IMG/VR virus record: IMGVR_UViG_3300006169_000166
Location: 4,590 to 68,589 of that record
From: a virus
Taxonomy: Duplodnaviria; Caudoviricetes
DNA length: 64,000 nt
Strand: one strand, 5' to 3'
In this document: piece after piece, positions 1-64,000 of the stretch
How positions within the stretch are numbered: position 1 is the first letter of the stretch
How the letters are laid out: each line of letters starts with the position of its first letter
Made by a program: the position numbers and the translations under genes
Notes under the pieces: model-generated
What the model saw: only the letters and a program-made list of their open reading frames with translations
What the model was told of the DNA's origin: nothing
Database searches by the model: none

Positions 1-115
1 TCGAACTGATAGTCGCGCAGCGGGGCCGGGGAAATAAGGTCGTCGCGCAGCGGCAGGCGCAGATGCGGCAGCCCATCGACGATGGACAGGAGCAGCCAGT
101 TGCGGGCGAGTCCGC

Positions 116-2092
116 TCACGCCGCGAGCGACAGCGCCAGCCACCCGAGCCGGTCGCGCTTATAGACGCGCACCTTCACCGGCGGCGGAGGGCGTCGGTCG
201 GCGCCGATCGCCATCATAATTTCGCGCGCCTCGTTGATGTAGGCCTCATAGTCGATGTCGATGGGCAGTTCGTCGGGCAGCTCCATCACCGGGCGGCAGC
301 CGTCTGTCTTGCTGACCTTCTTGAAGTTGCCGGTCGTCGGGTGAGGCTTCGAATAAAGGATCGCATCGCCGTCGCGCGACCAGATGAACCGCACCACCTT
401 GCCGAGATATTGCCCGCGCCAGGTGCCGCCGCCCTGCACGTTCACGACGGTGACGAACTGCCTTATGTCGGTGCAGCCGCGGATCGTCTGATCGAGCGGC
501 GTGCCGTGCTTCAGATATTCGACGACCGCGTCCGCGCAGATGTTCATGCTCGGCGTCGTCATCATCTGGGTGCGGATGTCGGGCGGGCTTTCGAAGCCGG
601 GGTTCGCCAGCTTGCCCTTGCGCTTGACCTTCCCCTTCTCGGTGGTCGCGGTGTAACTGTTGACCGACTGCGAGTAGAGGCCCGCGTAAGGCGTGGATTC
701 GAGCAGGAATCCCGTCTCGGTCTCCCAATGCTTGGTGATCGCTGCGAGTTCCGCCTCGCGGTCGCGGCGGCAATGGAACACGATGCCGTCGGTGTTCGCC
801 GAGACGACGCGGATCCCGGCCGCTTCGGCGCGGTCGATCAGCATCAGCAGCGCCAGTTGCCCGGTCAACGTGACGGCGATCATCAGGTGCGGTGCGTAGA
901 GGATCGAATAGCGGCTGCCGAGCTTCCCGAAGCAGCCGTTGAGGCTGATTTTCAGCCCCGCCTCCATCGTCTTGCTGCGGGTATATTCGGCTTCTTCCTC
1001 GGCCGTCAGCACCCGTTGCTTGCGGAGGTCGTCGAGATCCTTTGCCCGATCCTTCGCGGCCAGTCGGCGGTCGAAGATTTCGCGGAACACCTTGAGGAAG
1101 GTCTGGCCGAGCGAGCGGGGGTAGAGGCCGGAGCCGAGGATGATGCGCGGATAATATGACGAGACGTCATAATCGACGAGCAAATGCTCCTCGTCGGCGA
1201 CGACCGCGCATTCCTTCTCGTTCGAGTGAAGCCCGCCGATCCCCATCGTGTAGAGGCCCTGATTGATGCGCACCTTGCGCTTTTCGAGCCAGGGCGGTAG
1301 GTCGACCTTGCCATCGGATTTGACGACGAACTGCGTTTCGCGAAGCCGTTCGAGCACGTCCTTGAGTTCCGGATGCTCGAAATACAGCCAGTCCGGGATA
1401 TTGTAGGGGAAGGAATAGCCTGCGGGCGTTTCGACCCGCTCGGCACGGCGTCCGGTCGCCTTCTCGACCTGACTCTTGATGATCGCTTCGCCGATCTGGC
1501 TGTCCGACTTGGACATGAAATTCTGCTTGTAGTCCGCGCCCAGCGCCTCGCGCAGTTCAAGCGCGGATTTCAGCGCGATCCGCACGACCTCGGTCGCATC
1601 GAGGTCGTTGTCGTTATATTCGGCGATCGCCACCATCTGCTCGACCGTCAGCGTCGCGTCCGGCTCGATGGGCAGATCCTGCATCTTCTTGCCGTGCAGC
1701 CGGCCGTTGAGCGTCTTGAGGCTCGCGAAAGCGTTCGGCTGCGGCTCGATCATGTCGACATGATCGAGGTCGCGCGGGATGTCGACGCCAAGCAGCTTGG
1801 GTGCGTCCCAGTAGCGGACGTTGCCCTGGATGATGCGGTCGCTGGCCTGCTTCAGCTGCGCGTTGCTCGCGCCTTTGAGCGCATAGAAGATGAGCGGGAC
1901 ATCGTAGGTCTGCCCGTTATAGGTGACGACCCGATGATTGAGCAGAACCCGGCGCAGCCGATCCTTGTCGAACTGCGGCGAGCGCTCGGAGAGTTCGAAA
2001 CGCAGGCGCGTGCCGTCACTCAGGCGTTTCAGCCCGACGAGGAAGAAATTACGGTAGGTTTCGATGTCGCAGGCGACTTCGGGTTTGGTCAC
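116..2092 (-). CDS. Family B DNA polymerase with N-terminal 3'-5' exonuclease
   Basis: DIETY exo motif; PolB motifs DVSSYYP, KISLNGCFGK, NTDGI; GTG start overlaps the upstream TGA. Confidence 0.88.
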   Translation of the reverse strand: MTKPEVACDIETYRNFFLVGLKRLSDGTRLRFELSERSPQFDKDRLRRVLLNHRVVTYNGQTYDVPLIFYALKGASNAQLKQASDRIIQGNVRYWDAPKLLGVDIPRDLDHVDMIEPQPNAFASLKTLNGRLHGKKMQDLPIEPDATLTVEQMVAIAEYNDNDLDATEVVRIALKSALELREALGADYKQNFMSKSDSQIGEAIIKSQVEKATGRRAERVETPAGYSFPYNIPDWLYFEHPELKDVLERLRETQFVVKSDGKVDLPPWLEKRKVRINQGLYTMGIGGLHSNEKECAVVADEEHLLVDYDVSSYYPRIILGSGLYPRSLGQTFLKVFREIFDRRLAAKDRAKDLDDLRKQRVLTAEEEAEYTRSKTMEAGLKISLNGCFGKLGSRYSILYAPHLMIAVTLTGQLALLMLIDRAEAAGIRVVSANTDGIVFHCRRDREAELAAITKHWETETGFLLESTPYAGLYSQSVNSYTATTEKGKVKRKGKLANPGFESPPDIRTQMMTTPSMNICADAVVEYLKHGTPLDQTIRGCTDIRQFVTVVNVQGGGTWRGQYLGKVVRFIWSRDGDAILYSKPHPTTGNFKKVSKTDGCRPVMELPDELPIDIDYEAYINEAREIMMAIGADRRPPPPVKVRVYKRDRLGWLALSLAA

Positions 2093-2643
2093 GATGCGTC
2101 GGCCCAATCGAAAACTTCGTCGTAAGGGACGAACTTCCACCCTTCATATTTGAGGGTCAGGCGCGCGAAGCGATGAACCGAAGCGCTTAACTCTTGTCCC
2201 TCACGACGCCTCCGAAGCTGGAAGGATTTCGCCGACCGGTCAAAGACATAGTCAGGATGCCGGATCAGTTGTTTGCCATTGAACGAAATCCGGCAGATTC
2301 CAAAATCGAAGCGTTCGAGAATGGCATCGAGGGGCCAGTCCACCATTACGATTTGCACGGGCGGGCAGTCGTCGAACGCGCAATCAATGCAGCCGGTGAG
2401 GTCGTTGCCGTCGCCGACCGGATAGAGCGTGTCCGTGTCAAGTTCCGCGCACGTCAGCCCCGCCTTAATGAGCCGGTTCCGCAGACGCTCAAGGTCATCC
2501 ACGCCGCGCCCGTGAACGAATATGTCGATGTCCTTTACCGGGCGGTCGTTATCGAGGTCGCGCAGGCACCCGCCTGCCATGACCGCAGGGCAAACACTCT
2601 GAACGGCGGCAAGCGCCGCCTCCCACTGATCAGGAATATCCAT
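2089..2643 (-). CDS. Nucleotidyltransferase (CCA-adding/poly(A) polymerase head-like)
   Basis: AGGCLRD...VKDIDIFV and FDFGIC motifs. Confidence 0.7.
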   Translation of the reverse strand: MDIPDQWEAALAAVQSVCPAVMAGGCLRDLDNDRPVKDIDIFVHGRGVDDLERLRNRLIKAGLTCAELDTDTLYPVGDGNDLTGCIDCAFDDCPPVQIVMVDWPLDAILERFDFGICRISFNGKQLIRHPDYVFDRSAKSFQLRRRREGQELSASVHRFARLTLKYEGWKFVPYDEVFDWADAS

Positions 2644-2665
2644 GCTTCAGCCCTCCGGCGAATGC

Positions 2666-2712
2666 CGGCTGCCCTCGGAGATTATGACTCCGAACCCCGA
2701 GGGCAGCCGAAC
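2666..2712 (-). promoter_or_regulatory. Intergenic hairpin, possible processing or attenuation site
   Basis: 12-bp perfect stem GGCTGCCCTCGG/CCGAGGGCAGCC between the SSB and NTase genes; no U-tract. Confidence 0.45.
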
Positions 2713-2717
2713 CTCGC

Positions 2718-3419
2718 TTAGCCGATGTTGAAGTCGTCTTGCGGAGCCGAAGCGGCGGGTTTCGGAGCGCCGCCCATGTCGTCCTGCGGGACGTCGACTT
2801 CGTCGAACGCCGCATCGACATCGACGCCGCGGCTCGCGAAGGCTTCGCCATCCTTGGCGAACTGGATCGCCTCGAGGCTGGCGTTGATGCGCGACTTCTT
2901 ACCGTTATCACCCACATAGCCGTAGATGCGAATGATCGCGTTCACATAGCAGCCGGAATAAGGCGCGTAGGGGTCGCCCTCGTTCAGTTCGGCGAAGCGG
3001 CCGTCGGCGCCCTTGCGCGGCCCGATGACCTTGACCGGCCGCTTCTTCGTCCCGGCCTTGATCTGGTTCCACTCGTCGAGCTTCACCGGACGGTTGGCGG
3101 AGACGTAAAGGCAGCCTGCATAACCGTCATAGAGCGCTTTCGCCTCGTTCGTCGCTGCATCGACCGGTTCGCCATCGCGCAGGCAAAGCTGGTCGGCGCC
3201 GAACGCGGGCGGCGATTGGCCCCAGGTATTGATCCGCGCCTTCGCCATCGCATCCTTGACGAGCTGAATCGTCGCGGCGTCGGTTTTCGGGATCAGCAGT
3301 GCGCAGTTGAAATTCTTGCCAGTCACATTCCCGGCGTCGTCCTTGCGGTCCTGCGGGTCGAACACCCGGAAGAACGACAGGCGCACGCCTTGCAGCTTCA
3401 CTTCAATATCATCGGCCAT
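2718..3419 (-). CDS. DUF2815-family ssDNA-binding protein
   Basis: VRLSF, YSGCYVNA, NASLEAIQFAKDGEAF motifs, acidic tail, position beside Cas4-like nuclease and Pol. Confidence 0.85.
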   Translation of the reverse strand: MADDIEVKLQGVRLSFFRVFDPQDRKDDAGNVTGKNFNCALLIPKTDAATIQLVKDAMAKARINTWGQSPPAFGADQLCLRDGEPVDAATNEAKALYDGYAGCLYVSANRPVKLDEWNQIKAGTKKRPVKVIGPRKGADGRFAELNEGDPYAPYSGCYVNAIIRIYGYVGDNGKKSRINASLEAIQFAKDGEAFASRGVDVDAAFDEVDVPQDDMGGAPKPAASAPQDDFNIG

Positions 3420-4605
3420 TCTCAATCTCCACTTCATCAAACTTCTGCTCGAGCGGCGCGATGGCCGGGCGAGCGTCCTGGTCGCTGACCAACACCGGCT
3501 TGCGTGAGCCGCGGCAGATCAGTTTCTCGATTGCGGCGAAATCCTCCGCCCCGAGCTCTTTCGACACCTGTGTCGGCGTCTTGATTCGCTTGCTGAACCG
3601 GCCGTCACCGAGCAGGGGCGCGAGTTGCGTGTCCGCCTGCTCGGGGTCGAACCACTTGTCGGGCGACTTGCGCCCTTCGACGGCCTTCAACCCTCCGGAG
3701 GGAAGGCCGCGCAACGCATCGTCGAGGTGCTGGTTGTGCAGCGTGTCGAGCCAGTTCTCGAACAATTTGCGGTGGCGCAGGATGTGCGCGCGGCGCTCCG
3801 GCGTCATACCCATCAGCGGCAGGAACGGCGGGGCGGCGATCGCGATGTCGTCGTCTATCTCGCCGAACTTGCTTCCGATAACGTCGAGCATGAACTCGTC
3901 GAAGGTCGGGCAGCCGCCTGGAGCGATACGGCGGCGGCACCATTTGCAACCCTTCTCGGTCGCCGCGCGAGGCGCAAACGGGTCCTGCGTCGCGAGGGAT
4001 GCTGCACGAGCCTGTTCCCCGAAGTCGAGCAGGTCGCCAAGCGTCGTGTACCACTCTCCCCCGCCGCCCGAGCAACGGGGCTGGTCGACGACCAGGAGGA
4101 AACGGGTGCTGCGCGCGCCGTGAGTCTCGCGGCAGTGCTTGTGCCAGAAGCCGAGCGCGTAGAGCATCATCTGCTTGTTCTCGACGGCCTCGACGGGCAG
4201 GCCCCTGCCCCACTTGAGGTCGTCGATGACGATTAGGTCCGGCAGGATAACGCCGCGGTCGAGCGTCCCGAACTGGTCGGGTCCGAGCCAGTGGGAAAGG
4301 TCGACGCGATGCTCGCCGAAGAAACGGCCGCCGAACGACCGGATATAGTTGATGCCGAACGCAAGTTCGTCGGCGTCGTCCACCGTCCATTCGAAGTTGA
4401 AGCCTTCGATGGTTCCCCGGTGTCCGATGAAATCGTAAGGATCGAGTCCGAGGTCGAGGCAGAGCTCGCTGATATGGTGCGCGAAGGTGCCCTCGGCGGC
4501 AAACTCGCTGGTATCGTCCGGGAGTCCCTCCTGCGCGGCAACGCTGCCGGCGCAGTTCATCCAGGTCTCGGCACCGGACGGAGAAAGTTTGGCGTGGGCG
4601 GTCAA
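3409..4605 (-). CDS. DUF2800 Cas4-like PD-(D/E)XK exonuclease
   Basis: HAKLSPS...C, AAEGTFAH, FGTLD, DLKWGRG, QMMLYALG, CKWC. Confidence 0.88.
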   Translation of the reverse strand: MTAHAKLSPSGAETWMNCAGSVAAQEGLPDDTSEFAAEGTFAHHISELCLDLGLDPYDFIGHRGTIEGFNFEWTVDDADELAFGINYIRSFGGRFFGEHRVDLSHWLGPDQFGTLDRGVILPDLIVIDDLKWGRGLPVEAVENKQMMLYALGFWHKHCRETHGARSTRFLLVVDQPRCSGGGGEWYTTLGDLLDFGEQARAASLATQDPFAPRAATEKGCKWCRRRIAPGGCPTFDEFMLDVIGSKFGEIDDDIAIAAPPFLPLMGMTPERRAHILRHRKLFENWLDTLHNQHLDDALRGLPSGGLKAVEGRKSPDKWFDPEQADTQLAPLLGDGRFSKRIKTPTQVSKELGAEDFAAIEKLICRGSRKPVLVSDQDARPAIAPLEQKFDEVEIENGR

Positions 4606-4829
4606 AGCCGACCCTCGTCGCGGGCGTTATTCAGATAGGTGACGACAGCTTCCGCAAACGCGGCCTCAGGGGAATCCGGGTCTAGCCGGTGTTGCGCAGT
4701 GACGATGTCATCCCAGAGCGAAGCCTCTCGGTCGCGCACTTCCTCGAGCTCGATGCACCGGCCACAGCGCGTTTCACCCAAGCGGGCTGTGTTGCCACAG
4801 CGGCAGGCGAGCTTTCCAGGTTCAGCCAT
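4602..4829 (-). CDS. Small Cys-rich hypothetical protein
   Basis: CxC...CxxC; coupled stop/start. Confidence 0.55.
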   Translation of the reverse strand: MAEPGKLACRCGNTARLGETRCGRCIELEEVRDREASLWDDIVTAQHRLDPDSPEAAFAEAVVTYLNNARDEGRL

Positions 4830-4916
4830 GTTTCGCTCCAAACGCGAGCGCCGCCATGCCGAGCGCGGCCGCAATGCGGTCGTTCAGGGACATGACGGCG
4901 CTCACCACCCCTCCGG

Positions 4917-5069
4917 TCAGGCTGACAGGAGTTCGATCAGATAGTCGGCACGGGCCGCCGCCAGCGCTGCGGGATCTTCCACTCCCGCAGTGCTGGCGGC
5001 GGCCTCGGCTTCCCACTTCTCGAACGCAGCGATCAGCTTGGACCGCGTGGTTTCGATGATCGACTCCAT
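4917..5069 (-). CDS. Small hypothetical protein (50 aa)
   Basis: MESIIETTRSK...IELLSA read manually; fills operon gap. Confidence 0.5.
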   Translation of the reverse strand: MESIIETTRSKLIAAFEKWEAEAAASTAGVEDPAALAAARADYLIELLSA

Positions 5070-5074
5070 GTCGA

Positions 5075-5650
5075 TCAGCCGATGTTGAAGTCGTCGCCGC
5101 CGGCGGTCGCCGGAGCGCCGTCGTCCTGCGTGACATCGCCGTCGAAGTCGTAATCGTGGCTGAAGTTGACCGGCAGGCCTTCGTTCAGCCGGCGCAGGAA
5201 GAACAGCGCCTGCTTGCGTTCGTCCGCGCCGTTGATGCCGGTCTCGCCGACGAGCGTCGCGGTTCCGAAATGGGTCGTGATGGCCTTGATCTGGCCGCCC
5301 CTCTCCGCACGGGCGGCAGCGTCCTGGCCTGCGCCCGCGATATAGGTCTGGGCGGCGTTGCGCAGGTCATCCTCGGTGACTTCCGGCGTCGTCGCAGTAG
5401 GGGATGGTGCAGCAGCGTCTGAGGCGGCGGCAGTCGACGGGGCTGATGCACCGTTTCCCGCGTCCGTCGCGGCAGGCGCTTCGGCCTCGGCCTTCTTGCG
5501 GCTGCGGCTGGCCGGCTTAGGGGTTCCGCTGGCTGCGGCGTCGGTCAGTTGCGCGAGCGCAGCTTCGCGTCCCGCATTCATCACCTTCATTTCGGCGGTG
5601 TTTTCCTGCACCGCGGCAGTCAGCGCCTCGATGGCGGCTTCAATCGACAT
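5075..5650 (-). CDS. Hypothetical protein leading the replication operon
   Basis: MSIEAAIEALTAAV start with AGGAG RBS; Ala/Pro linker; ends DDFNIG. Confidence 0.75.
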   Translation of the reverse strand: MSIEAAIEALTAAVQENTAEMKVMNAGREAALAQLTDAAASGTPKPASRSRKKAEAEAPAATDAGNGASAPSTAAASDAAAPSPTATTPEVTEDDLRNAAQTYIAGAGQDAAARAERGGQIKAITTHFGTATLVGETGINGADERKQALFFLRRLNEGLPVNFSHDYDFDGDVTQDDGAPATAGGDDFNIG

Positions 5651-5815
5651 TTCTGCACTCCCTCTAGTCGGTTTGGCCCCGCCGCTCCGGCGAGTCGGGC
5701 TGTCTTGAACCACATCCGAAACTCTTAATCAACTATTTAGTGAGCACACACGCGTCAGTTGATTAGTCGGATTGGCGGGGTTAGGTTCGGGGCCGACCGG
5801 GAGGAGCGAATCGCA

Positions 5816-6124
5816 ATGGAAGTCACCGAGGCACAGCCGCGATTGGAATGGATGAACACGGAACTTTACCGTGTGCTGTCCGCGACCTTTCCCGAGATTC
5901 GCACAGAGCAGCAGAAGGTGCTCGACGTCGAAAAGCTGGCCGAAGAAATCGGTATGAGCGCGGAGGGCATCTACAAATGGTTCCGCAAGGGCCGCATCCT
6001 CTCGCCCCGCGGTCTCGGCAAGATCGTCGAACTGGCGAACTCACCGGAAAATGTCGCGGCGCTTGAGCGCGCGGGACGAACGCCTCCCACCAAGCAGGAT
6101 TTTGCGCGCCTGATGATCCCCTGA
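5816..6124 (+). CDS. Cro-like HTH regulator
   Basis: VEKLAEEIGMSAEGIYKWFR; divergent from the replication operon. Confidence 0.75.
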   Translation: MEVTEAQPRLEWMNTELYRVLSATFPEIRTEQQKVLDVEKLAEEIGMSAEGIYKWFRKGRILSPRGLGKIVELANSPENVAALERAGRTPPTKQDFARLMIP

Positions 6125-6170
6125 CGCCTTTCGCAACACGAGTGTCCAGGGGTCAAAAGAAAGTGCGTGA

Positions 6171-8666
6171 ATGACTGCGTTCGACGAACAGGTGCTGGCG
6201 ACGATCGAACCGCTCCGCAATGCGGGCTTCGCGCTTCATTGGCTTCACCCGAAAACCAAGCGCCCCATCGGCGACGACTGGTCGACCAAGCCTGTGGCGA
6301 CACTCGACACGCTCCGTCGCCGCCACGCGCCCGGCAACAATCTCGGTGTCCGTCTGGGGGAAGTCAGCAAGCTCACCATCGGGCTTTACCTGCACGTTCT
6401 CGACATCGACATCCGCGACGATTCGCTCGCCGACGAGGCCATCCTCAAGCTGGCGGCGATGTTCCCCGGAATAGACTTCGGCGCATTTCCGGTCGTCCGC
6501 TCCGGCTCGGGCGGCAAGTCCCGCCACGTCTATTTCCTGTGCGAACGCCACTTTCGGTCGAAGGATCTCGCCAAGAGTGCGACCTTCAAGATGGTGTTCG
6601 ACGACAAGCTCGGGCGCGAGGTCAAGAAGCGCGACTGGGAAATCAGCCTGTTCGGCAGCGGGAAGCAGGTCGTGCTTCCGCCGTCGATCCACCCCGACAC
6701 CGGCCTGCCCTACAGCTGGGAGCGCGAGTTTGATCTTGGCATGCTCAGTCTCGGCGTCGGCCCGAGCATTCCGGCCGCTCGGCTCAATGCGTTGGGTGCG
6801 ATGGACTGCGAGGTCGAGGACAGCCTTGAAATCAAGCCGCCGCTCGGCCTGACGCCGGAGGAAGCCGAATCGATCCTCGACGACCTGCCGCTCGAGGAAT
6901 ATTGCGAGGACCGCGATGGCTGGGTGCAGGTCGGCATGGCGCTGCACCACGAGTTCGGCGGCGGCGAAGAGGGTTATGCCCTCTGGAGCGAATTTTCGCA
7001 GCAGTCGGCCAAGTTCGACGACAAGAACCAGCGCACCGTCTGGAACAGCTTCCGCAACAAGCCCAATTCGGTTCGCATGGCGACCCTGCGCTCGGTCGCG
7101 CAGCAGGCGCGCCTGCTCAACGCGTTCGACGAGGTTGATGTCGACGATGACTCAGGCGGCGACGGTTTCGACGACATCATCGGCACTCCGGCCGCCGAGG
7201 GCGACGAGTTCGACGCAATCATCGGCTCGGCGACCGCCCCCGCGCTTGGATGGATGTCGCTGCTCCAGGTCACCAAGGACGGCGAGGGCTGGGCGTCGAA
7301 CCTCCACAACCTCGAACTGATCGTCAAGAACGACCCCAGGCTCGCCGGCATCGCGCAGATCAACGAGTTCACGCAGGAGGTCGTTCAGCGCCTGACGCCG
7401 GGCAAGCAATCTCCGCGCCGCAAGAACCAGGCCAAGCCCGTCAAGCAACTCGAAGGCCGCGTGTGGCACGTCGAGGACGAGCTCAACGGCGAACTCTGGT
7501 CGGAGGATCGCGACTTCGCCATCCGCTCCGTCATCGAGGCACCGCAGACTCAGGGCGGATACGGGATCAAGGTCACCGACCGGGATCTTCGCGCGGCGAT
7601 CGCCCTGTCGGCGCAGGATAGCGCTTTCCACCCGGTGCGCGAATATCTGAACGGGCTGACCTGGGACGAAACGCCCCGGGTCGAGACCCTGTTCATCGAC
7701 TATCTCGGCGCCGAAGCCACCTCCTATTCCCAGAGCATCGCCCGCCTGATGATGCTCGGTGCCGTCACGCGCATCTTCGAGCCGGGCCACAAGTTCGACT
7801 TCGCGGTCATCCTCGAGGGCCTTCAGGGCAAGAGGAAATCCACCTTCATCGAAACGCTCGGGCGACGCTGGTCGGCCGAACTCGACGGCGACTTCCACGA
7901 CCCGAAGATGATGGTCGAGTTGATGCAGGGCGCGTGGATCCTGGAATTGCCGGAGCTGACCGGCTTCCAGCGCTCGGACGTTCGCGCGATCAAGGCTTTC
8001 ATCAGCCGCAAGAAGGACCGCGTGCGCATGGCCTATGCCCGCCGCGCCGGCCAGTACCCGCGGCAGTGCATCTTCATGGGGTCGACCAACGACCGCGAAT
8101 ATCTGAAGGACGACACCGGCGGGCGCCGCTTCTGGCCGATGCCCTGCTACGTCGCCGAGATCGACACCGACCGGCTCGAGGCGAACGTCGACCAGTTGTG
8201 GGCCGAGGCCACGGCGATGTACCGGCAGCTGCGCGCCGAGCAGCCGCGAGGCACCCTGCCGCTATATCTCCGGGACGACGAGGCCAAGGAGATCGCCGCA
8301 CGACTCCAGGAATCCCGCAGGCAGGAAAACTCGGACGACGGGCTTGCCGGCGTCATCGGCGCCTGGCTCGATCAGCCCGTCAACGAGGGTGGGTTTGAGG
8401 AAGTCACGGAGGACGGGCAGCCGACCTACCGCGACCGCGTCTGCCTGCCGGAAATCTGGGTCGATTGCCTCCGCGGCGACGTCAAGAATTATACGGCGAC
8501 CCAGGCGCAGGCGCTCGGCCGAGCGATGGCGAAGGGCGTCATTGCCGCCGACTGGCAGCCGCAGGGCACGCATCGCCACCCGATCTACGGCAAGCAGCGC
8601 TGCTACCGCCGCGTGACGCCGCTGGAGACGCCTGCCGGGCCGGACGAGTTCGCGGTTATCGGGTGA
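6171..8666 (+). CDS. Primase-helicase (bifunctional primase/polymerase, PriCT-2, VirE-like ATPase)
   Basis: LHWLHPKTKRP, DID, WVQVGMALHHE, Walker A GLQGKRKST, GSTN, GGRRFWP. Confidence 0.9.
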   Translation: MTAFDEQVLATIEPLRNAGFALHWLHPKTKRPIGDDWSTKPVATLDTLRRRHAPGNNLGVRLGEVSKLTIGLYLHVLDIDIRDDSLADEAILKLAAMFPGIDFGAFPVVRSGSGGKSRHVYFLCERHFRSKDLAKSATFKMVFDDKLGREVKKRDWEISLFGSGKQVVLPPSIHPDTGLPYSWEREFDLGMLSLGVGPSIPAARLNALGAMDCEVEDSLEIKPPLGLTPEEAESILDDLPLEEYCEDRDGWVQVGMALHHEFGGGEEGYALWSEFSQQSAKFDDKNQRTVWNSFRNKPNSVRMATLRSVAQQARLLNAFDEVDVDDDSGGDGFDDIIGTPAAEGDEFDAIIGSATAPALGWMSLLQVTKDGEGWASNLHNLELIVKNDPRLAGIAQINEFTQEVVQRLTPGKQSPRRKNQAKPVKQLEGRVWHVEDELNGELWSEDRDFAIRSVIEAPQTQGGYGIKVTDRDLRAAIALSAQDSAFHPVREYLNGLTWDETPRVETLFIDYLGAEATSYSQSIARLMMLGAVTRIFEPGHKFDFAVILEGLQGKRKSTFIETLGRRWSAELDGDFHDPKMMVELMQGAWILELPELTGFQRSDVRAIKAFISRKKDRVRMAYARRAGQYPRQCIFMGSTNDREYLKDDTGGRRFWPMPCYVAEIDTDRLEANVDQLWAEATAMYRQLRAEQPRGTLPLYLRDDEAKEIAARLQESRRQENSDDGLAGVIGAWLDQPVNEGGFEEVTEDGQPTYRDRVCLPEIWVDCLRGDVKNYTATQAQALGRAMAKGVIAADWQPQGTHRHPIYGKQRCYRRVTPLETPAGPDEFAVIG

Positions 8667-9193
8667 TGGCGACCGCACAGGACATCCTTGATGCGCTGAT
8701 CGCCGGCTGCGACGACAGCTTCATCTGGGCCAGTGAATTGTCGCTTTCGACCGGAGCGCGGCGCTGCGATTTCTGGACGATCGCCCCTCATCAATCGAAG
8801 GGTTATCTGGCGACCGCCTACGAGATTAAGGTCTCGCGCTCCGATTTTCGGAGGGACAATGCGGTAAAGCAGCGCGAGGCGCGTCTGTTCAGCGACCGCT
8901 TCTATTATGCGACACCTCCTGGCCTGCTCGCTCCCGAGGAAATCCCCGATTGGGCTGGTCTGATTGAGGTGACCGCCGAGAAGCGCAAAATCGTCGTTCC
9001 GGCGCCGCTCAGGGACAAGGACGCGCCGAGTTGGGAGCTCATCGTTTCACTGCTGCGCAACAGCGGCCAGATCAGGCGCGACGCAGACCTAGTTCGCAAG
9101 GAGCGCGACCGGCTGCGTCGCCAGTTGAAGGATGCGAGTGACCGCCTTCGCGCGAAGGGTGAGCAGCCGTGGCAATTCGGGATCCACGGATAG
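8666..9193 (+). CDS. MmcB-like PD-(D/E)XK nuclease-family protein
   Basis: RRCD, YEIKVSRSDF, FYYATPPGLL, WAGLI. Confidence 0.7.
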   Translation: MATAQDILDALIAGCDDSFIWASELSLSTGARRCDFWTIAPHQSKGYLATAYEIKVSRSDFRRDNAVKQREARLFSDRFYYATPPGLLAPEEIPDWAGLIEVTAEKRKIVVPAPLRDKDAPSWELIVSLLRNSGQIRRDADLVRKERDRLRRQLKDASDRLRAKGEQPWQFGIHG

Positions 9194-10160
9194 GTGCCTG
9201 ACGGGCCGGATTGCTAATCCGCTCAGAGTCGCGCCGTACCCGTCAGGCTAGTCGAACCTGGTCAACCGCTCGCTACCCACCCCTGCTTTCCTGACCGCGT
9301 TCCGGCGGCGAGTCCGCAGGGCCTAAGCCTCGTCCGTTGTCGCTCGACTAAACTATGGTCGGAATCGCGGGCTACAACGGGCCTAGCCCTCACCCCATCC
9401 CGACTAGCGCGTGCACACGCCAGCACCGTCTTTCCGGCTGCCAGGCCTGATTTCGCTCTATGCCCGCGTCCGATGAAGCGGTCGGAACCCGCATCCGGCG
9501 TAGGCCCCGGCCCCGATGGGCACGCAAAAACGTTGCACCGAAACTGTGTTTGGAAGGACGGCGTCCGGAGGTCGGGTTCCCCAAGGTTGCGACCCTTAGA
9601 CCTACTGTCGACGCGTCGCCGCCCATTCAAACACAGCCGACAGAGTTTTAGGCCATACAGCCGATTGGGCCGGACAAGTTTTCACGCCTTCTCCGAGGCG
9701 GCTGACGGTATAGCGGATTCTTACCGCTTCTCCCGGCCTTTCAGCCTTCGCGTGTTGCTTTCACACCATTTCACCGTCAGCGGCGGCGGGAGTTGTCCGG
9801 ACGAATGCAGCTCCCGCGGTCTGCATAGATTGACTGGCCGGACACAGCCGCCACCTTGTCCCCGTGGGGTGGCGTAAGCCCGTGTCGCCGCGAAGCGTGG
9901 GGAGGCTCACCTCTTAAACTCATTCGAGGGCTTTCACCTCGCGCCCGATCAGCGCCCGGGACGCTTTCACGGTCTGCGGTGCAACCCTTGCGGGTGTCGT
10001 CCGGGAAGCCCTTCCGCTGCTACAACCCAGACCGAGTCCGGTGGATCTCCGGACGCCCATTTGTGCGGCTCCCCTGTGGCCTCAAGGAGCAGCGCGGAGT
10101 CCCCGTTGCCGGGTGTACCGTGTCGACTAATCTCTCTCCGAGGAGGGAGGGGTGCCATGA
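9190..10160 (-). ncRNA. Candidate large structured ncRNA (~950 nt), family unassigned
   Basis: Dense nested helices, GNRA and UGAAAG loops, G-U pairs and crossing helices on the minus strand; no credible ORF; promoter-like TTGACT at 10195-10200. Confidence 0.7.
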
Positions 10161-10363
10161 CCTACGAATCACCTACTCCGACTCACGCGACTGAGTCAAC
10201 TGTAAAGTGATTGCGCGATTTCGAATGGGTTCGCGCAGCAATTCCTTCCGAACCCAAACCGGACTCGAATTACGGCTGCCGATCGCTACAAATTCCGGAG
10301 TTTTAAAATAGGTTTTGATTCAGAACGCATCCGCTCGGTTTCGCCGCGATCCGGACGCCGGCT

Positions 10364-10678
10364 GGTAACAGGCCCCTCGGCTGTTACCGACCTGTTACCA
10401 GGGCCTGTTACCACAGATTCCGCAGAAATCCGCCGCAAAACGGGATGGTAACAGGTGGAACAGGCATTTTCCTTATAGAGAATGTCGTTTCAGGGGATTC
10501 TGCGCACTTTTCGGCTCGACCAGTGCCTGACCGCAGGGTTCTAAACCTGTAAAACGACAAACTTCTAAGGAAAAGCCTGTTCCACCTGTTACCAGTGACC
10601 TTATCCTTATGATTTCAAACGGAAAAAGCGGTAACAGGTGCCGGTAACAGGCCGGTAACAGGTAAAGGGCCTGTTACC
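10364..10678. repeat. Dyad-symmetric cluster of GGTAACAG(G)/(C)CTGTTACC iterons; candidate replication origin
   Basis: 10 copies plus 2 GGAACAGG variants; ~46-bp imperfect inverted repeat at 10447-10493 / 10547-10593. Confidence 0.75.
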
Positions 10679-10717
10679 AGTCGGCTATGCAGTAACTTGG
10701 CTGATCGGAGGCCCATC

Positions 10718-10993
10718 GTCCCAGGCCGTCCCATAGCGTCCCATGCACTATGTCCTAAGCGAATCTCCGAAAACTCTCGATTTCCGCGGCTCAGCGCCCC
10801 CCGCCCGCCTGCCCAGACGCAGGAAGGACCCGTAAACCAATGACTTAGGCGCTGCAGTTGCCGGCGAGGCTGAGCTGTCGAGATGCCGCGCCGCGCGTCC
10901 CATGTAGTCTCATGCCGTCCCATAGCGTCCCGGATGCACGAAAGCGGCGAGGCGGCCAGTCCCATGCAGTCTCATGCCGTCCCATAGCGTCCG
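10718..10993 (+). repeat. 10-bp-phased GTC(C/T)CAT direct repeats in three blocks
   Basis: Starts at 10718/10728/10738, 10897/10907/10917/10927 and 10959/10969/10979/10989. Confidence 0.8.
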
Positions 10994-11118
10994 CACGCGC
11001 TGCTCGACCTGCCAAGGTTGTTCAAGGCACGCGCTGCTCGACCGGCCAGCTATCCAGTTGCCGGCGCTGCCAAGCCGGCTCGAGGCGGGCAAAACTACTC
11101 CCTCGAAACGAGTCCCGG

Positions 11119-11157
11119 TCAACTTTTAGTTGACTTGCTGCCCCGAATCGCTAGTGT
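11119..11157 (+). promoter_or_regulatory. Early rightward sigma70-type promoter with overlapping palindromic operator
   Basis: TTGACT-N16-TAGTGT; TCAA-N7-TTGA overlaps the -35 box. Confidence 0.65.
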
Positions 11158-11185
11158 CGAATCAACAGATACGGAGTGATTCGAA

Positions 11186-11296
11186 ATGCAGATTGTCCGC
11201 ACCGCCACCGCCACCGCCCCGAGCACCAGCCAGGCTCAGCGCGACTGGTACGCCCGCTTTCAGATTGCCGCCGCGCTCGCCGCAGCTGGCCGCTGA
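11186..11296 (+). CDS. Small early peptide (36 aa)
   Basis: GGAG RBS; MQIVRTATATAP...AGR read manually; first ORF after the promoter. Confidence 0.45.
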   Translation: MQIVRTATATAPSTSQAQRDWYARFQIAAALAAAGR

Positions 11297-11326
11297 TCCG
11301 AAGTCACTAAACAGGGGACCGACAAG

Positions 11327-11593
11327 ATGACGGAGCCGCTAACAGAATGGAATGTCCGCAAGGGCGAAGCGCTCCGCGTGCGCTTCGGGTCGACCGGAAG
11401 CCAATATGCTGTGTGTATCGGCCACAACCGCAACGACCGCCCGATGATTGTCAAATGGTCGGGACGCTCCCGCAAGTGGAGCAAGCCCATGCGACTAGAT
11501 GACTCAATCATCGTCGGTCGGGCGGGCCTTTCCGACTGGTCGGGGCAAGGCGAGCCGCAAGTGCCGCATAGCCTGATGGAGCGCTACAAGTGA
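11327..11593 (+). CDS. Hypothetical early protein
   Basis: RBS, operon context. Confidence 0.65.
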   Translation: MTEPLTEWNVRKGEALRVRFGSTGSQYAVCIGHNRNDRPMIVKWSGRSRKWSKPMRLDDSIIVGRAGLSDWSGQGEPQVPHSLMERYK

Positions 11594-11823
11594 CCGACGC
11601 CACCGCCATGCTGGAGCGCCTAGCCGCCGCGCCAAAGCCGTTCGCCGCCGTGCTGCGGTACAACGACGGAACCGAGCAACGCATTGCTCAGCCGCGCCGC
11701 GAACAGGCCGAGCGCATCGCCGCCCGATATGCGGGCAAGGAAGGCGAGATGTTCCAAATCCGCAACGCCGATCTGACCGTCCGTTGGGCGAAGCTGGTCA
11801 GCGTTACAGTCGAGGGGAATTGA
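11590..11823 (+). CDS. Hypothetical early protein
   Basis: GTGA overlap. Confidence 0.65.
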   Translation: MTDATAMLERLAAAPKPFAAVLRYNDGTEQRIAQPRREQAERIAARYAGKEGEMFQIRNADLTVRWAKLVSVTVEGN

Positions 11824-11826
11824 GTG

Positions 11827-12135
11827 ATGCCGCGTTACGTTAAGGGAAACGAGTTGCCACCTGCGCTGCAGCGCGCCGCGTTTGCCGCCTATGTGCATCG
11901 CTTCACCATGGAGCACGTTCCCGATTGGGCGCGCCGTCGGCCCTGCGATAGTGGCGGAACTGAGACCCGCTACTATGCGCCGCAATACCGCTCCGATGCG
12001 GAGTGGCTGGCTAACACCCAATTTCCGGTCACTGCTCGCGGGCGATTGTCTGAGCGCCCGAGCGATTGCCGCTCAGCAGGTCAGACTTGGCCGCTTGGGC
12101 AGTGGCTGGAGCAACCTTACCGGAAGGGGAACTGA
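11827..12135 (+). CDS. Hypothetical early protein
   Basis: GGGGAATTGA RBS cassette. Confidence 0.7.
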   Translation: MPRYVKGNELPPALQRAAFAAYVHRFTMEHVPDWARRRPCDSGGTETRYYAPQYRSDAEWLANTQFPVTARGRLSERPSDCRSAGQTWPLGQWLEQPYRKGN

Positions 12136-12136
12136 G

Positions 12137-12580
12137 ATGCCACGGCAAGCGACCATCAACAGGGCACGCGCCGAGCGCGCCGCCCGCGCGCTGAAGGCGC
12201 AGCGCTATTGGGATTGCGGCGAGTCCTACGCCGTCGCGGACTTGCTTTGCGACCTGCAGCATCTTTGCGACCGCGAACGCTGGGATTTTGCCGAGCTGCT
12301 CGACAGCGGGTCGAACCACTACGCCAATGAACGAACGCCAGACGACATAGAGGAAAGCGCGCGGGCGATGCACCGGCGCGGGGATTATCCGATTATCGCC
12401 GAGGAAAATCTCGACTCACTGCGGCTGCAGGCCGTCCGCGCGATCCTGCGTAACGATAGCGGCGGTTTCGACTGCCTGGGCGATCAGATTGATGCGGCAT
12501 TGTCGGCAATAGACGACGCCGACGAGTCCGGATTGCGAGCGATTATCGCGGCTGCCGATGCCGCCCCGAAGGGGAATTGA
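12137..12580 (+). CDS. Hypothetical early protein
   Basis: RBS cassette; ADLLCDLQHLCD motif typical of small phage proteins. Confidence 0.7.
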   Translation: MPRQATINRARAERAARALKAQRYWDCGESYAVADLLCDLQHLCDRERWDFAELLDSGSNHYANERTPDDIEESARAMHRRGDYPIIAEENLDSLRLQAVRAILRNDSGGFDCLGDQIDAALSAIDDADESGLRAIIAAADAAPKGN

Positions 12581-12581
12581 G

Positions 12582-12914
12582 ATGACCGACCGGCAAGCCA
12601 CGTTCCGCCAAGGCCTCGCCATCCATGCGCGGCTCGAGCAAGCGGAGAAAGCTGCGTCCGCACGGTTGCGCGCAATTCCAGGAGTCGGCTCCGGCCGCAT
12701 GGGATTGACGCCCGATCACGTCCGCGCGTCGGCCGAGTTCAAACAGGCCAAGGCCGCGCACGTCCAGGCCGCAGCGCAGCTGGCTCAATTCAATGGCCGC
12801 TTCTGCAAGCTGTTCGCCACCGAGCTTCGCGAGGAGCGCGACCGCCGCCGGCATGAACGGTTCGACGGGGCGCGGGTAAACGGGGAAACCGGCAAGGCGG
12901 AGATTTGGCTATGA
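12582..12914 (+). CDS. Hypothetical early protein
   Basis: RBS cassette. Confidence 0.7.
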   Translation: MTDRQATFRQGLAIHARLEQAEKAASARLRAIPGVGSGRMGLTPDHVRASAEFKQAKAAHVQAAAQLAQFNGRFCKLFATELREERDRRRHERFDGARVNGETGKAEIWL

Positions 12915-13096
12915 AAACGGAGCACGAGCGACTCGATGAGATTGCGGCCGAGCACGAGCGTCAGGCGCGAAGCCTGGATGAAATCAAGGCGGGTCGATTC
13001 TTCACTATCGGCGACGAGACGGAAGCAAGGCGGTCGACCGCCGCGCACCGCCGAGCCGCCGCGATTATCCGCCATCAGATCGAATGCGAGGCCTGA
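12911..13096 (+). CDS. Hypothetical protein
   Basis: ATGA overlap. Confidence 0.55.
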   Translation: MKTEHERLDEIAAEHERQARSLDEIKAGRFFTIGDETEARRSTAAHRRAAAIIRHQIECEA

Positions 13097-13097
13097 G

Positions 13098-13475
13098 ATG
13101 GTCGACCTGGGCCTCGGCGTCCCCGCCACGCTTGGACGCGGCAACTATCGCGATAACAAGACGGTCGTGCTTGCCGACGTTTGTCGGGAGTTAGAAATCG
13201 TCAACGCAAGCGATGCGGCGAGCAGGCTGGATGACGACGAAAAGGATAACATCGGCATTACCGATGCTATCGGTCGGAAGCGTCCGACAGCGCCCCTCAA
13301 AGGCCTGGTGGCACGACGCCGCCGCCGCGACATCACGCAGGCTGAGGCCGGCAGCTGGATCGGCATGAGCAAGCAACAGATGAGCATGGTCGAATCCGGC
13401 CGGGCCCGCCTCGATCTGAAGCGCGGGCGGATCCTCGCCGAGCGCCTGGGCTGCACGATGGAGGAATTGCTGTGA
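13098..13475 (+). CDS. Bro-N fragment fused to an XRE HTH
   Basis: LADVCRELEIVNASDAASRLDDDEK (Bro-N-like) then ITQAEAGSWIGMSKQQMSMVESG (XRE). Confidence 0.65.
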   Translation: MVDLGLGVPATLGRGNYRDNKTVVLADVCRELEIVNASDAASRLDDDEKDNIGITDAIGRKRPTAPLKGLVARRRRRDITQAEAGSWIGMSKQQMSMVESGRARLDLKRGRILAERLGCTMEELL

Positions 13476-13621
13476 TGCGACTCATAGGCGAGAACGAAAA
13501 GGCGCGAGCGCTCGGCTATCTCGACGGGCGTGCCGGAAGGCCGAGCGACTGCGGGTCGATTCCCTGGGCGCAATTAAACGCATATAACGCAGGTTTTCGA
13601 GACGGTACGCAACTTCTTAAG

Positions 13622-13666
13622 TCAACTAAGAGTTGACCCGATGCGAGCGAATCACTAAAGACATGA
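13622..13666 (+). promoter_or_regulatory. Promoter with two palindromic sites
   Basis: TCAA-N7-TTGA over TTGACC (-35); N17 then TAAAGA inside TCAC-N7-ATGA. Confidence 0.6.
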
Positions 13667-13805
13667 GTCGCGATATCGGCCGGGATCGGTAGGGCGCGGA
13701 ACGCTCCAGCCTCGAACGGGGGCGGAGAGAACCGAACAGGGGAAGTAGGGTGCCGCGTCCTTCCCGTCCCGGTCGGAACGTGAGTCACTAAACAGGGGAA
13801 TTGAG

Positions 13806-14477
13806 ATGTTGAACGCACGCCGCAGTCCCTATCAGACTCATTATTTCGATGCCCCGTCCGGCGTCACTTTCCGGCTTGTGCTGAGCAGGGCCACTTACAG
13901 CGTCGCCGCCTTCGATCGCGACGGTCGCCGGATTTATTGGAGCGGTCGCCATTGGGGCGCTTCGCTAACCGATGCCCTATCTGCCGCCTGCTACCACGGC
14001 GAACCCCTAATGGCGGCGTCGGCAATCTGGTTTCTGTTCGGGCGGATCGACTATTATCGCGACCGCCCCGGCATACTCGACCTTTGGGCAGCTGCGATTT
14101 ACCGCGGCGAGCCGGCGGGCGTCACCCATGAACGATTCGCCCCCTACCGTGAAGCAATGAAGCGGGCGCGCGAACTACGGTTCGGCCCCGGTCATCGGCA
14201 AGCGATAGCCGAAGCGGAGGCCTTGGCGGAGAAACTGGCGCGGGAGTCCGTCGACTGGAACGCCGAACGCCTGGCGGCGGCGAGGAAAGCCGCGGTCCTG
14301 CGATGCGTCCGGACATCTTCGGTTCAACCGATTCATATCGACGCCAAGGATACCGTGGAACGTCGCGCTTATCCGCCAGCGCCACCGGGAACGGTCGACG
14401 CGCTGATTGCCGAGGGCGCGCTGCGCATGACCCGCAATACCCGAGGCCAACCTGCCTTCGAAGCGGCGGCGGCATGA
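13806..14477 (+). CDS. Hypothetical protein
   Basis: RBS cassette, 223 aa. Confidence 0.7.
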   Translation: MLNARRSPYQTHYFDAPSGVTFRLVLSRATYSVAAFDRDGRRIYWSGRHWGASLTDALSAACYHGEPLMAASAIWFLFGRIDYYRDRPGILDLWAAAIYRGEPAGVTHERFAPYREAMKRARELRFGPGHRQAIAEAEALAEKLARESVDWNAERLAAARKAAVLRCVRTSSVQPIHIDAKDTVERRAYPPAPPGTVDALIAEGALRMTRNTRGQPAFEAAAA

Positions 14478-14773
14478 CACGCCGTCACCTTACTGCCTCC
14501 GGGCGCTTCGAGGTTGTCCGCCAGAACGACGACCCGGGTTTCGAATTGCGCCACGTCGCCAGCGGCCTTCGTTGCGGCAGCTTCTCCCATATCGCCGTGC
14601 GAACCTTCAAGGCAGCCGTCGAGGGAGTCGAGGAAGCCGAGGCGCGGCTTACAGCGACGCAACTCGAAACGATCGACCGGACTAGCGACGCATCTCCCGC
14701 GCGGCACACCGCACTGGCAAACTTTGCCTGGTCGCTCCGGCAATCATTCCCGGACGGCGCATGGAGCCGCTGA
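14474..14773 (+). CDS. Hypothetical protein
   Basis: ATGA overlap. Confidence 0.6.
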   Translation: MTRRHLTASGRFEVVRQNDDPGFELRHVASGLRCGSFSHIAVRTFKAAVEGVEEAEARLTATQLETIDRTSDASPARHTALANFAWSLRQSFPDGAWSR

Positions 14774-14774
14774 G

Positions 14775-15041
14775 ATGACGCCCTACCATCGCCGCAAGCT
14801 GGCAACCTCCGGCGTCGAATATAGCAGGGCTGAGTCCGATCTCCTGCATCGCTTCGGAGCTGCGGCCTATCGCCTCTGTTTCGAGAGCCGCGACGAAGGG
14901 CAACGCATTCGCGTCCATATCCGCGACGGACAGGAGTCGTTCGTCCGGCAACACGCTGGCGACGCTGCTGTCGACCGCTGGTTAGCGGCGCGCGCGGAGG
15001 TCGACCGCCTTGAGGAACGCACGGAAGGAGTCACGGCATGA
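14775..15041 (+). CDS. Hypothetical protein
   Basis: Tight operon spacing. Confidence 0.55.
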   Translation: MTPYHRRKLATSGVEYSRAESDLLHRFGAAAYRLCFESRDEGQRIRVHIRDGQESFVRQHAGDAAVDRWLAARAEVDRLEERTEGVTA

Positions 15042-15316
15042 AGCTGAAAATTGACCGCGTCCGCTATCATCGGAACGGCTGCATGGGCGCCGGTTTCGAT
15101 TTGGTGGAGTTCCGCTACCGCCTGCAAGGCGAGAGGCGCGAACGGCGCCTGGTCGCAGCTGTGTTCGAGGAAGCCGGAAACTGCGCCGTTATCGAGCCAG
15201 CCAACCTGCTGAACAAGTGGCGCGGCGACGACTTCGAGCCGGCGCTCCGCGCCGCGATCGCCACCGCGCACCGCGAAAATAAGGACGTTTTCAGCCGCGA
15301 CGGCGCCGACAACTAA
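15038..15316 (+). CDS. Hypothetical protein
   Basis: GGAG RBS; YHRNG motif. Confidence 0.65.
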   Translation: MKLKIDRVRYHRNGCMGAGFDLVEFRYRLQGERRERRLVAAVFEEAGNCAVIEPANLLNKWRGDDFEPALRAAIATAHRENKDVFSRDGADN

Positions 15317-15342
15317 CCGAATCACTAAACAGGGGAATTGAA

Positions 15343-16062
15343 ATGTCCGAACAGGGAAAACTTACGGCTCCGCCGCACGGCCTGAGTCTGCAATTTGTCA
15401 CGGCCGAGGCGATGCACGTCGACTGGCGCGAACTGTACCAGAACGGCGACGAATATGACGTTGCGCTGCCGCCAGTGACCTATGCCGATGTCGCGGAGCG
15501 CGCGCCTGACCTCATGGAGGAATGGAATCGCGTCGCGGTTGAGGAAACCGGCAGCGACTACGACCCCGCCGCCGAGCTCGACGAAGAACACCTGGACGAG
15601 TTCCGGCAGACGCAGGGCTATGACGAATGGGCCGACCAATATCAGCCCGCGATGAACTACGCATGGCCGGTCTCACTAGCATATGGCGGCCCCTCTGCCG
15701 AGGAAGCCGCGCGGCTGATCGACCTGTACGCCGGAGCCTGCACGCTGATTAGCTTTGCCGACGGCTCCAACCCGTTCGGGGAAGACTCGGACGCGCCGGA
15801 ATATGCAATCGCGCTGACCGGCGGCGGCATGGACCTGAGCGACCATATTGCGGTCGCCTACCTCTGCTGCGGTTGCGTGCCGCCCGAGCGCATCCTCAGC
15901 GGCCTGGACAATTTCACCGGCTGCAATCGCAGCGGGAAGCTGAGCGCCGCGGCAGACCTGCTGCGCGACGCCTATGCCCGCGCCGCCGAATATTTCCGCA
16001 ATCGCGCCAGCCGCCTCGAGGAGATGACGGGGCGGCTCGAACTTCGCGGGGAGGACGCGTGA
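15343..16062 (+). CDS. Acidic hypothetical protein
   Basis: RBS cassette; PAMNYAWP and ALTGGGMDLS motifs. Confidence 0.75.
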   Translation: MSEQGKLTAPPHGLSLQFVTAEAMHVDWRELYQNGDEYDVALPPVTYADVAERAPDLMEEWNRVAVEETGSDYDPAAELDEEHLDEFRQTQGYDEWADQYQPAMNYAWPVSLAYGGPSAEEAARLIDLYAGACTLISFADGSNPFGEDSDAPEYAIALTGGGMDLSDHIAVAYLCCGCVPPERILSGLDNFTGCNRSGKLSAAADLLRDAYARAAEYFRNRASRLEEMTGRLELRGEDA

Positions 16063-16718
16063 TGAAGCATTCACGCATAAAGCCGGGCGAGCTCGACGAG
16101 CGGAAGAAAGCCGACCGGGCAAAGATGGCCGCGGCCGTCATCGAGCTAGCCGAGTCGATGGGCGCAACGGTTGAGGTGGAGCGGGAACAGCCCGGCCACC
16201 CGTACAAGGCCCGGCGCATCTCTTTGACGATCCGCACGCCCGGCGGCGCCTATCTGCCGGCGGAGTTCGACGGGGACAGCTGCCAGCCCGGAGTTCACGT
16301 CTGGTGCTGGAACACCGAGCTAGACTCGCTTTTCGCATTCTCTGGCGCAATGGGAGACGTGAACCCGCACCACTTCGCCAAGGCTCAGCGGGTCTGGTAC
16401 GGACTCGAGGAAGTGTTATTCCATCTGCGTCGCGACCTTGAAGCGCTGATGAGCGGTCGCGGCTATTCGGTCGACCGGGCGCGGAAATTGGCAGAGGGGC
16501 GGCGCAAGTCGCTAACCGATGCCAGCGACTATTTGGCGCCCATTGTCGCCGCCGGCGAAGGCACCACCTGGAACGACGGCACCGAATGCCAGTCGGCGGA
16601 GCAAGTGCGCGAGAACTTCGAACGTATCCCCACCTTAATTGCGGAGACGGACTCGTTCATCGCTGCAGGTTGCCCGATGGAAGGTGCGCAAATGTCCCGC
16701 CGTCGTCTTTTCGGATAA
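16062..16718 (+). CDS. Hypothetical protein
   Basis: TGATG overlap. Confidence 0.7.
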   Translation: MKHSRIKPGELDERKKADRAKMAAAVIELAESMGATVEVEREQPGHPYKARRISLTIRTPGGAYLPAEFDGDSCQPGVHVWCWNTELDSLFAFSGAMGDVNPHHFAKAQRVWYGLEEVLFHLRRDLEALMSGRGYSVDRARKLAEGRRKSLTDASDYLAPIVAAGEGTTWNDGTECQSAEQVRENFERIPTLIAETDSFIAAGCPMEGAQMSRRRLFG

Positions 16719-16727
16719 GGAGCGCCC

Positions 16728-16904
16728 ATGACCGTACTCCTGATCATGCTCGCCCTGGTCGTCGGGCTTTCAATTATGTCGAGCGACAAGGCGGGCCGGG
16801 CGGCCGCGCGCAAACGGCTCGCCCGCTATAACCCGATCTTTGCGGCCGCTGCGGCGATCGGCTGGCTCATGCTCGCGGCCATCATGTTCGGCCCGCGCCG
16901 CTGA
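16728..16904 (+). CDS. Small two-TM membrane protein
   Basis: AAGGAG RBS; two hydrophobic segments; read manually. Confidence 0.6.
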   Translation: MTVLLIMLALVVGLSIMSSDKAGRAAARKRLARYNPIFAAAAAIGWLMLAAIMFGPRR

Positions 16905-16928
16905 GCGCCGCCGACTCCGGACATTGCA

Positions 16929-16971
16929 GGGGCGCTCCTCGCCGGGCGCTCCTCGCCGGGCGCCCCTTTTT
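16929..16971 (+). terminator. Rho-independent terminator
   Basis: GGGGCGC/GCGCCCC stem plus T5; loop carries a tandem GCGCTCCTCGCCGG duplication. Confidence 0.7.
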
Positions 16972-17034
16972 CGTGCGTAACCGGCCTTTAACCGGAGCAG
17001 GCGCATCATGGGCGCCGTTCAACGGGGGACGCCC

Positions 17035-17484
17035 ATGCGCACGATCATCACCGCAACCCTGGCCGCGCTCGCCGGCGCGCTGCTGACGGCCTTTATCCTG
17101 GCCGGCCGGACGTCGGCCGATGCCGCCGCCGCGCCTGTGGCGGCTGCAACCGCCCCGGATCCGTTCGCAACTGTGCGGGCGGCCGTTGGCGCAAGACTGC
17201 GGGATCCCGACTCCGCGCGCTTCGGCGAGTTCCGCCGCGGCACGGCCGGCGCCACCTGTGGCGCAGTCAACGCGCGCAACGGCTTCGGCGGCTATACCGG
17301 ACTACAGCCTTTCGTCCTGCCGCCGGCGGGACCGCTCTACCTCTATGACGAAAGCCTGCCGTGGATCGAGCGCGGCCGCCTCGCCGCGCGCCTCGAACAA
17401 TGGGGCTGCCCGGTCGCCGGCGATGCCGCCGACGCGCTGCGCGCGCATCGGGCGCGCGAGCGTTTCTACGCCGAACGCCGCTAG
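17035..17484 (+). CDS. Exported/membrane-anchored protein with DPDSARF and CGAVNARNGFGGYTG motifs
   Basis: N-terminal hydrophobic signal; motif pattern of a common moron-type exported family. Confidence 0.7.
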   Translation: MRTIITATLAALAGALLTAFILAGRTSADAAAAPVAAATAPDPFATVRAAVGARLRDPDSARFGEFRRGTAGATCGAVNARNGFGGYTGLQPFVLPPAGPLYLYDESLPWIERGRLAARLEQWGCPVAGDAADALRAHRARERFYAERR

Positions 17485-17749
17485 GCGCCGGAGAAATCGG
17501 CAGGCCGGAGAAATCGGGGAAATCGAAGGCCGAGGACCGCCGGCAGGCGGGGTAACAGGGGGAAACCCCGCGCCGCCGGCGGTCAGGTTCGCAGCACGGG
17601 GGCATGTGCTGCTTTCGGCGACTCGGACAATCGGCGATTCGACCCGCAGAGTCAACCGTTGATATGGTTACTCACGTTTCGGTTGACTCCTCCGCGTGAT
17701 TGCGACAGGTTCCGCTCCACTGATTCGGCAAGAACAGGGAGTGAGAGAA

Positions 17750-17974
17750 ATGACGTTCGACCCCGGAGAAATGGGCTATCATGTGCCCTACCGCGACGGC
17801 GAGGCGAACCATTGCCCCGGCTGCGGCCGCACGCACTGGCTGATCGGGCGGGTGTCGGCGGAGTGTGCGTTCTGCACGACTGCCCTGCCGCTCGTCGAGG
17901 CCACAAGCCGCATGCACATGCGCCCGGTCATCTTCCGGCGTCATAATTCGACGCGCCTGCTCGAGGCCGCGTGA
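17750..17974 (+). CDS. Zinc-ribbon protein
   Basis: CPGCG and CAFC; promoter TTGACT at 17683 with operator. Confidence 0.65.
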   Translation: MTFDPGEMGYHVPYRDGEANHCPGCGRTHWLIGRVSAECAFCTTALPLVEATSRMHMRPVIFRRHNSTRLLEAA

Positions 17975-18008
17975 TGTTCGCCGCCGTTTTCGCTTGGGGG
18001 CTTCGGCC

Positions 18009-18341
18009 ATGACTGACTCTACCCATGCGCTGAAAGTGCTGTCTGATCTCGTTCACGACCTTGAATGCGGAGAGATGTTCCTTGAGGACATTCCCGAAGC
18101 TCTACGCAGTCGACTCCGCGCACTCCTCAAACAGCCATCCCGCGCCAAGCAGGCGGCGAAGCCAACAGGTTCGGCGTTGCCCGTCGCGGCGGGTGTTGCG
18201 CTGCGACCGTTCGACCCCGCCGCCCATCTCCACAGCGAGGAGGATGCCGGCTATTATCTCGAAGCCTCAACGGAAGGAAATGACGCCCGGCATATCGCAG
18301 GTGCGCTTGAAGATGTCGCCCGCTTCCGGTCGCGGAAATGA
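18009..18341 (+). CDS. Hypothetical protein with a C-terminal HI1420-type antitoxin N-domain-like segment
   Basis: PFDPAAHLHSEEDAGYYLEAS...IAGALEDVARFR. Confidence 0.55.
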   Translation: MTDSTHALKVLSDLVHDLECGEMFLEDIPEALRSRLRALLKQPSRAKQAAKPTGSALPVAAGVALRPFDPAAHLHSEEDAGYYLEASTEGNDARHIAGALEDVARFRSRK

Positions 18342-18862
18342 CCGGCTCCGCCGTCATCTCCCCCTGCGGGACGTACCGCCTCGAACTGGCGCGCGATGTC
18401 GAGCTCGACCCGCTGATGGTCGGCCTGCTCGGCCCCGGCTGCACGACGCTTCTCATTGGCGTGAACCCGTCCACGGCCGACGCAGTCCAGAACGATGCCA
18501 CCATCCGCAAGGACATCGGATTCGCGCAGCGGCTCGGCTGGGCGAGGATCCTGAAAGGCAACAAGTTCGCCTACCGCGCGACCGACGTGCGCGAGCTCGC
18601 GATGGCCGCCGATCCGGTCGGCCCCGGCAACGACGTCCATCTCGAGCGGATGATGCGCGAGGCCGCGATCGTCGTCGCCTGCTGGGGGCCGCTGTCGAAA
18701 CTGCCGGCCAGGTTGCGCGGTCGCTGGCGCGAGGTCGTCGCGATCGCCGAGCGGGTCGGCAAGCCCTTGCACTGCTTCGGCACCGCGAAGGACGGCCAGC
18801 CGCTGCACACGCTGATGCTGCCCTACTCAACGCCACTTGTGCGATGGAGTCCGCCGCTATGA
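18338..18862 (+). CDS. DUF1643 family protein
   Basis: SPCGTYR, GVNPSTADAVQNDATIRK, AYRATD, HTL. Confidence 0.85.
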   Translation: MTGSAVISPCGTYRLELARDVELDPLMVGLLGPGCTTLLIGVNPSTADAVQNDATIRKDIGFAQRLGWARILKGNKFAYRATDVRELAMAADPVGPGNDVHLERMMREAAIVVACWGPLSKLPARLRGRWREVVAIAERVGKPLHCFGTAKDGQPLHTLMLPYSTPLVRWSPPL

Positions 18863-19038
18863 TGACCAAGTGGCATCGCAAGCCGTTCGTTTCGGTTTAC
18901 GAGGGCGCAGCTGCGCAGATGCTCGGCCGCTATGTCCGATCATGGAACCGCGAGCAGCGCGACTGGCGCGAACAGCATATTCAACGGACTCAGGGTTTCA
19001 GGCCGCTCTATCGCATCAATCTCAGGGACAAGCCGTGA
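18859..19038 (+). CDS. Hypothetical protein
   Basis: Overlapping start/stop on both sides. Confidence 0.55.
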   Translation: MMTKWHRKPFVSVYEGAAAQMLGRYVRSWNREQRDWREQHIQRTQGFRPLYRINLRDKP

Positions 19039-19427
19039 GAGTCGTCGTCACAGGCGGACGCGAGTATCGCGACTCGTCGACGGTCGACCGCACCCTCGAC
19101 GAGATTCACGCGGCGACCCCGATCAGCGTGCTCGCCCACGGTGATTGCCGCGGCGCCGACCGGCTGGCCGCCGACTGGGCGCGGCGCCGGCACGTTCGAC
19201 TCTCCCCGCATCCCGCCGCCTGGGACAATATCGACATCGGCGGCGCGAAGATCCGCTGGCGCGCCGGCAGGCCCTACAACGCAGCTGCGGGGTTCCAGAG
19301 AAATATCCGGATGCTCGAGGCCGAGCGGCCCGATCTGGTGGTCGCCTTTCCGGGCGGCACCGGCACCGACCATTGCGTCCGGAACGCGCGCCGCCGGAAA
19401 ATCAAAGTGTTGCCTGTTTGCCCTTGA
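19035..19427 (+). CDS. SLOG-superfamily (YspA/DUF2493-like) protein
   Basis: VVVTGGREY, HGDCRGAD, AGFQRN, AFPGGTGT. Confidence 0.85.
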   Translation: MRVVVTGGREYRDSSTVDRTLDEIHAATPISVLAHGDCRGADRLAADWARRRHVRLSPHPAAWDNIDIGGAKIRWRAGRPYNAAAGFQRNIRMLEAERPDLVVAFPGGTGTDHCVRNARRRKIKVLPVCP

Positions 19428-19456
19428 ATCACTAAAGTCGTGATTCGGAGAATCTG

Positions 19457-20281
19457 ATGCGTGTCTCGTCGACAGTCCCGGCAAAGTTCAACGCGGTCAC
19501 TGGCAAGCCGCCGGTGCTCGAATGGCTCGCGACCGGAGAATTGTCCGTCGATCCCAGTTACCAGCGGTCGCTCGAGGCTGAGACGTCGCGGTCGCTCATC
19601 CACCGGATGGCAGTCGACTGGAGCTGGGGGCTTTGCCTGCCGCTGACGGTGGCGCGCCGTCCCGACGGTACGCTGAAGATCGTTGACGGCCAGCACCGTC
19701 ATGCGGCTGCAGCGATGCGCGGCGACATCCCGCACCTCCCGTGCGTTGTGGTCGCCTTCGAAAGCGTGATCGACGAGGCGGCGGCTTTCGTCGAGATCAA
19801 CAAGCGGCGCCGCGCGCTCGGCGCGGTCGACGTGTTCAAGGCATCGCTCGCCGCCGGCCAGGGCGAAGCCTGCGAGGTCATGCGGCTGATCGCCGACGCC
19901 AGGCTCAGCCTTGCGCCGCACCAGAATTTCATCAGCTGGAAGCCCGGGCAGCTCTACTGCATCCCGACGATCCGCAACGGCCTCCGCCGACACGGCCGCA
20001 CCGTCGTGTCGGCCGCGCTCTGCGCATTGTCCGAAGCGTTCAGGGGCCAGGTTCTGCAATTCGCCGGCAATATGCTGGAGGGATTGATCGCTTTCTATGC
20101 GGAGATGCTGCCGCGCGGCGATTTCGACCCCGACCTGTTCGCCGAGCGCCTCAGCCGCAACCTCCAGTTCGACTGGATCCGCAAGGCGAAGCTGGAAGCT
20201 GCGCGGCATAACCTCAACCGCAAGGATGCGATGCGGGCCGTGCTGATGCGCGCCTATGACCAGGAAGTCTGTGCCGCATGA
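19457..20281 (+). CDS. ParB/Srx-like (DGQHR) protein
   Basis: VDPSYQR and IVDGQHRHAAA. Confidence 0.8.
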   Translation: MRVSSTVPAKFNAVTGKPPVLEWLATGELSVDPSYQRSLEAETSRSLIHRMAVDWSWGLCLPLTVARRPDGTLKIVDGQHRHAAAAMRGDIPHLPCVVVAFESVIDEAAAFVEINKRRRALGAVDVFKASLAAGQGEACEVMRLIADARLSLAPHQNFISWKPGQLYCIPTIRNGLRRHGRTVVSAALCALSEAFRGQVLQFAGNMLEGLIAFYAEMLPRGDFDPDLFAERLSRNLQFDWIRKAKLEAARHNLNRKDAMRAVLMRAYDQEVCAA

Positions 20282-20757
20282 CCGACATCGCGTTCGGTCG
20301 CGACCTTTGGGCGCTTCGACCGGCACTGGTGCGGGTCGCGCGCAATCTCTGCAAGGATGCCGAGCGCGCGGATGACCTGGCGTCGGACGCGATCGCGCGC
20401 GCATGGGAGTATCGGCGCCAGTTCACGCCGGGCACCAACCTTGCCGCCTGGGTCACCTTCATCCTGCGCAACCGCTTCCTCACTGAGCAGCGCCGCAAGC
20501 GCTGGGACGGCGGCAATGTCGAGGACCATGCGGGACTCGTCGTCCCCTGCCCGCCCGCGCAGGAGCATCACATCCACTTGCGCGACATGCAGGCCGCGTT
20601 CGAAATGATGCCGCGCGAGCAGGTGGAAGCCGTCATTGCGATCGCGCTCGAGGACGGAAGCTACGAGGAAGCCGCCGAGTCCGCCGGAGTCCCGGTGGGA
20701 ACGATGAAAAGCCGAATCGCCCGCGGTCGGGCCGCGCTTCAGGAACTGATGGCATGA
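20278..20757 (+). CDS. ECF sigma factor, EcfG/sigmaT-like
   Basis: ADDLASDAIARAW, FTPGTNLAAWVTFILRNRF, SYEEAAESAGVPVGTMKSRIARGR. Confidence 0.85.
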   Translation: MTDIAFGRDLWALRPALVRVARNLCKDAERADDLASDAIARAWEYRRQFTPGTNLAAWVTFILRNRFLTEQRRKRWDGGNVEDHAGLVVPCPPAQEHHIHLRDMQAAFEMMPREQVEAVIAIALEDGSYEEAAESAGVPVGTMKSRIARGRAALQELMA

Positions 20758-21098
20758 AAGAAGCCGTCGCCCTGGTGCTGACATTCTGGGCAGCGGGCGC
20801 CACCCTCTCCCCCACTCCGGCGACCGCTCCCGCACTCGCGCCCAATTCGACACTCTACAGCGACGGCATCCCGCCGGCGCGCTACCAGGGCAACAACAGC
20901 CTCGCGCTGACCGTCGTCGACGACCTCAACACGGTGTGCGGCACCCCGCCGCCCGGCAAGCACTTCCTTGGCTGCGTCCGCGGCGGGCGCACCTTCATGC
21001 CCAACCCGTGCCGGACGGCATCGGAGCATCCCTATCCCCGGATCCTCTGCCACGAGCTCGGCCATGTGAACGGCTGGCCGGGCACCCACGGCGACTGA
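20754..21098 (+). CDS. Small secreted Cys-rich protein with HExxH motif
   Basis: Signal-like N-terminus; CHELGH. Confidence 0.65.
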   Translation: MKEAVALVLTFWAAGATLSPTPATAPALAPNSTLYSDGIPPARYQGNNSLALTVVDDLNTVCGTPPPGKHFLGCVRGGRTFMPNPCRTASEHPYPRILCHELGHVNGWPGTHGD

Positions 21099-21323
21099 TC
21101 AGCGCGCCGGGAACCGGAGTATCTCGAACTGCCCGGTCCGCCCGTTGCATCGGCTGCAGCGGAGTTGCCGCTGCGCCCGGTCGAGCGGCATCGCCACGGG
21201 AAACATCCTGGCGATGATCGGCGGCGTCACCGTTACGCTGTGACCGCAGCGCGTGCAGATGATTTTCGCGCCGGCCGCCTTCCGCTTGAAGTCGCCGGTC
21301 GTCCAGACTCGCGTATCCCCCAT
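21099..21323 (-). CDS. Zinc-ribbon protein
   Basis: CTRCGH and CSRCN. Confidence 0.6.
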   Translation of the reverse strand: MGDTRVWTTGDFKRKAAGAKIICTRCGHSVTVTPPIIARMFPVAMPLDRAQRQLRCSRCNGRTGQFEILRFPAR

Positions 21324-21425
21324 CGCCGGAACGTATAGGGAACATTGCCGGAGAAATCAGCATTTTTGAATCTGCGGCGTTGCGCGCGTTATGACTCCCT
21401 AAAGACGTGATCGCGGGAGCATCCA

Positions 21426-21773
21426 GTGACGAGCCTGACACTGCACCTGAAGGTCGGGGACACGCTCGACGGCACCGGCACCTACCGCGACGCGAACGGG
21501 GATCCCGTCGACCTCGACACGGCGGGGATCACGGTGACCAGCGCGGTGCTGAGCGCCGACGGCACCGAAAGCTGGCCCGTCGAGGTGACGCCGGACCCCG
21601 ATCAGTCGGCGAACGCAGGGCAATATGCCTTCCATGCCGATTCCTCCGGCTGGACAGCAGGCAAGGGTCTGCGCTGGGACATCCGCTATACCGGCGCCGA
21701 CGGGCGCAGCGCGTCGACGGACACCGTCACCATCAACCTTAGCCAGGCGATCGCCCCGAGGCCTTCCGAGTGA
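21426..21773 (+). CDS. BppU-like tail-fibre adaptor domain protein
   Basis: LKVGDT, G.PVDL, WDIRYT pattern; precedes the fibre gene. Confidence 0.6.
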   Translation: MTSLTLHLKVGDTLDGTGTYRDANGDPVDLDTAGITVTSAVLSADGTESWPVEVTPDPDQSANAGQYAFHADSSGWTAGKGLRWDIRYTGADGRSASTDTVTINLSQAIAPRPSE

Positions 21774-23464
21774 GCGGCACCCTGCTCCTCACGCGGGGAT
21801 CGACCGAACTGAGCATCAACCTGGCGGGCGGGGGCACGCAGCTGCTGACCGTCCCGACCGGCAGCCGCACGAGCATCGCGGTCGTCGGCGGCGCACCGGG
21901 GCCGCGGGGCCTGAAGGGCGACAAGGGCGACCGCGGCGACAGCGGGGAGCCGACCGCCGAGGATCTCGTCGCTTACTTCGCGGAAAACCCGCCTCCTGCG
22001 GGGCCGAAGGGCGACACGGGCGACCCCGGCGCCGACGGCGCGCCCGGAGAAAACGGTGCCGACGGTGCCGACGGCAAGTCCGCCTATGAGATCGCCGTCG
22101 ATGCCGGGTTCGCCGGAGATACGGTCGCATGGCTCGCCAGCTTGGTCGGCCCTCCCGGTGACTCGGGCAGCGATGGAGCAGATGGTGCGCCCGGAGCAGA
22201 TGGTGCGCCCGGAGCAGATGGCAGCGACGGCAAGTCGGCATACCAGCTCGCGCTCGACAACGGCTTCGTGGGTACGATCACCCAATGGCTTGAATCCCTG
22301 GTCGGGACAGACGGTGCTCCGGGCGCCGATGGTGCAGACGGTGCTCCGGGCGCAGACGGCAAGTCGGCCTACGCGCTTGCGGTCGAAGCCGGCTTCGTCG
22401 GCGATGTGGCGGCATGGCTTGCATCTTTGGTCGGCGCGGCGGGCGCGGACGGCAGCGACGCCAATGTCACCAATGGCAACGTCAATGCGGCGATCGCCGA
22501 CGATCCGTCGGCAACGCGCTCGGAACTGGAACTCGGAACTGCCGCCCTCGCAGACCTGGACGATTTCGATGTCGGGAACATCAACGTCACCGGGTCGCTG
22601 AGCGCAGCTTATGTCGCCAGTCCGGCCGTCCCAGCCGCCGACCATGTCACCTTTGCGCCGCAACGCATCACTGCCAGTGGCAAGCGCGCGATGCCGCGCT
22701 GGCTGCTGGAGGACGGCACGTTCCTGTCGATGCAACCGCACATCGGCCGCAACGGAGTGGCGTGGGCGAACCCGCGCGGCGGCACCGCCAATATCGACAT
22801 CAACGGCATCATCTTCACGGCATCCGGCACGGCCACGGCGCGCCCTGCCGCGACTACGAACCGCGCCACCCGCGCCAAGCGCATGGCCTATGTATCGAGC
22901 AATGCCGCAGGGAGCGTCGGCGGCATATATTCGCCGAACAATGTCTATACGGTCGGCTCCGGGACGAACGCAGGTGGAGGCGGGTTTTTTGCCGTTTTCC
23001 AGTGGGTCGCCAGCGATGCTGCGACCGTGGCCGGAGCGCACATGTTCATCGGCATGTCGAGTTCGGTGACCGTGCCGTCCGCAACCATCAGCCCCTCGGG
23101 ATTCACCAACTGCATCGGCGTCGGCCAGGCCGCAGGGTCTGCCAACCTCCAGTTGTTCTACGGTGGCTCGGCGGCGCAGGCGTCCATCGACCTCGGCGCC
23201 AACTTCCCGGCCGCAGGATCCTCGACCGACCTTTACGAAGTCATCATCTATGCGCCCGCCAGTTCCAGCAACAGCGTCTATATCCGGATCGAGCGGATCA
23301 ACACCGGCCATGTGTTCGAACAGGTTCTGACAGGCACCGCAGGGGTAGCACTCCCCGCCAGCAACACCTTCCTCGCCCCGCGGCTATACCGCGCCAACAA
23401 CACGACGGCCCTCTCGACCGGCTTGGATATCGCCAGCTTCTACATCGAGAATAATTTCAGTTAG
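21770..23464 (+). CDS. Collagen-like tail fibre / receptor-binding protein
   Basis: Gly-X-Y runs; three GKSAY..A...GF.G...WL.SL.G repeats; beta-rich C-terminus. Confidence 0.8.
   Translation: MSGTLLLTRGSTELSINLAGGGTQLLTVPTGSRTSIAVVGGAPGPRGLKGDKGDRGDSGEPTAEDLVAYFAENPPPAGPKGDTGDPGADGAPGENGADGADGKSAYEIAVDAGFAGDTVAWLASLVGPPGDSGSDGADGAPGADGAPGADGSDGKSAYQLALDNGFVGTITQWLESLVGTDGAPGADGADGAPGADGKSAYALAVEAGFVGDVAAWLASLVGAAGADGSDANVTNGNVNAAIADDPSATRSELELGTAALADLDDFDVGNINVTGSLSAAYVASPAVPAADHVTFAPQRITASGKRAMPRWLLEDGTFLSMQPHIGRNGVAWANPRGGTANIDINGIIFTASGTATARPAATTNRATRAKRMAYVSSNAAGSVGGIYSPNNVYTVGSGTNAGGGGFFAVFQWVASDAATVAGAHMFIGMSSSVTVPSATISPSGFTNCIGVGQAAGSANLQLFYGGSAAQASIDLGANFPAAGSSTDLYEVIIYAPASSSNSVYIRIERINTGHVFEQVLTGTAGVALPASNTFLAPRLYRANNTTALSTGLDIASFYIENNFS
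22175..22221 (+). repeat. 18-bp tandem repeat GGAGCAGATGGTGCGCCC (about 2.6 copies)
   Basis: Encodes GADGAP units. Confidence 0.8.
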
Positions 23465-23553
23465 TCACCTTTCGCGTGACTTTTCGCTTGCGCGACTCGA
23501 CCCACTCAACTTACAAGTGATTCGACACACAGCGAATCGGAGGGGTCGGGGAA

Positions 23554-23892
23554 ATGCGAAGCAGCAAGCGGGAACGTCGTGAAGCCCATTGCGCGGCAAT
23601 GAAGGTTCGCCGCGCCAGTCAGTTTGCAGCCACCGCGGGTTTCACGCCGGTCGCCAACGGCCGCATCAACGCCGCCTGCCAGACGCAATTCGCGCTCCTG
23701 ATGGTCGAGAATCCGAGGCGCAACCAGGTGGAGGCGCAGGAGATTGCGGTGAACCGGGTTGCTTCCATGCTTCCTGCGCCACGCAGGGTGTTCGACTGGC
23801 GCGCCAAGGGTCCGAGCAAGAACGACGATCCGGCCTATCGCGGCGAACAGTTCGGAAAGGTTCGGATCGCGAATCGGCGGGTTCCGGCATGA
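23554..23892 (+). CDS. Hypothetical protein
   Basis: Follows operator/promoter at 23465-23520. Confidence 0.6.
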   Translation: MRSSKRERREAHCAAMKVRRASQFAATAGFTPVANGRINAACQTQFALLMVENPRRNQVEAQEIAVNRVASMLPAPRRVFDWRAKGPSKNDDPAYRGEQFGKVRIANRRVPA

Positions 23893-24134
23893 CCGCCGCC
23901 GCCGACCGCGTCACCGCCTTGTGCGAGCAGCTGTCGGGCCGCGAGGCCAATGGCGACAGCCGCCTCGACGGGGATCTCGGACTCGACAGCCTCGACCGCA
24001 TCCAGTTGGCGATGGACATCGAGGACGCGCTCGGCCTCCACATCCCGGACGAGGATGTCGACCGGGAGGAGCTCGGCACCGTCGGCGGGCTGATCGAATA
24101 TGTCGAGCGGCGTCTGAAGGTGGACGGGCAATGA
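23889..24134 (+). CDS. Acyl carrier protein
   Basis: DLGLDSLDRIQLAMDIEDALGL..PDED, TVGGLIEYV; phosphopantetheine Ser in DSL. Confidence 0.85.
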   Translation: MTAAADRVTALCEQLSGREANGDSRLDGDLGLDSLDRIQLAMDIEDALGLHIPDEDVDREELGTVGGLIEYVERRLKVDGQ

Positions 24135-24277
24135 CCATCGCCCTGCTGCTGATCTGCGCTCTCGCCTTCGCAACCATCGGAGTGGTCGCTTCGGTCAGAT
24201 ACGACAGCGCATGGTGCCTCATTCCGATGCTCATGGGTCTCCTCTGCGCGTTGCAGGCAGGCAGGTTGATCGGCTGA
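24131..24277 (+). CDS. Small membrane protein
   Basis: Two hydrophobic segments; coupled start/stop. Confidence 0.6.
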   Translation: MTIALLLICALAFATIGVVASVRYDSAWCLIPMLMGLLCALQAGRLIG

Positions 24278-24822
24278 TGAAACCCGGCGACCGCTTCCGC
24301 TCCCGCAACACGATGTTCTGGCGCGCCGACGAGAAATTGGAGGCGATCGGCCGCGAGCGACGTTGGATCGACTTCCATCGGGCCTGCGGCGCGCAGGGCT
24401 TGTTCTTCGACGACATCGACCCCGTCAACGACGACCCGAAGAAGGACGTCACCGACAGGATGCGCGGGCGCGGCTACCAGGCGGTCGCCTTCCGCGTCGG
24501 CAAGGACAAGGGCGGCCACTTCATCCAGTTGTTCGTCGCCCGCGGCATTGGCAGCGACCCGGTGGAGGCAGTGCTAGCTGCCTACCGCGCTGCCATTGAG
24601 GCGGGCGATCCTGTGACGCACGGCCTGGACACCATTCTCCGTCAGTCCGTGTCGCCCACATCAAGCCCGCCGCTTGGGGGCGCAGAAGCCCTTACGGTCG
24701 AACCTCACTCCCTATCGTCCGAGGATTCCGCGCTGAAAAGGCTCGTTGCGAAAGCCGCTTTTGCAACCGGAAATCCGCTTCCCGTCATCGGCGACGACGA
24801 CATCATGGCGCTGATCGGCTGA
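24277..24822 (+). CDS. Hypothetical protein
   Basis: TGATG overlaps; ends DDDIMALIG. Confidence 0.65.
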   Translation: MKPGDRFRSRNTMFWRADEKLEAIGRERRWIDFHRACGAQGLFFDDIDPVNDDPKKDVTDRMRGRGYQAVAFRVGKDKGGHFIQLFVARGIGSDPVEAVLAAYRAAIEAGDPVTHGLDTILRQSVSPTSSPPLGGAEALTVEPHSLSSEDSALKRLVAKAAFATGNPLPVIGDDDIMALIG

Positions 24823-24995
24823 TGTTCGGACGTCACCCCGTCATCGCGCCGCTCGGCGTTGCGATCGGCCTCACCGCCCTCGCCTGCCTGGCGCTCGCGT
24901 CCGGCCGTCCCGGCAGCGCCGCGGCCTGCTTCATCGTCGCGGTCGGCATGGCAGCCGTCGCCGCGCACTCCAACTGCGAAAGGGGAACCTGGTGA
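24822..24995 (+). CDS. Small membrane protein
   Basis: MFGRHPVIAPLGV... read manually; hydrophobic. Confidence 0.5.
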   Translation: MFGRHPVIAPLGVAIGLTALACLALASGRPGSAAACFIVAVGMAAVAAHSNCERGTW

Positions 24996-25231
24996 ACCAG
25001 TCCCGAATCGACAGCGCGATGGAGGCGGTCACCAACACGGCGATCGGCTTCGTCATCAGTGTCGTTACCTGGCATTTCGTCGCGCTCGCCTTCGGCATCC
25101 CGATGCCGCTCGCCGAGAATATGGCGATCATCTCGATTTTCACCGTCGTTTCGATTGCCCGCCAATATGTGCTGCGCCGCCTGTTCGACGGACGCTCGCC
25201 CTGGGCGGCGCTCAAGGAGAGGTTCGCATGA
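24992..25231 (+). CDS. Small phage membrane protein of nucleotide-metabolism clusters
   Basis: [18 protein letters not shown]...RQYVLRRLF. Confidence 0.75.
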
Positions 25232-25455
25232 CCACCGAGCAGGATTGGAACCGCGCGATGGCGGAGGCCGGTTATGCGCCGGTCGCGGATTATGTCCGCC
25301 GCTACGAAGCCGTCGAGCCGGGCGGCTGCGCTCCGCCGGTGCTGATCGAGCGGGAACCCCGCCGCCGCTGGCGCGAGCATGGCGCCGCCCGCCACACGGC
25401 GATCCTGCTGCTGATCGTGCTTGCGGTCATGGCGCTCGTGACGGGAGGGCGGTGA
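25228..25455 (+). CDS. Hypothetical protein with C-terminal TM helix
   Basis: Coupled start/stop. Confidence 0.55.
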
Positions 25456-25820
25456 TGCACCATCATCCCGAATATCAATATCTGGCCTTGCTGCGCGACT
25501 GCCTAGTATACGGCGTCCACCGCGAAGGCCGCAACGGCGGCACCTATGGGCTGTTCGGCCGGCAGATCCGGTTCGACCTCACCGAAGGTTTCCCGCTGCT
25601 GACGACCAAGAAGATGTTCTTCAAGGGCATCGTCGTCGAGCTGCTGTGGTTCCTCCGAGGCGACACCAACGAGTTCTTCCTCGAAGGCATCCGCCAGCGC
25701 CTCGGAATCACGCGCGAGGAGACGCTCGAGGCGAACATCGACAAGCTCGGCCTCCGCTACCAAGGTCTCAAGTATAGCGACCAGGCAGCGCAGGACCGCG
25801 CCGACAAGGTGCCGGCATGA
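25455..25820 (+). pseudogene. thyA: In-frame chimera: thymidylate synthase N-terminus plus MazG-like C-terminus
   Basis: [10 protein letters not shown]...GFPLLTTKK...[11 protein letters not shown], then [28 protein letters not shown]...[12 protein letters not shown]; ThyA catalytic PCH region absent. Confidence 0.75.
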
Positions 25821-26749
25821 CCGACCTCACCATCGGGCACGGAACTGGCCTCGGCCATGCCGGTCGCCCCGAAATCGACTTCAGCGCCGTCGACCGCAAT
25901 GCACCCGGCCACCGCGGCTACGTCGAGCGGCTTCAGCGCGAAGGCTGCCCGCTCAACGACATCCCTGCATCCGGCCCGCCCTACCTGATCGGCCTGTGCT
26001 CGCGGGCGATGCAGTCGGGGAAATCGACGCTCGCCAACCATCTCGCCGAGCGGCACGGCTTCACCGCGCTGAAGTTCGCCGGTCCTCTGAAGGCGATGAC
26101 CCGGGCGTTGCTGCTCCAGCAGGGATTCTTCCCGTCCACCGTCGAACGGATGGTCGAGGGCGACCTCAAGGAGAGTGAACTCTTACCGTCGCTTTCGGTC
26201 TCACATGGGACTCTCGACGCGATGACCGACGCGCTGCTCGAGGCGACCGGCCTCGACCCGATGGAGATCGGCAACGAGCGCCTGAATTGCCACGTTCCGG
26301 CGCTGCACGCCTCACCACGCCAGATCTACATCATGCTGCGCGACACCTGGGCGCCGCTCGTGACCAGGCCTCTGGTCACACCGCGCTGGATCATGCAGTC
26401 GCTCGGCACCGAGTTCGGCCGCGAATGCCTTCACCCCAACGTCTGGGTCGACATCACATGCACGCGCGCCGCAGGCCTGCTTGCGGCCGGGAAATCGGTG
26501 GTGATCGACGACATGCGCTACGCGAACGAGATGGCCGGCGTGCGGGACACCGGCGGTTTCGCCGTCCGCGTCATCCGGCCCCAGGCGATCGTCACCAACA
26601 GCCACAGCAGCGAGGGCGAGCTGGACGAGGCTCCGATGACCTCGATCACCAACGGCTTCGCATCGGTCGACAGTTTCCACGGATATATCGACCGCGATGT
26701 CGTCCCGAGGCTTGACGAATGGCGTAAATTCGACTCACTAAACAGGTGA
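25817..26749 (+). CDS. Deoxynucleoside monophosphate kinase
   Basis: SGKST P-loop, [32 protein letters not shown]. Confidence 0.88.
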
Positions 26750-26894
26750 TTCGATGGGGCCGGCCGCCGAAGATTCTGCGCGGTCGGGGAAACCGGGAGA
26801 CAAGCAGAACCGGCGCGCCGAAAGGTGGTCTATTGGAAGCTCCCGACCCTTCGCATCGCACCGACAACGAACAAACGAACAGGACGACTTACCA

Positions 26895-27404
26895 ATGAAC
26901 CATGCGGCTGCCCTTGAAATCCTCAGCTTCGACCATCGCGGCAGCATCGTCGGCTTCCTCAACGAACAGGCCAACAAGCTGGAGGTCAGCGGCCAGAAGC
27001 TGATCGCGAGTGCGTTGCGCGCCCAGGCATCCAACGTCGCGATCCAGATGGACATCCGCAGCGGCGCGCGGGGGATCGCCTCGCCGGTCGACGCCATCAT
27101 CGTGGAGATTTGCGCGCTCGTCGGCGGCACCAACCATGCCGAGGTCAGCGCCCATCACGGCGGCAGCGAGGCGACAAAGCGCGCCCGCCTTGCGGCGATG
27201 TGGGTGGCGAAGAAGAAGTTGCCCGACTGGACCGACGAGCAGATCGCCGTCCATTTCCGGCGCGACCGCAGCACGGTCAGTCACGGCATCAAGCGCGCGG
27301 AACTCCTGCGCGACCAGGACGCGAACTTCCGGGCGATCACCGATAATCTCGTCAAGCAGCCGATGCGCTGCGAGAATTGCCAGCACCCGCTGCTTTCGGT
27401 TTGA
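26895..27404 (+). CDS. Protein with DnaA C-terminal (domain IV) HTH
   Basis: ARLAAMWVAKK...IAVHFRRDRSTVSHGIKR. Confidence 0.75.
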   Translation: MNHAAALEILSFDHRGSIVGFLNEQANKLEVSGQKLIASALRAQASNVAIQMDIRSGARGIASPVDAIIVEICALVGGTNHAEVSAHHGGSEATKRARLAAMWVAKKKLPDWTDEQIAVHFRRDRSTVSHGIKRAELLRDQDANFRAITDNLVKQPMRCENCQHPLLSV

Positions 27405-27452
27405 CTTTGAGTCACTTTTTTAGTGTGTTGCTAATCAGAGGAGTGAGTTCCA

Positions 27453-27722
27453 ATGGCTGAACACGGGCAACCGGGCCACAATAGCGAAGGCACCGTCGCG
27501 GCCGATCAACTGCGGCTGTTCGTCGAGCGTGTCGAGCGTCTCGAGGAAGAAAAGAAGGGCATCGCGGACGACATCCGCGACGTTTACGCCGAAGCGAAGG
27601 CGAACGGCTACGACACCAAGACGATGCGCGCGGTCGTGCGGCTCCGGAAGATGGAGACCCACGTCCGGCAGGAAGCCGACGCGCTCCTCGAAACCTACCG
27701 CATCGCACTGGGTCTGGCGTGA
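27453..27722 (+). CDS. gapR: GapR (DUF2312) nucleoid-associated protein homolog
   Basis: [41 protein letters not shown]. Confidence 0.92.
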
Positions 27723-27946
27723 TGCTCGACTCCATCCTGCTGCTCTGCGTTGCCGCCTTCCTGGCGTTCATCGGCGGGGTTCAGGTCGCCGACGGCATCA
27801 GTGCGTTCAACAACCGCCGTTGCCACGCGATGGCGCCGCCGCCCTGGTTCCTGATCGACATCGCGACGTTCGTCATCGGCGTTGCCTGCATCTTCCTCGG
27901 CAGCTGGATCGCCGTCCAGGCGCTCGCCTGCTGGCACGTCGGATGA
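27719..27946 (+). CDS. Small membrane protein
   Basis: Two TM segments. Confidence 0.6.
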
Positions 27947-28497
27947 CGAACCTCGGCGCGCCCTTCCCGGCGGACCTTGCCGACCTGCTGCGCATCGCCT
28001 GCGCGCAGGGCAAGTTCCGGCTGAATGTCTGGTTCGGCAACCGGCCGGAAACGGGGCGCGGCTACCAGGTCAATCTCGCCAACTCCGGCAACGGCTGGTC
28101 GGTCCTCTATCACGAGGACGCACTGGAGGGCATCGCGAAGGTGCTGCGGCAGAATTTCGGAGCGATGCTCAGCCGAGAGATGGCTGGCCCTGCGGCGCTC
28201 CCCGTCGGAGCGATATGGGACGGTGAAGATGAGGACGGGCCGCTCTGCCTGTGCGGTACGCTGAAGGCGTTCGATCGCTGCTGCGGAAGCAACCCCGACG
28301 ACGAGACGATCCGCGAGGCCCTGCTGTTCGTGCTCGGGCGGCGCGAGCGGTCGGACGGCAATGCGCAGGCGATCGCCGAGGCCGTATCGTTCGTCGAATT
28401 GCCGACGGACAGCAGCGGCGCGGATGTCGCCGAAGCCTTCGCCAACCTGATCGGCGCGCCTGTCGCCAACATCGACATCGAAAGCCTGATCGGATGA
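27943..28497 (+). CDS. Hypothetical protein with SEC-C-like Zn motif
   Basis: CLCGTLKAFDRCCG; ends IDIESLIG. Confidence 0.65.
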   Translation: MTNLGAPFPADLADLLRIACAQGKFRLNVWFGNRPETGRGYQVNLANSGNGWSVLYHEDALEGIAKVLRQNFGAMLSREMAGPAALPVGAIWDGEDEDGPLCLCGTLKAFDRCCGSNPDDETIREALLFVLGRRERSDGNAQAIAEAVSFVELPTDSSGADVAEAFANLIGAPVANIDIESLIG

Positions 28498-29131
28498 ATG
28501 CGCCGCTCGACATGGACGCGCTGATTGGCACGCCGCTTGCAGAGAGAGAGAGGGTGCTCGCACCGGCTTCAGCCACGAAAAGCCGATCACCGGCGCGACC
28601 GTCGAATGGTACACGCCCGCCTGGATATTCGAGGAGTTGGGACTCAGCTTCGACCTCGACCCCTGCGCGCCGCAGGGCGGCCTGCCGTGGATTCCCGCCA
28701 GGCGCTTCCTGTCGCTGCCCGACGACGGCCTTGCCGCCGACTGGCCGGATGGCGGCATGATCTGGTGCAACCCGCCTTACGGCCCGGACACGAAGAAATG
28801 GCTCGCCCGCATGGGGCAGCATGGCCGCGGCATCGCACTGGTGTTCGCGCGCACCGACACCGCCTGGTTCCATGAAACCGCCGCCGGTGCCGACGCCATC
28901 CTGTTCCTCAACGCGCGGGTGAAGTTCGTCGACCGGTCGGGCAAGCCACCGCTCATCTTCGACAAGAAAACCGGCAAGGCAAAGGAATCCAGCCCCGGCG
29001 CCGGCTCGATGCTGGTCGCATGGGGATGCTCGGCAGCGCGCGCACTGCGCCGAATGGCCGAACACCGCGGCCTGTTCCTCGACCTCGCGCTCGGCCGCAA
29101 CGACATCTTCATCAAGGAACTCGTCGGATGA
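28494..29131 (+). pseudogene. Phage N6-adenine methyltransferase, frameshifted at (AG)6
   Basis: EWYTP, FDLDPCA, WCNPPYG, ARTDTAWF lie in a frame lacking an upstream start; 638 nt in total, and removing one AG at 28541-28552 gives a 211-aa ORF. Confidence 0.8.
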
Positions 29132-29742
29132 GCGGCCCCTTCGACCATCTTCCCGGCGGCTATGGCGTGATCGAGGCCGACCCTGCCTGGGCCTGGACGA
29201 GCTACGCCGGCAAGGCGAGCGCGCCGCACCGCACCGAGGAAGCCCCCTACCCGGTCATGTCGCTCGACGAAATGAAGGCGCTGCCGGTCGCCGACCTCGC
29301 GGCGAAGGATTGCCTGCTCAACATGTGGGTGATCGGCAGCCATCTCGACCAGGCGATCGAACTCGGCCGCCACTGGGGCTTCACATTCAAGAGCGACGGT
29401 TTCGTGTGGGTGAAAACCGGCAAGTACGACCCCGACGTCCGCCCGATCAGCATGGGCAAGTGGGTGCGCAAGCAGGTCGAATATTCGCTGCTGTTCTCCC
29501 GCGGCAAGCCGACCCGCACCGACGCCGCCGTCCGCCAGCTGATCGAGACCGGCGATAACGTCATCTATACCCCGAAGCGGGAGCACAGCCGCAAGCCCGA
29601 TGAACGCTACGAGCGGATCGAACGGTTGTGCGAAGGCCCCTACGTCGAACTGTTCGCCCGCTCCCGCCGCGACGGCTGGGATGCCTGGGGCAACGAAGTC
29701 GGCAAATTTTCTCGCGACCCCATCCTGGAGTTGATCGGATGA
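29128..29742 (+). CDS. MT-A70-family adenine methyltransferase
   Basis: IEADPAW, YPVMS, FVWVK, HSRKPD, ELFAR. Confidence 0.9.
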   Translation: MSGPFDHLPGGYGVIEADPAWAWTSYAGKASAPHRTEEAPYPVMSLDEMKALPVADLAAKDCLLNMWVIGSHLDQAIELGRHWGFTFKSDGFVWVKTGKYDPDVRPISMGKWVRKQVEYSLLFSRGKPTRTDAAVRQLIETGDNVIYTPKREHSRKPDERYERIERLCEGPYVELFARSRRDGWDAWGNEVGKFSRDPILELIG

Positions 29743-30167
29743 ACGCCCCAACCACGATTCACTGCGCCGGTGACTATCGCCGTGCCGAGGCCGAGATTGC
29801 CCGACTGACCCGGCAGGTCGCCGACCTCACCTATGAGCGCGACCATTGGAAGAAGGAGGCGTGCCTGCTGGTCGAGAGCGACCGCATCGCCGAAGTGCAA
29901 CAGGCATTCGGACTGACCGCGCCGGAGGCGCTCCTCTGCTCCGCGCTCTACCAGCGCCGCGACAAGCTGGTGCCGGCATCGACGCTCGAGGATCTGCTCG
30001 ACGAGGCGCGCGGCCACAGCCTCGAATCCAACATCGTGTCGGTGATGATCGGCAAGATCCGCGACAAGCTCGGCGAGGATGCGATCCTGACCTTCCGGGG
30101 TCGCGGCTACCGCCTGTCCGACGCCATGCTCGAGCAGTTCAAATCGAGGCTCGGAAGCGATGGATAG
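29739..30167 (+). CDS. OmpR/CtrA-type winged-helix protein without receiver domain
   Basis: FGLTAPE, NIVSVMIGKIRDKLG...ILTFRGRGYRL. Confidence 0.8.
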   Translation: MNAPTTIHCAGDYRRAEAEIARLTRQVADLTYERDHWKKEACLLVESDRIAEVQQAFGLTAPEALLCSALYQRRDKLVPASTLEDLLDEARGHSLESNIVSVMIGKIRDKLGEDAILTFRGRGYRLSDAMLEQFKSRLGSDG

Positions 30168-30221
30168 GCAAATGCCTCTTGCGCTGTAGGATTTCTCCGT
30201 TCAAAGAACGAAACGAGAACA

Positions 30222-30761
30222 TTAGCGCGAGTCGGAAGAATGTCCAGCATGGAAAACGGATCGGGCGGCCTGCGCCAGGACGCGGGCGACATCGGCATTT
30301 TCGGCCGAGTCGGAGAGTTCGGCCATGCCTGCGAGTGCCTGGGCGAGCGCCTCGGCCAGCATCCTGCGCTTGGCGTCGGTGATGTCGCAGCCGACCGCAG
30401 GGAGCAGTTCGCCGAGCATCGCGTCGAGCACACCCCCGCGCGGAGCGAAGCCGGCGCGTCCCTCGAGATAATCGAGGATCGACGGAACCCGGGCCGCGCG
30501 GGCGAGCGCGTCGAGCGTCGTCACCGAGCTGACCGACTGATATTCCTCGGACATCGCCCGGGTGACCGTCGTCGGCGCCAGGCCCGCCTCGCGCGCCCAG
30601 CGCTCCGGCTTCCATTGCAGCCGTGCCAGTTGCCGGCGCATCCAGCCGACGATGATCCTCTGCTGCCCCCGCATCTCAGCAGGGCTTATGGACTTCCGGA
30701 GCATCTCGCATCCTGCAATAATCAGTTGACGAAGCTGCACGTTTGCAGTCTGGTGGAACAT
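30222..30761 (-). CDS. XRE-like HTH regulator, candidate repressor (no S24 peptidase domain)
   Basis: PERWAREAGLAPTTVTR...TLDALARAA; start uncertain. Confidence 0.65.
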   Translation of the reverse strand: MFHQTANVQLRQLIIAGCEMLRKSISPAEMRGQQRIIVGWMRRQLARLQWKPERWAREAGLAPTTVTRAMSEEYQSVSSVTTLDALARAARVPSILDYLEGRAGFAPRGGVLDAMLGELLPAVGCDITDAKRRMLAEALAQALAGMAELSDSAENADVARVLAQAARSVFHAGHSSDSR

Positions 30762-30915
30762 GCTCGGAACGGCATAGGTCGAGTCGCGGGGGCGACCCGA
30801 CGGGGAGGAACCGAAATAATGAGGAGTGGTTAGACGGTCAGGCACAGATAGCGCAGCTATAACGGTCGCGCAACAACGGCAATTTTGCAGCAAATGCACA
30901 TCGAAAGTTGACCCA

Positions 30916-31263
30916 ATGCCTGACAGAAATTCAATATTGTCGTTCGCGTGCGCGGGAACGGCAGGAGTCGATTTGTGGCCGGAAAGTCCGGCAATGCCCT
31001 ACGGCGAGGCCAATGCCGTCGGTCGCGCCCGCGCCGAGGAGCTGCTCGGCGTCATCAAGCGCACCGAATCCCCGGCGATGCTCGGCCATGTGATGGAAGC
31101 GATCGTCAAGTCGGGCCGCTTCGGGGGAATGGAGGTCGGCTTCTTCCATGTGCTCAGCCAGGAAATCCTCGCGCCCGAGGCCATCCGCGAGTTCGTCGAA
31201 GTGCCGCGCGACAATGATTTCCCGGTCGCGTTCCAGTTGAACCATCTGAGGATGGTCGGTTAA
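30916..31263 (+). CDS. Hypothetical protein divergent from the HTH gene
   Basis: 115-aa ORF after an AT-richer intergenic region. Confidence 0.6.
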   Translation: MPDRNSILSFACAGTAGVDLWPESPAMPYGEANAVGRARAEELLGVIKRTESPAMLGHVMEAIVKSGRFGGMEVGFFHVLSQEILAPEAIREFVEVPRDNDFPVAFQLNHLRMVG

Positions 31264-31264
31264 T

Positions 31265-31525
31265 TCAGCGTGCCGACGGGCGGCCCGATGCTCGGCGGGC
31301 CGATTCCTTCAGGCATTGCCGCTCGATCCGGCGCAGCTTGCCGCAGCGGCATGAAATCACCCACAATCGCGACAGCCGGCCGTTCCACAGGATCCGGCGC
31401 TGCGTCATCGGATGCCCGCGCCACCGGCACGAGAGGCGACGCGGCAGCATGTCGATCCCAAGCGCGACGGCGACCAGCGCCGCAAGGGCCATCAGCAGCA
31501 CGAAAGTAGCCCAGTGGGCGATCAC
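31265..31525 (-). CDS. Small membrane protein with Cys/His motif
   Basis: GTGA overlap; TM helix then C.WRGH...CRCG. Confidence 0.55.
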   Translation of the reverse strand: MIAHWATFVLLMALAALVAVALGIDMLPRRLSCRWRGHPMTQRRILWNGRLSRLWVISCRCGKLRRIERQCLKESARRASGRPSAR

Positions 31526-33183
31526 GCCCGATATTTTCCGTCGATGATGGTGACCAGGCTTCGTCGGCCGTTCGGATAGGTCACCCCTTGCGTATGCGAC
31601 CAGCTCGACAGCGCCGGGTTGTTGTAGCCCTGGTCGAACCGGCCGCAGAGGCCGACCATATGAACCCCGTCGAGGATCGCCGCCGAATGGCCGTGGCCGA
31701 CGGTCATCCGGACGCTGACCTTGCCGAGGTTGAGCGGTGAGCCGCGGGCGCCGTTCGGTCCTTCGTCGCCGTGCAGGCCGCATTCGATCCCGCCGCGGTC
31801 CTGGCAGATGAGGTAGGAGCCGCCGCGCGGCACGAACACGACGTCGTCGAGCAGGCGCGGGTCGTGCCGGCCGAGCGCGAAACGGAACAGGTCGAAATCC
31901 TCGGCCCCGGCCGCGATCCGGCGGTGCCACTCGAGGTTGAGCTCGCACCAGGTCTCCAGGTTGAGCGGGTCGTCGCGCGGGTCGGTCTCCTTGAGCCAGC
32001 GCAGCAGCGCGTCGTTATGGTTCGAGGCGACGACCACGCTGGTGCAGTCGTCGCGCTGGGTCGCGCGCAGGAACCGCGTGCAGGCCGACAATTCGTCGTC
32101 GACGCCGTCCGCGCCCTGCACCAGCATCTTCTTCGCGTGGATATGGTCGCCGCGGCGGTGATGGTTGCGCGACCGGAAATCGAGCAGGTCGTGGAAGAAC
32201 TGGTGCCGGGGGCGCAACGCCGCAAGCATGCTGTCGGAATCGGCGATGCTGTCGGTTGCGATGTCGAGGCCCCAACAGGCCCGCGCGGCGACGGGGTCGA
32301 GCTGCTCGCGGTGGATGTCGCCCCAGCTGATCGCCTCGACGCGGTGGCCGAAGCTGACCTCGCCGTTCCGCACGACCGCGTCCAGATCCTGGAAACTGCC
32401 GTCGGCCGCCGCGCCGATCTGCCGGCAGAAAATCCGGTCGGCGCCGTCGACCTCGACGATGGTCGCGCCGATCTGGTGGTGGAACTCGGCCTTGAGGCCC
32501 GCCTTCTTCTCGATATAGTTCGGCACCGTGCAGGCGCCGGTGGTCATCACCATCGCCGCGCGGCCGCGGCTCGGCACCGACAGCAGCTGCACCTTCGCAT
32601 GGCCGATGACGGTCCACGCGCCGCGCCCGTAATTGTCGAGTCCGGACAGCGGCCGCACCGCCGTCGGCAAGATGTTCATCTTCGCCGCGAACAGGAGCGG
32701 CCCGAGCATCCGGTCGTCATGCACCAGGTTGGGCTGCACCGCCTCGGCGAACACCGCGGTGCGCGAGGCATGGTCCTCGAACAGCGACTTGTTGTAGGTG
32801 AAGCCCGCGACCAGCACCTCGGCGCCGATCCGCTCGCCATACGCCAGCAGGTTGCGCCAGAAGGCCTCGTCGACGCGCGTCTCGTCCTGCGCGGCGGTCA
32901 GCAGCCAGCGGCGCACCTTGCTGTCGCCGATCGCTGCCGGGACGACCTTGCCGCTGCGGCGCCCGGCCAGGGTTTCACCTGCACGCCAGGCATCGGCCAG
33001 TGCCGCCTTGCGGTCGATCAGCCTGCCGGGGTTGCGTTCCCGCACCCGCTCGACGATCCGGAAGAAGCTGCGCTCGGACTTGTAGCCGAGATGCTCGCGC
33101 ACCTCCTTCAGCGTCGGGAAGGCGCGGCGGTCGTTGAACGCGGCGATGATCGCCTCGTCGCCGTGGCGCTGCTTGCCGGCCAT
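31522..33183 (-). CDS. Calcineurin-like metallophosphoesterase with N-terminal extension
   Basis: GDIH, HDLLD, SNH, HGD, GHGHS. Confidence 0.7.
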   Translation of the reverse strand: MAGKQRHGDEAIIAAFNDRRAFPTLKEVREHLGYKSERSFFRIVERVRERNPGRLIDRKAALADAWRAGETLAGRRSGKVVPAAIGDSKVRRWLLTAAQDETRVDEAFWRNLLAYGERIGAEVLVAGFTYNKSLFEDHASRTAVFAEAVQPNLVHDDRMLGPLLFAAKMNILPTAVRPLSGLDNYGRGAWTVIGHAKVQLLSVPSRGRAAMVMTTGACTVPNYIEKKAGLKAEFHHQIGATIVEVDGADRIFCRQIGAAADGSFQDLDAVVRNGEVSFGHRVEAISWGDIHREQLDPVAARACWGLDIATDSIADSDSMLAALRPRHQFFHDLLDFRSRNHHRRGDHIHAKKMLVQGADGVDDELSACTRFLRATQRDDCTSVVVASNHNDALLRWLKETDPRDDPLNLETWCELNLEWHRRIAAGAEDFDLFRFALGRHDPRLLDDVVFVPRGGSYLICQDRGGIECGLHGDEGPNGARGSPLNLGKVSVRMTVGHGHSAAILDGVHMVGLCGRFDQGYNNPALSSWSHTQGVTYPNGRRSLVTIIDGKYRA

Positions 33184-33187
33184 CGGC

Positions 33188-33502
33188 TTAGCGCGCCGCC
33201 GGTTCCGGCGCGCGGGATTGCGCCTGAAGGATCTCGACCTGGGCCTGTAGCCGGATCTTGTCGGGGTCGGGGGCGTCGAGCACGCGCACCGAAAGGAATC
33301 CGATCACGCTGATGACGAGGCCGGCGAGAACCGTGCCGCCCCAGCCGATCAGCCTGGTGATCGAGCCGAGCTTGTCGTGGATGTTGGTATAGCGTGCGAG
33401 GCAGACATCCTCGTGGCCCTTGATTTCGGCGAGCGCCTTCTGCGCGTCGTCGCGGGCGACCTGGTCGACGAACGCCGTCATCGCCATCGGATAATCGCTC
33501 AT
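33188..33502 (-). CDS. Single-TM lysis-cassette membrane protein
   Basis: HEDVCLARY coiled region plus TM helix. Confidence 0.6.
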   Translation of the reverse strand: MSDYPMAMTAFVDQVARDDAQKALAEIKGHEDVCLARYTNIHDKLGSITRLIGWGGTVLAGLVISVIGFLSVRVLDAPDPDKIRLQAQVEILQAQSRAPEPAAR

Positions 33503-33795
33503 CGGACGGTTCCGCCGCAGCCGGTGATCCCGGCTTTCACCTTCGCCAGATCCTCGTTGCGCTCCTCGCGTCCGATCAGCAGCGCGACGACCTGGTCGTA
33601 GATGTCCTTGAGGCCCTCGGCCGCCGCGTCGCTGTAGGTCTCGCGGACATCAACCTCGGCCTTGCACAGAACCGGCACCGGCACCTTGACCTCGACCGTG
33701 CGGATGGCGGGTTCCGGGCGCGGGCGGTCGCCGCAGCCCGCAAGCGCGGCAAGGCCCATGAGCCAGATTGCGAACAGGTACAGGCGCTTCTTCAT
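33499..33795 (-). CDS. Outer-membrane spanin (Rz1-like lipoprotein)
   Basis: Lipobox LAGC; Pro-rich VEVKVPVPVLC. Confidence 0.8.
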   Translation of the reverse strand: MKKRLYLFAIWLMGLAALAGCGDRPRPEPAIRTVEVKVPVPVLCKAEVDVRETYSDAAAEGLKDIYDQVVALLIGREERNEDLAKVKAGITGCGGTVR

Positions 33796-34217
33796 TGCGT
33801 GCGCTCCCGTGCGAGGGTGTTGCGGATAAGGGCGGAGGCGGACGCCGCCCGGTCGTCGCCGGGCTTCGCATCGCGGATGGCGGCGACGTTGCGGTCGCGG
33901 GTCGCAGCCGCCGCGGCCGACGCGGTCGCCTGCTCGGCGCTGGCCTTCGCTGCGGCGAGGTCGCCCGCCGCCTTCAATTCGGTGACGGCCTGATTCTGCT
34001 TCGCGAGCGATGCGGTGAGATTGGCCTGGTTGATGCGCAACGTGGCATTGTCGGCCGTCAGGCCGCGGTTCTCGGTCTCAAGACGAGTGACAGTTTCGCG
34101 GAGCGCGGTGACCGTCGCGCGGCCGGAGAAATATTGCCAGCCGCTGGTGGCGAGCGCGGCGAGTAGGAGGGTGCCGAGGATCGGGCCGGCCAGTCGACCG
34201 GTGATGAAGCTAAACAT
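33792..34217 (-). CDS. Inner-membrane spanin (Rz-like)
   Basis: N-terminal TM plus Ala-rich coiled coil. Confidence 0.75.
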   Translation of the reverse strand: MFSFITGRLAGPILGTLLLAALATSGWQYFSGRATVTALRETVTRLETENRGLTADNATLRINQANLTASLAKQNQAVTELKAAGDLAAAKASAEQATASAAAAATRDRNVAAIRDAKPGDDRAASASALIRNTLARERTQ

Positions 34218-34482
34218 CGGATTCTCCATTGGCGTGGGCGGCGGTTCCCCACTTCTTGCCGACTTCGCGCACCGCGAAAGTCGCGGCGCAGGCCGTGATC
34301 CACGCGGCGCCTTCGGCAAGGTTCGGGATCGTCCAGGTCGCGAGCGGGATGATGCAAAGGTTGATGATGGTGCCGCCTGCGATCCCGATGCAGGTCACCG
34401 GCCGCCACCATTTGCGAACCACGCACAAGGCCATTTCCTGCACGCGCAGGATCCGCTGCATGAGCCTGGCGCGAAGCGTCAT
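34210..34482 (-). CDS. Holin
   Basis: WWRP motif, two TM segments, follows the endolysin. Confidence 0.7.
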   Translation of the reverse strand: MTLRARLMQRILRVQEMALCVVRKWWRPVTCIGIAGGTIINLCIIPLATWTIPNLAEGAAWITACAATFAVREVGKKWGTAAHANGESDV

Positions 34483-35141
34483 GCGCCGCGCCGCAGCAGT
34501 TCCGCGACGACGCGGTCGAACCGGGCCTTGCGGTCGGCGAGGCCGTTGGTGCCGCCGTTGACGGCGATCGTCTCGTCGGTGACGCCGGGGGTTGCCGCCA
34601 GATCCTCGAGGCCGTTGACCTTGAAGAACCAGCACATCGACATCGCGCCGCCGTTGGTCGAACGCAGATAGTCCGGCACCTGCGCAAGCGGGATGCCGAC
34701 GGCGGCAGCGAACGCCCTATGGTTCTTCGCGCCGGTTACCTGGAACGGGCCGAAGCCGCGGTGGCGCCAACCGTCGCCGCTCTCGGGCGGGCCATTGCCC
34801 ATCCGGTTGGCATAGACGTAGTTCGCCAGTTTCTCCGGGTTGCGGCAGTACGGCCTGCAGCTTTCGACCGTGGGGAAGCGGGCGCGCCCCGCCTTCCCCC
34901 TGCCGAACACTTCCTTGATCCGTTCCGGCGTCGTGTAGTTGAGGTTTTCCGACAGGCGGGTGAATCCCGCGCTCTCGTGGCCGGCCTGCGCCAACAGCGC
35001 GGCGATCTCGCGCACGGTGTCGATGCCGAACTTGCGGCAGCCCAGCTTGATCGGGTCGGCCCAACCGGCGAGCATCAGGATGCTGTTTTCCGGGGCGGCG
35101 AGCTTCAGCAGCTGCGCGTCGATCATGTCGATTACATGCAC
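34479..35141 (-). CDS. GH19 endolysin
   Basis: LAQAGHESAGF...ENLNY, YANRMGNG, DGWRHRGFGPFQVTG, NGGTNGLADR. Confidence 0.92.
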   Translation of the reverse strand: MHVIDMIDAQLLKLAAPENSILMLAGWADPIKLGCRKFGIDTVREIAALLAQAGHESAGFTRLSENLNYTTPERIKEVFGRGKAGRARFPTVESCRPYCRNPEKLANYVYANRMGNGPPESGDGWRHRGFGPFQVTGAKNHRAFAAAVGIPLAQVPDYLRSTNGGAMSMCWFFKVNGLEDLAATPGVTDETIAVNGGTNGLADRKARFDRVVAELLRRGA

Positions 35142-35209
35142 TCGCCCGCTCTCCGAATCACTAATTAAGTGATTGTTACCACGAAGAACCGTTCAGGGCA
35201 AAAGTCCGG

Positions 35210-36454
35210 TCAGCCGACGAGTCGATAGAACAGCATCGCGGCGCCGGTGAACGTCGCCGTGCCCGATACTTCGGTGGCCTTTACGATCAGCATTTTGGCG
35301 GTCGCATTGAGTACCGCGCCAATCGTCGCCGATTTGCTGTACCAGTTGACAGTGGTGTCGCCGGCACCGTCGATGTTCGCCAATGCAGCATCGTTTGTCG
35401 TCGCGTTGGAGGCCGGCCGCCATCCCAATGTGAAGTCCCATTCACCGGCCCCGTTGCGAAGCATGGTTGCTTCGAAGCGCTCGAGATAGAGTCCGTAAAC
35501 ACCGGCATAGGGAACCGGGAAATAGGTCTCGGATGTCACCGAGACGCCGCTGAACGAGCCCGTGTTCATCGAGAACAGTTGCGTCGAAAGCCAGCGCGTC
35601 CCGTCGTAATAATATTCGATCGCGCGGTCGCTGCGATAGAAAAGGTCGCCACTGGAGGGCGAACCGGGGAACGCCGTGCCCGACGCGACCCCGCCGCCCC
35701 CTCCGACGTCGCTTCGATCAATGAACTCGACGCCGTCCTCGGTAGCGAGCACCGACAGCAACCTGCTCGCCTGACCGGCGAAGGTCGCAGGCACATTCTC
35801 GAGGTCGAGGAAGTTCGGCTCGACCCATGCGCCGTTCTTGCGCGTATAGGCCGCGCCATCGCTCGGCGCGTCCGTCAGGCCGCCCGACGAGGCGACCGTC
35901 AGCGTGTCGGCACCGTCGTTGTAGGTCAAGGTGACGTTCGACCCCGCCGTCAGCAGCGTGGCGACGAGATCCATAATCTCTTCGTTGGTCGGGCCGCTGC
36001 TGCCGCCCGTAGCCGCGATCGTGATCGTGTCCGACCCGTCGTTCGGCGTGATGGTGACGTTGCTGCCGCTGACCAGTGCGGCGGCAATGGTGTCGCGCAC
36101 ATCCTCGGCCGTCAGCGCCGCCGCGTCGTTCACCCAGGCCGTGCCGCTGAACTGGGTGAACAGGCCGAGCGTCGTGTTGAAGAAGCGCCAGCCCGCGAGC
36201 GGCGTGCGATAATGCCACGACCCCTCGTCATAGACGGCGAGCGCGTTCGGGTGCGTGCCATGCGCCGCGGCGAGCAGGTAGATGTCACCCTCGGCGGGCG
36301 AACCCGGCTCGGCCAGAACCTGGTCGATGACGCGGCCCTGGACGATGACGGACAACCACAGCAGATTGTCGTCCATCGCGTCTTTCCAGCCGCTGCTGCC
36401 TTCGTCCCAATCTGCTGTTAGGCCGATACCGCCTGCTACCGTGCGCGCAACCAT
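35210..36454 (-). CDS. DUF2793-containing tail/receptor-binding protein
   Basis: GWKDAMDDNL, P.SPAEGDIY, PLAGW; two GSNVT repeats; PGSPSSGDLFY second module. Confidence 0.8.
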   Translation of the reverse strand: MVARTVAGGIGLTADWDEGSSGWKDAMDDNLLWLSVIVQGRVIDQVLAEPGSPAEGDIYLLAAAHGTHPNALAVYDEGSWHYRTPLAGWRFFNTTLGLFTQFSGTAWVNDAAALTAEDVRDTIAAALVSGSNVTITPNDGSDTITIAATGGSSGPTNEEIMDLVATLLTAGSNVTLTYNDGADTLTVASSGGLTDAPSDGAAYTRKNGAWVEPNFLDLENVPATFAGQASRLLSVLATEDGVEFIDRSDVGGGGGVASGTAFPGSPSSGDLFYRSDRAIEYYYDGTRWLSTQLFSMNTGSFSGVSVTSETYFPVPYAGVYGLYLERFEATMLRNGAGEWDFTLGWRPASNATTNDAALANIDGAGDTTVNWYSKSATIGAVLNATAKMLIVKATEVSGTATFTGAAMLFYRLVG

Positions 36455-36489
36455 GTTCGTTCCTCTATCACCTGTTTAGTGAATTGCCC

Positions 36490-38799
36490 TTATGCGCCGT
36501 AGCCGAGGCCGTAGCCGAAGCCGTAGCCGCTCAGCCGCAGCGGAATGCGGAGCCGATGATGCTGATGCGAAGCCAGGCCGTCCCGCTCCGACTCCAGCTC
36601 GACCCGGACGATCGCCGGGGCGCCGTCGGCGGCCTGCATCGCCGCGTCATAGGTCCACGGTCCCGACGCCAGCCCGCTCACCGTCCGCAGCGGGGGGTCG
36701 GCGTCGGGGCCTTCCGCGTCGTAGATGCGGATGTTGTAGGTCGTCCCCGGTTCCGGCCCGACGCCCGCTTCCGCATAGCCGACGAGCTGGTCGTCCTGGA
36801 GCAGGCGGTCGCGATGAACCCAGTCGATCTCGGGTTCCGGCCGCTCGGTCGTCTGCACGAGCGTCAGGGCCTCGAGACCGTCAACGGTGACTCCGGCAGG
36901 CGGATAGGGCCGCCCCTGCCGGCCCGCGAGCGTGATCGCCAGTGTCGCGGCGTCGCCCTCCGCAAGCAGGTCGCTCGAGGTGCGCGGAAGCACCTTGGCC
37001 TCGACATCCTCGCCGCTGACATAGGTGCGCTCGTCGCCGACGAGGTCGTCGTCGATCGTCCAGGCCCTGGCTCCCGCCGAATGCGCCTCGGGGACGGTAT
37101 CGGCAACGCCGCGCTTGACCGTCACGACATGGGTCACCGGATCGTAGGCGGTGAGCTCCATCTGCTCGTCGTCGACGAGGATCGCCTGCCCGATATTGGC
37201 CGCGTCGAAGTTGCGTTCACCAGCGACTTCGAAACTGGTCTGGAGGATGGTGATCGCGGCGGCCAGTGTCGCCGATCCGGTGAAGGCGCCGGTCGGGCCG
37301 TCCGCGAACGCGGGTTCGCCGGCGGCGCGCGACACCAGTTCATATTGGTACAGCGAGGGGTCGCCTGCCTGGGCAACCACGCCGATGAAGGCATCCGTCG
37401 GCTCGACCAGTGCGCGCTCGGATGCGGGCATCCCAAGCACCAGGTCGCGCCAGTTCGCCTCGACGATCCGTTCGGCGGCCGCGGGAACCGCCGTCTGCAG
37501 CGGCGGAGTCCAGCTACCCTCGACCGGCGTGACGAAGCTGGATTCCGGCAGGCCCCAGACGTCCTGCATCGCCTTTACGGTGATTCGGCCGTCGCGGTGC
37601 GAACGGTCGGTGATCTCGCCGACTCGAAGCACCATGTTGGCGATGCCGCGCCGGGTGTCGGAGATGCGGAACACCATGCCCGGCCGCAGCTTCCATCCGC
37701 GGCGGTCGAGCACGACGGTTTTCTTCTTGAGTCCAAGGGCGGTTTCACGAAGGTCGCGCTGCAGAGCCCGAAGCAGCAGATCCTTCGTCGGAATCCCCTT
37801 ATATTCCTTTTCCTGCGCGTTCGGCGCGCCCTGCGATGTGCGGGCGGCCAGGTTGTGGACGCGCAACTGGAACGGCTTGTTGGTTATCGGGTCATGGCCG
37901 GAGCCGATGATCTCGTTGAAAATCTCGTCCTGGCTGCTCGAATCCTCGTCCTTGATGTCGAGCAGCCCGTTGCCGGGATGGAACAGGGGCAGGTCGTCGG
38001 CGACATAATCGTTGCGGATGGGCTTGATGACGATCTTGCCGGTCTGCGGGTCGGTGTAGCGCGCGATGCCCGCATGTTCGCACACCGTATCCATGAAAGA
38101 GTCGAGTTCCTGCCCCTTGCGCTGCCAGTTGAAGCACAGCCCGAAAGATTCGGAGCAGAACAGGTTGGCCGAATAGATGAAGCTGTTTTCATCCAGCTTC
38201 GACCAGGGCAGCCCCCGGCCCCACGACGGGTCGGTGTAGCATTGGAAGAGGATATGCGCCGGGTTCATCGCATGGATCTTGCCGCCATCCAGGAAGATGA
38301 CGGACTTCGCCGGATACCAGCAGTCGTCGTCGTACCAGCCGGCCGAGTAGCGGCGAAGCCGGAACGACCATTCCTTCGGATAGGGGTTCATCGAGCAGAT
38401 GAGGCCCGAGAACCAAAGCATGGTGGTGCCCCGGAACTCCGAAATCAGGCTGCGCTTGTCGGCATCGCCGTCGCTGATCGCATCCTTGACGTCGGGCAAG
38501 GTCTGCGTGCCCGAAAGCGGCCCGGTCGCGCCGCTGTTCGCCGAACCGGAACCCGGCAGCACCTGGTCCTTCGCGCCGAGGAGCAGGCGGAACGGCCCCT
38601 GGATTCCCCCTTCCTTTTTCTTGCCGCCGAACAGGTCGGGCTTGCTGATCGCCTGGACGTCGCCGCCGCAGGCGTCGGCTTCCCATGCGATCTTGTCCCC
38701 CACCATGATCGCGCGCAGCTGGTTGATCGGACCGCGCGCGAGGCCGAACAGCAAATCCATCATATAATGATAGCCGATGGTCTGCCCGCCCTTACCCAC
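36490..38799 (-). CDS. Central tail/baseplate hub protein
   Basis: IGYHY, MNPAHIL...WGRG, GRQGRPYPP. Confidence 0.85.
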   Translation of the reverse strand: MGKGGQTIGYHYMMDLLFGLARGPINQLRAIMVGDKIAWEADACGGDVQAISKPDLFGGKKKEGGIQGPFRLLLGAKDQVLPGSGSANSGATGPLSGTQTLPDVKDAISDGDADKRSLISEFRGTTMLWFSGLICSMNPYPKEWSFRLRRYSAGWYDDDCWYPAKSVIFLDGGKIHAMNPAHILFQCYTDPSWGRGLPWSKLDENSFIYSANLFCSESFGLCFNWQRKGQELDSFMDTVCEHAGIARYTDPQTGKIVIKPIRNDYVADDLPLFHPGNGLLDIKDEDSSSQDEIFNEIIGSGHDPITNKPFQLRVHNLAARTSQGAPNAQEKEYKGIPTKDLLLRALQRDLRETALGLKKKTVVLDRRGWKLRPGMVFRISDTRRGIANMVLRVGEITDRSHRDGRITVKAMQDVWGLPESSFVTPVEGSWTPPLQTAVPAAAERIVEANWRDLVLGMPASERALVEPTDAFIGVVAQAGDPSLYQYELVSRAAGEPAFADGPTGAFTGSATLAAAITILQTSFEVAGERNFDAANIGQAILVDDEQMELTAYDPVTHVVTVKRGVADTVPEAHSAGARAWTIDDDLVGDERTYVSGEDVEAKVLPRTSSDLLAEGDAATLAITLAGRQGRPYPPAGVTVDGLEALTLVQTTERPEPEIDWVHRDRLLQDDQLVGYAEAGVGPEPGTTYNIRIYDAEGPDADPPLRTVSGLASGPWTYDAAMQAADGAPAIVRVELESERDGLASHQHHRLRIPLRLSGYGFGYGLGYGA

Positions 38800-39004
38800 G
38801 GCGGGCCTCCTGGCGGGCGGCGGCGGCGGCCTTCAACGCGTTCGGGTCGCCGGTGCATTCGAGGACGGTGGCCGGGATCCCCGCGGACAGGAAGCCGTTC
38901 CAGTCGAGTCCGTGGCGGGCGAAGAAGGCGCGGGCGCCGCGCGCGCACAGCCGCGCCGCGCGGACATGGCGCATCCGCACCCGGGGTTCCTCGGCCTCGG
39001 TCAC
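38792..39004 (-). CDS. Small tail assembly protein
   Basis: MRHVRAARLCARGARAFFARHGLDW. Confidence 0.75.
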   Translation of the reverse strand: MTEAEEPRVRMRHVRAARLCARGARAFFARHGLDWNGFLSAGIPATVLECTGDPNALKAAAAARQEARRG

Positions 39005-39237
39005 TTCTTGCCTCCCGACGCCTTGATCTTCTTGGTGCGGAGATTGCCCCACCACATGACCATCGGCCCGTCGGCCCATGCGTCCCCGAAGATGATGTTC
39101 TGCGGCGTCCCGTCCTCGCACTGGGGAAAGTCGAACGCCTCGATCCCGGCGGCCTTGGTCTTGGTGCGCTTCACCAGCAGCATGCTGATCAGCATGCTCG
39201 CGGTCATCAGCAGCAGGGAGAACAGGAAGGCCGGCAT
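39001..39237 (-). CDS. Small tail-tip assembly protein
   Basis: FDFPQCEDGTP..IIFGD. Confidence 0.75.
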   Translation of the reverse strand: MPAFLFSLLLMTASMLISMLLVKRTKTKAAGIEAFDFPQCEDGTPQNIIFGDAWADGPMVMWWGNLRTKKIKASGGKK

Positions 39238-39275
39238 CTCGCCTATCCTCGTATCACGAGTTTAGTGACTCTTCG

Positions 39276-40118
39276 TCAGAAGGAGAAGTCCCCGTCGAAC
39301 GGCGACTTGCCGGCCATGAAATCGAAGCCGCCGAAATTGGCGATATTGTCGAAGCGGTCGCGGCAGGTCTGGGGCGTGAGGTCGCAGCCGAGATAGAGCG
39401 TGACGGCCTGGCCGACGGTCAGCCGGTCGGTGGTGCCGAGCAGGTTCACGGTCGTGCCGCCGGAAAAGGATTCGATCGCCCGGCGGTCGAGCGCGCCTTC
39501 CGCCGACGCCTCCCACTCGATGAAGCCGCCGGCGAAATGCGCGCCCGGAAAGGCGCCGAGGCTTGCGACGGTGACGGAGGCGCCGGTCAGCGCGTCGATC
39601 ACTGTCTCCACCTTGAACGATTCCTTGTCGACGCGGCAGTCCGCGTCGTAAAGCGCGCTGTTGCAGCCATGCTCCCAGCATTTGCGGAGGCCCGTCCTGC
39701 GCGTGCGGCCGCTGATCGGTATTCCGACCAGACGTCCTTTCGCGGCATCCTCGCCGCCGACGTTCGTCACCGTCCCGGTCCAATAGACGATCGCCTGCGC
39801 GTCGGGATCGCCCTTGTGGTAGCGGCGGACAGTCAGCGTGATCTCCGTGCTCGGCGGCGTCCCGACGAAGAGTTGCACGACCGGCAGGTTCCGCGGCAAC
39901 GCCACCTCGAAATCCTCGCCCGCTGACGGCCCCTGCGTGAATCCGTTGTCGGAGATCGCGGTCGCGGTCCAGACGATCGGATTGCCGTCCTCGTCCTCGC
40001 CATGCTCGACGTCGCTGTCGGCACTGGTGTAGCGCCAGACGGTTGGCCCCCATGTGAACTCGTAGAGCGACACCGGCCGCCCGAGGAAATTGGAGATTTC
40101 GAACAGCTTGAAGGCCAT
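39276..40118 (-). CDS. DUF2163/BR0599 tail assembly protein
   Basis: CNSALYDADC; GCDLT..TC..RFDNIANFGGF. Confidence 0.88.
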   Translation of the reverse strand: MAFKLFEISNFLGRPVSLYEFTWGPTVWRYTSADSDVEHGEDEDGNPIVWTATAISDNGFTQGPSAGEDFEVALPRNLPVVQLFVGTPPSTEITLTVRRYHKGDPDAQAIVYWTGTVTNVGGEDAAKGRLVGIPISGRTRRTGLRKCWEHGCNSALYDADCRVDKESFKVETVIDALTGASVTVASLGAFPGAHFAGGFIEWEASAEGALDRRAIESFSGGTTVNLLGTTDRLTVGQAVTLYLGCDLTPQTCRDRFDNIANFGGFDFMAGKSPFDGDFSF

Positions 40119-40121
40119 TGT

Positions 40122-42605
40122 TCAGGCTCCGGTGAAGGTGATGTTGCCGGTCTGCCGGTCGATGGTGACGGTGCCGATCAGTTCCGCGCTGGTGCCGGCG
40201 GGAACCTCGACGCTGTCGATCGTCGGCATCGGCAGGCGGTCGGGATAGAGTGAGGGGCTTTCCCAGCGCCAGGTGTTGACGAAAGCCCCGGAATTGGGGC
40301 GCAGGCTGGCGTCCGTCCACGGGTTTTCGCCGCGCACGGCGATGCCGCGGATGGTCGCCTGACGCCCGACCGCGTAGCGCCAGGTCGGCATGTAATAGGC
40401 CGCGTTATGGCCGTTGAGCACGAAGCCGAGGCCCGTTTCCGCATTCGTCGACGGGAAGGCGTCATATTGCACGCCGCCGATGGTGACGCTCGAGGAGCCG
40501 CCGCCATCCGCAGGCATGCGGGTCAGCGCATATTCCTCGACCAGTGGCGGCGATGGCCCGCCCGGCCCGTAGCCGGGGACATAGGTATAAACTTCCGGGT
40601 TGCGCAGCGGATAGACGATGAAGGCGTTGGGGTCGGTGGCAGGCGACACGGTGACCGTTTCGACCTCGCGCCAGAGACTTTCGTCGGAACGCCACTGGAA
40701 GAAGGTGTCCATGACATTCTGGAGGGCGTTGGTGCTGTAATTGACCGTGTGCCCCTCGAGTTCGGGGAAGGTCGCGATGATTCGCTCGAGGTTGGCGGCG
40801 CCCGAATAGGCCGACTTCAGCTTCAGCAGGGTCGGCGCCGCCAGGATCGCGTCCGGGGTCTCGGGATCCATGCCGTCATAGTCGCGGGTCAGCGAACCGA
40901 CATAAGCGGTGCCGAGGCATTCCTGCTGCGTCTCGGCGCCATATTCCATGCCGTCGCCACCCCAGACGGTGAAGGTGTTGACGTAGGCGTAGATGCGGAT
41001 GTCCACCGGCTCGAATGCCGGCAGGGCGGTGAGGTCGACGCGGAGCGAGGCGTAATAGGTATCGGAATCGGGGCCGACCTCGCTGCCGCCGAACAAGGTC
41101 GGGAAGAAGATGATTTCCGAGAAGAACACGCCATCGTCGCTCGCCGTGCCGGAATCGGTTTCCGGCGGGGCTGCAAGCACGGCGGTGAAGCGCGCGAACT
41201 GTGCGTCGGGCATGTCGGTGAGATCGAACTCGACCAGTGCATGGTCGTAGGGATCGCCGCCGCCGGTGATCTCGTCCGGGTCCGCGTCGGTTCCGTCGGA
41301 CGGGCCGCCGCTGCTGCCGTCGTCGAGGCCGGGGACGCAGCTGTCGCCCTCCGCCGGCGCGCCGCAGTTCGCCGTCGACTTCACCGACGCCGGGATGCGA
41401 TAGTCGATCACCACGTCCTCGGTGCGCTCGTCGCGGAAGGCGCGGAAGCTGAGGTTGCACTCCGCCGCGCCGTCGCTGTCGGTATGGTGGAGGATCTCGA
41501 TATCATCATGCGCCAGTCGGCAGGTGTCGAGGAACGACGCGAATGCGCCGGCCTCGATGTCGCTGCCGAGCGGTGCGGCCAGGGTCAGCCGTTCCTCGCC
41601 GTCGGACGGGGCCGCGTCGGTGCCGTCGATCTGAGCAGTCACGCTTCCGTCGATCAGGATGTGGCGCCGCCCGCTGACCGCTCCGCCGGTCGCCTCATAG
41701 CCGACGCGCCTGATGTCGATCTGCTCGTCGGTCGCCAGTGCGGACTGCGACAGCAAGAGGTCGCGCTGGAACGTCGGCACCCAGATCGCTCCGGCCTTGC
41801 CCCGAAGCCGATAGAGCAGCTGGCGGAATGCCGCCTGCTCGCTGCGGCCGCGCAGCATCCAGCCGTGGGTCTGCAGCGTGAAGGCCCGGCCCGCGTCGTC
41901 GGCGACATGGACCAGCCCATGCTCGTTGTCGAGTTCGTCCACCATGCGCTGGAAGTCGACGTCGACCTTCTCGCGCCAGTTCGGTTCCTGCGTCAGGAGC
42001 GGATAGTCGCCGTAGGTTGAATCCCACTCCCCTTCGTCGGCGAGGTCGCTGGACTGGTCGAGGTCGAACGCCAGCTTCGCGGTGCCGACGGCGCTCGACA
42101 GGGCGGACAGCTTCGACTCCTTGGCGAGCCGCGCCCGGCGCAGCGGGTGGACGGTCGTGCCGGCGGGCCATGCGCGTGTGACGCCGCCCGCGGAAACGGT
42201 GATCGAATCCGGTGCGACCGCCTCGACCTCCACCTTGTCCCACATGAAGGCGTCGCCGAGAATGATCGCCAGTCCACCTGCCTCGAACTCGCGATTTTCC
42301 GTGTCGATTGGAATGTCGGTGGCGCCAACGGCGACGGCTTCGCTCAGCGTCGCCTTGTCATGCCACAGCGGCAACATGAACGATTGCGCCCCGAAGCGGT
42401 GCAGCCACAGGTCGAGATAGGTGCGCTCGTTGCCGTCGCAGGTGAAATCCACCTCGAAGCTGCGGCGTGGCGACAGCCGCAGGGACCGGCGCTGCTCGAC
42501 CCCATAACTGCTCGTCAGGACGTCGGTCAGCCAGCTCAGCCGCTCGAGGATCCCGCCTTTCCAGTTGGGGCGGATCGTCCAGGCAGGGAGATCGATGTCG
42601 GCCAT
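40122..42605 (-). CDS. Distal tail protein with long C-terminal extension
   Basis: PNWKGGILERLSWLTD, EQRRSLR; true start overlaps the TMP stop. Confidence 0.8.
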   Translation of the reverse strand: MADIDLPAWTIRPNWKGGILERLSWLTDVLTSSYGVEQRRSLRLSPRRSFEVDFTCDGNERTYLDLWLHRFGAQSFMLPLWHDKATLSEAVAVGATDIPIDTENREFEAGGLAIILGDAFMWDKVEVEAVAPDSITVSAGGVTRAWPAGTTVHPLRRARLAKESKLSALSSAVGTAKLAFDLDQSSDLADEGEWDSTYGDYPLLTQEPNWREKVDVDFQRMVDELDNEHGLVHVADDAGRAFTLQTHGWMLRGRSEQAAFRQLLYRLRGKAGAIWVPTFQRDLLLSQSALATDEQIDIRRVGYEATGGAVSGRRHILIDGSVTAQIDGTDAAPSDGEERLTLAAPLGSDIEAGAFASFLDTCRLAHDDIEILHHTDSDGAAECNLSFRAFRDERTEDVVIDYRIPASVKSTANCGAPAEGDSCVPGLDDGSSGGPSDGTDADPDEITGGGDPYDHALVEFDLTDMPDAQFARFTAVLAAPPETDSGTASDDGVFFSEIIFFPTLFGGSEVGPDSDTYYASLRVDLTALPAFEPVDIRIYAYVNTFTVWGGDGMEYGAETQQECLGTAYVGSLTRDYDGMDPETPDAILAAPTLLKLKSAYSGAANLERIIATFPELEGHTVNYSTNALQNVMDTFFQWRSDESLWREVETVTVSPATDPNAFIVYPLRNPEVYTYVPGYGPGGPSPPLVEEYALTRMPADGGGSSSVTIGGVQYDAFPSTNAETGLGFVLNGHNAAYYMPTWRYAVGRQATIRGIAVRGENPWTDASLRPNSGAFVNTWRWESPSLYPDRLPMPTIDSVEVPAGTSAELIGTVTIDRQTGNITFTGA

Positions 42606-45600
42606 CAGCGGTCGAGCTCCTGCTGAAGCGTCGCCTTGTTGCGCTTCATGTGCATCAGCCACACCTTCTCGCCAGCGCTGCCGGCAGTCGCCGCCGAGAT
42701 TTCCTCGTCGCCGACGGCGAGGACGGCACGAAGGTTGGCCGGGGACAATCCGCCGCTTTCCCCGCCGCCGTTGCGGCGGTGACGGCGGTCGGCTTCGGTC
42801 AGCACTTCCTCGCCGCGCTTCAGGATGGCCGGCACTTCGTTCGGAGCAAGCCCCGCGATCCCGCCCTCGTGGTAACGCCTCGCGCCCGCGAACACCGCCG
42901 GGCTGACCGCGCGGTGCATGGATGGCGCACCGGCGATCCCGCCGCCGTGATGCGCGCCGAACAGGCTGCCGACGATGCTGGCGATCCCGCCGCCGGCGCC
43001 GCCCGCCCCGCTTCCTCCGCCGCTGACCGCGTTGAAGATGACCTGCTTCAGGATCATCAGGCCGATCTGGCGCAGGAAGTCGGCCGCGAACTGGGCGAAC
43101 ATCCGCCACAGCGAGTTCAGCACCCCCTCCCCTTGCGCAAGGCTCTGGAAGAAATTGTCGACCGCCTGCGTCGCCTGATTGGCGAGGCTTTCATTGATCT
43201 GCTGGCCGGTCATCAGGAACTGGCGGCCCATCAACTGGGTCTGCCGGTTGGCCGCCTCGAGGCTGAGGATGATGGCCTGAATGGCGTCGGCCGACATGCC
43301 GCTCGCCGCCAGTTGCGCAGGGTCGGCGAGAACCGCCTGCCAGGCGGCAATGGCGTCCGCACGCAGTTGAACCAGTTTCTGCCGGGTCGCGTCGAGCAGG
43401 GCGATCGCCTGCTGCGCGCCTTCGCCGTCGCCGAGCAGCTGACGCTCGTCGATGCTCTGAAGAAGGCCCTGCTGAAGCTGCTCTCCGCCGACGATCTGCC
43501 GGTCAAGCGCGTCCAGTTTCAGCTTGGACAGCGTGAAGGCCGTGCCCTCGATCTCCTTGCGCAGGTCGCGGAAGCCCTGAAGCGCAGCGGTGCGCGCCGG
43601 CGAGTCCTTCTGTGCCTGCCAATATTGCTTGATCGCCGCGAGCGCCGCCTCGAGGGCCGGGCGTTGCTGGTTCAGCAGGCCGGTCAGCCTCTCGACCTCG
43701 GCGGTGTCGCCGCGTTCGGACGCGGCGGTGATCGCCGACAGCAGTGCTGTGCGCAGGTCCTGCTGCTCGCGCAGCATGTCGTTGACCTTGCGCTCGCCAT
43801 TCTCGAGGTCGAACTGGTCGCCGACCGTCTTCTTAATTTCATCGCGGCGGGTGGCCGACAGTTGCAGATGCTTGTCGGCGGCGTCCTTCTCGGCATCGTG
43901 GATGGCGCGGGCGATCGCTTCCTCGCGCTCGGCATTGTAGAGCGCTTCGGCGGACAGGCCGAGCTGGTCGCGCAGATATTTGATCGTCAGCTGCCGCGCG
44001 AGATTCTCGTCGTCGATCTTCTTGTTGAAATTATCCTGTTGCTGGGCGAGCTGGATCTGCGCCTGAAGTTCCGAATCCGTGCCTTCCACGCCCTCGCCGA
44101 TGTCGCCCGGCCGCCGGAATGCCGACACCTGGTTGCGGGCGAATGTGGAGACGGTGACCGCCCCTCCACCGCGGCTGCCCTGGTTGCCGCCAAGGACACG
44201 GACGTTGCCCTTCGAATCGAACCCGTCGAAGAACCCCACATGGCCGGACGCCCCGCGCGCCTGCGGCTTCAGGACGACGATGTCGCCTTTCTCCGGTGCG
44301 TTGGTCGCGGTGCCGTAATTCTTGAACGAGCTCGCCAGTTGGGAGCCGCTCGTCGGTAGCCCCTTCGAATTGAGGATGGCGTTGACGAACGCCGCGCACC
44401 AGGCCGCCTTCGCCGGGTCGATCTGGATGCCTGCCGCCTTGAACAGCGCCTGGAGGGCGGCATTGTCCTGGCGGTCGCCCTCGCTCCGGCCGAGAAAACT
44501 GCTGGCCGTTCCCATCAAATCGTCGCGGCGGCCGCGCTGGATCTGCTGCCGCATCGCGGACTCGGCTTCGGCCTTGCGCATCTGCGCGATGCGCTCGTTG
44601 CCCTTGTCCAGTTCCGAATTGATCGCCTGGATATAGGCCATCTGCCCGGCGATCCGGATCCGGTCCGTGTCGCTGGTGGCGTTGCGCAGTTCGCGCTGAA
44701 GCCGGATCTGCTCGCGCGCCGCGTTGACCGCGTCCTGGTCGGCGCCTGCGCCCTTGGTGTCGAGCGCGGCCGCGTCCGGGCTGAGCAAGGGATGAGACTT
44801 GAGGAAGTCCTCGACCAAATTCTTGGAACCGCCGCCGCGTTCGGAGCGCCTGCCGCCCAGCATGCCAAGCACGGCCGCTCCGGCTGCGAGTGGCACCGGA
44901 AGGGTGGCGATCGACCCCGGCGGCAGCGAGAAGCCGGCGCCCGCCCCGCCACTCGTGCCTCCCGCGCCCGCCTGGGCGCCGCTGGGCAGGTTCGAACGCG
45001 CGTCATTGACGCGGTCGATCATGTCGGCGAGGTCGGACAGTGCGTCGGCGAGGTTGCCGGTGATGTTGAGCAGGCTGTTCGCAAAGGCGCTGTCGCCGAA
45101 GCTGGCTTTCAACCGCTCCCACGCGGAGTCGAGATCCTCGACCGCCCGCGTCCACGGGCCGCGCATTTCCTCGGCGCCTTCGTGCATCCGCTTGCGGAAC
45201 TTCTCGAACGCCTCGGTGCGCGCTTCGGCCGCCCGGCCGCTCTGGAACAGGATCCGGATATGCTCGCGCTCGGTGGCGGTCAGGAAATTGGTTTCGTCGT
45301 CCAGCTTGGCGATCGCATCGTAGCCGCCGGTGAACGATGTCGCCAGTTGCTGCGCGGCGTCCTTGACGTCGACCCCCAGCACCCGCGCCATGTCGCGTGC
45401 GGCCATGCCGAACGACTCGAAATATGCCGGGTTGAGTCCGTCCTTGACGAACTGGCGCGTGATCGCGACCGCTTCCTCGGCGGTGATATGATATTGCTTC
45501 AACGCCTCGACATCGGCGTTGAGCGCTTCGGCGCTGTAGCGCGCCCCGTCGGCATTGGCCTTGAGGATCCCGGAGAAGGTGCGCAGGCGCTCGGCCTGGT

Positions 45601-46627
45601 CGGCCGCCTGCTTGACCGCGAGCGCGACCGCGCCGAACGTCCCGACCGCGACGAGAATCGCGGGGTTGCCGAGCGCGGCCATGATCGACTCGCCGAGCCT
45701 CGGGAACAACTGGATCAACTGGCCGCCCTGCTGCGCCAGGATCTGCATCGGCTTTTGCCCGGACGCGATTCCGGTGACGATGTCGTTGACCTGGTAGCCG
45801 AGGTTGGTCAGCTCGTAGGGCTTGAGGCCGAACAGCCCGATCTTGCCCTTCTCGCCACGGCCGACACGCTCGAGCGCATCGGCGGCGTCCTTCGCGTCGG
45901 CGGCCAGCATCTTCTCGGCGGCCGCCATTTCCTCCGCGCTGATCGCGCCGGCGCGGTGAAGCGCCCGAACCTTCTCCAGTTCGGTTTCCATGTGGCGGTA
46001 GATTTGTGCGACGGGGTTGAGCCGGTCGCGGAGCAGCGCCGCCGCATCGGCCTGCCGCTTCAGGGCATCGGCTGCGGCCAGCTTGCCCTGCGCTTCGGCA
46101 ACATCGCCACCCATCGCCTCGACCGCATTGGCGACACTGGCGAGATGCTGATATTCCGCCGAAACCGACTTCAGCGTATCGAGTTCGCGCTGAAGCTGGC
46201 CGGTGACGCGCTTGATCGCGCCTTCGACCTTGCCCTGCGCCGCTTCGATCTCCTTGATCTTGGCTGCGGTGGCTTCCTCGTTGCCGGTCGCCCGGCCGGC
46301 CGCGCTCACCTGCGCTGCCGCCCGGACGCTTCCGAGACGCTGCGCTTCGAGGGCCTGGAGTTCCCGAGTGAGCTCGCGAACCTTGGCCCGTTGCCGGTCG
46401 AGTGCGGAGTCGGCTCGCGAACTGGCGCCGGCGACCGATGCCGATGTCTTGGCATAAGTGCCGAGGGTGGCGGCAAGCGCCGCGAGGTCGCGGTTGACAT
46501 TGCCCGATCCGCTGCCGAGCGCCCCCTGCGCATCGCGCAGTTCCAGCAGGGCCGCGGCGATGCCGTCGGCCGCGCGGCTCGCCTCGTCGCGGAGGCGGAC
46601 GATGAATTGGACGTCGCGGGCCGTCAT
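42605..46627 (-). CDS. Tape measure protein with internal CHAP/NlpC-like (TIGR02594-type) domain
   Basis: LGYQVNDIVT..ASGQ.P...AQQGGQ; AWCAAFVN...GDIVV...GHVGF...LGGNQ. Confidence 0.92.
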   Translation of the reverse strand: MTARDVQFIVRLRDEASRAADGIAAALLELRDAQGALGSGSGNVNRDLAALAATLGTYAKTSASVAGASSRADSALDRQRAKVRELTRELQALEAQRLGSVRAAAQVSAAGRATGNEEATAAKIKEIEAAQGKVEGAIKRVTGQLQRELDTLKSVSAEYQHLASVANAVEAMGGDVAEAQGKLAAADALKRQADAAALLRDRLNPVAQIYRHMETELEKVRALHRAGAISAEEMAAAEKMLAADAKDAADALERVGRGEKGKIGLFGLKPYELTNLGYQVNDIVTGIASGQKPMQILAQQGGQLIQLFPRLGESIMAALGNPAILVAVGTFGAVALAVKQAADQAERLRTFSGILKANADGARYSAEALNADVEALKQYHITAEEAVAITRQFVKDGLNPAYFESFGMAARDMARVLGVDVKDAAQQLATSFTGGYDAIAKLDDETNFLTATEREHIRILFQSGRAAEARTEAFEKFRKRMHEGAEEMRGPWTRAVEDLDSAWERLKASFGDSAFANSLLNITGNLADALSDLADMIDRVNDARSNLPSGAQAGAGGTSGGAGAGFSLPPGSIATLPVPLAAGAAVLGMLGGRRSERGGGSKNLVEDFLKSHPLLSPDAAALDTKGAGADQDAVNAAREQIRLQRELRNATSDTDRIRIAGQMAYIQAINSELDKGNERIAQMRKAEAESAMRQQIQRGRRDDLMGTASSFLGRSEGDRQDNAALQALFKAAGIQIDPAKAAWCAAFVNAILNSKGLPTSGSQLASSFKNYGTATNAPEKGDIVVLKPQARGASGHVGFFDGFDSKGNVRVLGGNQGSRGGGAVTVSTFARNQVSAFRRPGDIGEGVEGTDSELQAQIQLAQQQDNFNKKIDDENLARQLTIKYLRDQLGLSAEALYNAEREEAIARAIHDAEKDAADKHLQLSATRRDEIKKTVGDQFDLENGERKVNDMLREQQDLRTALLSAITAASERGDTAEVERLTGLLNQQRPALEAALAAIKQYWQAQKDSPARTAALQGFRDLRKEIEGTAFTLSKLKLDALDRQIVGGEQLQQGLLQSIDERQLLGDGEGAQQAIALLDATRQKLVQLRADAIAAWQAVLADPAQLAASGMSADAIQAIILSLEAANRQTQLMGRQFLMTGQQINESLANQATQAVDNFFQSLAQGEGVLNSLWRMFAQFAADFLRQIGLMILKQVIFNAVSGGGSGAGGAGGGIASIVGSLFGAHHGGGIAGAPSMHRAVSPAVFAGARRYHEGGIAGLAPNEVPAILKRGEEVLTEADRRHRRNGGGESGGLSPANLRAVLAVGDEEISAATAGSAGEKVWLMHMKRNKATLQQELDR

Positions 46628-47336
46628 CAGTCGCGGAGCCTTTCGATGACCTGGTTGAAGGCCTTGATCCCCTCTTCGCCGCCGACCACGGAAGCGGCGG
46701 CCGCCTGAAGGATCAGACCTTCGTCAGCCAGCCGCTTGTTCTCCCGTTCGATCACCAGTGAGGCCTCGTCGTGCAGTTTTCCCGGGGTGTAGAGACCGGC
46801 GTTCGGATGGCCGTTGGAAAGAAGCAGGCTCCGCTTGCGGCGAAGCCCCCAAAGCCATTGAGTCAGCCCTCCGGCTGGCTCGCCCCGCTCAGCGGTTTTG
46901 CGATGCCGACGAGGATCCTCGCGACGGTCTCGATCACTTTTTTTGGCGGCATCTCCGACGTGAAGGTCAGTTCGGCGATGTTTTCGAGGGCGGCCAGCTG
47001 CACCGGGAACGGGAGCTTGCGGAACACCGCCGCCGCTTCCGCCGCGGGATAGCCGGCGGCAACCGCGATAATGTCCGCGGCCAGGTCCGGCACGGTCGAC
47101 AGCAACGCGCCGCCGATCCAGTTCGTCTGCTCGAGGTCGAGTTCACCGCCGACCTTGGCGATGACATCGTCGAACAGCGCCGTCGCCTGCTCCCAATGCC
47201 GCTGGCAGATGGCGACGATGCCGTCGAGCGGGAGTCCGGACACGCCGAACCCCCGCCCTTCGGCAATCTCGACCTGCCTGCTGACCAGCAGTTGCGCTTC
47301 CAGCACGCTGAGGTCCATGCTGCGGTCGGCGGTCAT
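46627..47336 (-). CDS. Tail assembly chaperone gpGT via -1 frameshift
   Basis: A7 slippery run at 46938-46944 (CCA AAA AAA GTG); -1 frame open to TGA at 46627. Confidence 0.8.
46863..47336 (-). CDS. Tail assembly chaperone gpG
   Basis: Between major tail and TMP genes. Confidence 0.85.
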   Translation of the reverse strand: MTADRSMDLSVLEAQLLVSRQVEIAEGRGFGVSGLPLDGIVAICQRHWEQATALFDDVIAKVGGELDLEQTNWIGGALLSTVPDLAADIIAVAAGYPAAEAAAVFRKLPFPVQLAALENIAELTFTSEMPPKKVIETVARILVGIAKPLSGASQPEG

Positions 47337-47339
47337 GGC

Positions 47340-48122
47340 TTAGGGCGTCCAGCCGCGACCATTGGCAAGGATGGCCGAGCCATTGTTGGGCGTGTTGATC
47401 GAAACCTTGAACGGCATCTTGGCCCAGTCGTTCTCGGTCTTGATCGCGAAGTCGCCGTTCGGCGACAGCTTCACGTCCGGCATGTAATAGTCGATGTTGT
47501 CGCCTTCGGGGTTGTAGGCGATGTAGCGCAGCGCGCCCTCGACCACGGTCGCGCCGGACACCGACTGCTCCTGGTTGTAGGCGTTGCGGTCATATTCGAC
47601 GATCACGTCGTCGCCGTCGGCAATTCCGCCGCCGTCGACGATGGTGATGCGGCCGAGCGCCTCGTCGACGATATAGTCGGTGCCCTCGGTCTGGGCGTCG
47701 ACTCCGACCAGTACTGCGGTGACCGTGATCTGCTGGAGGCCGGCGGGGTGAGCCGCGCTGATTCCGACCTGGTAGGCCAGGCCCTGCTCAACGTCCTCGA
47801 ACGTCTCGGTCTGGTCGGGTGCAGACGTAACCGCGACGACCGCGGTCTCACCGAGCAGCAGCGCGGCCAGGTTCTTCGGGTTGACGTCGTCGGTGGTGAA
47901 GCTGGCGCCGTAATCGGCCTGCACCGGCACTTCGCGGTCCTGCACGCGCATGCCGCGCGCGGAGCTGTAATGCTTCACGGTCTCGCTCGAGATCGAGATG
48001 CTGAGTTCCGGCGAGTTGCCGATGGGGCGTTCGCCCTTCAGCGTGCCGTCGGCGCGGCGCTCCGCGAAGAACAGGTCGCCCCGCCCAATCGTGTAATTCT
48101 TGCGTTCTGCGTTCAGTCCCAT
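47340..48122 (-). CDS. Major tail tube protein
   Basis: NYTIGRGDLFF, GALRYIAYNPEG, LSPNGDF. Confidence 0.85.
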   Translation of the reverse strand: MGLNAERKNYTIGRGDLFFAERRADGTLKGERPIGNSPELSISISSETVKHYSSARGMRVQDREVPVQADYGASFTTDDVNPKNLAALLLGETAVVAVTSAPDQTETFEDVEQGLAYQVGISAAHPAGLQQITVTAVLVGVDAQTEGTDYIVDEALGRITIVDGGGIADGDDVIVEYDRNAYNQEQSVSGATVVEGALRYIAYNPEGDNIDYYMPDVKLSPNGDFAIKTENDWAKMPFKVSINTPNNGSAILANGRGWTP

Positions 48123-48167
48123 CGGTCAACCTCCATCGGGTTCAATCACTAATAACGTGACTCTGTA

Positions 48168-48719
48168 TTAAAATAAAAATGCGCTCGCCGCATCCTCCAC
48201 CAGACACATCCGGAGCGGCAGCCAGAAATAGGATGTGACGGAGATTTCATCGGCGGGCCGGATCACCGGAGCGCCGATGTGGAGTTCGCGGATCATCGGC
48301 TTCTTGTCGCCGAAGCCCAATATGTCGCGCTTGTTCAGCGTCTCGGCGAACAGCACCGCCGACACGTCTGCGGCGAGGAAATAGGCCGGGTCGGTCGGAT
48401 GGACGGGGTCGTCCTTGATGAAGCCCTGGATGAGCAGGTCCCAGTCGCCGGGCTTCGCATCGCTCTGCTCGGGAACGGCGTCGCGCTCCATCTGCTTGGG
48501 ATCCTCGATGATCGACAGCATCGGCAGCGGATCGCTCTTGCCGTAGGCGCCGCGACCGCGCAGCACCTTGCCCTCGGGGAAGTCGCCATCGGGGGCGAGC
48601 GAATAGCTATATTGCGGAAGCGCGTCCGCAGTGGTGCGCGTGATCGTCCGCAGCCGCTCGGTCATGCGATGCAGGATCTGCAGGCGGAACGGAAGCGCGT
48701 CGAACGGTATGTCAGCCAT
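48168..48719 (-). CDS. Tail terminator-like protein
   Basis: Position; VLRGR, DDPVHPTDPAY. Confidence 0.7.
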   Translation of the reverse strand: MADIPFDALPFRLQILHRMTERLRTITRTTADALPQYSYSLAPDGDFPEGKVLRGRGAYGKSDPLPMLSIIEDPKQMERDAVPEQSDAKPGDWDLLIQGFIKDDPVHPTDPAYFLAADVSAVLFAETLNKRDILGFGDKKPMIRELHIGAPVIRPADEISVTSYFWLPLRMCLVEDAASAFLF

Positions 48720-49311
48720 TGCCGAAGCCCATCAGCCGGAGGAACTCGGTTTCGAGGAAGGCGAGGCTCTGCGGCGAGATTTCCTCGGCGACGTCGTCGA
48801 ACACCTGATCCACCGATGGCCCGTAGAGAAGCCAGAGATTCTCGCCCAGTTTCTGCGGCTTGTAGGCGCGGTCGGGCACCTGCCCCTCCGGCAGCCGGAT
48901 CGCGAGGCCGAGGTTGTTCCTGGTGTCGGTATTGCCCGAGCGAAGGTTGACGAAGAAGGCCCCGTCGAGCCTTCTGGCAAGGCCGGGCTGAACCGACACG
49001 ACCGGGCGGACTCCACGGCCTCGGCGGGCATTGCGCGCGAAGGTCGCGAGCGAGGTCGGGCGATGGCGCCCGGTGATGATGCCCTCGAAATCCCTGCCCT
49101 GCGCCTTCTTGGTGATCTTCAGCCGGCCGTTCTGGCCGGACAGATAATTGGCCGGGAAGTTCACCTGCTCGCGGATGCGCCGGCCCGCCGCCGTGCGCGA
49201 ACGCTCGAGCGTGCGGTTGATCGCGCGCACCGCATTGCGGGCCATTTCGGCCGACGGGTCGGCGGGGAAGTCGAGCATCCCCTTGACGAAGATCGCGTAG
49301 GGCGCAGTCAT
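48712..49311 (-). CDS. Tail completion/neck protein
   Basis: RAINRT, LLYGPSVDQVF. Confidence 0.75.
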   Translation of the reverse strand: MTAPYAIFVKGMLDFPADPSAEMARNAVRAINRTLERSRTAAGRRIREQVNFPANYLSGQNGRLKITKKAQGRDFEGIITGRHRPTSLATFARNARRGRGVRPVVSVQPGLARRLDGAFFVNLRSGNTDTRNNLGLAIRLPEGQVPDRAYKPQKLGENLWLLYGPSVDQVFDDVAEEISPQSLAFLETEFLRLMGFGNG

Positions 49312-49682
49312 GCGCAGCTGCTCGGAAGCGGGAGGCCTTCCGCTTCGTCCGCGTCGAGCCTGACCACGCGGACGTCGACGGTCTCGCCATCGTGCGGGAA
49401 GGATTCGCCGAGCCGGTAAGCCTCGCCCTCGGCCACGGAAATGATCGCGTTGCGCCTCGGCTGCGGGATCTCGTCGCGCCAGAAGCGGATTCGCGTGGAA
49501 ACGTCGAGCATCTCGACCGTGTCGAGTCCGGGGATGTCGCCGGTCCTGCTCGTCTTGTCGTGGACCCGCACCTGGAGGGTCAGGGGGTCGTCGGTTCCAT
49601 AGATATAGAGCGCGGGAACCGACATCTCGCGATGCAGGTTCCCGCGCGATTGCAGCCGAATCTGTTGCAGCCGGCTGCGCAT
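49308..49682 (-). CDS. Head-tail joining protein
   Basis: Position; R..LHREMSVPALY. Confidence 0.7.
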   Translation of the reverse strand: MRSRLQQIRLQSRGNLHREMSVPALYIYGTDDPLTLQVRVHDKTSRTGDIPGLDTVEMLDVSTRIRFWRDEIPQPRRNAIISVAEGEAYRLGESFPHDGETVDVRVVRLDADEAEGLPLPSSCA

Positions 49683-49684
49683 GG

Positions 49685-50134
49685 TCAGCCGATCGCCGCC
49701 TCGGCGTCGTCCGCCGGGGTTTCAGCGGAGCCTTCGCCCTCGGAGCCTTCGCCCTCGGAGCCTTCGCCCTCGCCGGAGCCTTCGACCTCGGCGCCTTCGC
49801 CCTCGGAGCCTTCGCCCTCGGAGCCTTCGCCTTCGGTCACAGTCGGCGCTGCCGGGGCTTCCGAGGTCTCGGCTTTCGCCTTACGGCGACCCGGCTTCGA
49901 TCCGCCCGCTTTGCCGTCACCGTCATGGTCGAGCTGCGGCTTGTCGGTCTTGCGGCCGCGGTTCATATCCTCGAACAGATTGCGCTCGGCATCGGTCAAT
50001 TCCCGCACCGCGCCCAATGCGAATAGTTCCTTCCGCTCGGCTTCCGTCGCGGGGACGAAGATCGACTTGGCGGGATGCTTGTTGCCGTTGATTTTGCAGA
50101 GGGCCACGACCGGCCCGACCTGATTGTTGCTCAT
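49685..50134 (-). CDS. Head-tail region protein with acidic EGEGS repeat tail
   Basis: DHDGDGKAGGS motif; 15-bp repeats. Confidence 0.7.
   Translation of the reverse strand: MSNNQVGPVVALCKINGNKHPAKSIFVPATEAERKELFALGAVRELTDAERNLFEDMNRGRKTDKPQLDHDGDGKAGGSKPGRRKAKAETSEAPAAPTVTEGEGSEGEGSEGEGAEVEGSGEGEGSEGEGSEGEGSAETPADDAEAAIG
49727..49834. repeat. 15-bp tandem repeat GGAGCCTTCGCCCTC (7 copies, some imperfect)
   Basis: Read directly. Confidence 0.85.
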
Positions 50135-50223
50135 TTTGCACCTCTCGACTTGTGGGACAGCCCGGCCAGTCCATCACCTGTTTAGTGACTCGCTGGCCGG
50201 GTGTTCCGGTTGAAGCTGTGGGC

Positions 50224-51318
50224 TTAGACGGCCGTCAGCTTGTAGGTGGCGTTCGGATTGATCGGCACCGGCAGCGGCGCGGATTCGAACGACAGATGCT
50301 CGACCTTGACGCGATCGCCCTTCAGATAGTTCTTCGGGAAGATCGGAACCGCCTGATATTCGGCGTCGCGGTCGACGATCATGCCGAAGCATTCGAAGCC
50401 GTTGATGGTCTCGGGAGTGCCGAGGAACGCCATGTCGGACGCGCCGAGGTAGCGGGTCTGCGTGCCGTTGTCGGCTTCGTAGGTCTCGTTGTTGACCCAC
50501 AGCTCGACCTTCTGGCCGGTCGCGCCGCCGATGGTGATGTCGCCGACCTTGTAGCGCTTCGACCCGTCGCCCGCGAGCGCGATGCCGCGCTCCAGGGTGA
50601 CACCGCCGACCGGGCGGTACTTGTCGAGGTTGTCGAGGATCTCGGCGTCCTTGCGGAGGACGGCCCAGACTCCGCTGCCCATTTCGACCTGCACGGGAAG
50701 CCCGCCGAACTCGGCGTCGTTCATCGTGTCGAAGATCTCCTGGAACTTGTCCATCGCCGACACGCCCGTCTGGCCGAAGCGGTCGCCGCCGGTCAGCACT
50801 TCGGTGTGATCGGCAGAGCGCTCGAAATCGACTTCGACCGAAGTCCCGTCGAGATAATCGCAGACGATCACGGCGTCGATCAGGGCGCGCGCCTTCATCC
50901 ACTCCCAGCGGCGCTCGATCGCGTCGAGGGCATCGGTGGTCATCGCGACCTTGATGAGGTCGAGGCGCTGCATCGGGGTCAGCCGGTTCGGCTCGAACAT
51001 CGACTGGTCGATACCCGGCTGATAGGTCAGCGGACGCAGCGGATCGACCGCTTCGTCGATGACCAGGTTGGCCGGCTTGAAGCGATAGGCGCGGGCCTTG
51101 TCGCTGTAGATGCCCTTGCCCTGGCCCATCGGGCGGACGAACGGCGCGAGGCGGCGGCCCTTGATGGGCAGCTTCTCGAAGTCGATATATTCTTCCGTCG
51201 AGCGGAACTGGCTGCGGAAGAAGCGGCTGAACGGCCGCGGCTCCGGACGAACCTCGCGCATGACGCCGAGCGAGCGGCGCTGGTCCCAGAGGTTATAGGC
51301 GGTGACAGGAGAAGTCAT
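50224..51318 (-). CDS. Major capsid protein (lambda gpE family)
   Basis: RRLAPFVRP, AIERRWEWM, FESAPLPVP; follows the decoration gene. Confidence 0.92.
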   Translation of the reverse strand: MTSPVTAYNLWDQRRSLGVMREVRPEPRPFSRFFRSQFRSTEEYIDFEKLPIKGRRLAPFVRPMGQGKGIYSDKARAYRFKPANLVIDEAVDPLRPLTYQPGIDQSMFEPNRLTPMQRLDLIKVAMTTDALDAIERRWEWMKARALIDAVIVCDYLDGTSVEVDFERSADHTEVLTGGDRFGQTGVSAMDKFQEIFDTMNDAEFGGLPVQVEMGSGVWAVLRKDAEILDNLDKYRPVGGVTLERGIALAGDGSKRYKVGDITIGGATGQKVELWVNNETYEADNGTQTRYLGASDMAFLGTPETINGFECFGMIVDRDAEYQAVPIFPKNYLKGDRVKVEHLSFESAPLPVPINPNATYKLTAV

Positions 51319-51340
51319 CGTAATGCTACCTTTCTAGCCG

Positions 51341-51796
51341 TTAAGCGGCGGGCGAACCCGACGCCAGTCGGGCGCGGAAGATGAGATTGGGGTTGCCGAC
51401 GACCGATCCGGCCTTCTTCGCAACCGTGTCGAACGAAGCGTCCCACACCAGCGGGCTGTCGGCGCCGCAGTTGTAGTTGCCGGTGAGGACGACCTCGCCG
51501 TGGATCGTCGCATTGGCCGCGCCGCTGGTCGCCGCATGGAGGAGGACGCCAATCGGCTTGATCGCCAGGTCGGGGTCCGCGTTATATTCGGCGAGGACGA
51601 GGTTGTCGTCCGCGTCGAGACCGACGACACTGAACTGCGCGAGGACGATGCTGTCCGCGAGCAGGATGCGGACCGGCGCCGACATGCCCGGCTCGCTGCC
51701 GGCCAGAAGGTTGGTCTGGGTCAGCGTGTCGAGCGCCTCGAACGAAGGAAGGCCGCGCTTGTCGGCGTTCAGGTAGGAAACGGGGATGTCCGTCAT
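51341..51796 (-). CDS. Head decoration protein
   Basis: Between protease and capsid genes. Confidence 0.8.
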   Translation of the reverse strand: MTDIPVSYLNADKRGLPSFEALDTLTQTNLLAGSEPGMSAPVRILLADSIVLAQFSVVGLDADDNLVLAEYNADPDLAIKPIGVLLHAATSGAANATIHGEVVLTGNYNCGADSPLVWDASFDTVAKKAGSVVGNPNLIFRARLASGSPAA

Positions 51797-51808
51797 TTCA
51801 GCTGCTCC

Positions 51809-53113
51809 TTACTTGGCTGCCGGGCGAACGCCGGCGAGGCCGACTACGCGGGCAAGGGCGATCGGGTCGGAAGCGTCGGCCTCCGTCTCGGCTCCGGTTT
51901 CGGCGCCGACGTCGGGGTTGCTGCCCTCCATCGACTGTTCGAACGGCGTCTTGCCGCCCTCGGCTTCCGCCTTGTTGGACTTGCCGAGGATCGCGACGGC
52001 CGCGTCGGCGGCGGTGTCGGTCTCGAGCGCGAGGTGGCTGGCGAGGTCGCCGCGGCCCTGCGCTTCGTCGCTGCCGAGGATCGCGGCGATGCGCTGACGC
52101 TCCTCGGTGCGTGCGGTCGCAACGGCGGTCGCCGCTGCCGTCTGTTCTTCCTGCCGGGCGGTTGCCACGGCAGCATCGATCGCGGCCTGGTTGTCGGCCG
52201 ACGTGTCCTTGTTGGACATTTCTTCGTCTCCTGAAGTTTCGGACAAATCGGCCGCGAATGCGGCCAGGGCATCGTCGAGCTCGCCGATCAGGTCGGCCAG
52301 TCCGTTCGATGTTGCTTCGCTGGCGGTGAAGGTCAGAGCCTCCGTGTCCCGCACAGCCTGTTCGTCGAGGCCGCGGTTGCGCGCGACCGTCGAGACGAAG
52401 ATTCCGTAAAGTTCGTCGATGCGCGTCTGGATGCGCGCCTTCACATCGGGGCTGAGCGGCTCGTAGGCGTTGCCGTCGACCTTGTGCTTGCCGGCGTGGA
52501 TGAACGTGATCTTGACGCCATATTCCTCGAGCGCCTTCGACATATCGACATGCGTCGTGACGACGCCGATGGAGCCGACTCCGCCGGTGCGGGCGACGAT
52601 GCCCTGCTCGGCGACGGAGAAGATCGCATAAGCTGCGGAATAAGCATGCTCCGCCGCGAAGGCGCGCACCGGCTTTTCGCTCCGGCGCGAGAACATCTCG
52701 TCGACCAGTGCGAAGCAACCCGACACCATTCCGCCCGGGCTGTTGATGACCAGGGCGATGCCCTTGACGTTGCTGTCGTCCATGCCGCGGCGGAAGGCCT
52801 GCGACAGATATTCGTAGCCCGTCGCATAGCCGAAGAACTGGTAGGGGAAGTCGTGCAGCAGCACGCCGCGCACGGGGATGTGCAGGATCCCGTCGACCAC
52901 GTTGTACGGGCGCAGGATCTTGGAGCCGCGCTCGCCCAGTTCGGTCCAGAAGTCGCCGTCGCCCGCCCGCTCGCCGCCCTCGACTTCGGAGAGCATCGGG
53001 TGCACGGCGGCCGCGTCGAGCAACGCCTGGAACTGGCCCTCGGTGCCGGGGGCAAGCAGCGCGGGTTCGTTCGCGAAGCGCGCGATCAGCGGGTTGCGGT
53101 TGATGCCGGTCAT
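51809..53113 (-). CDS. S49 head maturation protease/scaffold
   Basis: INSPGG, AYSAAY, GVGSIGV, AGKHK; Ala-rich C-terminus. Confidence 0.92.
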   Translation of the reverse strand: MTGINRNPLIARFANEPALLAPGTEGQFQALLDAAAVHPMLSEVEGGERAGDGDFWTELGERGSKILRPYNVVDGILHIPVRGVLLHDFPYQFFGYATGYEYLSQAFRRGMDDSNVKGIALVINSPGGMVSGCFALVDEMFSRRSEKPVRAFAAEHAYSAAYAIFSVAEQGIVARTGGVGSIGVVTTHVDMSKALEEYGVKITFIHAGKHKVDGNAYEPLSPDVKARIQTRIDELYGIFVSTVARNRGLDEQAVRDTEALTFTASEATSNGLADLIGELDDALAAFAADLSETSGDEEMSNKDTSADNQAAIDAAVATARQEEQTAAATAVATARTEERQRIAAILGSDEAQGRGDLASHLALETDTAADAAVAILGKSNKAEAEGGKTPFEQSMEGSNPDVGAETGAETEADASDPIALARVVGLAGVRPAAK

Positions 53114-54831
53114 GCCGCCTTCTTCTCCTGCTTGTCCTGCTTGTCCTCGTCGCCCGCGTCGTTCTGAGCGCCGGCTGCCTGGGCGGTTTTCGATGTGAAG
53201 CTGATGCCGAGTTGCTCGCGCAGCGCCTTTTCCCGCTTCAACTGACGGAACACCTTGCGGAAATCCTTGCCGAGCCGGGCCAGTTCGTCCTCGTGCGTCG
53301 ACAGGCCGGATTCGATGCGGGCGATCGCCGCCTGCGTTTCCTTGAGCTCGTCGATCTGGCCGCGAGACGCGCCGATCCAGTCGCAGCGCGACAGCGCATC
53401 GAACGCGAGGTTCAGCCGCCCGTTGGTGTAGAGCAGGCCCGCCTTCTTCTTGGGGAAGGTGGTCAGCAGGTTCTTGTTGACCGCTTCCTCGAGCCACAGG
53501 CGGAAGATGATCGTCGCGAACCGGTCGGCGATCAGTTTCTTGCGCGCCTGCATGAACTTCCAGGTCTCGGTCATCGCCGCGCGCGCCGAGCTGTAGTTGG
53601 TGCTGGTGTAATCGCGGCTCAGCTGCTCGTAGGAAACGCCGAGGGTGGCCGCGATGTAGCGCAGGATCGACTGCTCGAACGCGGTGCCGAGCGAGGTGTT
53701 CGCGCCCGGTGAAATGAGGTCGAGCTTGGTGCCCGGGTAAAGGTGCGGAATCCGCACGCCGTCGATGGTCAGGCCCTTCGACTTGCCCGCATATTGGGCG
53801 ATGGCGCCCATGTAGCCGGTCGCGAAATTGGTGACGACCTTCTCGACCTGCTCGGGCGCCATTTCGCCGCCGCCGAGTTGCTGGAACAGGGTGTCGGTCG
53901 GCATGTCCGAGGTGATCGCCGCCGCGTAGAGCGACTGCGTGACCATGTGCTGGAGGCTGATGTCGCGCAGGGAATGGCCCATGCGCATTTCCTTGAGCGC
54001 GGCAGCCATTTCCGGGATTCCGCGGGTCTGCTCCGGACGCACCTGCTCCTTGAGGTGGATGACCTGCAGCCGGCCCCACGGCTTGCGGATCGGGACTTCC
54101 TTCCACTCGGGAAGCCCGACCAGCCAGCCCACGTCGCTCGGGTGCTGGGTCCGGATCTGGTAGGAGATGGGCGCGCCTCGCCGGTTCCTGCGGACGCCGG
54201 CCCTGACGCTCTGGTCGAGGTTGGCGAACGGCGCGGTCGACAGGCGGTCGAGGTCGACCATCTGGATGCAAGTGCTGAAGTCGCTGGCATTCTCGACGTC
54301 CCACTCGGCAGTCGACAGCACTTCGCCCGCCGCCAGGTGGATTCCCACCGCCATCCGCACGAGCTGGGTGAGATTGTTGGTGCGCGCCGCGTCGACCCAG
54401 TTGTCCGGGGACTCGGCGAACAGTTCGAACAGTTCCTCGGCTTCCGCCTGGAACTCCTCTTCCCAGACATCGTCCTCCTTGCCGAACAGGCGCGCCGTCG
54501 CCGGCCGCACGTTCAGCAGGAACTGCGCGCCGACGATATTGTCCTTGTGCAGGTTCGCGCCGCCCTGAATGTAGGCGTCGTTGCGCAGCATGTCGCGCGT
54601 GCGCAGGTCGATGGTCTGCTTGTCGGGAAGCAGGTCGGCGTCCGCCGAGCGCATCACCGGACCCCATAGCGCGAAGCCCTGGTCGTAGCGGTCGGCGCCC
54701 TCGAACGCGCCCATCGCTTTATCGCCGCCCGCGCTCGGGAGGGGTGCGACCGAGGCGGGCGGCGCTGCCGCGGGCAGGGCGGTGGCGGGGGTGCCGATCA
54801 GCGCGTCGATGTCGAACTGCGGCTCGCTCAC
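53110..54831 (-). CDS. Portal protein (lambda gpB family)
   Basis: RDMLRNDAY, RPEQTRG, NYSSARA, IDELKE. Confidence 0.93.
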   Translation of the reverse strand: MSEPQFDIDALIGTPATALPAAAPPASVAPLPSAGGDKAMGAFEGADRYDQGFALWGPVMRSADADLLPDKQTIDLRTRDMLRNDAYIQGGANLHKDNIVGAQFLLNVRPATARLFGKEDDVWEEEFQAEAEELFELFAESPDNWVDAARTNNLTQLVRMAVGIHLAAGEVLSTAEWDVENASDFSTCIQMVDLDRLSTAPFANLDQSVRAGVRRNRRGAPISYQIRTQHPSDVGWLVGLPEWKEVPIRKPWGRLQVIHLKEQVRPEQTRGIPEMAAALKEMRMGHSLRDISLQHMVTQSLYAAAITSDMPTDTLFQQLGGGEMAPEQVEKVVTNFATGYMGAIAQYAGKSKGLTIDGVRIPHLYPGTKLDLISPGANTSLGTAFEQSILRYIAATLGVSYEQLSRDYTSTNYSSARAAMTETWKFMQARKKLIADRFATIIFRLWLEEAVNKNLLTTFPKKKAGLLYTNGRLNLAFDALSRCDWIGASRGQIDELKETQAAIARIESGLSTHEDELARLGKDFRKVFRQLKREKALREQLGISFTSKTAQAAGAQNDAGDEDKQDKQEKKAA

Positions 54832-55037
54832 CGGAACATCGGCCTCATCGGGCCGACACAGCCGGTGCCGAGCTGACGGCGGAGGTCGGCGATATAAGCG
54901 CCGAGACGGCGAAGGCCCTCGACGCTATATTCGACTTCCTCGCCGTTGGAATCGCGATAGCGGCGGGCAACCTTGCCCACCTGCCAATCGTGATAAACCT
55001 GCTCGGCTTCGTCGAGTTTTTCCTGAAGCGTCGCCAT
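54828..55037 (-). CDS. gpW-like head completion protein
   Basis: LDEAEQVYH...G, EVEYS, L.AYIADL. Confidence 0.85.
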   Translation of the reverse strand: MATLQEKLDEAEQVYHDWQVGKVARRYRDSNGEEVEYSVEGLRRLGAYIADLRRQLGTGCVGPMRPMFR

Positions 55038-55116
55038 CCCTCGCCCGGTTCCCGTGAGTGGGTTCACAAGGATATGTCACGAGTCGGATTGCGTAATCAA
55101 TAATCGCGTGACTCGG

Positions 55117-57309
55117 TTATCCGAGCCGTTCGGCGAGATCCTCGATGCTGAGCGTGCCCGACGCCGGTTCGTCGCCCATCGGCTCCGCCGCGCTGTCCCC
55201 GGGACGCACGATCATGTCGTTCCTGTCCCAGTCGGGGTTCGCCCACGGCGGCGGCCTGGTCCAGTCCATATGCTCGAGCCTGACCTGCTGCGTCGAGCAG
55301 ATGCCGACGCAATAAGCGAGAAGGTCGAAGGCTTCGTTCTTCCTGCGGCTCGGGTTCTCCCAGCCGCGGGTCGTCCGGACTTCGGTCGTCAGCTGCGAGT
55401 AGAGCCAGCCGGTGTCGATGACCTGGTTGTCCGGGGCATGCCAGATCGGGAAATGCACCTGCCCGCCCGGGTCGGTGCGGCCGAGCATGTTCGACACGCG
55501 GTCCTTGACCTTGTTCGAATTGACCAGCCACACCGGGACGTCGCCGCGTGCGATCGCGAACTTGCCCTTCTGCCCGCTGTCCGGGAAGGTGCGGTGCATC
55601 TCCGGCGCGGTCGCGCTCGGCGCGCCCTTCACCAGATGGAAGCGCAGGTGCGAACCGTCGCCGCGCTTCTTCAGCCGCCGCCAGAACTCGTAGGCGTTGG
55701 CCGTCACGCTGACCTTCGGCCCGTCCTCGTCGCGCGCCTGTTTCTTCGCGTTCGCCGACGCGGCTGCGCCGCCGGAGTCGCAGGCGACGATCTTGACCCG
55801 CATCTCCCGGCCCGACCCGTCGGCGAGCGGATAGGTGCGCAGCAGCGCCTCGTCGACCAGGCAGTCCCAGTCCTCGGGATAGGAGGCGGGGTCGATCAAT
55901 TTGCGCTCGCCGTCCTCGTCCATGCGGCGCGACTTGCGGATCTTCCACATGTCGACGTGCCAGATGTCGGCGGCAGTCGGGACGATGCCGTCCTGCAACT
56001 GCTCCGGAGTGACGCCCGGACCGATGCCGTAGGTATGGCAGACGAACGACGGCCGCCCGCCCGCCTGGACGTCGATGGTGGTGACGAGGAAACCGACCCC
56101 CGGTGGAACTTCGCCCTTGTCGGAGTAAGGCTGCGCGCGCTCGCGCAATTCTTCGGGCAGCCGTCCGGCTTCCGATGCCTTCGGCGTGTAGGGCAGGCCC
56201 TGGTCGACGTTGACCGTCACCTTCAGCGCTTCCTCGCTGCCGGTGCGCTCATATTCGTCCATCGCGTTCAGATATTTGAGCACCAGTTCGGGCCAGCTGA
56301 TGAAGGCGGCTGCCACGCCCTTCAGCCAGAAACTCGCAATATCCGAACGCCGGGCGATCCCGGACACCGAGCCGTCGGCCTCCCAGGCCTGCCCTTCCTT
56401 GATCCACCTGCCGCCCTGATTGAGCTCGTGCTTCATCTCGGGGTCAATCGGAAAGCCGCAGTGCGGGCATTCCATGACCACCTGGGCCGCCGCGTTCATC
56501 GGATCAGGAAGCTGAGGCCAGCGCAACAGCTTGAAATCGCCCTCGAACGGGTCGTTGCATTGCGGGCAGCGCCAATACCAGCGTCGCCGGTCGCCGCGGT
56601 TGTAGAGGGCGAGGATGCCGGTCGTCGGCGGCGCTTCGTGCGGACTCGTCGGCATCCACTTGGGATTAGTGACTTCGCGGCCCGGCGAACCCTCGCACGC
56701 AGTCATCCCGAAACGGCGATACGTCTGCGCACGCTTGCGGGTAAGGTCGAACGGGTCGCCTTCCTTGTCGACATTGTCGGCCATGCGGTCGCGGTCGAAC
56801 AGCCACAGCTTGCGGATCGTCTTGCCCGAAAGTTCGGTGATGGTCGGCCATTTGATGAGCAGACGCATGCCCGACAGGAAGCGCTTGTCGTGGACGTTGT
56901 CGTTCTGCCGCCCGGGAACCAGCCGGTTGCGAACGTCCTCCGAGTAGCGGAGCATCCGGGCGAGATCGCCTTGCGACCAGTCGCGCGCGGTGTTCTGCGT
57001 CATGTTGACGAACATCATGTCGGCGGGATCGCAGATCGTGGTGTAGGCCAGCCAGTTGAGGGCCATCACCGATTTGCCGGAGCGGGCTGGCCCCGCGAAG
57101 ATTTCTCCGGTGAAATCCAGGCTCTCCAGTTCGTTCATCGGCTCGATCAGATAGGGCGTCCGCTCGAGCGAGAACGGCCCGACATGCGTGCCGGGGTTGT
57201 TGACATAATGGTAGCGCTCGGCGGCCTGGCTGACCGTCAGCCGTTCGGGCGGGCGCACTGCCTCGGCCGATGCGACCATCATCTCCTCGATGGTGTGGAA
57301 CACGCGCAT
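55117..57309 (-). CDS. Terminase large subunit (gpA family)
   Basis: GPARSGKS, DRDR, CPQC/CPHC, TIDVQ, NEAFDL. Confidence 0.93.
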   Translation of the reverse strand: MRVFHTIEEMMVASAEAVRPPERLTVSQAAERYHYVNNPGTHVGPFSLERTPYLIEPMNELESLDFTGEIFAGPARSGKSVMALNWLAYTTICDPADMMFVNMTQNTARDWSQGDLARMLRYSEDVRNRLVPGRQNDNVHDKRFLSGMRLLIKWPTITELSGKTIRKLWLFDRDRMADNVDKEGDPFDLTRKRAQTYRRFGMTACEGSPGREVTNPKWMPTSPHEAPPTTGILALYNRGDRRRWYWRCPQCNDPFEGDFKLLRWPQLPDPMNAAAQVVMECPHCGFPIDPEMKHELNQGGRWIKEGQAWEADGSVSGIARRSDIASFWLKGVAAAFISWPELVLKYLNAMDEYERTGSEEALKVTVNVDQGLPYTPKASEAGRLPEELRERAQPYSDKGEVPPGVGFLVTTIDVQAGGRPSFVCHTYGIGPGVTPEQLQDGIVPTAADIWHVDMWKIRKSRRMDEDGERKLIDPASYPEDWDCLVDEALLRTYPLADGSGREMRVKIVACDSGGAAASANAKKQARDEDGPKVSVTANAYEFWRRLKKRGDGSHLRFHLVKGAPSATAPEMHRTFPDSGQKGKFAIARGDVPVWLVNSNKVKDRVSNMLGRTDPGGQVHFPIWHAPDNQVIDTGWLYSQLTTEVRTTRGWENPSRRKNEAFDLLAYCVGICSTQQVRLEHMDWTRPPPWANPDWDRNDMIVRPGDSAAEPMGDEPASGTLSIEDLAERLG

Positions 57310-58064
57310 CAGGCGGCCAGCAACCAGAGGACGGACAGTCTTGCTGCCGCCTGGTTGATAAAGCCGTCGATTCGGTCGAGGCTGTTCATATCCTCTATTC
57401 GTTCGCGCATGATCGCCGCCCGCATGCGCTTGCTTTTCGGTTGATAGGTGCCTCGCCAAGCGCTGTCGGAGATGATGTTCATAGCGATGTTCGTGCTGTC
57501 ACCGGAGGCGAGAGGGAGCTGCGTGTAGATGGCCGGGTTCAGCATGCGCAGGCCATGCACCTTGCAAATCGGTCGCCCGCGCTCATCGCAGATCGAACGA
57601 ATTGCCTCTTTGGCTCGAGGTAGGAATTTGCTCGGCGTGCTGACATCGTACTCCCCGCTGGAACCGATGCAGACGCGAGGATAGGCTTCAGCTAGGCGCC
57701 GAAAGCGCTCAAGGCTCTCGTTGATGTGCCATACCGGCGCACCGACGTGTCGGTCGAAAGGGAAATCGGTTACGAGCGCGTCATTCTCGGCTTCAGAGCC
57801 GTCGATGACATCTGGGATAACCGCGAAATCAAAGCCTGGATGCCGATGCCATTCCTGAACGAACGCATAGAAACCGGGCCAATCAACGCGGGTGCCAGCT
57901 TTCCAGAAACTGAATGCGCCGTTGTCCAAGAAAAAGGACTGACACAGGGCGGCGGCCAATCCGACCTGTTCTGGACGCGCGTAGGACACGCAGGCGTGTC
58001 CGCCCTTCCAAGCTGCGATTGCCGCCTCTTCCGGCCAAATAGGTCCGCCGTGATAGTGAATCAT
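57309..58064 (-). CDS. TGT/DpdA-like putative base-exchange (transglycosylase-fold) protein
   Basis: FLDNGAFS, PDVI, PVWH, GSS, HGLRM, SGDST mirror TGT/DpdA motif spacing; fold is inferred. Confidence 0.55.
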   Translation of the reverse strand: MIHYHGGPIWPEEAAIAAWKGGHACVSYARPEQVGLAAALCQSFFLDNGAFSFWKAGTRVDWPGFYAFVQEWHRHPGFDFAVIPDVIDGSEAENDALVTDFPFDRHVGAPVWHINESLERFRRLAEAYPRVCIGSSGEYDVSTPSKFLPRAKEAIRSICDERGRPICKVHGLRMLNPAIYTQLPLASGDSTNIAMNIISDSAWRGTYQPKSKRMRAAIMRERIEDMNSLDRIDGFINQAAARLSVLWLLAA

Positions 58065-58315
58065 TACGTCGCTTTCCGCGGCCTGCCGCGTGGACGCAGG
58101 AGGCCCTGCGCGCGCAACTCTTCTCGGCGACGCATCTTCCGCAAAGTCCCCCGGACGCCGTCCGGAGTGCCGCCGATTTGCCGCGCAATCTGCTTGAACG
58201 ACAACCCTTCCGCTCGAAGGCTTTCAGCCCTCTGACGGCGCTCGGCGAGAATGGCCGCGCCTTCCGCAGTCCACCATTGAAGCTGCTGAAACTCGGTTAG
58301 GTTGCGAGCAATCAC
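58064..58315 (-). CDS. HTH protein with AT-hook-like tail
   Basis: GLSFKQIARQIGGTPDGVR; RPRGRPRK. Confidence 0.7.
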   Translation of the reverse strand: MIARNLTEFQQLQWWTAEGAAILAERRQRAESLRAEGLSFKQIARQIGGTPDGVRGTLRKMRRREELRAQGLLRPRGRPRKAT

Positions 58316-58665
58316 TCCGACACCCAACTACCGAAAATTCGCTCTAGGGGACGGGCACAGTCGACCTGAATACATCCGGGCAGCTGGGTTCCGATGTGCG
58401 CGGCGAGATTTTCTGCAAGTTGTAGGTCGTCGGCCAGAAACGTGTGGTCAAGAGTCTCGCGCACAGTTTCCACTTGGCGCTGCAGCGCTCGAGCGTCATG
58501 GCCGAACCGATACCACGCTGTCACCTCATAGGAGTGACCGTGAGGCGTCCCTTCCGGACTGTTGTGTCCGACGCTCAGCACGAAGCCGACGCCCGTCAAC
58601 TTACGTCCGAACGAGCGGGGTGGCAGCCCCGCTCGCGAACGCTCGTGATCTATCCAATCAGTCAT
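58312..58665 (-). CDS. QueD/PTPS-like T-fold protein
   Basis: GH...HGHSYEV and LDHTFL; AENLA; the Cys normally preceding HGH is absent. Confidence 0.7.
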   Translation of the reverse strand: MTDWIDHERSRAGLPPRSFGRKLTGVGFVLSVGHNSPEGTPHGHSYEVTAWYRFGHDARALQRQVETVRETLDHTFLADDLQLAENLAAHIGTQLPGCIQVDCARPLERIFGSWVSE

Positions 58666-58912
58666 GCTGAGCCGGATAGTTCTGCGGATTGACCAAACAA
58701 TCACGCAGGTCGGCTGCCATCTGCGGGTTCTCCGCCTCAATGCTCGCCGCATAGGCTGAGATTGCCGATGCGGCGTGGCGGTCGCTGCCATCGTAAGCGA
58801 TGACTAGGTAGCGACGGGACGAATCGATCGCCTTCCCATCGGTACGGGTGACGCGAAACCTGTCCTCGAAACCCCCGCTTCCGGCGCGGCTTGCTGCTAC
58901 TTCTTCGGTCAT
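58658..58912 (-). CDS. Hypothetical protein
   Basis: YLVIAYD.SD.HA..AI.AYA...NPQMAADL. Confidence 0.7.
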   Translation of the reverse strand: MTEEVAASRAGSGGFEDRFRVTRTDGKAIDSSRRYLVIAYDGSDRHAASAISAYAASIEAENPQMAADLRDCLVNPQNYPAQHD

Positions 58913-58936
58913 TTCACTTCTCCTTCACTGTCAAAA

Positions 58937-59641
58937 TCACGAAGTCGCGCCCTCCCCGCCTTCATCATATTCGGCGGCGATGCTCCTGGTCGTCGACCGC
59001 TCGGGGGCGCTGACGAGCAGGGCGTGGAGGTCGTTCTGGAGGTCATTCTGCATCTGGACGAAGCGGGCATATTGCTCGTCGTCGAGCTTGCAGACCTCGC
59101 GCATCGTCTCGGCCCACAACTGCACCCGGTCCTTGATCAGCATACAGGCGTCGCCGAGCCGCGCGAGCACGTCCTCGGTGCGCCACGCCTGCCCTGCCTC
59201 GAGCATGAACTTGAGGCGGATGCGCTGGGCTTCCCAGAACATCTTGTTGATGTGGTTGGGCAGCTTCGCGGGGTCGAGCGACTTGATGTAGGCGTCGAGG
59301 TCGATCTTCGGCTCGACCAGGTAGCTGCACGCTTCCTTGAAGTCGTAGAGCTTGCGAGTCTGGACGCCCGAGCCGACGAAGCCGACCGGCTTCACCGTCA
59401 ACAGGCGCTTCTTGACCGTCGCCGGGTCCATGTCGAACACGAGCGCGAGGAAATTCTGCGTCACCGGCCGCTTGAGCTCGCCACCGTCGACGAAACTGCC
59501 CTTGCCGCCTGCCACCTGCTTCAGGATCGCGTTGATTTCGTCCTCGGACGTGTCGGTGCGGCGCGGCAGTCCGCCGGTGTCCGCCGCCGGTGCAAGCTGC
59601 GAGCCGTGACCGATGATGGTGTCGATGTCGTTCTGGTTCAT
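58937..59641 (-). CDS. Terminase small subunit (DUF1441-like)
   Basis: VFDMDPATVKKRL, K.FWEAQ..RLK....AG..W..EDV; position. Confidence 0.85.
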   Translation of the reverse strand: MNQNDIDTIIGHGSQLAPAADTGGLPRRTDTSEDEINAILKQVAGGKGSFVDGGELKRPVTQNFLALVFDMDPATVKKRLLTVKPVGFVGSGVQTRKLYDFKEACSYLVEPKIDLDAYIKSLDPAKLPNHINKMFWEAQRIRLKFMLEAGQAWRTEDVLARLGDACMLIKDRVQLWAETMREVCKLDDEQYARFVQMQNDLQNDLHALLVSAPERSTTRSIAAEYDEGGEGATS

Positions 59642-59645
59642 CGGG

Positions 59646-61878
59646 TCAGCCGATCAGCGCGCGAAACGGCTCGAGGTTGAGCCACCACTGGATGCGCGCG
59701 CCGACCCAGAGCATCACATGCGTCGCCATGCTGTTGCCGCACTGCTTGTAGCGCGGGCCGTCTGCCGCCATCAGCCACCAGCCGCCGTTCGGGTCCGGCT
59801 CCCACATGTCGTCGGGGCGCAATGCCGTGACTTTCTTGGCAGGGTAGAACCGCACAGGGATGCGGGTCCAGTTGTCGGGGAATCCCTGAAGGCGCTCGCA
59901 CTCGGGGGGCATGAGCCTGCGAACGGCCATGTTGGGCGCGGTGAACCAGCCGTCGACGGTTCCCCCGCCGTTGGATCTCGAGGAAATAATCGCAGGTGCA
60001 TGCCCTCCTGCCGCGAGCGGGTGGCACGGGTCACCGGGTTGCGGGTTGCTGTAATTGTCGGGGGACGGCAGTTGCGTCGTGTCGAAGGGAGTGACTTCGT
60101 GGCATACCGCTTGCGGCACCGTCCGCGCCTCTAACGTGTAAGCGGTGCCGTCACCGCGTACACCCATTCCGTCCGGCCCGGCATTCGGATTCTCGCACAC
60201 CGCGCGCTCCTGAATCGCGTAGGCGACGGCGCTCGGCCCGCTGACATCCAGTGTCGGCGCGAGATGCTCGTCGACCCCGATGCCGTTAGCGCCGGTCTGC
60301 GCGGTGCGGACGCTGTAGGCGACTGCCGGCATCACCCCGCCGTTGGCGTGACTGTCGCTATGCCCGCCCGAACGCAGGGTCGGCGACAGGTCGTCGGACG
60401 CGTCCTGCCCGTAGTCCTTCGCAGTGGAGGCGACGCATGGCGCTCCGCCGGAAGCACGGTCGCTGTTGCCCGTGAGCGTTCCGGAAATGTGGTTATCGAC
60501 GGCGACGTTCGACCCGCGCCCCTGGAATCCGATCAAATGACTGAACGGATCGGTTCCGGTCGTCAGGGCATCGACGCGATCTCCGGTCTCCCACGCCCCG
60601 TTGTTGCCGGAGGTTCGGTAGGCGACCGGCACAATCGGTTGCCCGCGCCCAGTGCCGTCCTCACTGGCGTCGAAACCTTCGGCTTTCAGGCAATGCGTCA
60701 CGGGTTCCGTGACGCATTGAGGTTCCACGAACTCTAATTTCTCTTCCTCGCCGCAGCGCGGACACTCATAGGGCGCAAGGCCGCCGATGTCGCGGCCGTG
60801 GAGGTCGAGGAACGGGCCTTCGCCGCATTCGAGGCAGCGGAGAAGCGGTGCGGCTTCCACTTCGTGCGACACGATCAGACTGTCCGCCGTGTCGACGTCA
60901 GTTCCGGGCGGGCGGTCACCGCCGGTCGCATTGCCGCCGGCGCGCAACGTGGGACTGACCTGGACGGGAGCTTCATCGAACCCGCCTCCGAGCATAGGGA
61001 TTAACGTCTCCGTCTCGGCATCCCGACGGCCCATCGCCCCCGCGTTGAGACACATCGAAATTTCGGTATGCCCCCCCCGGAACCAGTGCAGAAGTCACCC
61101 GATTAGTGAGTCGAACTCCTGTTGCAGCGGGCACGACGTGCCCGCTGCAAGCACCGTCGGTTCCGAGGAAGCCACCGCCGTCAGTGCGCGCATCAAGAGT
61201 TCCGGCAACGTCTTGCCCCTTTTCTCGGCTCGGCGGAGAATCCCGGCGCACGCCGTCGAACTCAAGTAGAATCTCTCCGGGATCGAACCCGTCACGAGCA
61301 CTTGCGACAAGGGTGATACGCTTGCGGCGTTGGGAAAGGCCGAAATATTGGGCATCAAGGACCCGCCACGCGATTGCCCTTTGGGGTCCAAGCACAACAC
61401 CAGCGTCCGGCCATCTTTTCCCTGACGGCTCGAGCGGCTCATCTTCTCCGGCAAGCGCTGCAAGGAAATTGCCGAACGGATTGTCCTTGTGGCTGAGGAT
61501 TCCCGGTACGTTTTCCCAGACGATGACACATTCGGGCTTTCCGACCGCTCGGCGAGCGCTGTCGATAGCATCGGCAATCTCCACGAAACTGAGGGTGAGC
61601 TGTCCGCGCGGGTCGGCCAATCCCTGGCGACGGCCCGCGACTGAGAAGGATTGGCAGGGCGTACCGCCAACAAGCACGTCAGGCGCTTCGACCACGCCTG
61701 CTTCAATGAGCGGCGCGATCTGCGTCATATCACCAAGGTTGGGGACGTTCGGCAAACGATAGGCGAGCACCGCTGACGCGGCCGCATCCACCTCTGAAAC
61801 CCAGGCGGTTTCCCAGCCTAACGGATGCCATGCGACAGACGCGCTTTCGATGCCGCTGCAAACACTGCCAAAGCGCAT
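59646..61878 (-). pseudogene. dcm: C5-cytosine methyltransferase split into two frames at a G8 tract
   Basis: Motifs I/IV/VI/VIII (SVCSGI, GGTPCQ, WENV, QRRKR) in 60973-61878; IX/X (RRLMPPECERLQGFP, YKQCGNS) in 59646-61055; 2233 nt, and G8 to G7 at 61071-61078 gives one ORF. Confidence 0.82.
61095..61706 (-). CDS. Alternative-frame ORF nested in dcm (M.EcoHK31I beta-like)
   Basis: LSQVLVTGSIPERFYLSSTACAGILRRAEKRGKTLP; start uncertain. Confidence 0.55.
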   Translation of the reverse strand: MKQAWSKRLTCLLAVRPANPSQSRAVARDWPTRADSSPSVSWRLPMLSTALAERSESPNVSSSGKTYRESSATRTIRSAISLQRLPEKMSRSSRQGKDGRTLVLCLDPKGQSRGGSLMPNISAFPNAASVSPLSQVLVTGSIPERFYLSSTACAGILRRAEKRGKTLPELLMRALTAVASSEPTVLAAGTSCPLQQEFDSLIG

Positions 61879-62285
61879 CAGCGGCACTCCATGCCGAGAT
61901 ATGCCGCTGCCGCAGCGCGCCAAGGTAGATCGTCCCAACCTCCGAGGCGCAGATTGCACCGCCTACACAGGAGACCTCGCACCTTACCGGTGTTGTGGCA
62001 GTGATCGACGTGCAACTGCTCCGGTTCAACACCACAAATCTTGCAGCATCCCATCTGCTCTTGCCCAAGGCGCTGGTACTCAGCCTCGGTAAGCCCATAG
62101 CGCCCCATCAGGTGCCAACGGCGCTTCTGCTCCGGAGAATAAGATCGAGGTTTCACGTTACGCGTGATTCGAACACGCCTATTGGCGCAAGACGCGCAGT
62201 AGGAATGGCGGCCTTGTCGTCCGGTTGGCTGACTATGGAAGTCGGCAAGCGGCTTAGTCTGCTGGCACGTCGAGCAGCGCTTCAT
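61878..62285 (-). CDS. Recombination endonuclease VII-family HNH nuclease
   Basis: CSTC, CASC, CKICG, LHVDHCHNTGKVRGLLCRRCN. Confidence 0.9.
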   Translation of the reverse strand: MKRCSTCQQTKPLADFHSQPTGRQGRHSYCASCANRRVRITRNVKPRSYSPEQKRRWHLMGRYGLTEAEYQRLGQEQMGCCKICGVEPEQLHVDHCHNTGKVRGLLCRRCNLRLGGWDDLPWRAAAAAYLGMECR

Positions 62286-62545
62286 CCGATCAACCCCTCG
62301 AGTTCGGGGTCGAGACCGGGTTGAAGCACCGGCGCACCTTCAACCTCCTCAGCCTGCCAGTGGCGCACCTCGGTGGACAGCCAGAAGCGGCGGCCCGGGT
62401 TGTTGCGATAGGAACGAGACCGCGGGAATTTCCCGAGGCTCTGCTGCCGGTAGATTTCCGTCCGCGAGAGGCCGACCTTCTGGATCACCGTTTTCAGCGG
62501 CCAGAACTCGACATCGTCAGCGGCCAGTTGCTCTGCTGTGCTCAT
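62282..62545 (-). CDS. AlpA-family excisionase/regulator
   Basis: VIQKVGLSRTEIYR....GKFP, WLSTEV..W. Confidence 0.88.
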   Translation of the reverse strand: MSTAEQLAADDVEFWPLKTVIQKVGLSRTEIYRQQSLGKFPRSRSYRNNPGRRFWLSTEVRHWQAEEVEGAPVLQPGLDPELEGLIG

Positions 62546-62577
62546 CACCCCGCCCGTCCAACTCAACCGTTGCGTGT

Positions 62578-62624
62578 GTTCTAATCACGCGAAAGTTGAT
62601 TTGCAAGCGGTGTTTCGATATTCA
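62578..62624. promoter_or_regulatory. Overlapping divergent promoters with palindromic operator
   Basis: Minus: TTGCAA-N17-TAGAAC with TCAC-N7-TTGA (62585-62599) in the spacer; plus: TTGATT-N17-TATTCA. Confidence 0.55.
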
Positions 62625-62735
62625 GCTTGGGACAGCATGGGACGACCTCACGGCGTCCTGTCCGGTCAGCGATGGAGGTGGTTATGAAGCGCTAATGGCT
62701 CGGCATCCGGAGGCCCACCGGACTTAAACAATCAC

Positions 62736-62770
62736 AGCCCCGGCCGCGAACCCCGCCGCCGGGGCTTTTT
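62736..62770 (+). terminator. Rho-independent terminator facing the integrase 3' end
   Basis: AGCCCCGG/CCGGGGCT stem plus T-tract on the plus strand. Confidence 0.75.
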
Positions 62771-62773
62771 GCT

Positions 62774-64000: not shown

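Follow-up and report, generated by a model that had tools for sequence, protein, structure and literature searches.

What might a temperate phage do with a 15-base palindrome, TCA[AC]-N7-[GT]TGA, that recurs in about two dozen copies along its genome? The window analyzed here, a stretch of 64,000 nucleotides, belongs to a 68.6-kb provirus related to the Rhodobacter RcD phages (Casjensviridae). Within it we found 23 matches to TCAMNNNNNNNKTGA, against 2.14 +/- 1.44 expected and a maximum of 6 in 100 dinucleotide-preserving shuffles. This enrichment confirms, as a whole, the motif network that had been described in a sequence-only reading of the window. All 17 coordinates given there are exact matches, the six degenerate copies are present as described, and the guess of about one chance hit is close to the shuffle expectation; one site, at 62153, had been missed. 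Under a strict mask, 15 of the 23 matches fall in non-coding DNA, which makes up 13% of the window (binomial p = 8e-9). When gene ends are counted in, the figure rises to 18 of 23, namely the 17 originally listed and 62153, in agreement with the description of nearly all sites as intergenic or at gene ends. The site at 62153 is probably a genuine intergenic one, and matches in coding sequence with GC-rich spacers (28908, 29318, 29759, 59461, 60698) look like chance hits. Placement at late-operon junctions (TerL/gpW-like adaptor, capsid, major tail protein, tail genes and endolysin) was also as first reported (Table 1).

Table 1. Copies of the palindrome and genes for its candidate readers. Positions refer to the window, except for Rep.
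Feature	Position	Strand	Context
Rep, CI-like protein, 243 aa	G000:C1:1921-2652	minus	1.9 kb left of, and outside, the window
Site TCAACTATTTAGTGA	5729..5743	.	exact match; between divergent early operons
Small HTH protein, 102 aa	5816..6124	+	first gene of rightward early operon; weak HTH_3/HTH_17 matches
Site TCAACTGTAAAGTGA	10196..10210	.	exact match; immediately 3' of stop of ORF 9979-10194
Perfect 6+6 palindrome TCAACTTTTAGTTGA	11119..11133	.	exact match
One-mismatch copy TCACTAAACAGGGGA (mismatch at position 13)	11304..11318	+	8 nt before ATG at 11327
Perfect 6+6 palindrome TCAACTAAGAGTTGA	13622..13636	.	exact match
One-mismatch copy TCACTAAAGACATGA	13652..13666	+	30 bp past 13622 site
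One-mismatch copy TCACTAAACAGGGGA (mismatch at position 13)	13785..13799	+	6 nt before ATG at 13806
One-mismatch copy TCACTAAACAGGGGA (mismatch at position 13)	15322..15336	+	6 nt before ATG at 15343
Site TCACGTTTCGGTTGA	17672..17686	.	exact match; second palindrome TCAACCGTTGA ahead, at 17652
Site TCACTAAAGTCGTGA	19429..19443	+	exact match; 13 nt before ATG of ParB-like gene
One-mismatch copy TCCCTAAAGACGTGA	21396..21410	+	upstream of ORF 21426-21773
Site TCACCTTTCGCGTGA	23465..23479	.	exact match; first of pair, 41 bp spacing
Site TCAACTTACAAGTGA	23506..23520	.	exact match; second of 41-bp pair; 33 nt before ATG at 23554
Site TCACTAAACAGGTGA	26735..26749	+	exact match; 4 nt before ATG at 26754 (DnaA-domain-IV-like gene)
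One-mismatch copy TCACTTTTTTAGTGT	27412..27426	.	upstream of GapR homologue (27453-27722)
Site TCACTAATTAAGTGA	35158..35172	.	exact match; 16 nt upstream of endolysin gene (34479-35141, minus strand)
Site TCACTAAACAGGTGA	36468..36482	-	exact match; between tail tip gene and tail-fibre gene 35210-36454
Site TCACTAAACTCGTGA	39254..39268	-	exact match; upstream of tail assembly chaperone-like ORF 39001-39237
Site TCACTAATAACGTGA	48146..48160	.	exact match; 23 nt upstream of major tail protein gene (47340-48122, minus strand)
Site TCACTAAACAGGTGA	50174..50188	-	exact match; just after capsid gene (50224-51318, minus strand)
Site	55097..55111	.	exact match; TerL / gpW-like adaptor junction
Site TCACTAATCGGGTGA	61095..61109	-	exact match; upstream of methyltransferase gene
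Intergenic site TCACGTTACGCGTGA	62153..62167	.	exact match; absent from the sequence-only list
Site	62585..62599	.	exact match; upstream of AlpA-like gene (62282-62545, minus strand)

The network is conserved across relatives and phage-specific. Between 11 and 23 intergenic sites are found in each of 16 out of 18 related genomes, the two without a network being G002 and G009; pooled over 16 genomes, 261 of 365 sites are non-coding, where non-coding sequence makes up 15% of the DNA (p = 3e-130). When all 4-mer palindromes are scanned without bias, TCAC/TCAA-N7 ranks first in six of seven genomes. Among the relatives with a network are the isolated Rhodobacter phage RcCWillis, where it reads TTCACGTTAGATGTGAA, and Achromobacter phage AchV4, with 14 sites against 2.0 expected. 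Comparison of phage with host, as had been proposed from the sequence, did not uncover a similar density in a host chromosome: of the 166 sites in the 4.0-Mb genome of Sphingomonas hankookensis, one 65-kb prophage holds 31, and the remaining 135 sites per 3.9 Mb equal the shuffle expectation.

Several features of site architecture point to a phage-encoded DNA-binding dimer. Enrichment in a spacing scan from N0 to N13 occurs at N7 only, the inner half-site bases are genome-specific and differ from phage to phage, and some relatives have perfect 7-1-7 palindromes. Distances between neighboring sites cluster around 20, 30, 40, 50 and 60 bp (R = 0.52 at period 10, p ~7e-4), a phasing that is a property of DNA; together with the broken pairs and the overlaps with promoter and Shine-Dalgarno sequences considered below, these features underlie the dimer reading. 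The same palindromes could also be read as RNA hairpins with a 7-nt loop, serving as processing sites, attenuators or translational operators that hide a GGUGA Shine-Dalgarno arm behind UCAC. About two-thirds of the window copies can fold (-4 to -9 kcal/mol), the right arm is often a Shine-Dalgarno sequence, and the copy after the capsid gene does lie within a larger stem, as had been noted, sitting in the loop of a 9-bp stem (CCCGGCCAG...CTGGCCGGG). Foldability, however, follows trivially from palindromy, and in 105 of the 261 sites (40%) the bases at positions 4 and 12 do not complement each other, leaving an innermost A/G or C/T pair for which no wobble is possible, which argues against a hairpin. 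The GGGGA copies that overlap Shine-Dalgarno sequences are unable to fold, and sites also occur in divergent promoter regions and upstream of start points. The hairpin, which the sequence-only reading had itself raised as an alternative, is thus disfavored, and we regard it as highly improbable. With the network present in 16 of 18 relatives and absent from a host chromosome, variable half-sites and helical phasing, the interpretation of the motif as a binding site for a phage repressor is well supported.

Many sites coincide with a -35-like box, a promoter spacer, a start site or a Shine-Dalgarno sequence. At 5729, between a leftward replication operon (5075-5650) and the rightward operon of the small HTH gene and primase, the arm AGTTGA runs by eye into a -35-like box, TTGATT, on the lower strand; relative G001 has an identical sequence in the same place, and G003, G005 and G006p have sites in the same intergenic region. 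The right arm at 11119 gives TTGACT, followed 16 nt on by TAGTGT, promoter-like by eye, and its counterpart in G001 (45312) reads TTGACT-N16-TACCGT. That at 13622 gives TTGACC, with TAAAGA 17 nt on, within the neighboring degenerate copy. Flanks at 19429 extend the site to GAATCAC...GTGATTC, and TTGCCT-N17-TAAAGT can be read across it. The arm at 55097 forms TTGATT-N18-CATATC, kept in G001 as TTGATT-N17-CATATA. At 62585 the site fills the 17-nt spacer of a promoter-like TTGCAA-N17-TAGAAC, and this layout of -35 box, 1 nt, site, 1 nt and -10 box recurs at RcCWillis gp24, G005 1268 and G003 1345/4834. A TAnnnT lying 17 nt past a TTGA arm is enriched about 5-fold across sites. The earlier description of overlap with sigma70-like promoters therefore holds in part: alphaproteobacterial-style -35/-10 pairs are visible by eye at some sites, but a strict sigma70 consensus scanner found zero promoters at any site. 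A textbook -10 box stands at the right distance in no more than about 8% of TTGA-arm views, so that for most sites no promoter can be assigned.

The motif might itself be a promoter or positive-control element, recognized by a phage polymerase, a sigma factor or an activator. In the window provirus (G000) and in G001, many genes are preceded by GA(N)TCACTAAA-N2-3-GGGAG, a sequence close to the T3 promoter core, and the GAnTCACTAAA..GGGAG copies resemble T3/T7 promoters. TATAAT lies in the spacer of some consensus sites in G003 and G006p, and an ECF sigma factor is encoded in the window. That sigma factor, however, is found in only 5 of 15 network genomes. Window ORFs of at least 550 aa are all otherwise assigned, and a search for single-subunit RNA polymerase (PF00940) gave no match in G000 and five relatives, as did its control search. 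The sites have two-fold symmetry, a start codon is 3-4 nt away at several of them, and their position relative to -35/-10-like boxes varies (-35, spacer, -10 or +1), which fits repression, not activation. We consider a promoter or activator role very unlikely.

Roughly half of the window sites (36468, 39254, 50174, 11304, 13785 and 15322 among them) lie at long-operon junctions that lack a readable -35 box, 4-40 nt before start codons. In nearly all relatives, a site occupies the position equivalent to 50174, behind a terminator-like hairpin. The TCACTAA half is aligned with the direction of transcription in 11 of 12 asymmetric copies (p = 0.006), which bears out the reported tendency of the spacer to begin with TAAA, including its exceptions at 35158, 48146 and 55097. 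Both placement and orientation are shared with the L5 sites (PMC9283540), at which gp71 halts elongating RNA polymerase. The intra-operon sites may thus be true stoperators, with arrest of elongation, rather than control of initiation, as the main function of the network. Orientation here, however, is largely explained by a downstream arm that doubles as a Shine-Dalgarno sequence (GGTGA or GGGGA) or a -35 box (TTGAC). At 11304 and 26735, for example, the right arm is itself the Shine-Dalgarno sequence (AGGTGA in the latter, for the ATG at 26754). Relatives use perfect palindromes, without orientation, and a block to initiation would be enough at the many sites that flank, fill or overlap promoter-like elements. 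We consider a network devoted chiefly to elongation arrest rather unlikely.

If the sites are repressor operators, their most likely reader is Rep, a choice that we favor with modest confidence. In structure, its N-terminal domain is matched by the DNA-binding domain of P22 c2 (Z 9.6, rmsd 1.8 A over 65 residues) and by lambda cI (Z 9.0) and 434 (Z 8.4), all of the same five-helix fold. The C-terminal domain has a PD-(D/E)XK nuclease fold (I-Ssp6803I, Z 9.8; Hjc, Z 8.8) and probably makes dimers or tetramers. Rep is found in 17 of 17 complete genomes. Among 13 network-bearing genomes examined (G012 and G014 left out), 12 have one or two exact sites in the ~110 bp upstream of the gene, and G011 has a one-mismatch copy; AchV4 also has a site upstream of its Rep gene. 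The network-less G002 and G009 form sister branches in the Rep tree, and their Reps are the only ones with R50Q, where HTH helix 2 begins, together with a recognition-helix change, K72A or S69G. Against Rep, this covariation amounts to one evolutionary event, the two being sisters, their Reps are also the most divergent overall, and network-less genomes still encode Rep. Residue 67 does not map cleanly to half-site classes, as G003 (R) and G006p (A) share TCACTAT. The closest isolated relatives, RcD-cluster phages of Rhodobacter capsulatus such as RcCWillis and RcMcDreamy (capsid 58%, Rep ~40% identical), are temperate phages of ~68 kb (PMC8601537, PMC9753621) and have the same gene order as this provirus; there the Rep homologue is annotated only as an HTH DNA-binding protein, and a different small protein bears the immunity repressor label.

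A second universal HTH protein, encoded at 5816-6124 beside an operator, is equally well placed. It belonged to a set of HTH candidates proposed from the window; three others of that set (13098-13475, 30222-30761 and AlpA) do not share the network's conservation, and the best candidate, Rep, lies beyond the window. Lambda Cro and CI share operators, and in a Cro-like manner the small protein might read the sites alone or share them with Rep, switching early promoters off or on in lytic growth. Its family, with a weak HTH_3/HTH_17 signature, occurs in 17 of 17 complete relatives, always beside primase and the operator-bearing divergent region, and in the homologue of network-less G002 two residues are inserted into the turn and the putative recognition helix has Q in place of K. 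The homologue in network-less G009, however, has a typical helix (AAVYRWLKKNRL), and the helix differs between G003 and G006p despite one shared half-site consensus. A conserved Y-K/R-W motif fits the hydrophobic core, as is typical of this HTH type, and not base contacts, and there is no evident dimerization domain. We consider this protein an unlikely reader.

We infer that the sites are probably double-stranded DNA operators of a phage-encoded dimeric helix-turn-helix repressor, with Rep favored, whose network would control nearly every transcription unit. Each half-site would comprise TCA[AC] and three phage-specific inner bases, with the two halves one helical turn apart. Rep would occupy its own promoter and ~24 further sites, so that almost every prophage transcription unit would have at least one operator. 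Sites over a -35-like box, promoter spacer or start point would block initiation; those at intra-operon junctions may act as roadblocks or cover an unrecognized promoter. Where two sites stand 20-60 bp apart, their spacing in ~10-bp steps suggests that binding is cooperative along one helix face.

This arrangement shares features with the lambdoid CI/c2 repressors (lambda, P22, 434), including the N-terminal fold, palindromic operators of 14-18 bp placed over promoter elements, one operator at the promoter of the repressor gene itself, and signs of cooperative pairs. Lambdoid phages, however, have six sites in two clusters, whereas here ~24 are dispersed, structural operons included; the arm spacing of TCAC-N7-GTGA is wider than in lambda, whose operator arms are closer together; and Rep has the nuclease fold in place of an S24 peptidase domain. 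Dispersed operators are known from the phage P1 C1 and epsilon15 repressors, repressor c of Streptomyces phiC31 (conserved inverted repeats) and KorB on plasmid RK2, in each of which a single regulator has at least a dozen sites, palindromic or nearly so, spread across a mobile element, many at promoters; their protein families and motifs are unrelated to those described here. We know of no such system in Casjensviridae-like phages of Alpha- or Betaproteobacteria. Cluster A mycobacteriophages (L5, Bxb1, TipsytheTRex) likewise have more than 20 repressor sites genome-wide, both at promoters and in the short gaps between genes of early and late operons (PMC9283540, PMC6550527). Their sites are phage-specific, vary in sequence among related phages, and are oriented with transcription, as they are in this phage. 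L5 sites are asymmetric 13-mers with essential orientation, read by a monomer with HTH and "Stoperator" domains (PMC9283540, PMC6550527), whereas those here are 15-bp palindromes, perfect in some relatives and suited to a dimer. The candidate repressor combines a lambda-type HTH with a nuclease-fold domain, and elongation block, known from L5, is here a hypothetical function. Of the L5-like whole-genome silencing first proposed, the phage-specific, genome-wide layout of repressor sites is well supported, and the L5 type of site does not hold. A layout of dispersed probable operators, of a kind known from other phages, is thus described for a family in which it had not been, and, if the proposed mechanism is true, most likely one phage-encoded repressor would control nearly every transcription unit.

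The TCA[AC]-N7-[GT]TGA palindrome network is real and highly non-random, and it is conserved among related phages. The window holds 23 matches to TCAMNNNNNNNKTGA against 2.14 +/- 1.44 in shuffles. All 17 sites picked out by eye in the sequence-only reading are exact matches, and the six degenerate copies noted there are equally real, each differing by one mismatch. Together with a further intergenic match at 62153, this gives 18 exact sites that are intergenic or at a gene end, plus the 6 one-mismatch copies, in early and late operons both; the matches at 28908, 29318, 29759, 59461 and 60698 are coding, have GC-rich spacers and equal the chance expectation in number. Sites span 5729-62599 in the window and are also found outside it, instead of forming just two clusters on either side of the immunity region. 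When all 4-mer inverted repeats with spacers of 0-13 are counted without bias, TCAC-N7 or TCAA-N7 tops the intergenic list in 6 of 7 genomes. With the arms fixed, the N7 spacing alone is enriched (intergenic fractions 16/24, 15/19, 12/17, 18/22 and 14/22), other spacings staying at background; restricting positions 5 and 11 to W makes the pattern too strict, and sites are then undercounted. Of the 12 asymmetric copies of this phage, 11 place the TCACTAA half first with respect to transcription (p = 0.006), a bias largely explained by overlap of the sites with Shine-Dalgarno or -35 sequences; palindromic relatives have sites without orientation.

The window makes up bases 4590-68589 of a 68,589-bp single virus record, classed by IMG/VR as a provirus that is 100% complete. 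Among isolated phages, the nearest is RcCWillis of Rhodobacter (Casjensviridae, RcD cluster), whose capsid is 58% identical; a megablast search of isolated phages with 48 kb of the window returned no match. Within the early arm, 26754-30167 groups look-alikes of host cell-cycle DNA-binding proteins (DnaA-domain-IV-like, GapR, OmpR-type winged helix, methyltransferase), and a 1.1-kb stretch of reduced GC without a convincing ORF (10195-11326) lies between the operators at 10196 and 11119. The family of 24277-24822, to which no function is assigned, has an acidic-L-I-G C-terminal ending, also remarked on for other proteins in the sequence-only reading; it is found in 9 of 15 genomes that carry the network and in neither of the two without it.

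Genes and promoter-like copies in the window and, in the last line, a relative
Feature	Coordinates	Strand	Placement
Family A DNA polymerase	116-2140	minus	leftward replication operon
gp2.5-like SSB	2718-3440	minus	leftward replication operon
DUF2800	3409-4605	minus	leftward replication operon
Rightward early arm, ~24 kb		plus	many small ORFs besides named genes
HTH gene	5816-6124	plus	early arm
Primase/VapE gene, 831-aa ORF	6171-8666	plus	early arm
ParB-like gene	19457-20281	plus	early arm
ECF sigma factor	20278-20757	plus	early arm
dNMP kinase, methyltransferases		plus	early arm
DnaA-domain-IV-like	26754-27404	plus	early arm
GapR homologue	27453-27722	plus	early arm
Methyltransferase	29128-29742		early arm
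OmpR-type winged helix	29739-30167	plus	early arm
Late arm, long		minus	includes AlpA-like gene, methyltransferase, TerS
gpA-type TerL	55117-57459	minus	late arm
gpW-like adaptor, portal, S49 protease		minus	late arm, after TerL
Capsid	50224-51318	minus	late arm
Tail terminator, major tail protein		minus	late arm, after capsid
Tape measure	42605-46627	minus	late arm
Tail genes, then endolysin	34479-35141 (endolysin)	minus	late arm
Tyrosine integrase	62774-64000		
T3-like copies, window	11304-11326, 13785-13805, 15322-15342		
T3-like copies, relative G001 (loci L012-L015)	seven copies		

We assembled 18 related genomes using capsid and primase as anchors, with genes called by third-position GC. 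Sixteen of the 18 carry 11-23 intergenic sites per genome, and of their 365 pooled sites, 261 lie in non-coding DNA, which makes up 15% of the sequence (binomial p = 3e-130). Among the recorded hosts are Rhodobacter, Sphingomonas, Sphingopyxis and Asticcacaulis, and Achromobacter phage AchV4 has 14 sites versus 2.0 expected; the motif is absent in more distant prophages (capsid identity <=42%) of Methylobacterium, Mesorhizobium, Bosea and Enterovirga. Nearly all relatives retain the site directly 3' of the post-capsid hairpin. Only in G000 (the window's own genome) and the relative G005 do the sites overlap CcrM GANTC sites more often than expected, so this is not a family feature. Two other relatives, G012 (L138-L141) and G014 (L146-L149), are also enriched intergenically in the everted arrangement GTGA-N3-TCAC (10/14 in each), which may reflect another type of site or sites that closely abut. 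The two family members without the network are G002 and G009. The former bears a different repeat, TTTCATGTTTTA (plus-strand TAAAACATGAAA), in roughly nine promoter-like early cassettes (record positions 41552-54306, L026-L029) that may represent a replacement regulatory system, and the latter has no repeated motif at all.

Since the record has no attached host chromosome, phage and host were compared in a relative, the prophage of Sphingomonas hankookensis. Its complete genome contains 166 matches, of which 31 lie within 241-306 kb, the related prophage; the remaining 135 per 3.9 Mb equal the shuffle density (2.1 per 64 kb) and, among the matches listed, GC-rich spacers are almost universal. 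This makes the motif about 14-fold denser in the prophage than in the rest of the genome, and its AT-rich-spacer form is virtually confined to the prophage. The network thus holds up against a host chromosome at chance level, which excludes a host regulon, so that the reader of the motif (the protein proposed to bind the sites) should be phage-encoded.

An RNA hairpin with the palindrome as its stem had been raised as an alternative, and two thirds of the window's copies can indeed fold, but foldability carries no weight because it follows from palindromy. Four results instead favor recognition by a protein on double-stranded DNA: 1) positions 4 and 12, the pair that would close the loop of the hairpin, are non-complementary (A/G or C/T, with no wobble possible) in 105 of 261 sites; 2) half-site positions 4-7 are genome-specific, with TCACTAT in G003 and G006p, TCACGT in G005, TCAACAT/C in G010 and G013, TCAACTT in G018 and TCACGTT/TCACATC in RcCWillis, and several relatives have perfect 7-1-7 palindromes such as TCACTATAATAGTGA; 3) distances between neighboring sites cluster at 20-23, 28-30, 38-44, 49-50 and 55-60 bp (Rayleigh R = 0.52 at a 10-bp period, p ~7e-4, with some pairs orthologous and so not independent), and this ~10-bp spacing is helical phasing; and 4) no hairpin can form in the copies overlapping a Shine-Dalgarno sequence (..GGGGA).

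Read by eye, with looser alphaproteobacterial-style matches and conservation between G000 and G001, the sites fall into four contexts. In the first, the right arm GTTGAC serves as a -35-like box with a TAnnnT-like hexamer 16-18 nt on (11119, 13622, 55097 and most sites of G004); TAnnnT is ~5-fold enriched at that distance across the family, but in ~8% of views only. In the second, the site fills the 17-nt spacer (TTGnnn, 1 nt, site, 1 nt, TAnnnn), as at 62585 before the AlpA-like gene, RcCWillis gp24, G005 1268 and G003 1345/4834. In the third, it begins just past a -10-like box, at the start point, as in the genes for Rep, a CI-like protein, of G000, G001 and G003. In the fourth, it lies 3-15 nt before a start codon within an operon and its downstream arm is the ribosome-binding site, as at 26735 (AGGTGA, 4 nt, ATG). 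This varying placement relative to promoter boxes points to repression, since activation would not allow such variation. The earlier proposal that several sites overlap sigma70-like promoters stands in part, with -35/-10-like pairs visible by eye at some of them; a strict consensus promoter/terminator scanner called no promoter at any of the sites, and neither promoters nor terminators were in excess.

One-mismatch copies of the form TCACTAAAnnGGGGA stand 6-8 nt before ATG, three in the window and seven in G001, and the sequence GA(N)TCACTAAA-N2-3-GGG(G)A(G) at this position resembles a T3/T7 promoter core. A T3/T7-type promoter reading was rejected, given that the 831-aa ORF is the primase/VapE gene, not a polymerase, and all other long ORFs are assigned elsewhere; a search for PF00940 (single-subunit RNA polymerase) gave no match in G000 or five relatives, nor in the control genomes. 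These copies are one base off the full palindrome (GTGA to GGGA), and are better read as putative operators in which the downstream arm has shifted towards a Shine-Dalgarno sequence.

RcCWillis also has a second palindrome, TAGTCAAC-N-GTTGA, in 5 copies at 58979-65300 (L031), with an arm that holds a TTGAC-type -35-like box. Four copies (59595, 61727, 62440, 65257) head an early cassette of ~70 bp in the order TAGTCAAC-N-GTTGA, ~10 nt, TTCAC-N7-GTGAA, then GAAACCGAATCG..AAGGA, and a similar upstream palindrome occurs once in the window, at 17652-17662.

Presence/absence profiling across the 18 genomes found no family shared by every network genome and missing from the two network-less ones. 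Several helix-turn-helix (HTH) proteins had been put forward as binding candidates, and most fall away: the product of 13098-13475 is not conserved with the network, the AlpA-like protein is missing from 4 network genomes, and the CI-like HTH protein at 30222-30704 (minus) occurs in only 4 of 18 genomes and has a recognition helix that hardly differs in network-less G002. Also rejected were the ParB-like protein and the ECF sigma factor, neither of them conserved in network-bearing relatives, and GapR, a non-specific nucleoid protein that network-less genomes have too. The region 30222-31547 is the sole operator-free stretch of the window; there the CI-like HTH gene diverges from a 96-aa ORF (30973-31263, plus), and the pair may constitute a second, independent switch.

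Three small families are universal: 5075-5650, for which an ESM Atlas search was uninformative, the 102-aa HTH protein of 5816-6124, and Rep (~240 aa). For neither HTH candidate did a clean residue-to-base code emerge. We lean slightly towards Rep as the reader. The 102-aa protein, equally universal, is a less likely one and could share the sites with Rep, as Cro does; some other protein takes the rest of the probability.

The 243-aa Rep is encoded outside the window, at G000:C1:1921-2652 (minus, locus L165), and its homologues in isolated phages are annotated merely as 'HTH DNA binding protein'. Its gene adjoins the integrase in RcCWillis and is close to it in AchV4. At the extreme end of the record (G000:C1:4-1635, minus) it is adjoined by a GGDEF-EAL protein gene, which is a cyclic-di-GMP gene carried by the phage or else part of the host flank. 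Within ~110 bp upstream of the Rep gene, one or two exact sites are present in 12 of 13 network-bearing genomes (G012 and G014 left out), the thirteenth, G011, having a one-mismatch copy only, and AchV4 likewise has a site upstream of its Rep gene. Here, the promoter region reads TTGACA-N17-CTATCT, 2 nt, then TCAACTCGCAGTTGA, with the predicted operator at G000 2684-2698.

The AlphaFold model of Rep (mean pLDDT 81) consists of a five-helix lambda-type HTH domain, a disordered linker and a C-terminal PD-(D/E)XK-fold domain. Residues 26-103 match the P22 c2/operator complex (Z 9.6, rmsd 1.8 A over 65 residues), followed by ImmR (9.4), lambda cI (9.0), 434 (8.4) and TP901-1 CI, and the C-terminal domain matches I-Ssp6803I (Z 9.8) and Hjc (Z 8.8). 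Pfam recovers HTH_3 only, at a sub-threshold E = 5e-4, and no Peptidase_S24. R50, at the start of HTH helix 2, and the helix 3 pattern [ST]-x-E-[ST]-[VIA]-[RK]-[KR]-[WY] are present in 15/15 network genomes; both network-less genomes, and these alone, have R50Q, accompanied by K72A in G002 or S69G in G009. Because G002 and G009 are sisters in the Rep tree (support 0.88), this covariation with network loss counts as one evolutionary event, and its backing for Rep as the reader is supportive but weak.

The L5 repressor of mycobacteriophages acts through more than 20 stoperators in promoters and intergenic spaces, oriented with transcription, each an asymmetric 13-bp site bound by a monomer (PMC9283540). 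The sequence-only reading had proposed a similar scheme here, and the layout agrees: more than 20 sites dispersed over early and late operons, at promoters and short intergenic spaces. However, the system is not a member of the L5 family, because its sites are inverted repeats of 15 bp, not asymmetric 13-mers, and its candidate repressor differs in architecture. The TipsytheTRex repressor was not among the hits listed by fold searches with Rep, which were lambda-type HTH proteins and PD-(D/E)XK nucleases. With lambdoid CI the system has in common the five-helix HTH fold of Rep, two-fold symmetric operators in the 14-18 bp range and overlap with promoter elements, Rep's own promoter included (by eye, the consensus scanner being negative). 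Unlike lambdoid CI, Rep has a PD-(D/E)XK fold in place of the C-terminal self-cleaving S24 (LexA-like) peptidase, and the sites are dispersed, not clustered. Analogous dispersed-operator systems are P1 C1, the phiC31 repeats, epsilon15 and KorB. [quoted passage not shown]

The comparative evidence makes the reading of these sites as a predicted operator network well supported, and we advance elongation block at the sites and the identity of the reader as hypotheses. More tentatively, and with rather less than even confidence, temperate Casjensviridae-like phages of Alpha- and Betaproteobacteria may share an undescribed form of silencing, in which a CI-like repressor with a recruited PD-(D/E)XK nuclease-fold oligomerization domain would bind 15-30 helically phased palindromes inside expression signals, their arms doubling as -35 boxes or Shine-Dalgarno sequences. 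Every transcription unit, late operons included, would thereby be shut, partly by polymerase roadblock, and operator/repressor specificity would co-evolve and set immunity groups. If confirmed, this would provide a simple, testable logic of one repressor and many operators for a whole temperate phage family, including the tractable RcD phages of Rhodobacter capsulatus and prophages of Sphingomonas, Sphingopyxis, Asticcacaulis and Achromobacter. The motif would then be a sequence signature marking prophage boundaries, half-site variants would predict immunity groups, and the family would offer a natural repressor/operator series of shifting specificity for studying HTH-recognition co-evolution, as well as possible orthogonal repressor/operator parts for Alphaproteobacteria. 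The system would also join the mycobacteriophage stoperators as a second example, unrelated to them in structure.

What the first reader, a model, noticed from the sequence alone, without database searches (positions are those of the whole stretch)
9190..10160. Candidate ~950-nt ornate non-coding RNA (GOLLD/ROOL-scale) under operator control
Seen (plus-strand coordinates, structure read on the minus strand): helices 9196-9205/9239-9248 (10 bp), 9544-9552/9628-9636 (9 bp, extendable to ~17 bp with a G-U), 9701-9709/9773-9781 (9 bp closing a multi-hairpin junction), 9849-9855/9868-9874 nested in 9841-9845/9882-9886, 9971-9976/10028-10033 and 10036-10041/10049-10054. Crossing helices 9786-9792/9811-9817 and 9805-9810/9821-9826 suggest a pseudoknot. 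GCAA and GAAA tetraloops, four UGAAAG loops and a T-arm-like CAGGUUCGACU occur near the 3' end. Loop identities and G-U pairs fit the minus strand, and the ORFs here look like noise. A TTGACT -35 at 10195-10200 is overlapped by an operator site, suggesting expression on induction. Established: GOLLD and ROOL are large phage-associated structured RNAs of unknown function, and GOLLD is expressed on prophage induction. Inference: a divergent member or a new class of giant phage RNA. This is the best candidate for an undescribed system in the window.
Basis: partly seen in the sequence, partly recalled or inferred. Interest (0 to 1): 0.92.

Follow-up and report, generated by a model that had tools for sequence, protein, structure and literature searches.

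The report
New modular structured phage RNA gene
The roughly 1-kb gene-free stretch after the prophage's primase operon is a non-coding RNA gene on the minus strand whose pseudoknotted core is kept by compensatory mutations in related phages, matches no described RNA family, and in some relatives is followed on the same strand by a tmRNA gene.

Summary
The stretch shows no coding signal and has no Rfam match.

Ten homologues were found. Nine lie directly after 63-69 % identical primase genes of uncultured phages. One lies between int and alpA in another element.

They share a minus-strand promoter (TTGACT-N17-TATACC in most) and two conserved domains:
- Block 1: window 10052-10170.
- Block 2: window 9786-9923.

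Block 2 folds into six helices including two pseudoknots. In it 98 % of cells pair, 17 of 38 pairs show compensatory changes, and 0 of 500 shuffles reach this. There are 23 G·U cells against 1 A·C, which fixes the RNA strand as minus.

Between and after the blocks lie lineage-specific modules that are gained, lost and re-ordered. Two relatives carry a complete two-piece tmRNA there, and another has a tRNA-like domain. Unit length ranges from about 350 to about 970 nt, and the window's copy is the longest. About 55 % of the window's copy has a counterpart in some relative.

It is not GOLLD, ROOL, an intron or a tmRNA. Expression, transcript ends, operator control and function are untested. My best guess is a trans-acting RNA made from an early promoter.

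The parts
10194..10199 (-). -35 hexamer TTGACT of the RNA promoter
   Evidence: Read from the sequence. (G)TTGACT is conserved at the same place in six of the eight primase-linked homologues, with GTTGATT in L042 and a different, TTGACT-containing upstream sequence in L033 (alignment).
10171..10176 (-). -10 hexamer GTAGGT, 17 nt after the -35. Six homologues have TATACC here (L041 TATATC, L035 CATAC). The inferred start is near 10164.
   Evidence: The strict sigma-70 scan does not call it. Position and spacing are conserved. The transcription start is inferred, not measured.
10180..10197 (.). Inverted repeat GACTCA-N6-TGAGTC overlapping the -35 and spacer. Candidate operator, unverified.
   Evidence: Single perfect match in the window, and chance expects 2.2 at up to 2 mismatches. 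Most homologues instead have GTCAA-N7-TTGAC, with its right arm in the -35, followed by TTGAGTC.
10052..10170 (-). Block 1: conserved 5' domain with five helices
   Evidence: Alignment A2 and RNAalifold. 91.5 % of cells pair, against 84.6 % in shuffles and 33-52 % when slid. Six pairs have compensatory changes.
9924..10051 (-). Variable middle domain: multi-hairpin in the window, no direct counterpart in relatives
   Evidence: In L019 this stretch is replaced by one simple hairpin. It is 60-280 nt of other modules in the remaining relatives.
9786..9923 (-). Block 2: conserved double-pseudoknot core. Helices in window coordinates: Hx 9904-9909/9875-9880; PKa 9899-9903/9859-9863; H1 9868-9874/9849-9855; H2 9838-9844/9794-9800; H3 9821-9826/9805-9810; H4 9811-9817/9786-9792.
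   Evidence: Plain MAFFT alignment A1 of 9 sequences. 38 pairs, 98.1 % of cells paired, 17 pairs with compensatory change, 0/500 shuffles as high. Coordinates. The covariance model R1 scores the window copy at 152 bits.
9635..9704 (-). Module E: hairpin module shared with L035
   Evidence: 81 % identity to L035 6673-6745. Stem GGCC/GGCC becomes GGUG/CACC around a near-identical loop, read from the alignment.
9395..9528 (-). Module C: shared with L031 and L041, where it lies between blocks 1 and 2 rather than after block 2
   Evidence: A variable hairpin sits between conserved GGUGCUG and AGUCG(G/A)G, with a different but complementary stem in each sequence.
9258..9339 (-). Module F: two short stretches (9258-9305 and 9321-9339) shared with L031
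   Evidence: 81 % identity over 48 nt and 95 % over 19 nt. Structure not tested.
9196..9248 (-). Terminal 10-bp GC-rich stem-loop, 3 nt from the stop codon of the convergent mmcB-like gene. Likely 3' end or terminator without a U-tract.
   Evidence: Perfect 10-bp stem. Not called by the terminator scan. In relatives the RNA unit likewise ends at the stop codon of the convergent gene. The 3' end is inferred.
8666..9193 (+). Flank: MmcB-like gene. It is a mosaic insertion between the primase gene and the RNA unit, and is absent at this place in all relatives that carry the RNA.
   Evidence: Pfam PF06319 and PHROG 5429. Its own relatives sit in unrelated contexts without the RNA.
6171..8666 (+). 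Flank: Prim-Pol/PriCT-2/VapE primase-helicase gene, the anchor that led to the homologues

Best explanation
Window 9194 to about 10165, read on the minus strand, is a stand-alone non-coding RNA gene of a previously undescribed family.

A sigma-70-type promoter lies at -35 10194-10199 and -10 10171-10176. It faces away from the iteron and origin region and converges on the primase-mmcB operon. It would give a transcript of about 970 nt.

The transcript opens with two domains conserved among related phages. Block 1 is 10052-10170. Block 2 is 9786-9923, a compact fold of six helices with two pseudoknots and invariant loops.

Between and behind these blocks lie lineage-specific structured modules. 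These modules are gained, lost and re-ordered between phages. In two relatives the 3' cargo is a full two-piece tmRNA. In an int-alpA element it is a tRNA-like domain. In the window it is about 590 nt of further hairpin modules.

Shown here: non-coding nature, conservation, base-paired structure under selection, the strand, a conserved promoter-like sequence, and the accessory and modular character of the unit.

Inferred: that it is transcribed as one unit from that promoter and ends at the terminal stem 9196-9248.

Inferred, at about 25-30 % odds: the RNA acts in trans as a folded RNA on the translation or tRNA/tmRNA-handling machinery. It would be made early after induction, as is suspected for GOLLD and ROOL, which also sit in prophages beside tRNAs.
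For: Not coding.
- No GC3 periodicity.
- Variable columns of block 2 are evenly spread over the three phases, 20/26/28.
- Indels are not multiples of three, and conserved blocks are read in different frames.
- The ORF from the one conserved AUG is 10-104 aa, and its start codon is lost in L035 and L041.

Conserved. Syntenic homologues were found after 63-69 % identical primases.

Structured.
- Block 2: 98.1 % of cells paired, 17 of 38 pairs compensatory, 0/500 shuffles as high, slid controls 37-44 %.
- Block 1: 91.5 % paired, 6 compensatory pairs.
- L042 lacks exactly one helix plus its contents. L045 and the window have a short or absent variable hairpin at the same place.

Strand.
- 23 G·U cells against 1 A·C.
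- A promoter is conserved on the minus side.

Not a known family.
- No Rfam match in the window at gathering scores, and only chance-level matches at E up to 10 in 8900-10600.
- No Rfam match in L045 at E up to 1.
- ARAGORN finds nothing.

tmRNA and tRNA link.
- alpha_tmRNA at 99.8 bits in L041 and 66.8 bits in L033, on the same strand, 3' of block 2, ending at the stop codon of the convergent upstream gene.
- A tRNA-Trp-like domain lies 3' of block 2 in L045.

Context parallel. GOLLD and ROOL are reported in prophages and next to tRNAs, possibly co-transcribed (PMC5737381).
Against: There are no expression data at all, and neither transcript end has been measured.

The window's -10 (GTAGGT) departs from the TATACC of most relatives, and the strict promoter and terminator scans call nothing.

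Thermodynamic stability of the core is not better than shuffles.

There are only ten family members, all but the window from metagenomes. The covariation counts come from few, related sequences.

About 45 % of the window's transcript has no counterpart anywhere, so it may be neutral filler.

A close relative (L062) does without the unit, so it is dispensable for the phage's basic cycle.

The functional guess rests only on neighbourhood.
Confidence: 0.62

Rival explanations
1. Cis-acting leader or riboswitch. Blocks 1 and 2 would form a sensing or processing leader that controls or matures the downstream RNA cargo (tmRNA, tRNA-like domain, other modules) rather than acting themselves.
For: Block 2 has the look of an aptamer: it is compact, pseudoknotted and has invariant loop nucleotides. 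It always lies 5' of the variable cargo in the members that have it. There is a precedent: phage Melnitz has a two-piece tmRNA behind a glutamine riboswitch (PMC9004378).
Against: No terminator or other expression platform follows block 2. In L033 the tmRNA model starts at the very end of block 2, or inside it. Module order changes relative to block 2, and L044 keeps block 1 and the other modules without block 2. No known riboswitch model matches.
Confidence: 0.13
2. The act of transcription is what matters. Convergent transcription from this promoter would dampen or terminate the primase operon. Alternatively, transcription away from the iterons would help open the origin. On this view the RNA product is incidental.
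For: The promoter lies about 165 bp from the iteron array (10364-10678) and points away from it. The unit converges on the primase/mmcB operon and ends at its stop codon in every member. Established precedent from general knowledge: gidA transcription activates E. coli oriC.
Against: This does not explain compensatory base changes in eleven helices, G·U strand asymmetry or invariant loops. It also does not explain the presence of block 2 in an int-alpA element with no primase or iterons nearby.
Confidence: 0.1
3. No functional RNA. The stretch would be a decaying remnant (for instance of a lost tmRNA locus or of genes) or a DNA-level structure belonging to the replication origin.
For: L040 keeps only the last ~34 nt of a tmRNA. 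L062 lacks the unit. Nearly half of the window copy is unique. MFE z-scores are weak.
Against: In the window copy every one of the 38 block-2 pairs is intact, while the sequence differs by about 25 % from relatives, with compensatory changes. DNA cruciforms would not tolerate 23 G·T against 1 A·C. Seven of nine primase-linked members have no full tmRNA yet keep the blocks.
Confidence: 0.05
4. A highly divergent member of a described large RNA family: GOLLD, ROOL, an ORF-less group II intron, or a degenerate tmRNA.
For: Size, prophage location, pseudoknots, GNRA-type loops and tRNA/tmRNA neighbourhood resemble GOLLD and ROOL (PMC5737381). Relatives carry tmRNA at the same locus.
Against: cmscan with permissive filters lists no GOLLD, ROOL, intron or tmRNA match up to E = 10 over 8900-10600. 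An nhmmer profile of the relatives' tmRNA finds nothing in the window. ARAGORN finds nothing at default or 90 % thresholds.
Confidence: 0.04

Closest known systems
GOLLD RNA (Rfam RF01998) and ROOL RNA (RF03087)
   Same: Large, pseudoknotted non-coding RNAs found in prophages, often beside tRNA genes and possibly co-transcribed with them (PMC5737381). Like them, this RNA has no neighbouring gene that hints at a function, and only part of the molecule is conserved while the rest varies.
   Different: There is no sequence or structure match to either covariance model. The conserved core is much smaller, about 270 nt in two separable blocks. The modules are re-ordered and can be absent. The host range appears narrow: ten metagenomic or proviral copies. 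Oligomeric assembly is untested.
Phage-encoded two-piece (permuted) tmRNA genes, e.g. phage Melnitz ssrA behind a glutamine riboswitch
   Same: In relatives L033 and L041 a complete alpha-type two-piece tmRNA lies in the same minus-strand unit, behind the conserved structured blocks. This matches the Melnitz layout of a structured RNA element followed by ssrA after an early promoter (PMC9004378).
   Different: The window itself has no tmRNA, tag frame or tRNA-like domain. The upstream blocks are not a known riboswitch. Most family members keep the blocks without any tmRNA.
tRNA/tmRNA gene islands of phage genomes
   Same: An accessory locus made only of RNA genes, whose content differs between close relatives. 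It is present in some phages and absent in others (L062).
   Different: The constant parts here (blocks 1 and 2) are not tRNA-like and match no known RNA. The whole locus appears to share one promoter.

Membership tests
GOLLD RNA (RF01998) | Match to the family covariance model (conserved 3' half with multistem junctions and pseudoknots) | tested here: not met
   cmscan found nothing at gathering scores in the whole window, and no GOLLD match up to E = 10 in 8900-10600.
GOLLD RNA (RF01998) | Located in prophages and near tRNA genes | tested here: met
   The window is a provirus. Relatives carry tmRNA or a tRNA-like domain in the same unit. This is a contextual feature and does not establish membership.
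ROOL RNA (RF03087) | Match to the family covariance model (six multistem junctions, three pseudoknots, about 580 nt) | tested here: not met
   No ROOL match.
Alphaproteobacterial two-piece tmRNA (RF01849 / RF04321) | Match to the covariance model; tRNA-like domain ending in CCA; tag reading frame ending in ...LAA | tested here: not met
   In the window there is no hit and an nhmmer profile of the relatives' tmRNA finds nothing. The feature is met in relatives: L041 at 99.8 bits with tag ANDNTVSAVTRLAA, and L033 at 66.8/82.7 bits.
Group I / group II introns | Match to intron covariance models (catalytic core, domain V) | tested here: not met
   No intron match.
Known riboswitch classes | Match to an aptamer model, followed by an expression platform | tested here: not met
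   The only hit is a chance-level SAM match (16 bits against a gathering score of 44.4, E = 3.4) at 9307-9409. No terminator-like site is present.
int-alpA RNA motif | Match to the Rfam model, for the copy lying between int and alpA in L045. That Rfam holds this motif is from my own knowledge. | tested here: not met
   cmscan of L045 5600-6700 up to E = 1 gave no match to any family.
New family proposed here (primase-linked modular phage RNA) | Block 2 double-pseudoknot core (model R1) | tested here: met
   The window scores 152 bits, E = 2.5e-43. Nine copies were found in 21 sources. Covariation is shown.
New family proposed here (primase-linked modular phage RNA) | Block 1 immediately behind a conserved minus-strand promoter | tested here: met
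   Alignments. The window has both features, although its -10 is GTAGGT instead of TATACC.

The most novel reading that the evidence does not exclude
A new class of modular giant phage RNA. A constant, pseudoknotted 'chassis' (blocks 1 and 2) would be expressed early and carry interchangeable RNA cargo domains such as tmRNA, a tRNA-like domain and others. The chassis itself would be a functional machine, for example a binding or assembly platform, a ribozyme, or an RNA-only oligomer like GOLLD/ROOL. It would act on the host's translation, ribosome-rescue or tRNA-processing apparatus during infection.
Probability: 0.25. Interest if true: 0.88.

Novelty: categorically new. Interest (0 to 1): 0.76.

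Why it matters
Large, intricately folded bacterial and phage RNAs are rare, and nearly every one studied has revealed unusual biochemistry.

Here an RNA family has structure supported by compensatory mutations, a genuine pseudoknotted core, and no relative in Rfam 15. It also has an unusual property: its domains behave as exchangeable modules. A full tmRNA or a tRNA-like domain is attached in some lineages.

This gives a concrete handle on an open question. Why do prophages carry big structured RNAs next to tRNA-type genes, as GOLLD and ROOL do?

The family is small and is defined so far from ten sequences without expression data. The claim is therefore well founded for 'structured RNA gene' and speculative for function.

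Tried and rejected
Similarity searches that found nothing.
- BLAST of the window region against GenBank phages and plasmids gave no match. The same holds for the L041 and L031 elements against phages.
- Relatives reached through the adjacent MmcB-like gene (L002-L008, L015-L018) have no homologue of the region. That gene is mosaic.
- The search for related loci with the primase gene in genome contigs found nothing.

Pattern scans.
- Two-motif scans of metagenome contigs and genome contigs gave only chance matches, L027-L030.
- A 16-mer scan of viral contigs gave chance hits apart from the L019 contig.
- Further viral scans gave only L019/L022 and L045/L046.
- The block-2 pattern was not found in the 401 sampled genomes of the class of G006. 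This means not found in those searched, not absent.
- Relatives of the L045 integrase do not carry block 2.

Expression. The look-up of sequencing runs listed no run, and no RNA holder was listed. Read laying could therefore not be used.

Ideas considered and dropped.
- Similarity of the block-2 helix GUGAGCC/GGCUUAC to the RNase P P4 region. I considered this from memory and dropped it because no RNase P model matches.
- The window's 'T-arm-like' string as a tRNA-like domain. It has no proper stem, no conservation, and ARAGORN is negative down to 90 % thresholds. Calls at 80 % thresholds are noise.
- The half-site TGASTCR as a repeated operator. It is not enriched: 21 observed against 31 expected.

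Other look-ups. Earlier findings of the scan by sequence and by words returned nothing. Literature searches found no description of this RNA.
Full report
**Setting.** The window is positions 4590-68589 of a 68.6-kb IMG/VR provirus. Upstream of the finding lies a replication module:
- a DUF2800 exonuclease gene (3409-4605, minus strand);
- a small HTH gene (5759-6124);
- a Prim-Pol/PriCT-2/VapE primase-helicase gene (6171-8666);
- an MmcB-like gene (8666-9193).

Between 9194 and about 10200 there is no ORF over 134 aa. GC stays at 61-65 %. The three codon positions have equal GC, with max-min at most 0.16, against 0.2-0.38 in the flanking genes.

**The observation.** GAAA occurs 9 times on the minus strand and once on the plus strand. 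UGAAAG occurs 4 times against 0.

On thermodynamics alone this is not compelling. The z-score is -1.6 for the whole minus strand and -1.4 for the plus strand. It is -2.9 only for 9194-9785, and the later-proven core is not better than shuffles. Local perfect stems are about twofold (7 bp or more) to sixfold (9 bp or more) enriched. The sequence alone therefore gives a hint, not proof.

**Known families.**
- Rfam 15 gives no match at gathering scores in the window.
- Up to E = 10 in 8900-10600 it gives only chance-level matches. None is to GOLLD, ROOL, an intron, tmRNA or RNase P.
- ARAGORN finds nothing.

**Finding relatives.** DNA searches of GenBank phages and plasmids were blank. The adjacent MmcB-like gene proved a poor anchor. 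Its relatives at 53-85 % identity sit in unrelated contexts, and none has the region.

The primase gene was the right anchor.
- One IMG/VR contig (L019, 63 % identity) has syntenic matches to window 9792-9923 and 10061-10127 immediately after its primase stop codon.
- Primase proteins of 66-69 % identity led to seven more distinct loci with the element: L031, L033, L035, L040, L041, L042 and L044.
- A pattern taken from the conserved core found a tenth copy in a different setting. L045/L046 carries it between an AlpA gene and a P4-type integrase gene.
- A 60 % relative (L043) and a 67 % relative (L062) lack it. The locus is therefore accessory.

**Anatomy of the family.** Read on the minus strand, all primase-linked copies except L033, whose upstream sequence differs, start with GTTGACT (GTTGATT in L042), a 17-nt spacer and TATACC in six relatives (TATATC in L041, CATAC in L035; GTAGGT in the window). 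This is followed by a near-invariant GAUUCGCAGGUCAUGGCAC.

Two conserved blocks follow.
- Block 1 is window 10052-10170.
- Block 2 is window 9786-9923.
- They are separated by a variable stretch that is 1 nt in L019 (where the adjoining hairpin fell inside the block-1 columns of the alignment), 125 nt in the window and 281 nt in L031.
- After block 2 come 63 to 584 nt of lineage-specific sequence, ending at the stop codon of the convergent upstream gene.

The whole unit is about 350 nt in L044 and about 970 nt in the window. L044 has no block 2. L045 has block 2 but not block 1.

Several window-specific stretches recur elsewhere, sometimes in another order.
- 9395-9528 matches L031 and L041, where it lies between the two blocks.
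- 9635-9704 matches L035.
- 9258-9305 and 9321-9339 match L031.

In all, about 540 of about 970 nt of the window's unit have a counterpart in some relative. Nothing in the region is repeated elsewhere in the window.

**Structure.** On a plain MAFFT alignment of nine block-2 sequences, RNAalifold recovers four helices, with 12 of 30 pairs showing compensatory change. The count was then as follows:
- 38 pairs in six helices;
- 98.1 % of cells paired, against 86.2 % in column shuffles and 37-44 % when the partner is slid by 1-3 columns;
- 17 pairs with changes on both sides, against 6.1 in shuffles and 2-7 when slid;
- 0 of 500 shuffles reaching the observed value on any measure.

In window coordinates the helices are:

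| Helix | Coordinates |
|---|---|
| Hx | 9904-9909 / 9875-9880 |
| PKa | 9899-9903 / 9859-9863 |
| H1 | 9868-9874 / 9849-9855 |
| H2 | 9838-9844 / 9794-9800 |
| H3 | 9821-9826 / 9805-9810 |
| H4 | 9811-9817 / 9786-9792 |

H4 pairs the loop of H3 with the tail behind H2. PKa pairs the invariant H1 loop with a strand inside Hx. PKa is backed by one compensatory event (UCCCC/GGGGA becomes UCUCC/GGAGA in L041).

Natural deletions respect the helices. L042 lacks exactly Hx and its contents. A variable hairpin inside Hx ranges from absent (L045) to about 25 nt.

Block 1 has five helices, with 91.5 % of cells paired and six compensatory pairs. The modules shared with single relatives show the same behaviour by eye. 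One stem changes from GGCC/GGCC to GGUG/CACC around a near-identical loop. Another hairpin has three different complementary stems between conserved flanks.

**Strand and coding.** In the block-2 helices there are 23 G·U cells and 1 A·C cell. The fold therefore works on the minus strand and would lose about 7 % of its pairs on the plus strand. It also rules out a DNA cruciform explanation. The conserved promoter is on the same side.

Several results argue against coding.
- Variation shows no codon periodicity: 20/26/28 variable columns per phase.
- Conserved blocks fall in different frames in different phages.
- The ORF behind the one conserved AUG is 10-104 aa, with unrelated sequences, and lacks a start codon in two members.

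**An unexpected link.** A permissive Rfam scan of the relatives' loci found a complete alphaproteobacterial two-piece tmRNA in two of them.
- L041 3200-3546: 99.8 bits, E = 5e-26, tag ending in TRLAA.
- L033 6492-6863: 66.8 bits, and 82.7 bits for the permuted-tmRNA model.

Both lie on the same strand, 3' of block 2, and end at the stop codon of the convergent upstream gene (the primase gene in L033, a small ORF after it in L041). ARAGORN at default settings had missed both. Lowered thresholds recover their tags.

L040 keeps only the last ~34 nt of such a gene, and the window keeps nothing of it. In L045, block 2 is followed by a tRNA-Trp-like domain with a canonical T-arm and an extended closing stem.

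So the locus is an RNA-only cassette. It has a constant promoter and structured blocks, plus exchangeable RNA cargo that is tmRNA or tRNA-like in three of ten members.

**Interpretation.** The non-coding nature, conservation, selected secondary structure, strand, conserved promoter-like sequence and accessory, modular character are shown here.

Three things are inferred:
- that one transcript of about 970 nt runs from about 10164 to the terminal stem 9196-9248;
- that it is made early or on induction;
- what it does.

The neighbourhood recalls GOLLD and ROOL, which are reported in prophages and next to tRNAs, perhaps co-transcribed (PMC5737381). It also recalls phage Melnitz, whose two-piece tmRNA lies behind a riboswitch after an early promoter (PMC9004378).

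I therefore favour a trans-acting folded RNA connected with translation, ribosome rescue or tRNA handling, at about 25-30 % odds.

A cis-acting leader or riboswitch for the cargo comes second. Against it, there is no expression platform and module order is not fixed.

A role of transcription itself, either interference with the primase operon or activation of the neighbouring origin, may coexist. It cannot explain the covariation or the int-alpA copy.

Operator control is unverified. The inverted repeat at 10180-10197 is unique in the window and its half-site is not enriched. Most relatives do have a GTCAA-N7-TTGAC palindrome whose right arm lies in the -35.

**Novelty and limits.** No Rfam family, no GenBank phage, none of the earlier notes of this scan and no paper I could find matches this RNA. 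It fails the membership test for GOLLD, ROOL, introns and tmRNA.

As an RNA class it is new. As a 'giant ornate RNA' it is only partly so, because the family-wide core is about 270 nt and the rest is modular.

The limits are these:
- there are ten members, nine of them metagenomic;
- there are no expression data, since no sequencing run was listed;
- the host is not identified (probably an alphaproteobacterium, judged from the tmRNA type in relatives and from earlier notes);
- the counts come from few, related sequences, though the alignment was not fitted to the structure.

Noticed in passing
L041:3200-3546 (-) and L033:6492-6863 (-): Complete alphaproteobacterial two-piece tmRNA genes lie inside uncultured phage contigs, directly after the primase gene. 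Their tags are ANDNTVSAVTRLAA and ANDNTPFVENRLAA. ARAGORN at default thresholds misses both. L040 keeps only the last ~34 nt.
   Followed up: partly
L045:5950-6400 (+) (IMGVR_UViG_3300030688_001310; identical in L046): A second kind of element carries block 2. It has its own promoter-like site, TTGACA-N17-CATAAA. It lies between an AlpA gene (5601-5828, minus) and a P4-type integrase gene (6412-7593, minus). Block 2 is followed by a tRNA-Trp(CCA)-like domain with T-arm CCGGGG-UUCAAUU-CCCCGG and a 13-14-bp closing stem. No Rfam match.
   Followed up: partly
window 8666-9193: The MmcB-like gene is an insertion between the primase gene and the RNA unit. Every relative that carries the RNA lacks an MmcB-like gene at this place (in L041 a small ORF sits there instead). 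The gene's own 75-85 % relatives sit in quite different phage contexts, which is typical mosaicism.
   Followed up: partly
window 10364-10678; L019:8640-8960; L062:3180-3500: The iteron-like repeats next to the RNA promoter differ between close relatives: GGTAACAG in the window, (C/G)ACAAC(C/T) in L019 and CCTGTGCA in L062. The neighbouring GTCCCAT/ATGGGAC repeats are shared. This looks like swapping of origin specificity together with the primase-helicase gene.
   Followed up: no
L019:8015-8650, L031:7464-7979, L035:7254-7760: Relatives have an extra gene of 168-211 aa between the RNA promoter and the iterons. The two scanned (L019, L031) have no Pfam family. The window has no such gene.
   Followed up: no
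L062:2807-3900: A 67 %-identical primase relative has no RNA unit at all. It has two small minus-strand ORFs and then the iterons. The RNA locus is therefore dispensable for this phage group.
   Followed up: yes
window 62545-62774: The window's own int (62774-64000, P4-type) to alpA spacer is short and carries only a terminator-like hairpin. It has no copy of block 2 or of a tRNA-like element, unlike L045.
   Followed up: partly

What the first reader, a model, noticed from the sequence alone, without database searches (positions are those of the whole stretch)
57309..58912. Minimal QueD-like + HTH + TGT/DpdA-like cassette between terS and terL
Seen: four translationally coupled or tightly spaced genes. 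One is a short T-fold protein with the His triad (GH...HGHSY) and LDH motif but no Cys before HGH. Another is a 251-aa protein with DNGAF/PD/H/DST motifs in TGT/DpdA order. No folE, queE or queC is in the window. Established: phage 7-deazaguanine DNA modification uses FolE-QueD-QueE(-QueC) plus DpdA to evade restriction. Inference: a stripped-down base-exchange system that taps host preQ0/CDG pools, or uses a different pterin-derived base, placed with the packaging genes so it would act on DNA about to be packaged.
Basis: partly seen in the sequence, partly recalled or inferred. Interest (0 to 1): 0.75.

Follow-up and report, generated by a model that had tools for sequence, protein, structure and literature searches.

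The report
Phage DpdA with mini-QueD helper cassette
A prophage carries, inside its DNA-packaging operon, a known type of enzyme that swaps guanine in DNA for a 7-deazaguanine base. It travels with a stripped-down QueD-like enzyme and a small conserved helper protein, a recurrent but undescribed variant of a known anti-restriction system.

Summary
On the minus strand, terS, an 84-aa protein (p84), a 117-aa QueD-like T-fold protein, an 83-aa HTH protein, a 251-aa DpdA-like protein and terL form one tightly coupled operon. The complete provirus has no FolE, QueE, QueC, Pfam TGT or YhhQ.

- **DpdA-like protein.** It belongs to the "DpdA-only" phage group catalogued by Hutinet et al. 2019. It is about 59% identical to the BTP1, SPN3UB and SfI proteins. 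Its profile matches the validated phage 9g DpdA (hhalign 93%).
- **QueD-like protein.** It belongs to a small, separate "mini-QueD" family. The fold and the zinc His triad are QueD/PTPS. The catalytic Cys is replaced by Glu, and two canonical loops are missing.
- **Linkage.** In 19 of 21 other viral copies a DpdA-like gene is adjacent, in either order. In the other two viral copies and two prophages, an unproven 202-aa look-alike fills that slot.
- **p84.** p84 also travels with DpdA. In three phages a YhhQ-type precursor transporter takes the mini-QueD slot, which suggests a precursor-supply role.
- **Chromosomal copy.** One sphingomonad genome has mini-QueD overlapping queE.

Best reading (about 0.6): host-assisted 7-deazaguanine modification of phage DNA. 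No chemistry has been tested. This scan has met DpdA plus Cys-less QueD pairs before on other DNA. Verdict: a new variant of a known kind, of moderate interest.

The parts
58937..59641 (-). Terminase small subunit (terS), first gene of the coupled operon.
   Evidence: phrog_141 terminase small subunit, E 6.3e-33. A homologue (44% identity) lies just downstream of the cassette in L074/L075.
58658..58912 (-). p84, an 84-aa conserved small protein of unknown biochemical function that travels with DpdA-like genes.
   Evidence: An RBS (GGAG) lies upstream of the ATG. It matches the N-terminal part of phrog_9572, E 2.8e-12. Mean column identity is 64% across 10 phage homologues, with 23 invariant residues. 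It is adjacent to a DpdA-like or 202-aa slot-mate in 7 of 8 IMG/VR loci and in phages DMCA, RHph_X2_30 and Pam5.
58312..58665 (-). Mini-QueD: a short PTPS/QueD-family T-fold protein with a zinc His triad, an Asp-His dyad and Glu in place of the catalytic Cys.
   Evidence: PF01242: 28.1 bits, above the 22.4 cut-off. AF2 pLDDT is 87. Foldseek top hits are all QueD/PTPS (2oba, 4ntk, 3qn0; TM 0.62-0.70, E about 4e-6). Family invariants are H34, H42, G43, H44, E85, V101, R105 and E108; D73 and H74 are conserved in at least 90%. There are 343 clusters at 50% identity with E<=1e-3 among 1.84 billion representatives.
58064..58315 (-). Small helix-turn-helix protein (83 aa from the GTG; 87 aa if the TTG at 58327 is used). 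An accessory DNA-binding protein.
   Evidence: It gives weak matches to HTH_38 (E 9e-4) and phrog_7061/phrog_645. Homologues lie just upstream of the DpdA-like gene in L004/L069, L005 and L070.
57309..58064 (-). DpdA-family DNA guanine transglycosylase of the short, zinc-subdomain-free 'DpdA-only' type.
   Evidence: phrog_887, E 2.6e-74. It is 59% identical to the BTP1, SPN3UB and SfI genes, which Hutinet 2019 lists as DpdA. hhalign of the family profile against 9g DpdA gives probability 93%, E 3e-7, with DxGAFS, H and DS(S/T) aligned. AF2 pLDDT is 87. The best structural matches are Cap10 (Z 15.9), arcTGT (15.8), TGT (14.3) and DpdA 7ui4 (14.3).
55117..57309 (-). Terminase large subunit (lambda GpA type), coupled to the DpdA-like gene through a TGATG overlap.
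   Evidence: PF05876, E 7.7e-62, and PF20454, E 4.7e-47. The overlap is read from the sequence.

Best explanation
The cassette is a host-assisted system for 7-deazaguanine modification of phage DNA.

- **DpdA-like enzyme.** After replication it exchanges some guanines in phage DNA for a 7-deazaguanine base, most likely preQ0.
- **Host contribution.** The phage encodes no FolE, QueE or QueC, so the base is made through the host's own enzymes.
- **Mini-QueD.** It adds capacity at the first committed step (dihydroneopterin triphosphate to CPH4), or supplies that step where the host lacks it. In related phages a YhhQ-type precursor importer takes this slot and would serve the same end.
- **p84 and the HTH protein.** They are accessory partners of the transglycosylase. 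Their roles are unknown; possibilities are DNA targeting, substrate handover or regulation.
- **Timing.** The genes are translationally coupled to terS and terL, so they are made late, when concatemeric DNA is present. The expected benefit is protection of the virion DNA from restriction.

Shown here: gene identities, folds, conserved residues, linkage and absence of the other pathway genes. Inferred: the base inserted, the mini-QueD reaction, the roles of p84 and HTH, and the timing.
For: 1. The DpdA-like protein is about 59% identical to the DpdA-only genes of BTP1, SPN3UB and SfI, which Hutinet 2019 catalogues as DpdA. Its family profile is homologous to the experimentally validated 9g DpdA, with the acidic and His motifs aligned. 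Its fold is TGT-like.
2. The mini-QueD has a QueD/PTPS fold, the His triad, the Asp-His dyad and a conserved Glu.
3. Linkage is strong. Of 21 other viral mini-QueD copies (20 IMG/VR loci and phage DMCA), 19 have a DpdA-like gene within a few hundred bases, in both gene orders. Three of those 19 (L006, L013, L014) look frameshifted. The other two viral copies, and two Novosphingobium prophages, have a 202-aa look-alike in the same slot.
4. p84 sits beside the DpdA-like gene. In RHph_X2_30, Pam5 and L076 the third gene is a Vut_1/YhhQ-family transporter instead of mini-QueD. Hutinet 2019 describes YhhQ as the preQ0 transporter. Either partner would raise the supply of precursor.
5. In the Sphingomicrobium MAG G001, a mini-QueD 58% identical to this one overlaps the end of queE in a housekeeping neighbourhood. 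It is that genome's only PTPS-family match. QueC and TGT are present and no DpdA-like gene is.
6. The complete provirus lacks FolE, QueE, QueC and YhhQ.
7. In L004 a Lar-like restriction-alleviation gene follows the cassette, which fits an anti-restriction setting.
Against: - No chemistry was tested here.
- The two DpdA-only phages that have been analysed gave no modification (Orion) or only 0.02% dADG (Salmonella phage 7-11). This branch may be weakly active or do something else.
- The mini-QueD lacks the catalytic Cys. The acidic residue that replaces it is not invariant, and some members have a two-residue loop there.
- The mini-QueD also lacks the conserved hairpin of canonical QueD, falls far below the NCBIfam QueD equivalog cut-off (22 against 89 bits), and its family profile does not align with phage 9g QueD.
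- Glu at the Cys position is the published hallmark of PTPS-III, which makes a folate precursor and not CPH4.
- The host of this provirus was not identified, so its QueE and QueC are assumed.
Confidence: 0.6

Rival explanations
1. The mini-QueD is not a CPH4 synthase. It makes or tailors a different small molecule, such as a PTPS-III-like pterin product or a modified 7-deazaguanine. The DpdA-like enzyme then inserts this base, giving a DNA base not yet described.
For: - Glu replaces the catalytic Cys, as in PTPS-III.
- Both active-site loops of canonical QueD are trimmed.
- The family is small and well separated from canonical QueD: only 343 clusters at E<=1e-3.
- Its profile shows no hhalign relation to 9g QueD.
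- It is almost always welded to a DpdA-like gene rather than to queE or queC.
Against: - A 58%-identical copy overlaps queE in a chromosome that has no other PTPS-family member.
- A YhhQ-family precursor transporter substitutes for it in the same DpdA+p84 module.
- The acidic residue is not invariant in the family.
- All DpdA enzymes tested so far insert 7-deazaguanines.
Confidence: 0.12
2. The mini-QueD has lost catalysis. It acts as a binding or handover subunit, or as a structural partner, for the DpdA-like enzyme. For example, it could hold a 7-deazaguanine or pterin-like ligand at its zinc/Glu pocket.
For: - It lacks the catalytic Cys and the substrate hairpin.
- It is tightly coupled in translation and adjacent to DpdA-like genes in both orders.
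- The bacterial DpdA also needs a partner, DpdB (author's recollection, not checked here).
Against: - The zinc His triad, the Asp-His dyad and the Glu are kept under strong conservation across 31 diverse members. That pattern is typical of a working active site.
- The chromosomal queE-linked copies sit in genomes without any DpdA-like gene.
Confidence: 0.13
3. The cassette does not modify phage DNA. The short DpdA-like protein acts on another substrate (tRNA or host DNA) or is vestigial. The module instead alters the host's queuosine/tRNA status or has some unrelated role.
For: - Tested DpdA-only phages had no modification or only a trace.
- Hutinet 2019 notes that this subset may have diverged in function, and that phage Que genes could boost Q in tRNA.
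- The protein lacks the zinc subdomain of TGT and bacterial DpdA; there is no invariant Cys.
Against: - The family is very large (more than 6,500 clusters at 90% identity), with invariant catalytic-type residues. It is therefore under selection.
- 9g DpdA did not complement a tgt deletion and does act on DNA.
- Orion's host makes no preQ0, which explains that negative result.
Confidence: 0.12

Closest known systems
'DpdA-only' phages: third group of Hutinet et al. 2019 (PMC6884629), e.g. Salmonella BTP1 and SPN3UB, Shigella SfI, HK106, Vibrio Athena1
   Same: The short (about 230-250 aa) DpdA is the same type, at about 59% identity, and these phages are listed as DpdA in that paper's Supplementary Data 1. 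They also lack FolE, QueE and QueC, so dependence on host preQ0 was already proposed.
   Different: This cassette adds a mini-QueD, p84 and an HTH protein, and it sits between terS and terL rather than in the early (ea/nin) region. The 2019 table has no DpdA+QueD-only class.
Full phage 7-deazaguanine systems (9g, CAjan, Rosebush: DpdA1 + FolE + QueD + QueE + QueC or Gat-QueC)
   Same: The logic is the same: a DNA transglycosylase plus precursor supply. The family profile of the DpdA-like protein is homologous to 9g DpdA (hhalign 93%).
   Different: Only one of the four precursor enzymes is present. That one is a trimmed, Cys-less form whose family profile shows no detectable relation to 9g QueD. 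These full systems modify 25-32% of guanines; the level here is unknown.
Canonical QueD / PTPS (E. coli QueD 4NTK; P. aeruginosa PTPS 2OBA)
   Same: It shares the T-fold, the zinc His triad, the Asp-His dyad and a conserved Glu. These are the top structural matches.
   Different: Sequence identity is about 20%. It is about 97 aa against about 120. Glu replaces the Cys four residues before HGH, and the hairpin after strand 2 is deleted. It scores below the NCBIfam QueD equivalog cut-off.
DpdA + YhhQ phage modules (Sinorhizobium phiLM21 in Hutinet 2019; Rhizobium RHph_X2_30 and Pseudanabaena Pam5 found here)
   Same: In the two found here, a DpdA-like gene (41-46% identity) and a p84 homologue (49-51%) are clustered with one precursor-supply gene. 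For phiLM21 only adjacent DpdA and YhhQ entries are on record.
   Different: The supply gene there is a Vut_1/YhhQ transporter. Here it is a mini-QueD.

Membership tests
Phage DpdA (7-deazaguanine DNA transglycosylase, TGT superfamily) | Sequence homology to an experimentally validated DpdA. | tested here: met
   hhalign of family alignment A2 against phage 9g DpdA gives probability 93%, E 3.3e-7, over 156 columns. The protein is 59% identical to BTP1, SPN3UB and SfI proteins, which Hutinet 2019 lists as DpdA.
Phage DpdA (7-deazaguanine DNA transglycosylase, TGT superfamily) | TGT-like TIM-barrel fold. | tested here: met
   The AF2 model has pLDDT 87. In the VIA-align search of 48,161 chains, five of the top nine are TGT-superfamily: Cap10 Z 15.9, arcTGT 15.8, TGT 14.3, DpdA 7ui4 14.3 and QTRT2 13.4. 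Unrelated TIM barrels reach Z 12-14.6, so the fold alone does not discriminate. Pfam TGT gives no hit.
Phage DpdA (7-deazaguanine DNA transglycosylase, TGT superfamily) | Conserved acidic catalytic residues and the conserved His. | tested here: met
   D47 (in DNGAF), D85 (in PD), H170 and D189 (in DST) are invariant or conserved in at least 90% of 28 members. D47, H170 and D189 align with the LDSGAFS, VHG and CDSS segments of 9g DpdA. Equivalence to the 'His196' of the papers is inferred from the alignment.
Phage DpdA (7-deazaguanine DNA transglycosylase, TGT superfamily) | Inserts a 7-deazaguanine base into DNA. | not testable with these tools
   This needs LC-MS/MS of DNA. Tested DpdA-only phages gave no modification (Orion) or a trace (7-11).
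QueD / PTPS (COG0720, PF01242) | T-fold, and a Pfam PTPS match above the gathering score. | tested here: met
   PF01242 scores 28.1 bits against a 22.4 cut-off. The top Foldseek hits are all QueD/PTPS, with TM 0.62-0.70.
QueD / PTPS (COG0720, PF01242) | Zinc-binding His triad, the Asp-His dyad and a conserved Glu. | tested here: met
   H34, H42, H44, E85 and E108 are invariant. D73 and H74 are conserved in at least 90% of 31 members.
QueD / PTPS (COG0720, PF01242) | Catalytic Cys four residues before HGH (the QueD/PTPS-I signature). | tested here: not met
   This position is Glu38 here. Across the family it is Glu or Asp in most members, another residue in some, and deleted in others. No Cys is invariant in the wider family. 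Glu at this position is the published PTPS-III feature.
QueD / PTPS (COG0720, PF01242) | Meets the NCBIfam QueD equivalog model (TIGR03367). | tested here: not met
   It scores 22.4 bits against a cut-off of 89.25.
QueD / PTPS (COG0720, PF01242) | Genomic association with other preQ0 pathway genes. | tested here: inconclusive
   There is none in this provirus. A 58%-identical chromosomal homologue overlaps queE in Sphingomicrobium MAG G001, where it is the only PTPS-family match.
QueD / PTPS (COG0720, PF01242) | CPH4 synthase activity. | not testable with these tools
   This needs complementation of an E. coli queD deletion, or an in vitro assay with dihydroneopterin triphosphate.

The most novel reading that the evidence does not exclude
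The mini-QueD, which lacks the catalytic Cys and both canonical active-site loops, does not make CPH4. It produces or tailors a different base, either pterin-derived or a new 7-deazaguanine derivative. The short DpdA-like enzyme, helped by p84, then writes that base into phage DNA, giving a DNA modification not yet described.
Probability: 0.12. Interest if true: 0.85.

Novelty: new variant of a known kind. Interest (0 to 1): 0.45.

Why it matters
The 'DpdA-only' phages were the largest group in the 2019 survey (76 phages), and their modification status was left open.

This work shows that a subset of them is not really 'only DpdA'. They carry a conserved small partner (p84) plus one interchangeable precursor-supply gene, either a mini-QueD or a YhhQ-type transporter.

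That provides:
- a concrete three-gene unit to test, available in the cultured Caulobacter phage DMCA;
- a minimal T-fold enzyme (about 97 aa) that may show how little of QueD is needed for catalysis;
- a possible reason why earlier tests of DpdA alone gave only trace modification.

Practically, such cassettes affect restriction sensitivity and the sequencing behaviour of phage DNA.

Tried and rejected
The contexts of the 38 database homologues of mini-QueD could not be read, so the search for related loci was used instead.
- **Sequence searches against PDB chains** were uninformative for both proteins.
- **Pfam TGT** gives no hit for any of the 28 DpdA-like members, even at E<=1.
- **The 202-aa slot-mate** (phrog_15826) could not be shown to be a DpdA relative. 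Its equivalence rests only on shared motif order and position.
- **The mini-QueD family profile against 9g QueD** showed no relation (probability 8.7%).
- **Host identification** failed. A terL search of 201 Sphingomonadaceae genomes found a single match, at 61% identity.
- **The idea that mini-QueD is simply the normal sphingomonad QueD** was rejected. The family profile found it in only 1 of 61 family genomes and 1 of 26 genus genomes.
- **The promoter and terminator scan** showed nothing above shuffled background.
- **Literature searches** found no paper on this pairing or on phage DMCA.


Full report
**1. What is there**

The window is most of an IMG/VR provirus record (68.6 kb, CheckV 100% complete, about 65% GC). 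Six genes on the minus strand between 59641 and 55117 form one tightly packed unit:
- terS, 59641-58937 (phrog_141, E 6e-33).
- p84, 58912-58658. A 24-nt spacer with GGAG precedes it.
- A QueD-like gene, 58665-58312. Its ATG overlaps the p84 stop by 8 nt.
- An HTH gene, 58315-58064 (GTGA overlap).
- A DpdA-like gene, 58064-57309 (TAATG overlap).
- terL, 57309-55117 (TGATG overlap; Pfam GpA ATPase and nuclease domains).

No promoter-like or terminator-like signal above background breaks the unit. The 159-aa frame that the ORF list gives for the T-fold gene overlaps p84, and homologues are about 97 aa. The real product is therefore 117 aa or less.

**2. The 251-aa protein is a 'DpdA-only' type DpdA**

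- Pfam and NCBIfam give no match. PHROG 887 ('queuine tRNA-ribosyltransferase') matches at E 2.6e-74.
- tblastn finds it in 107 phage records. Identity is about 59% to Lederbergvirus BTP1, Salmonella SPN3UB, Shigella SfI and relatives.
- Those phages are listed as DpdA-only in Supplementary Data 1 of Hutinet et al. 2019. That is the paper's 'third group', whose modification status was left open.
- A 28-member family alignment has invariant N48, G49, P84, D85, W112, G134, H170 and R173, and nearly invariant D47 and D189.
- The family profile aligns with the experimentally validated phage 9g DpdA at 93% probability (E 3e-7). The DxGAFS, VHG and DS(S/T) segments are in register.
- The AF2 model (pLDDT 87) is a TIM barrel. 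Its best matches among 48,161 chains are the TGT-like Cap10 (Z 15.9), archaeosine TGT (15.8), bacterial TGT (14.3), the DNA preQ0 insertase DpdA 7ui4 (14.3, with the highest identity at 16%) and QTRT2 (13.4). Unrelated barrels reach Z 12-14.6, so the fold supports the assignment but does not prove it alone.
- The family is very large, with more than 6,500 clusters at 90% identity. It has no invariant Cys, so it lacks the zinc subdomain of TGT.

**3. The T-fold protein is a separate 'mini-QueD' family**

- PF01242 matches above its gathering score (28.1 against 22.4 bits). The NCBIfam QueD equivalog is far from met (22 against 89 bits).
- The top matches of the AF2 model (pLDDT 87) are QueD/PTPS structures: 2oba, 3qn0 and 4ntk, with TM 0.62-0.70 at about 20% identity.
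- In 31 diverse members the invariant residues are H34, H42, G43, H44, E85, V101, R105 and E108. D73 and H74 are conserved in at least 90%. The zinc triad, the Asp-His dyad and a Glu are therefore kept.
- The catalytic Cys of QueD, four residues before HGH, is Glu38 here. Across the family this position is Glu or Asp in most members, another residue in some, and deleted in a subset whose loop is only two residues long. No Cys is invariant in the wider family.
- Alignment to a canonical Novosphingobium QueD shows two deletions, including the hairpin after strand 2.
- Glu replacing or accompanying the Cys is the published mark of PTPS-III, which makes a folate precursor. The product of mini-QueD therefore cannot be read from the sequence.
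- A profile search of 1.84 billion representatives finds only 343 clusters at E<=1e-3 and 173 at E<=1e-10, mostly 95-105 aa. The family is small and does not merge with canonical QueD.

**4. Linkage**

Mini-QueD loci were fetched from IMG/VR (20 loci) and from GTDB genomes (4 loci).
- tblastn with the window's proteins finds a DpdA-like gene beside mini-QueD in 18 of the 20 viral loci, in both gene orders. In three of these (L006, L013, L014) the match is split over two frames.
- The other two viral loci, and two Novosphingobium prophages, have a 202-aa protein (phrog_15826) in the same slot. It shows the same order of DNGGF, PDIV, IGGS, VH..R and D.T..AR motifs. Its relation to DpdA could not be proven.
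- The cultured Caulobacter phage DMCA has mini-QueD (52% identity), DpdA-like (40%) and p84 (52%) in a row.

p84 is strikingly conserved. Mean column identity is 64%, with 23 invariant residues, across phages of alphaproteobacteria and a cyanobacterium.
- It lies next to a DpdA-like gene or its 202-aa slot-mate in 7 of 8 IMG/VR loci.
- Among cultured phages it does so in DMCA, Rhizobium phage RHph_X2_30 and Pseudanabaena phage Pam5, but not in RHph_X3_2.
- In RHph_X2_30, Pam5 and L076, the third gene of the module is a Vut_1/YhhQ-family transporter rather than a mini-QueD. Hutinet 2019 describes YhhQ as the preQ0 transporter.
- This swap of importer for mini-QueD, inside an otherwise conserved DpdA+p84 module, is the best indirect evidence that mini-QueD serves precursor supply.

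The HTH gene recurs upstream of the DpdA-like gene in the nearest relatives (L004/L069, L005, L070).

**5. A chromosomal copy**

In Sphingomicrobium MAG G001, a mini-QueD 58% identical to this one overlaps the end of queE. It lies between nadB and ordinary housekeeping genes.
- It is that genome's only PTPS-family match. QueC and TGT are present, and no DpdA-like gene is.
- A Sphingomonas MAG (G002) shows the same picture at a contig end.
- This supports a real role in preQ0 synthesis.

It is not the usual sphingomonad enzyme. The family profile finds it in only 1 of 61 Sphingomonadaceae genomes and 1 of 26 genomes of that genus.

**6. Position in the genome**

The cassette is next to terminase genes in four separate contexts:
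- between terS and terL in this window;
- just before terL in L009;
- just before terL in L021 (L022 and L023 carry near-identical cassettes, but their terL was not checked);
- just before a terS homologue in L074/L075.

Elsewhere it sits among helicase, exonuclease and recombination genes (L019, L010, L007), or in the early region of lambdoid phages (AH07, BTP1). Late co-expression with packaging is plausible here, but it is not a general property of the module.

**7. Reading**

The best-supported mechanism (about 0.6) is host-assisted 7-deazaguanine modification of phage DNA.
- The short DpdA exchanges guanine for preQ0 or a close relative.
- Host FolE, QueE and QueC supply the pathway.
- Mini-QueD adds the first committed step.
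- p84 and the HTH protein are accessory partners.

Points against this reading:
- The chemistry is untested.
- Analysed DpdA-only phages show no modification or only a trace.
- Mini-QueD has a non-canonical active site.

The rivals are a new base made by mini-QueD (0.12), a non-catalytic partner role for mini-QueD (0.13), and a function other than modifying phage DNA (0.12).

**8. Novelty**

DpdA-only phages and their presumed reliance on host preQ0 were published in 2019. Four features were not found in the papers searched:
- the mini-QueD family;
- its near-obligate pairing with DpdA;
- the p84 partner;
- the QueD/YhhQ swap.

This scan has already met DpdA plus Cys-less QueD pairs, and helper-bearing DpdA cassettes between terS and terL, on other DNA. 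The finding is therefore a recurrent, undescribed variant of a known system, not a new kind.

Noticed in passing
Genomes G005-G089 (Sphingomonadaceae sample); loci L045-L054: There may be a QueD pathway hole. Only 6 of 60 other Sphingomonadaceae genomes, and 0 of 25 other genomes of G001's genus, have any PF01242 (QueD/PTPS) match. Ten of the 12 other genus genomes searched have QueE, and in the five loci inspected queC and queE are adjacent. Either an unrecognised CPH4 synthase exists in this family or the search misses it.
   Followed up: partly
L017:3720-4394, L020:4197-4808, L026:3144-3752, L027:4185-4793: A 202-aa viral family (phrog_15826, unknown function) occupies the DpdA slot upstream of p84 and mini-QueD. 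It has DNGGF, PDIV, IGGS, VH..R and D.T..AR motifs in DpdA order. The hhalign probability of a relation to the DpdA-like family is only 9%.
   Followed up: partly
window 58658-58912; PHROG 9572: p84 matches only the first 72 positions of a 171-position PHROG annotated as sulfatase-modifying factor enzyme. The atlas lists a viral cluster in which a similar domain accompanies FGE-sulfatase in 34% of members. p84 may therefore be a portable N-terminal domain.
   Followed up: no
L004:5467-6138: A Lar-like restriction-alleviation protein (phrog_599, E 1e-12) lies just downstream of the HTH, DpdA-like, p84 and mini-QueD cassette in the closest IMG/VR relative, after one 64-codon ORF.
   Followed up: no
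L006, L013, L014: In these three viral loci the DpdA-like gene gives two tblastn segments in different frames. This points to frameshifts, either real decay or assembly errors in metagenomic contigs.
   Followed up: no
L028 (G003:C41:87410-88461): A Novosphingobium MAG has a full-length canonical QueD directly followed by a second QueC copy. This QueD also has Ser, not Cys, four residues before HGH.
   Followed up: no
window 59646-61959: The C-5 cytosine methyltransferase upstream of terS is split into two overlapping ORFs. The N-terminal part is 60973-61959 and the C-terminal part lies within 59646-61055. An endonuclease VII gene, an AlpA-like gene and the integrase lie beyond it.
   Followed up: no
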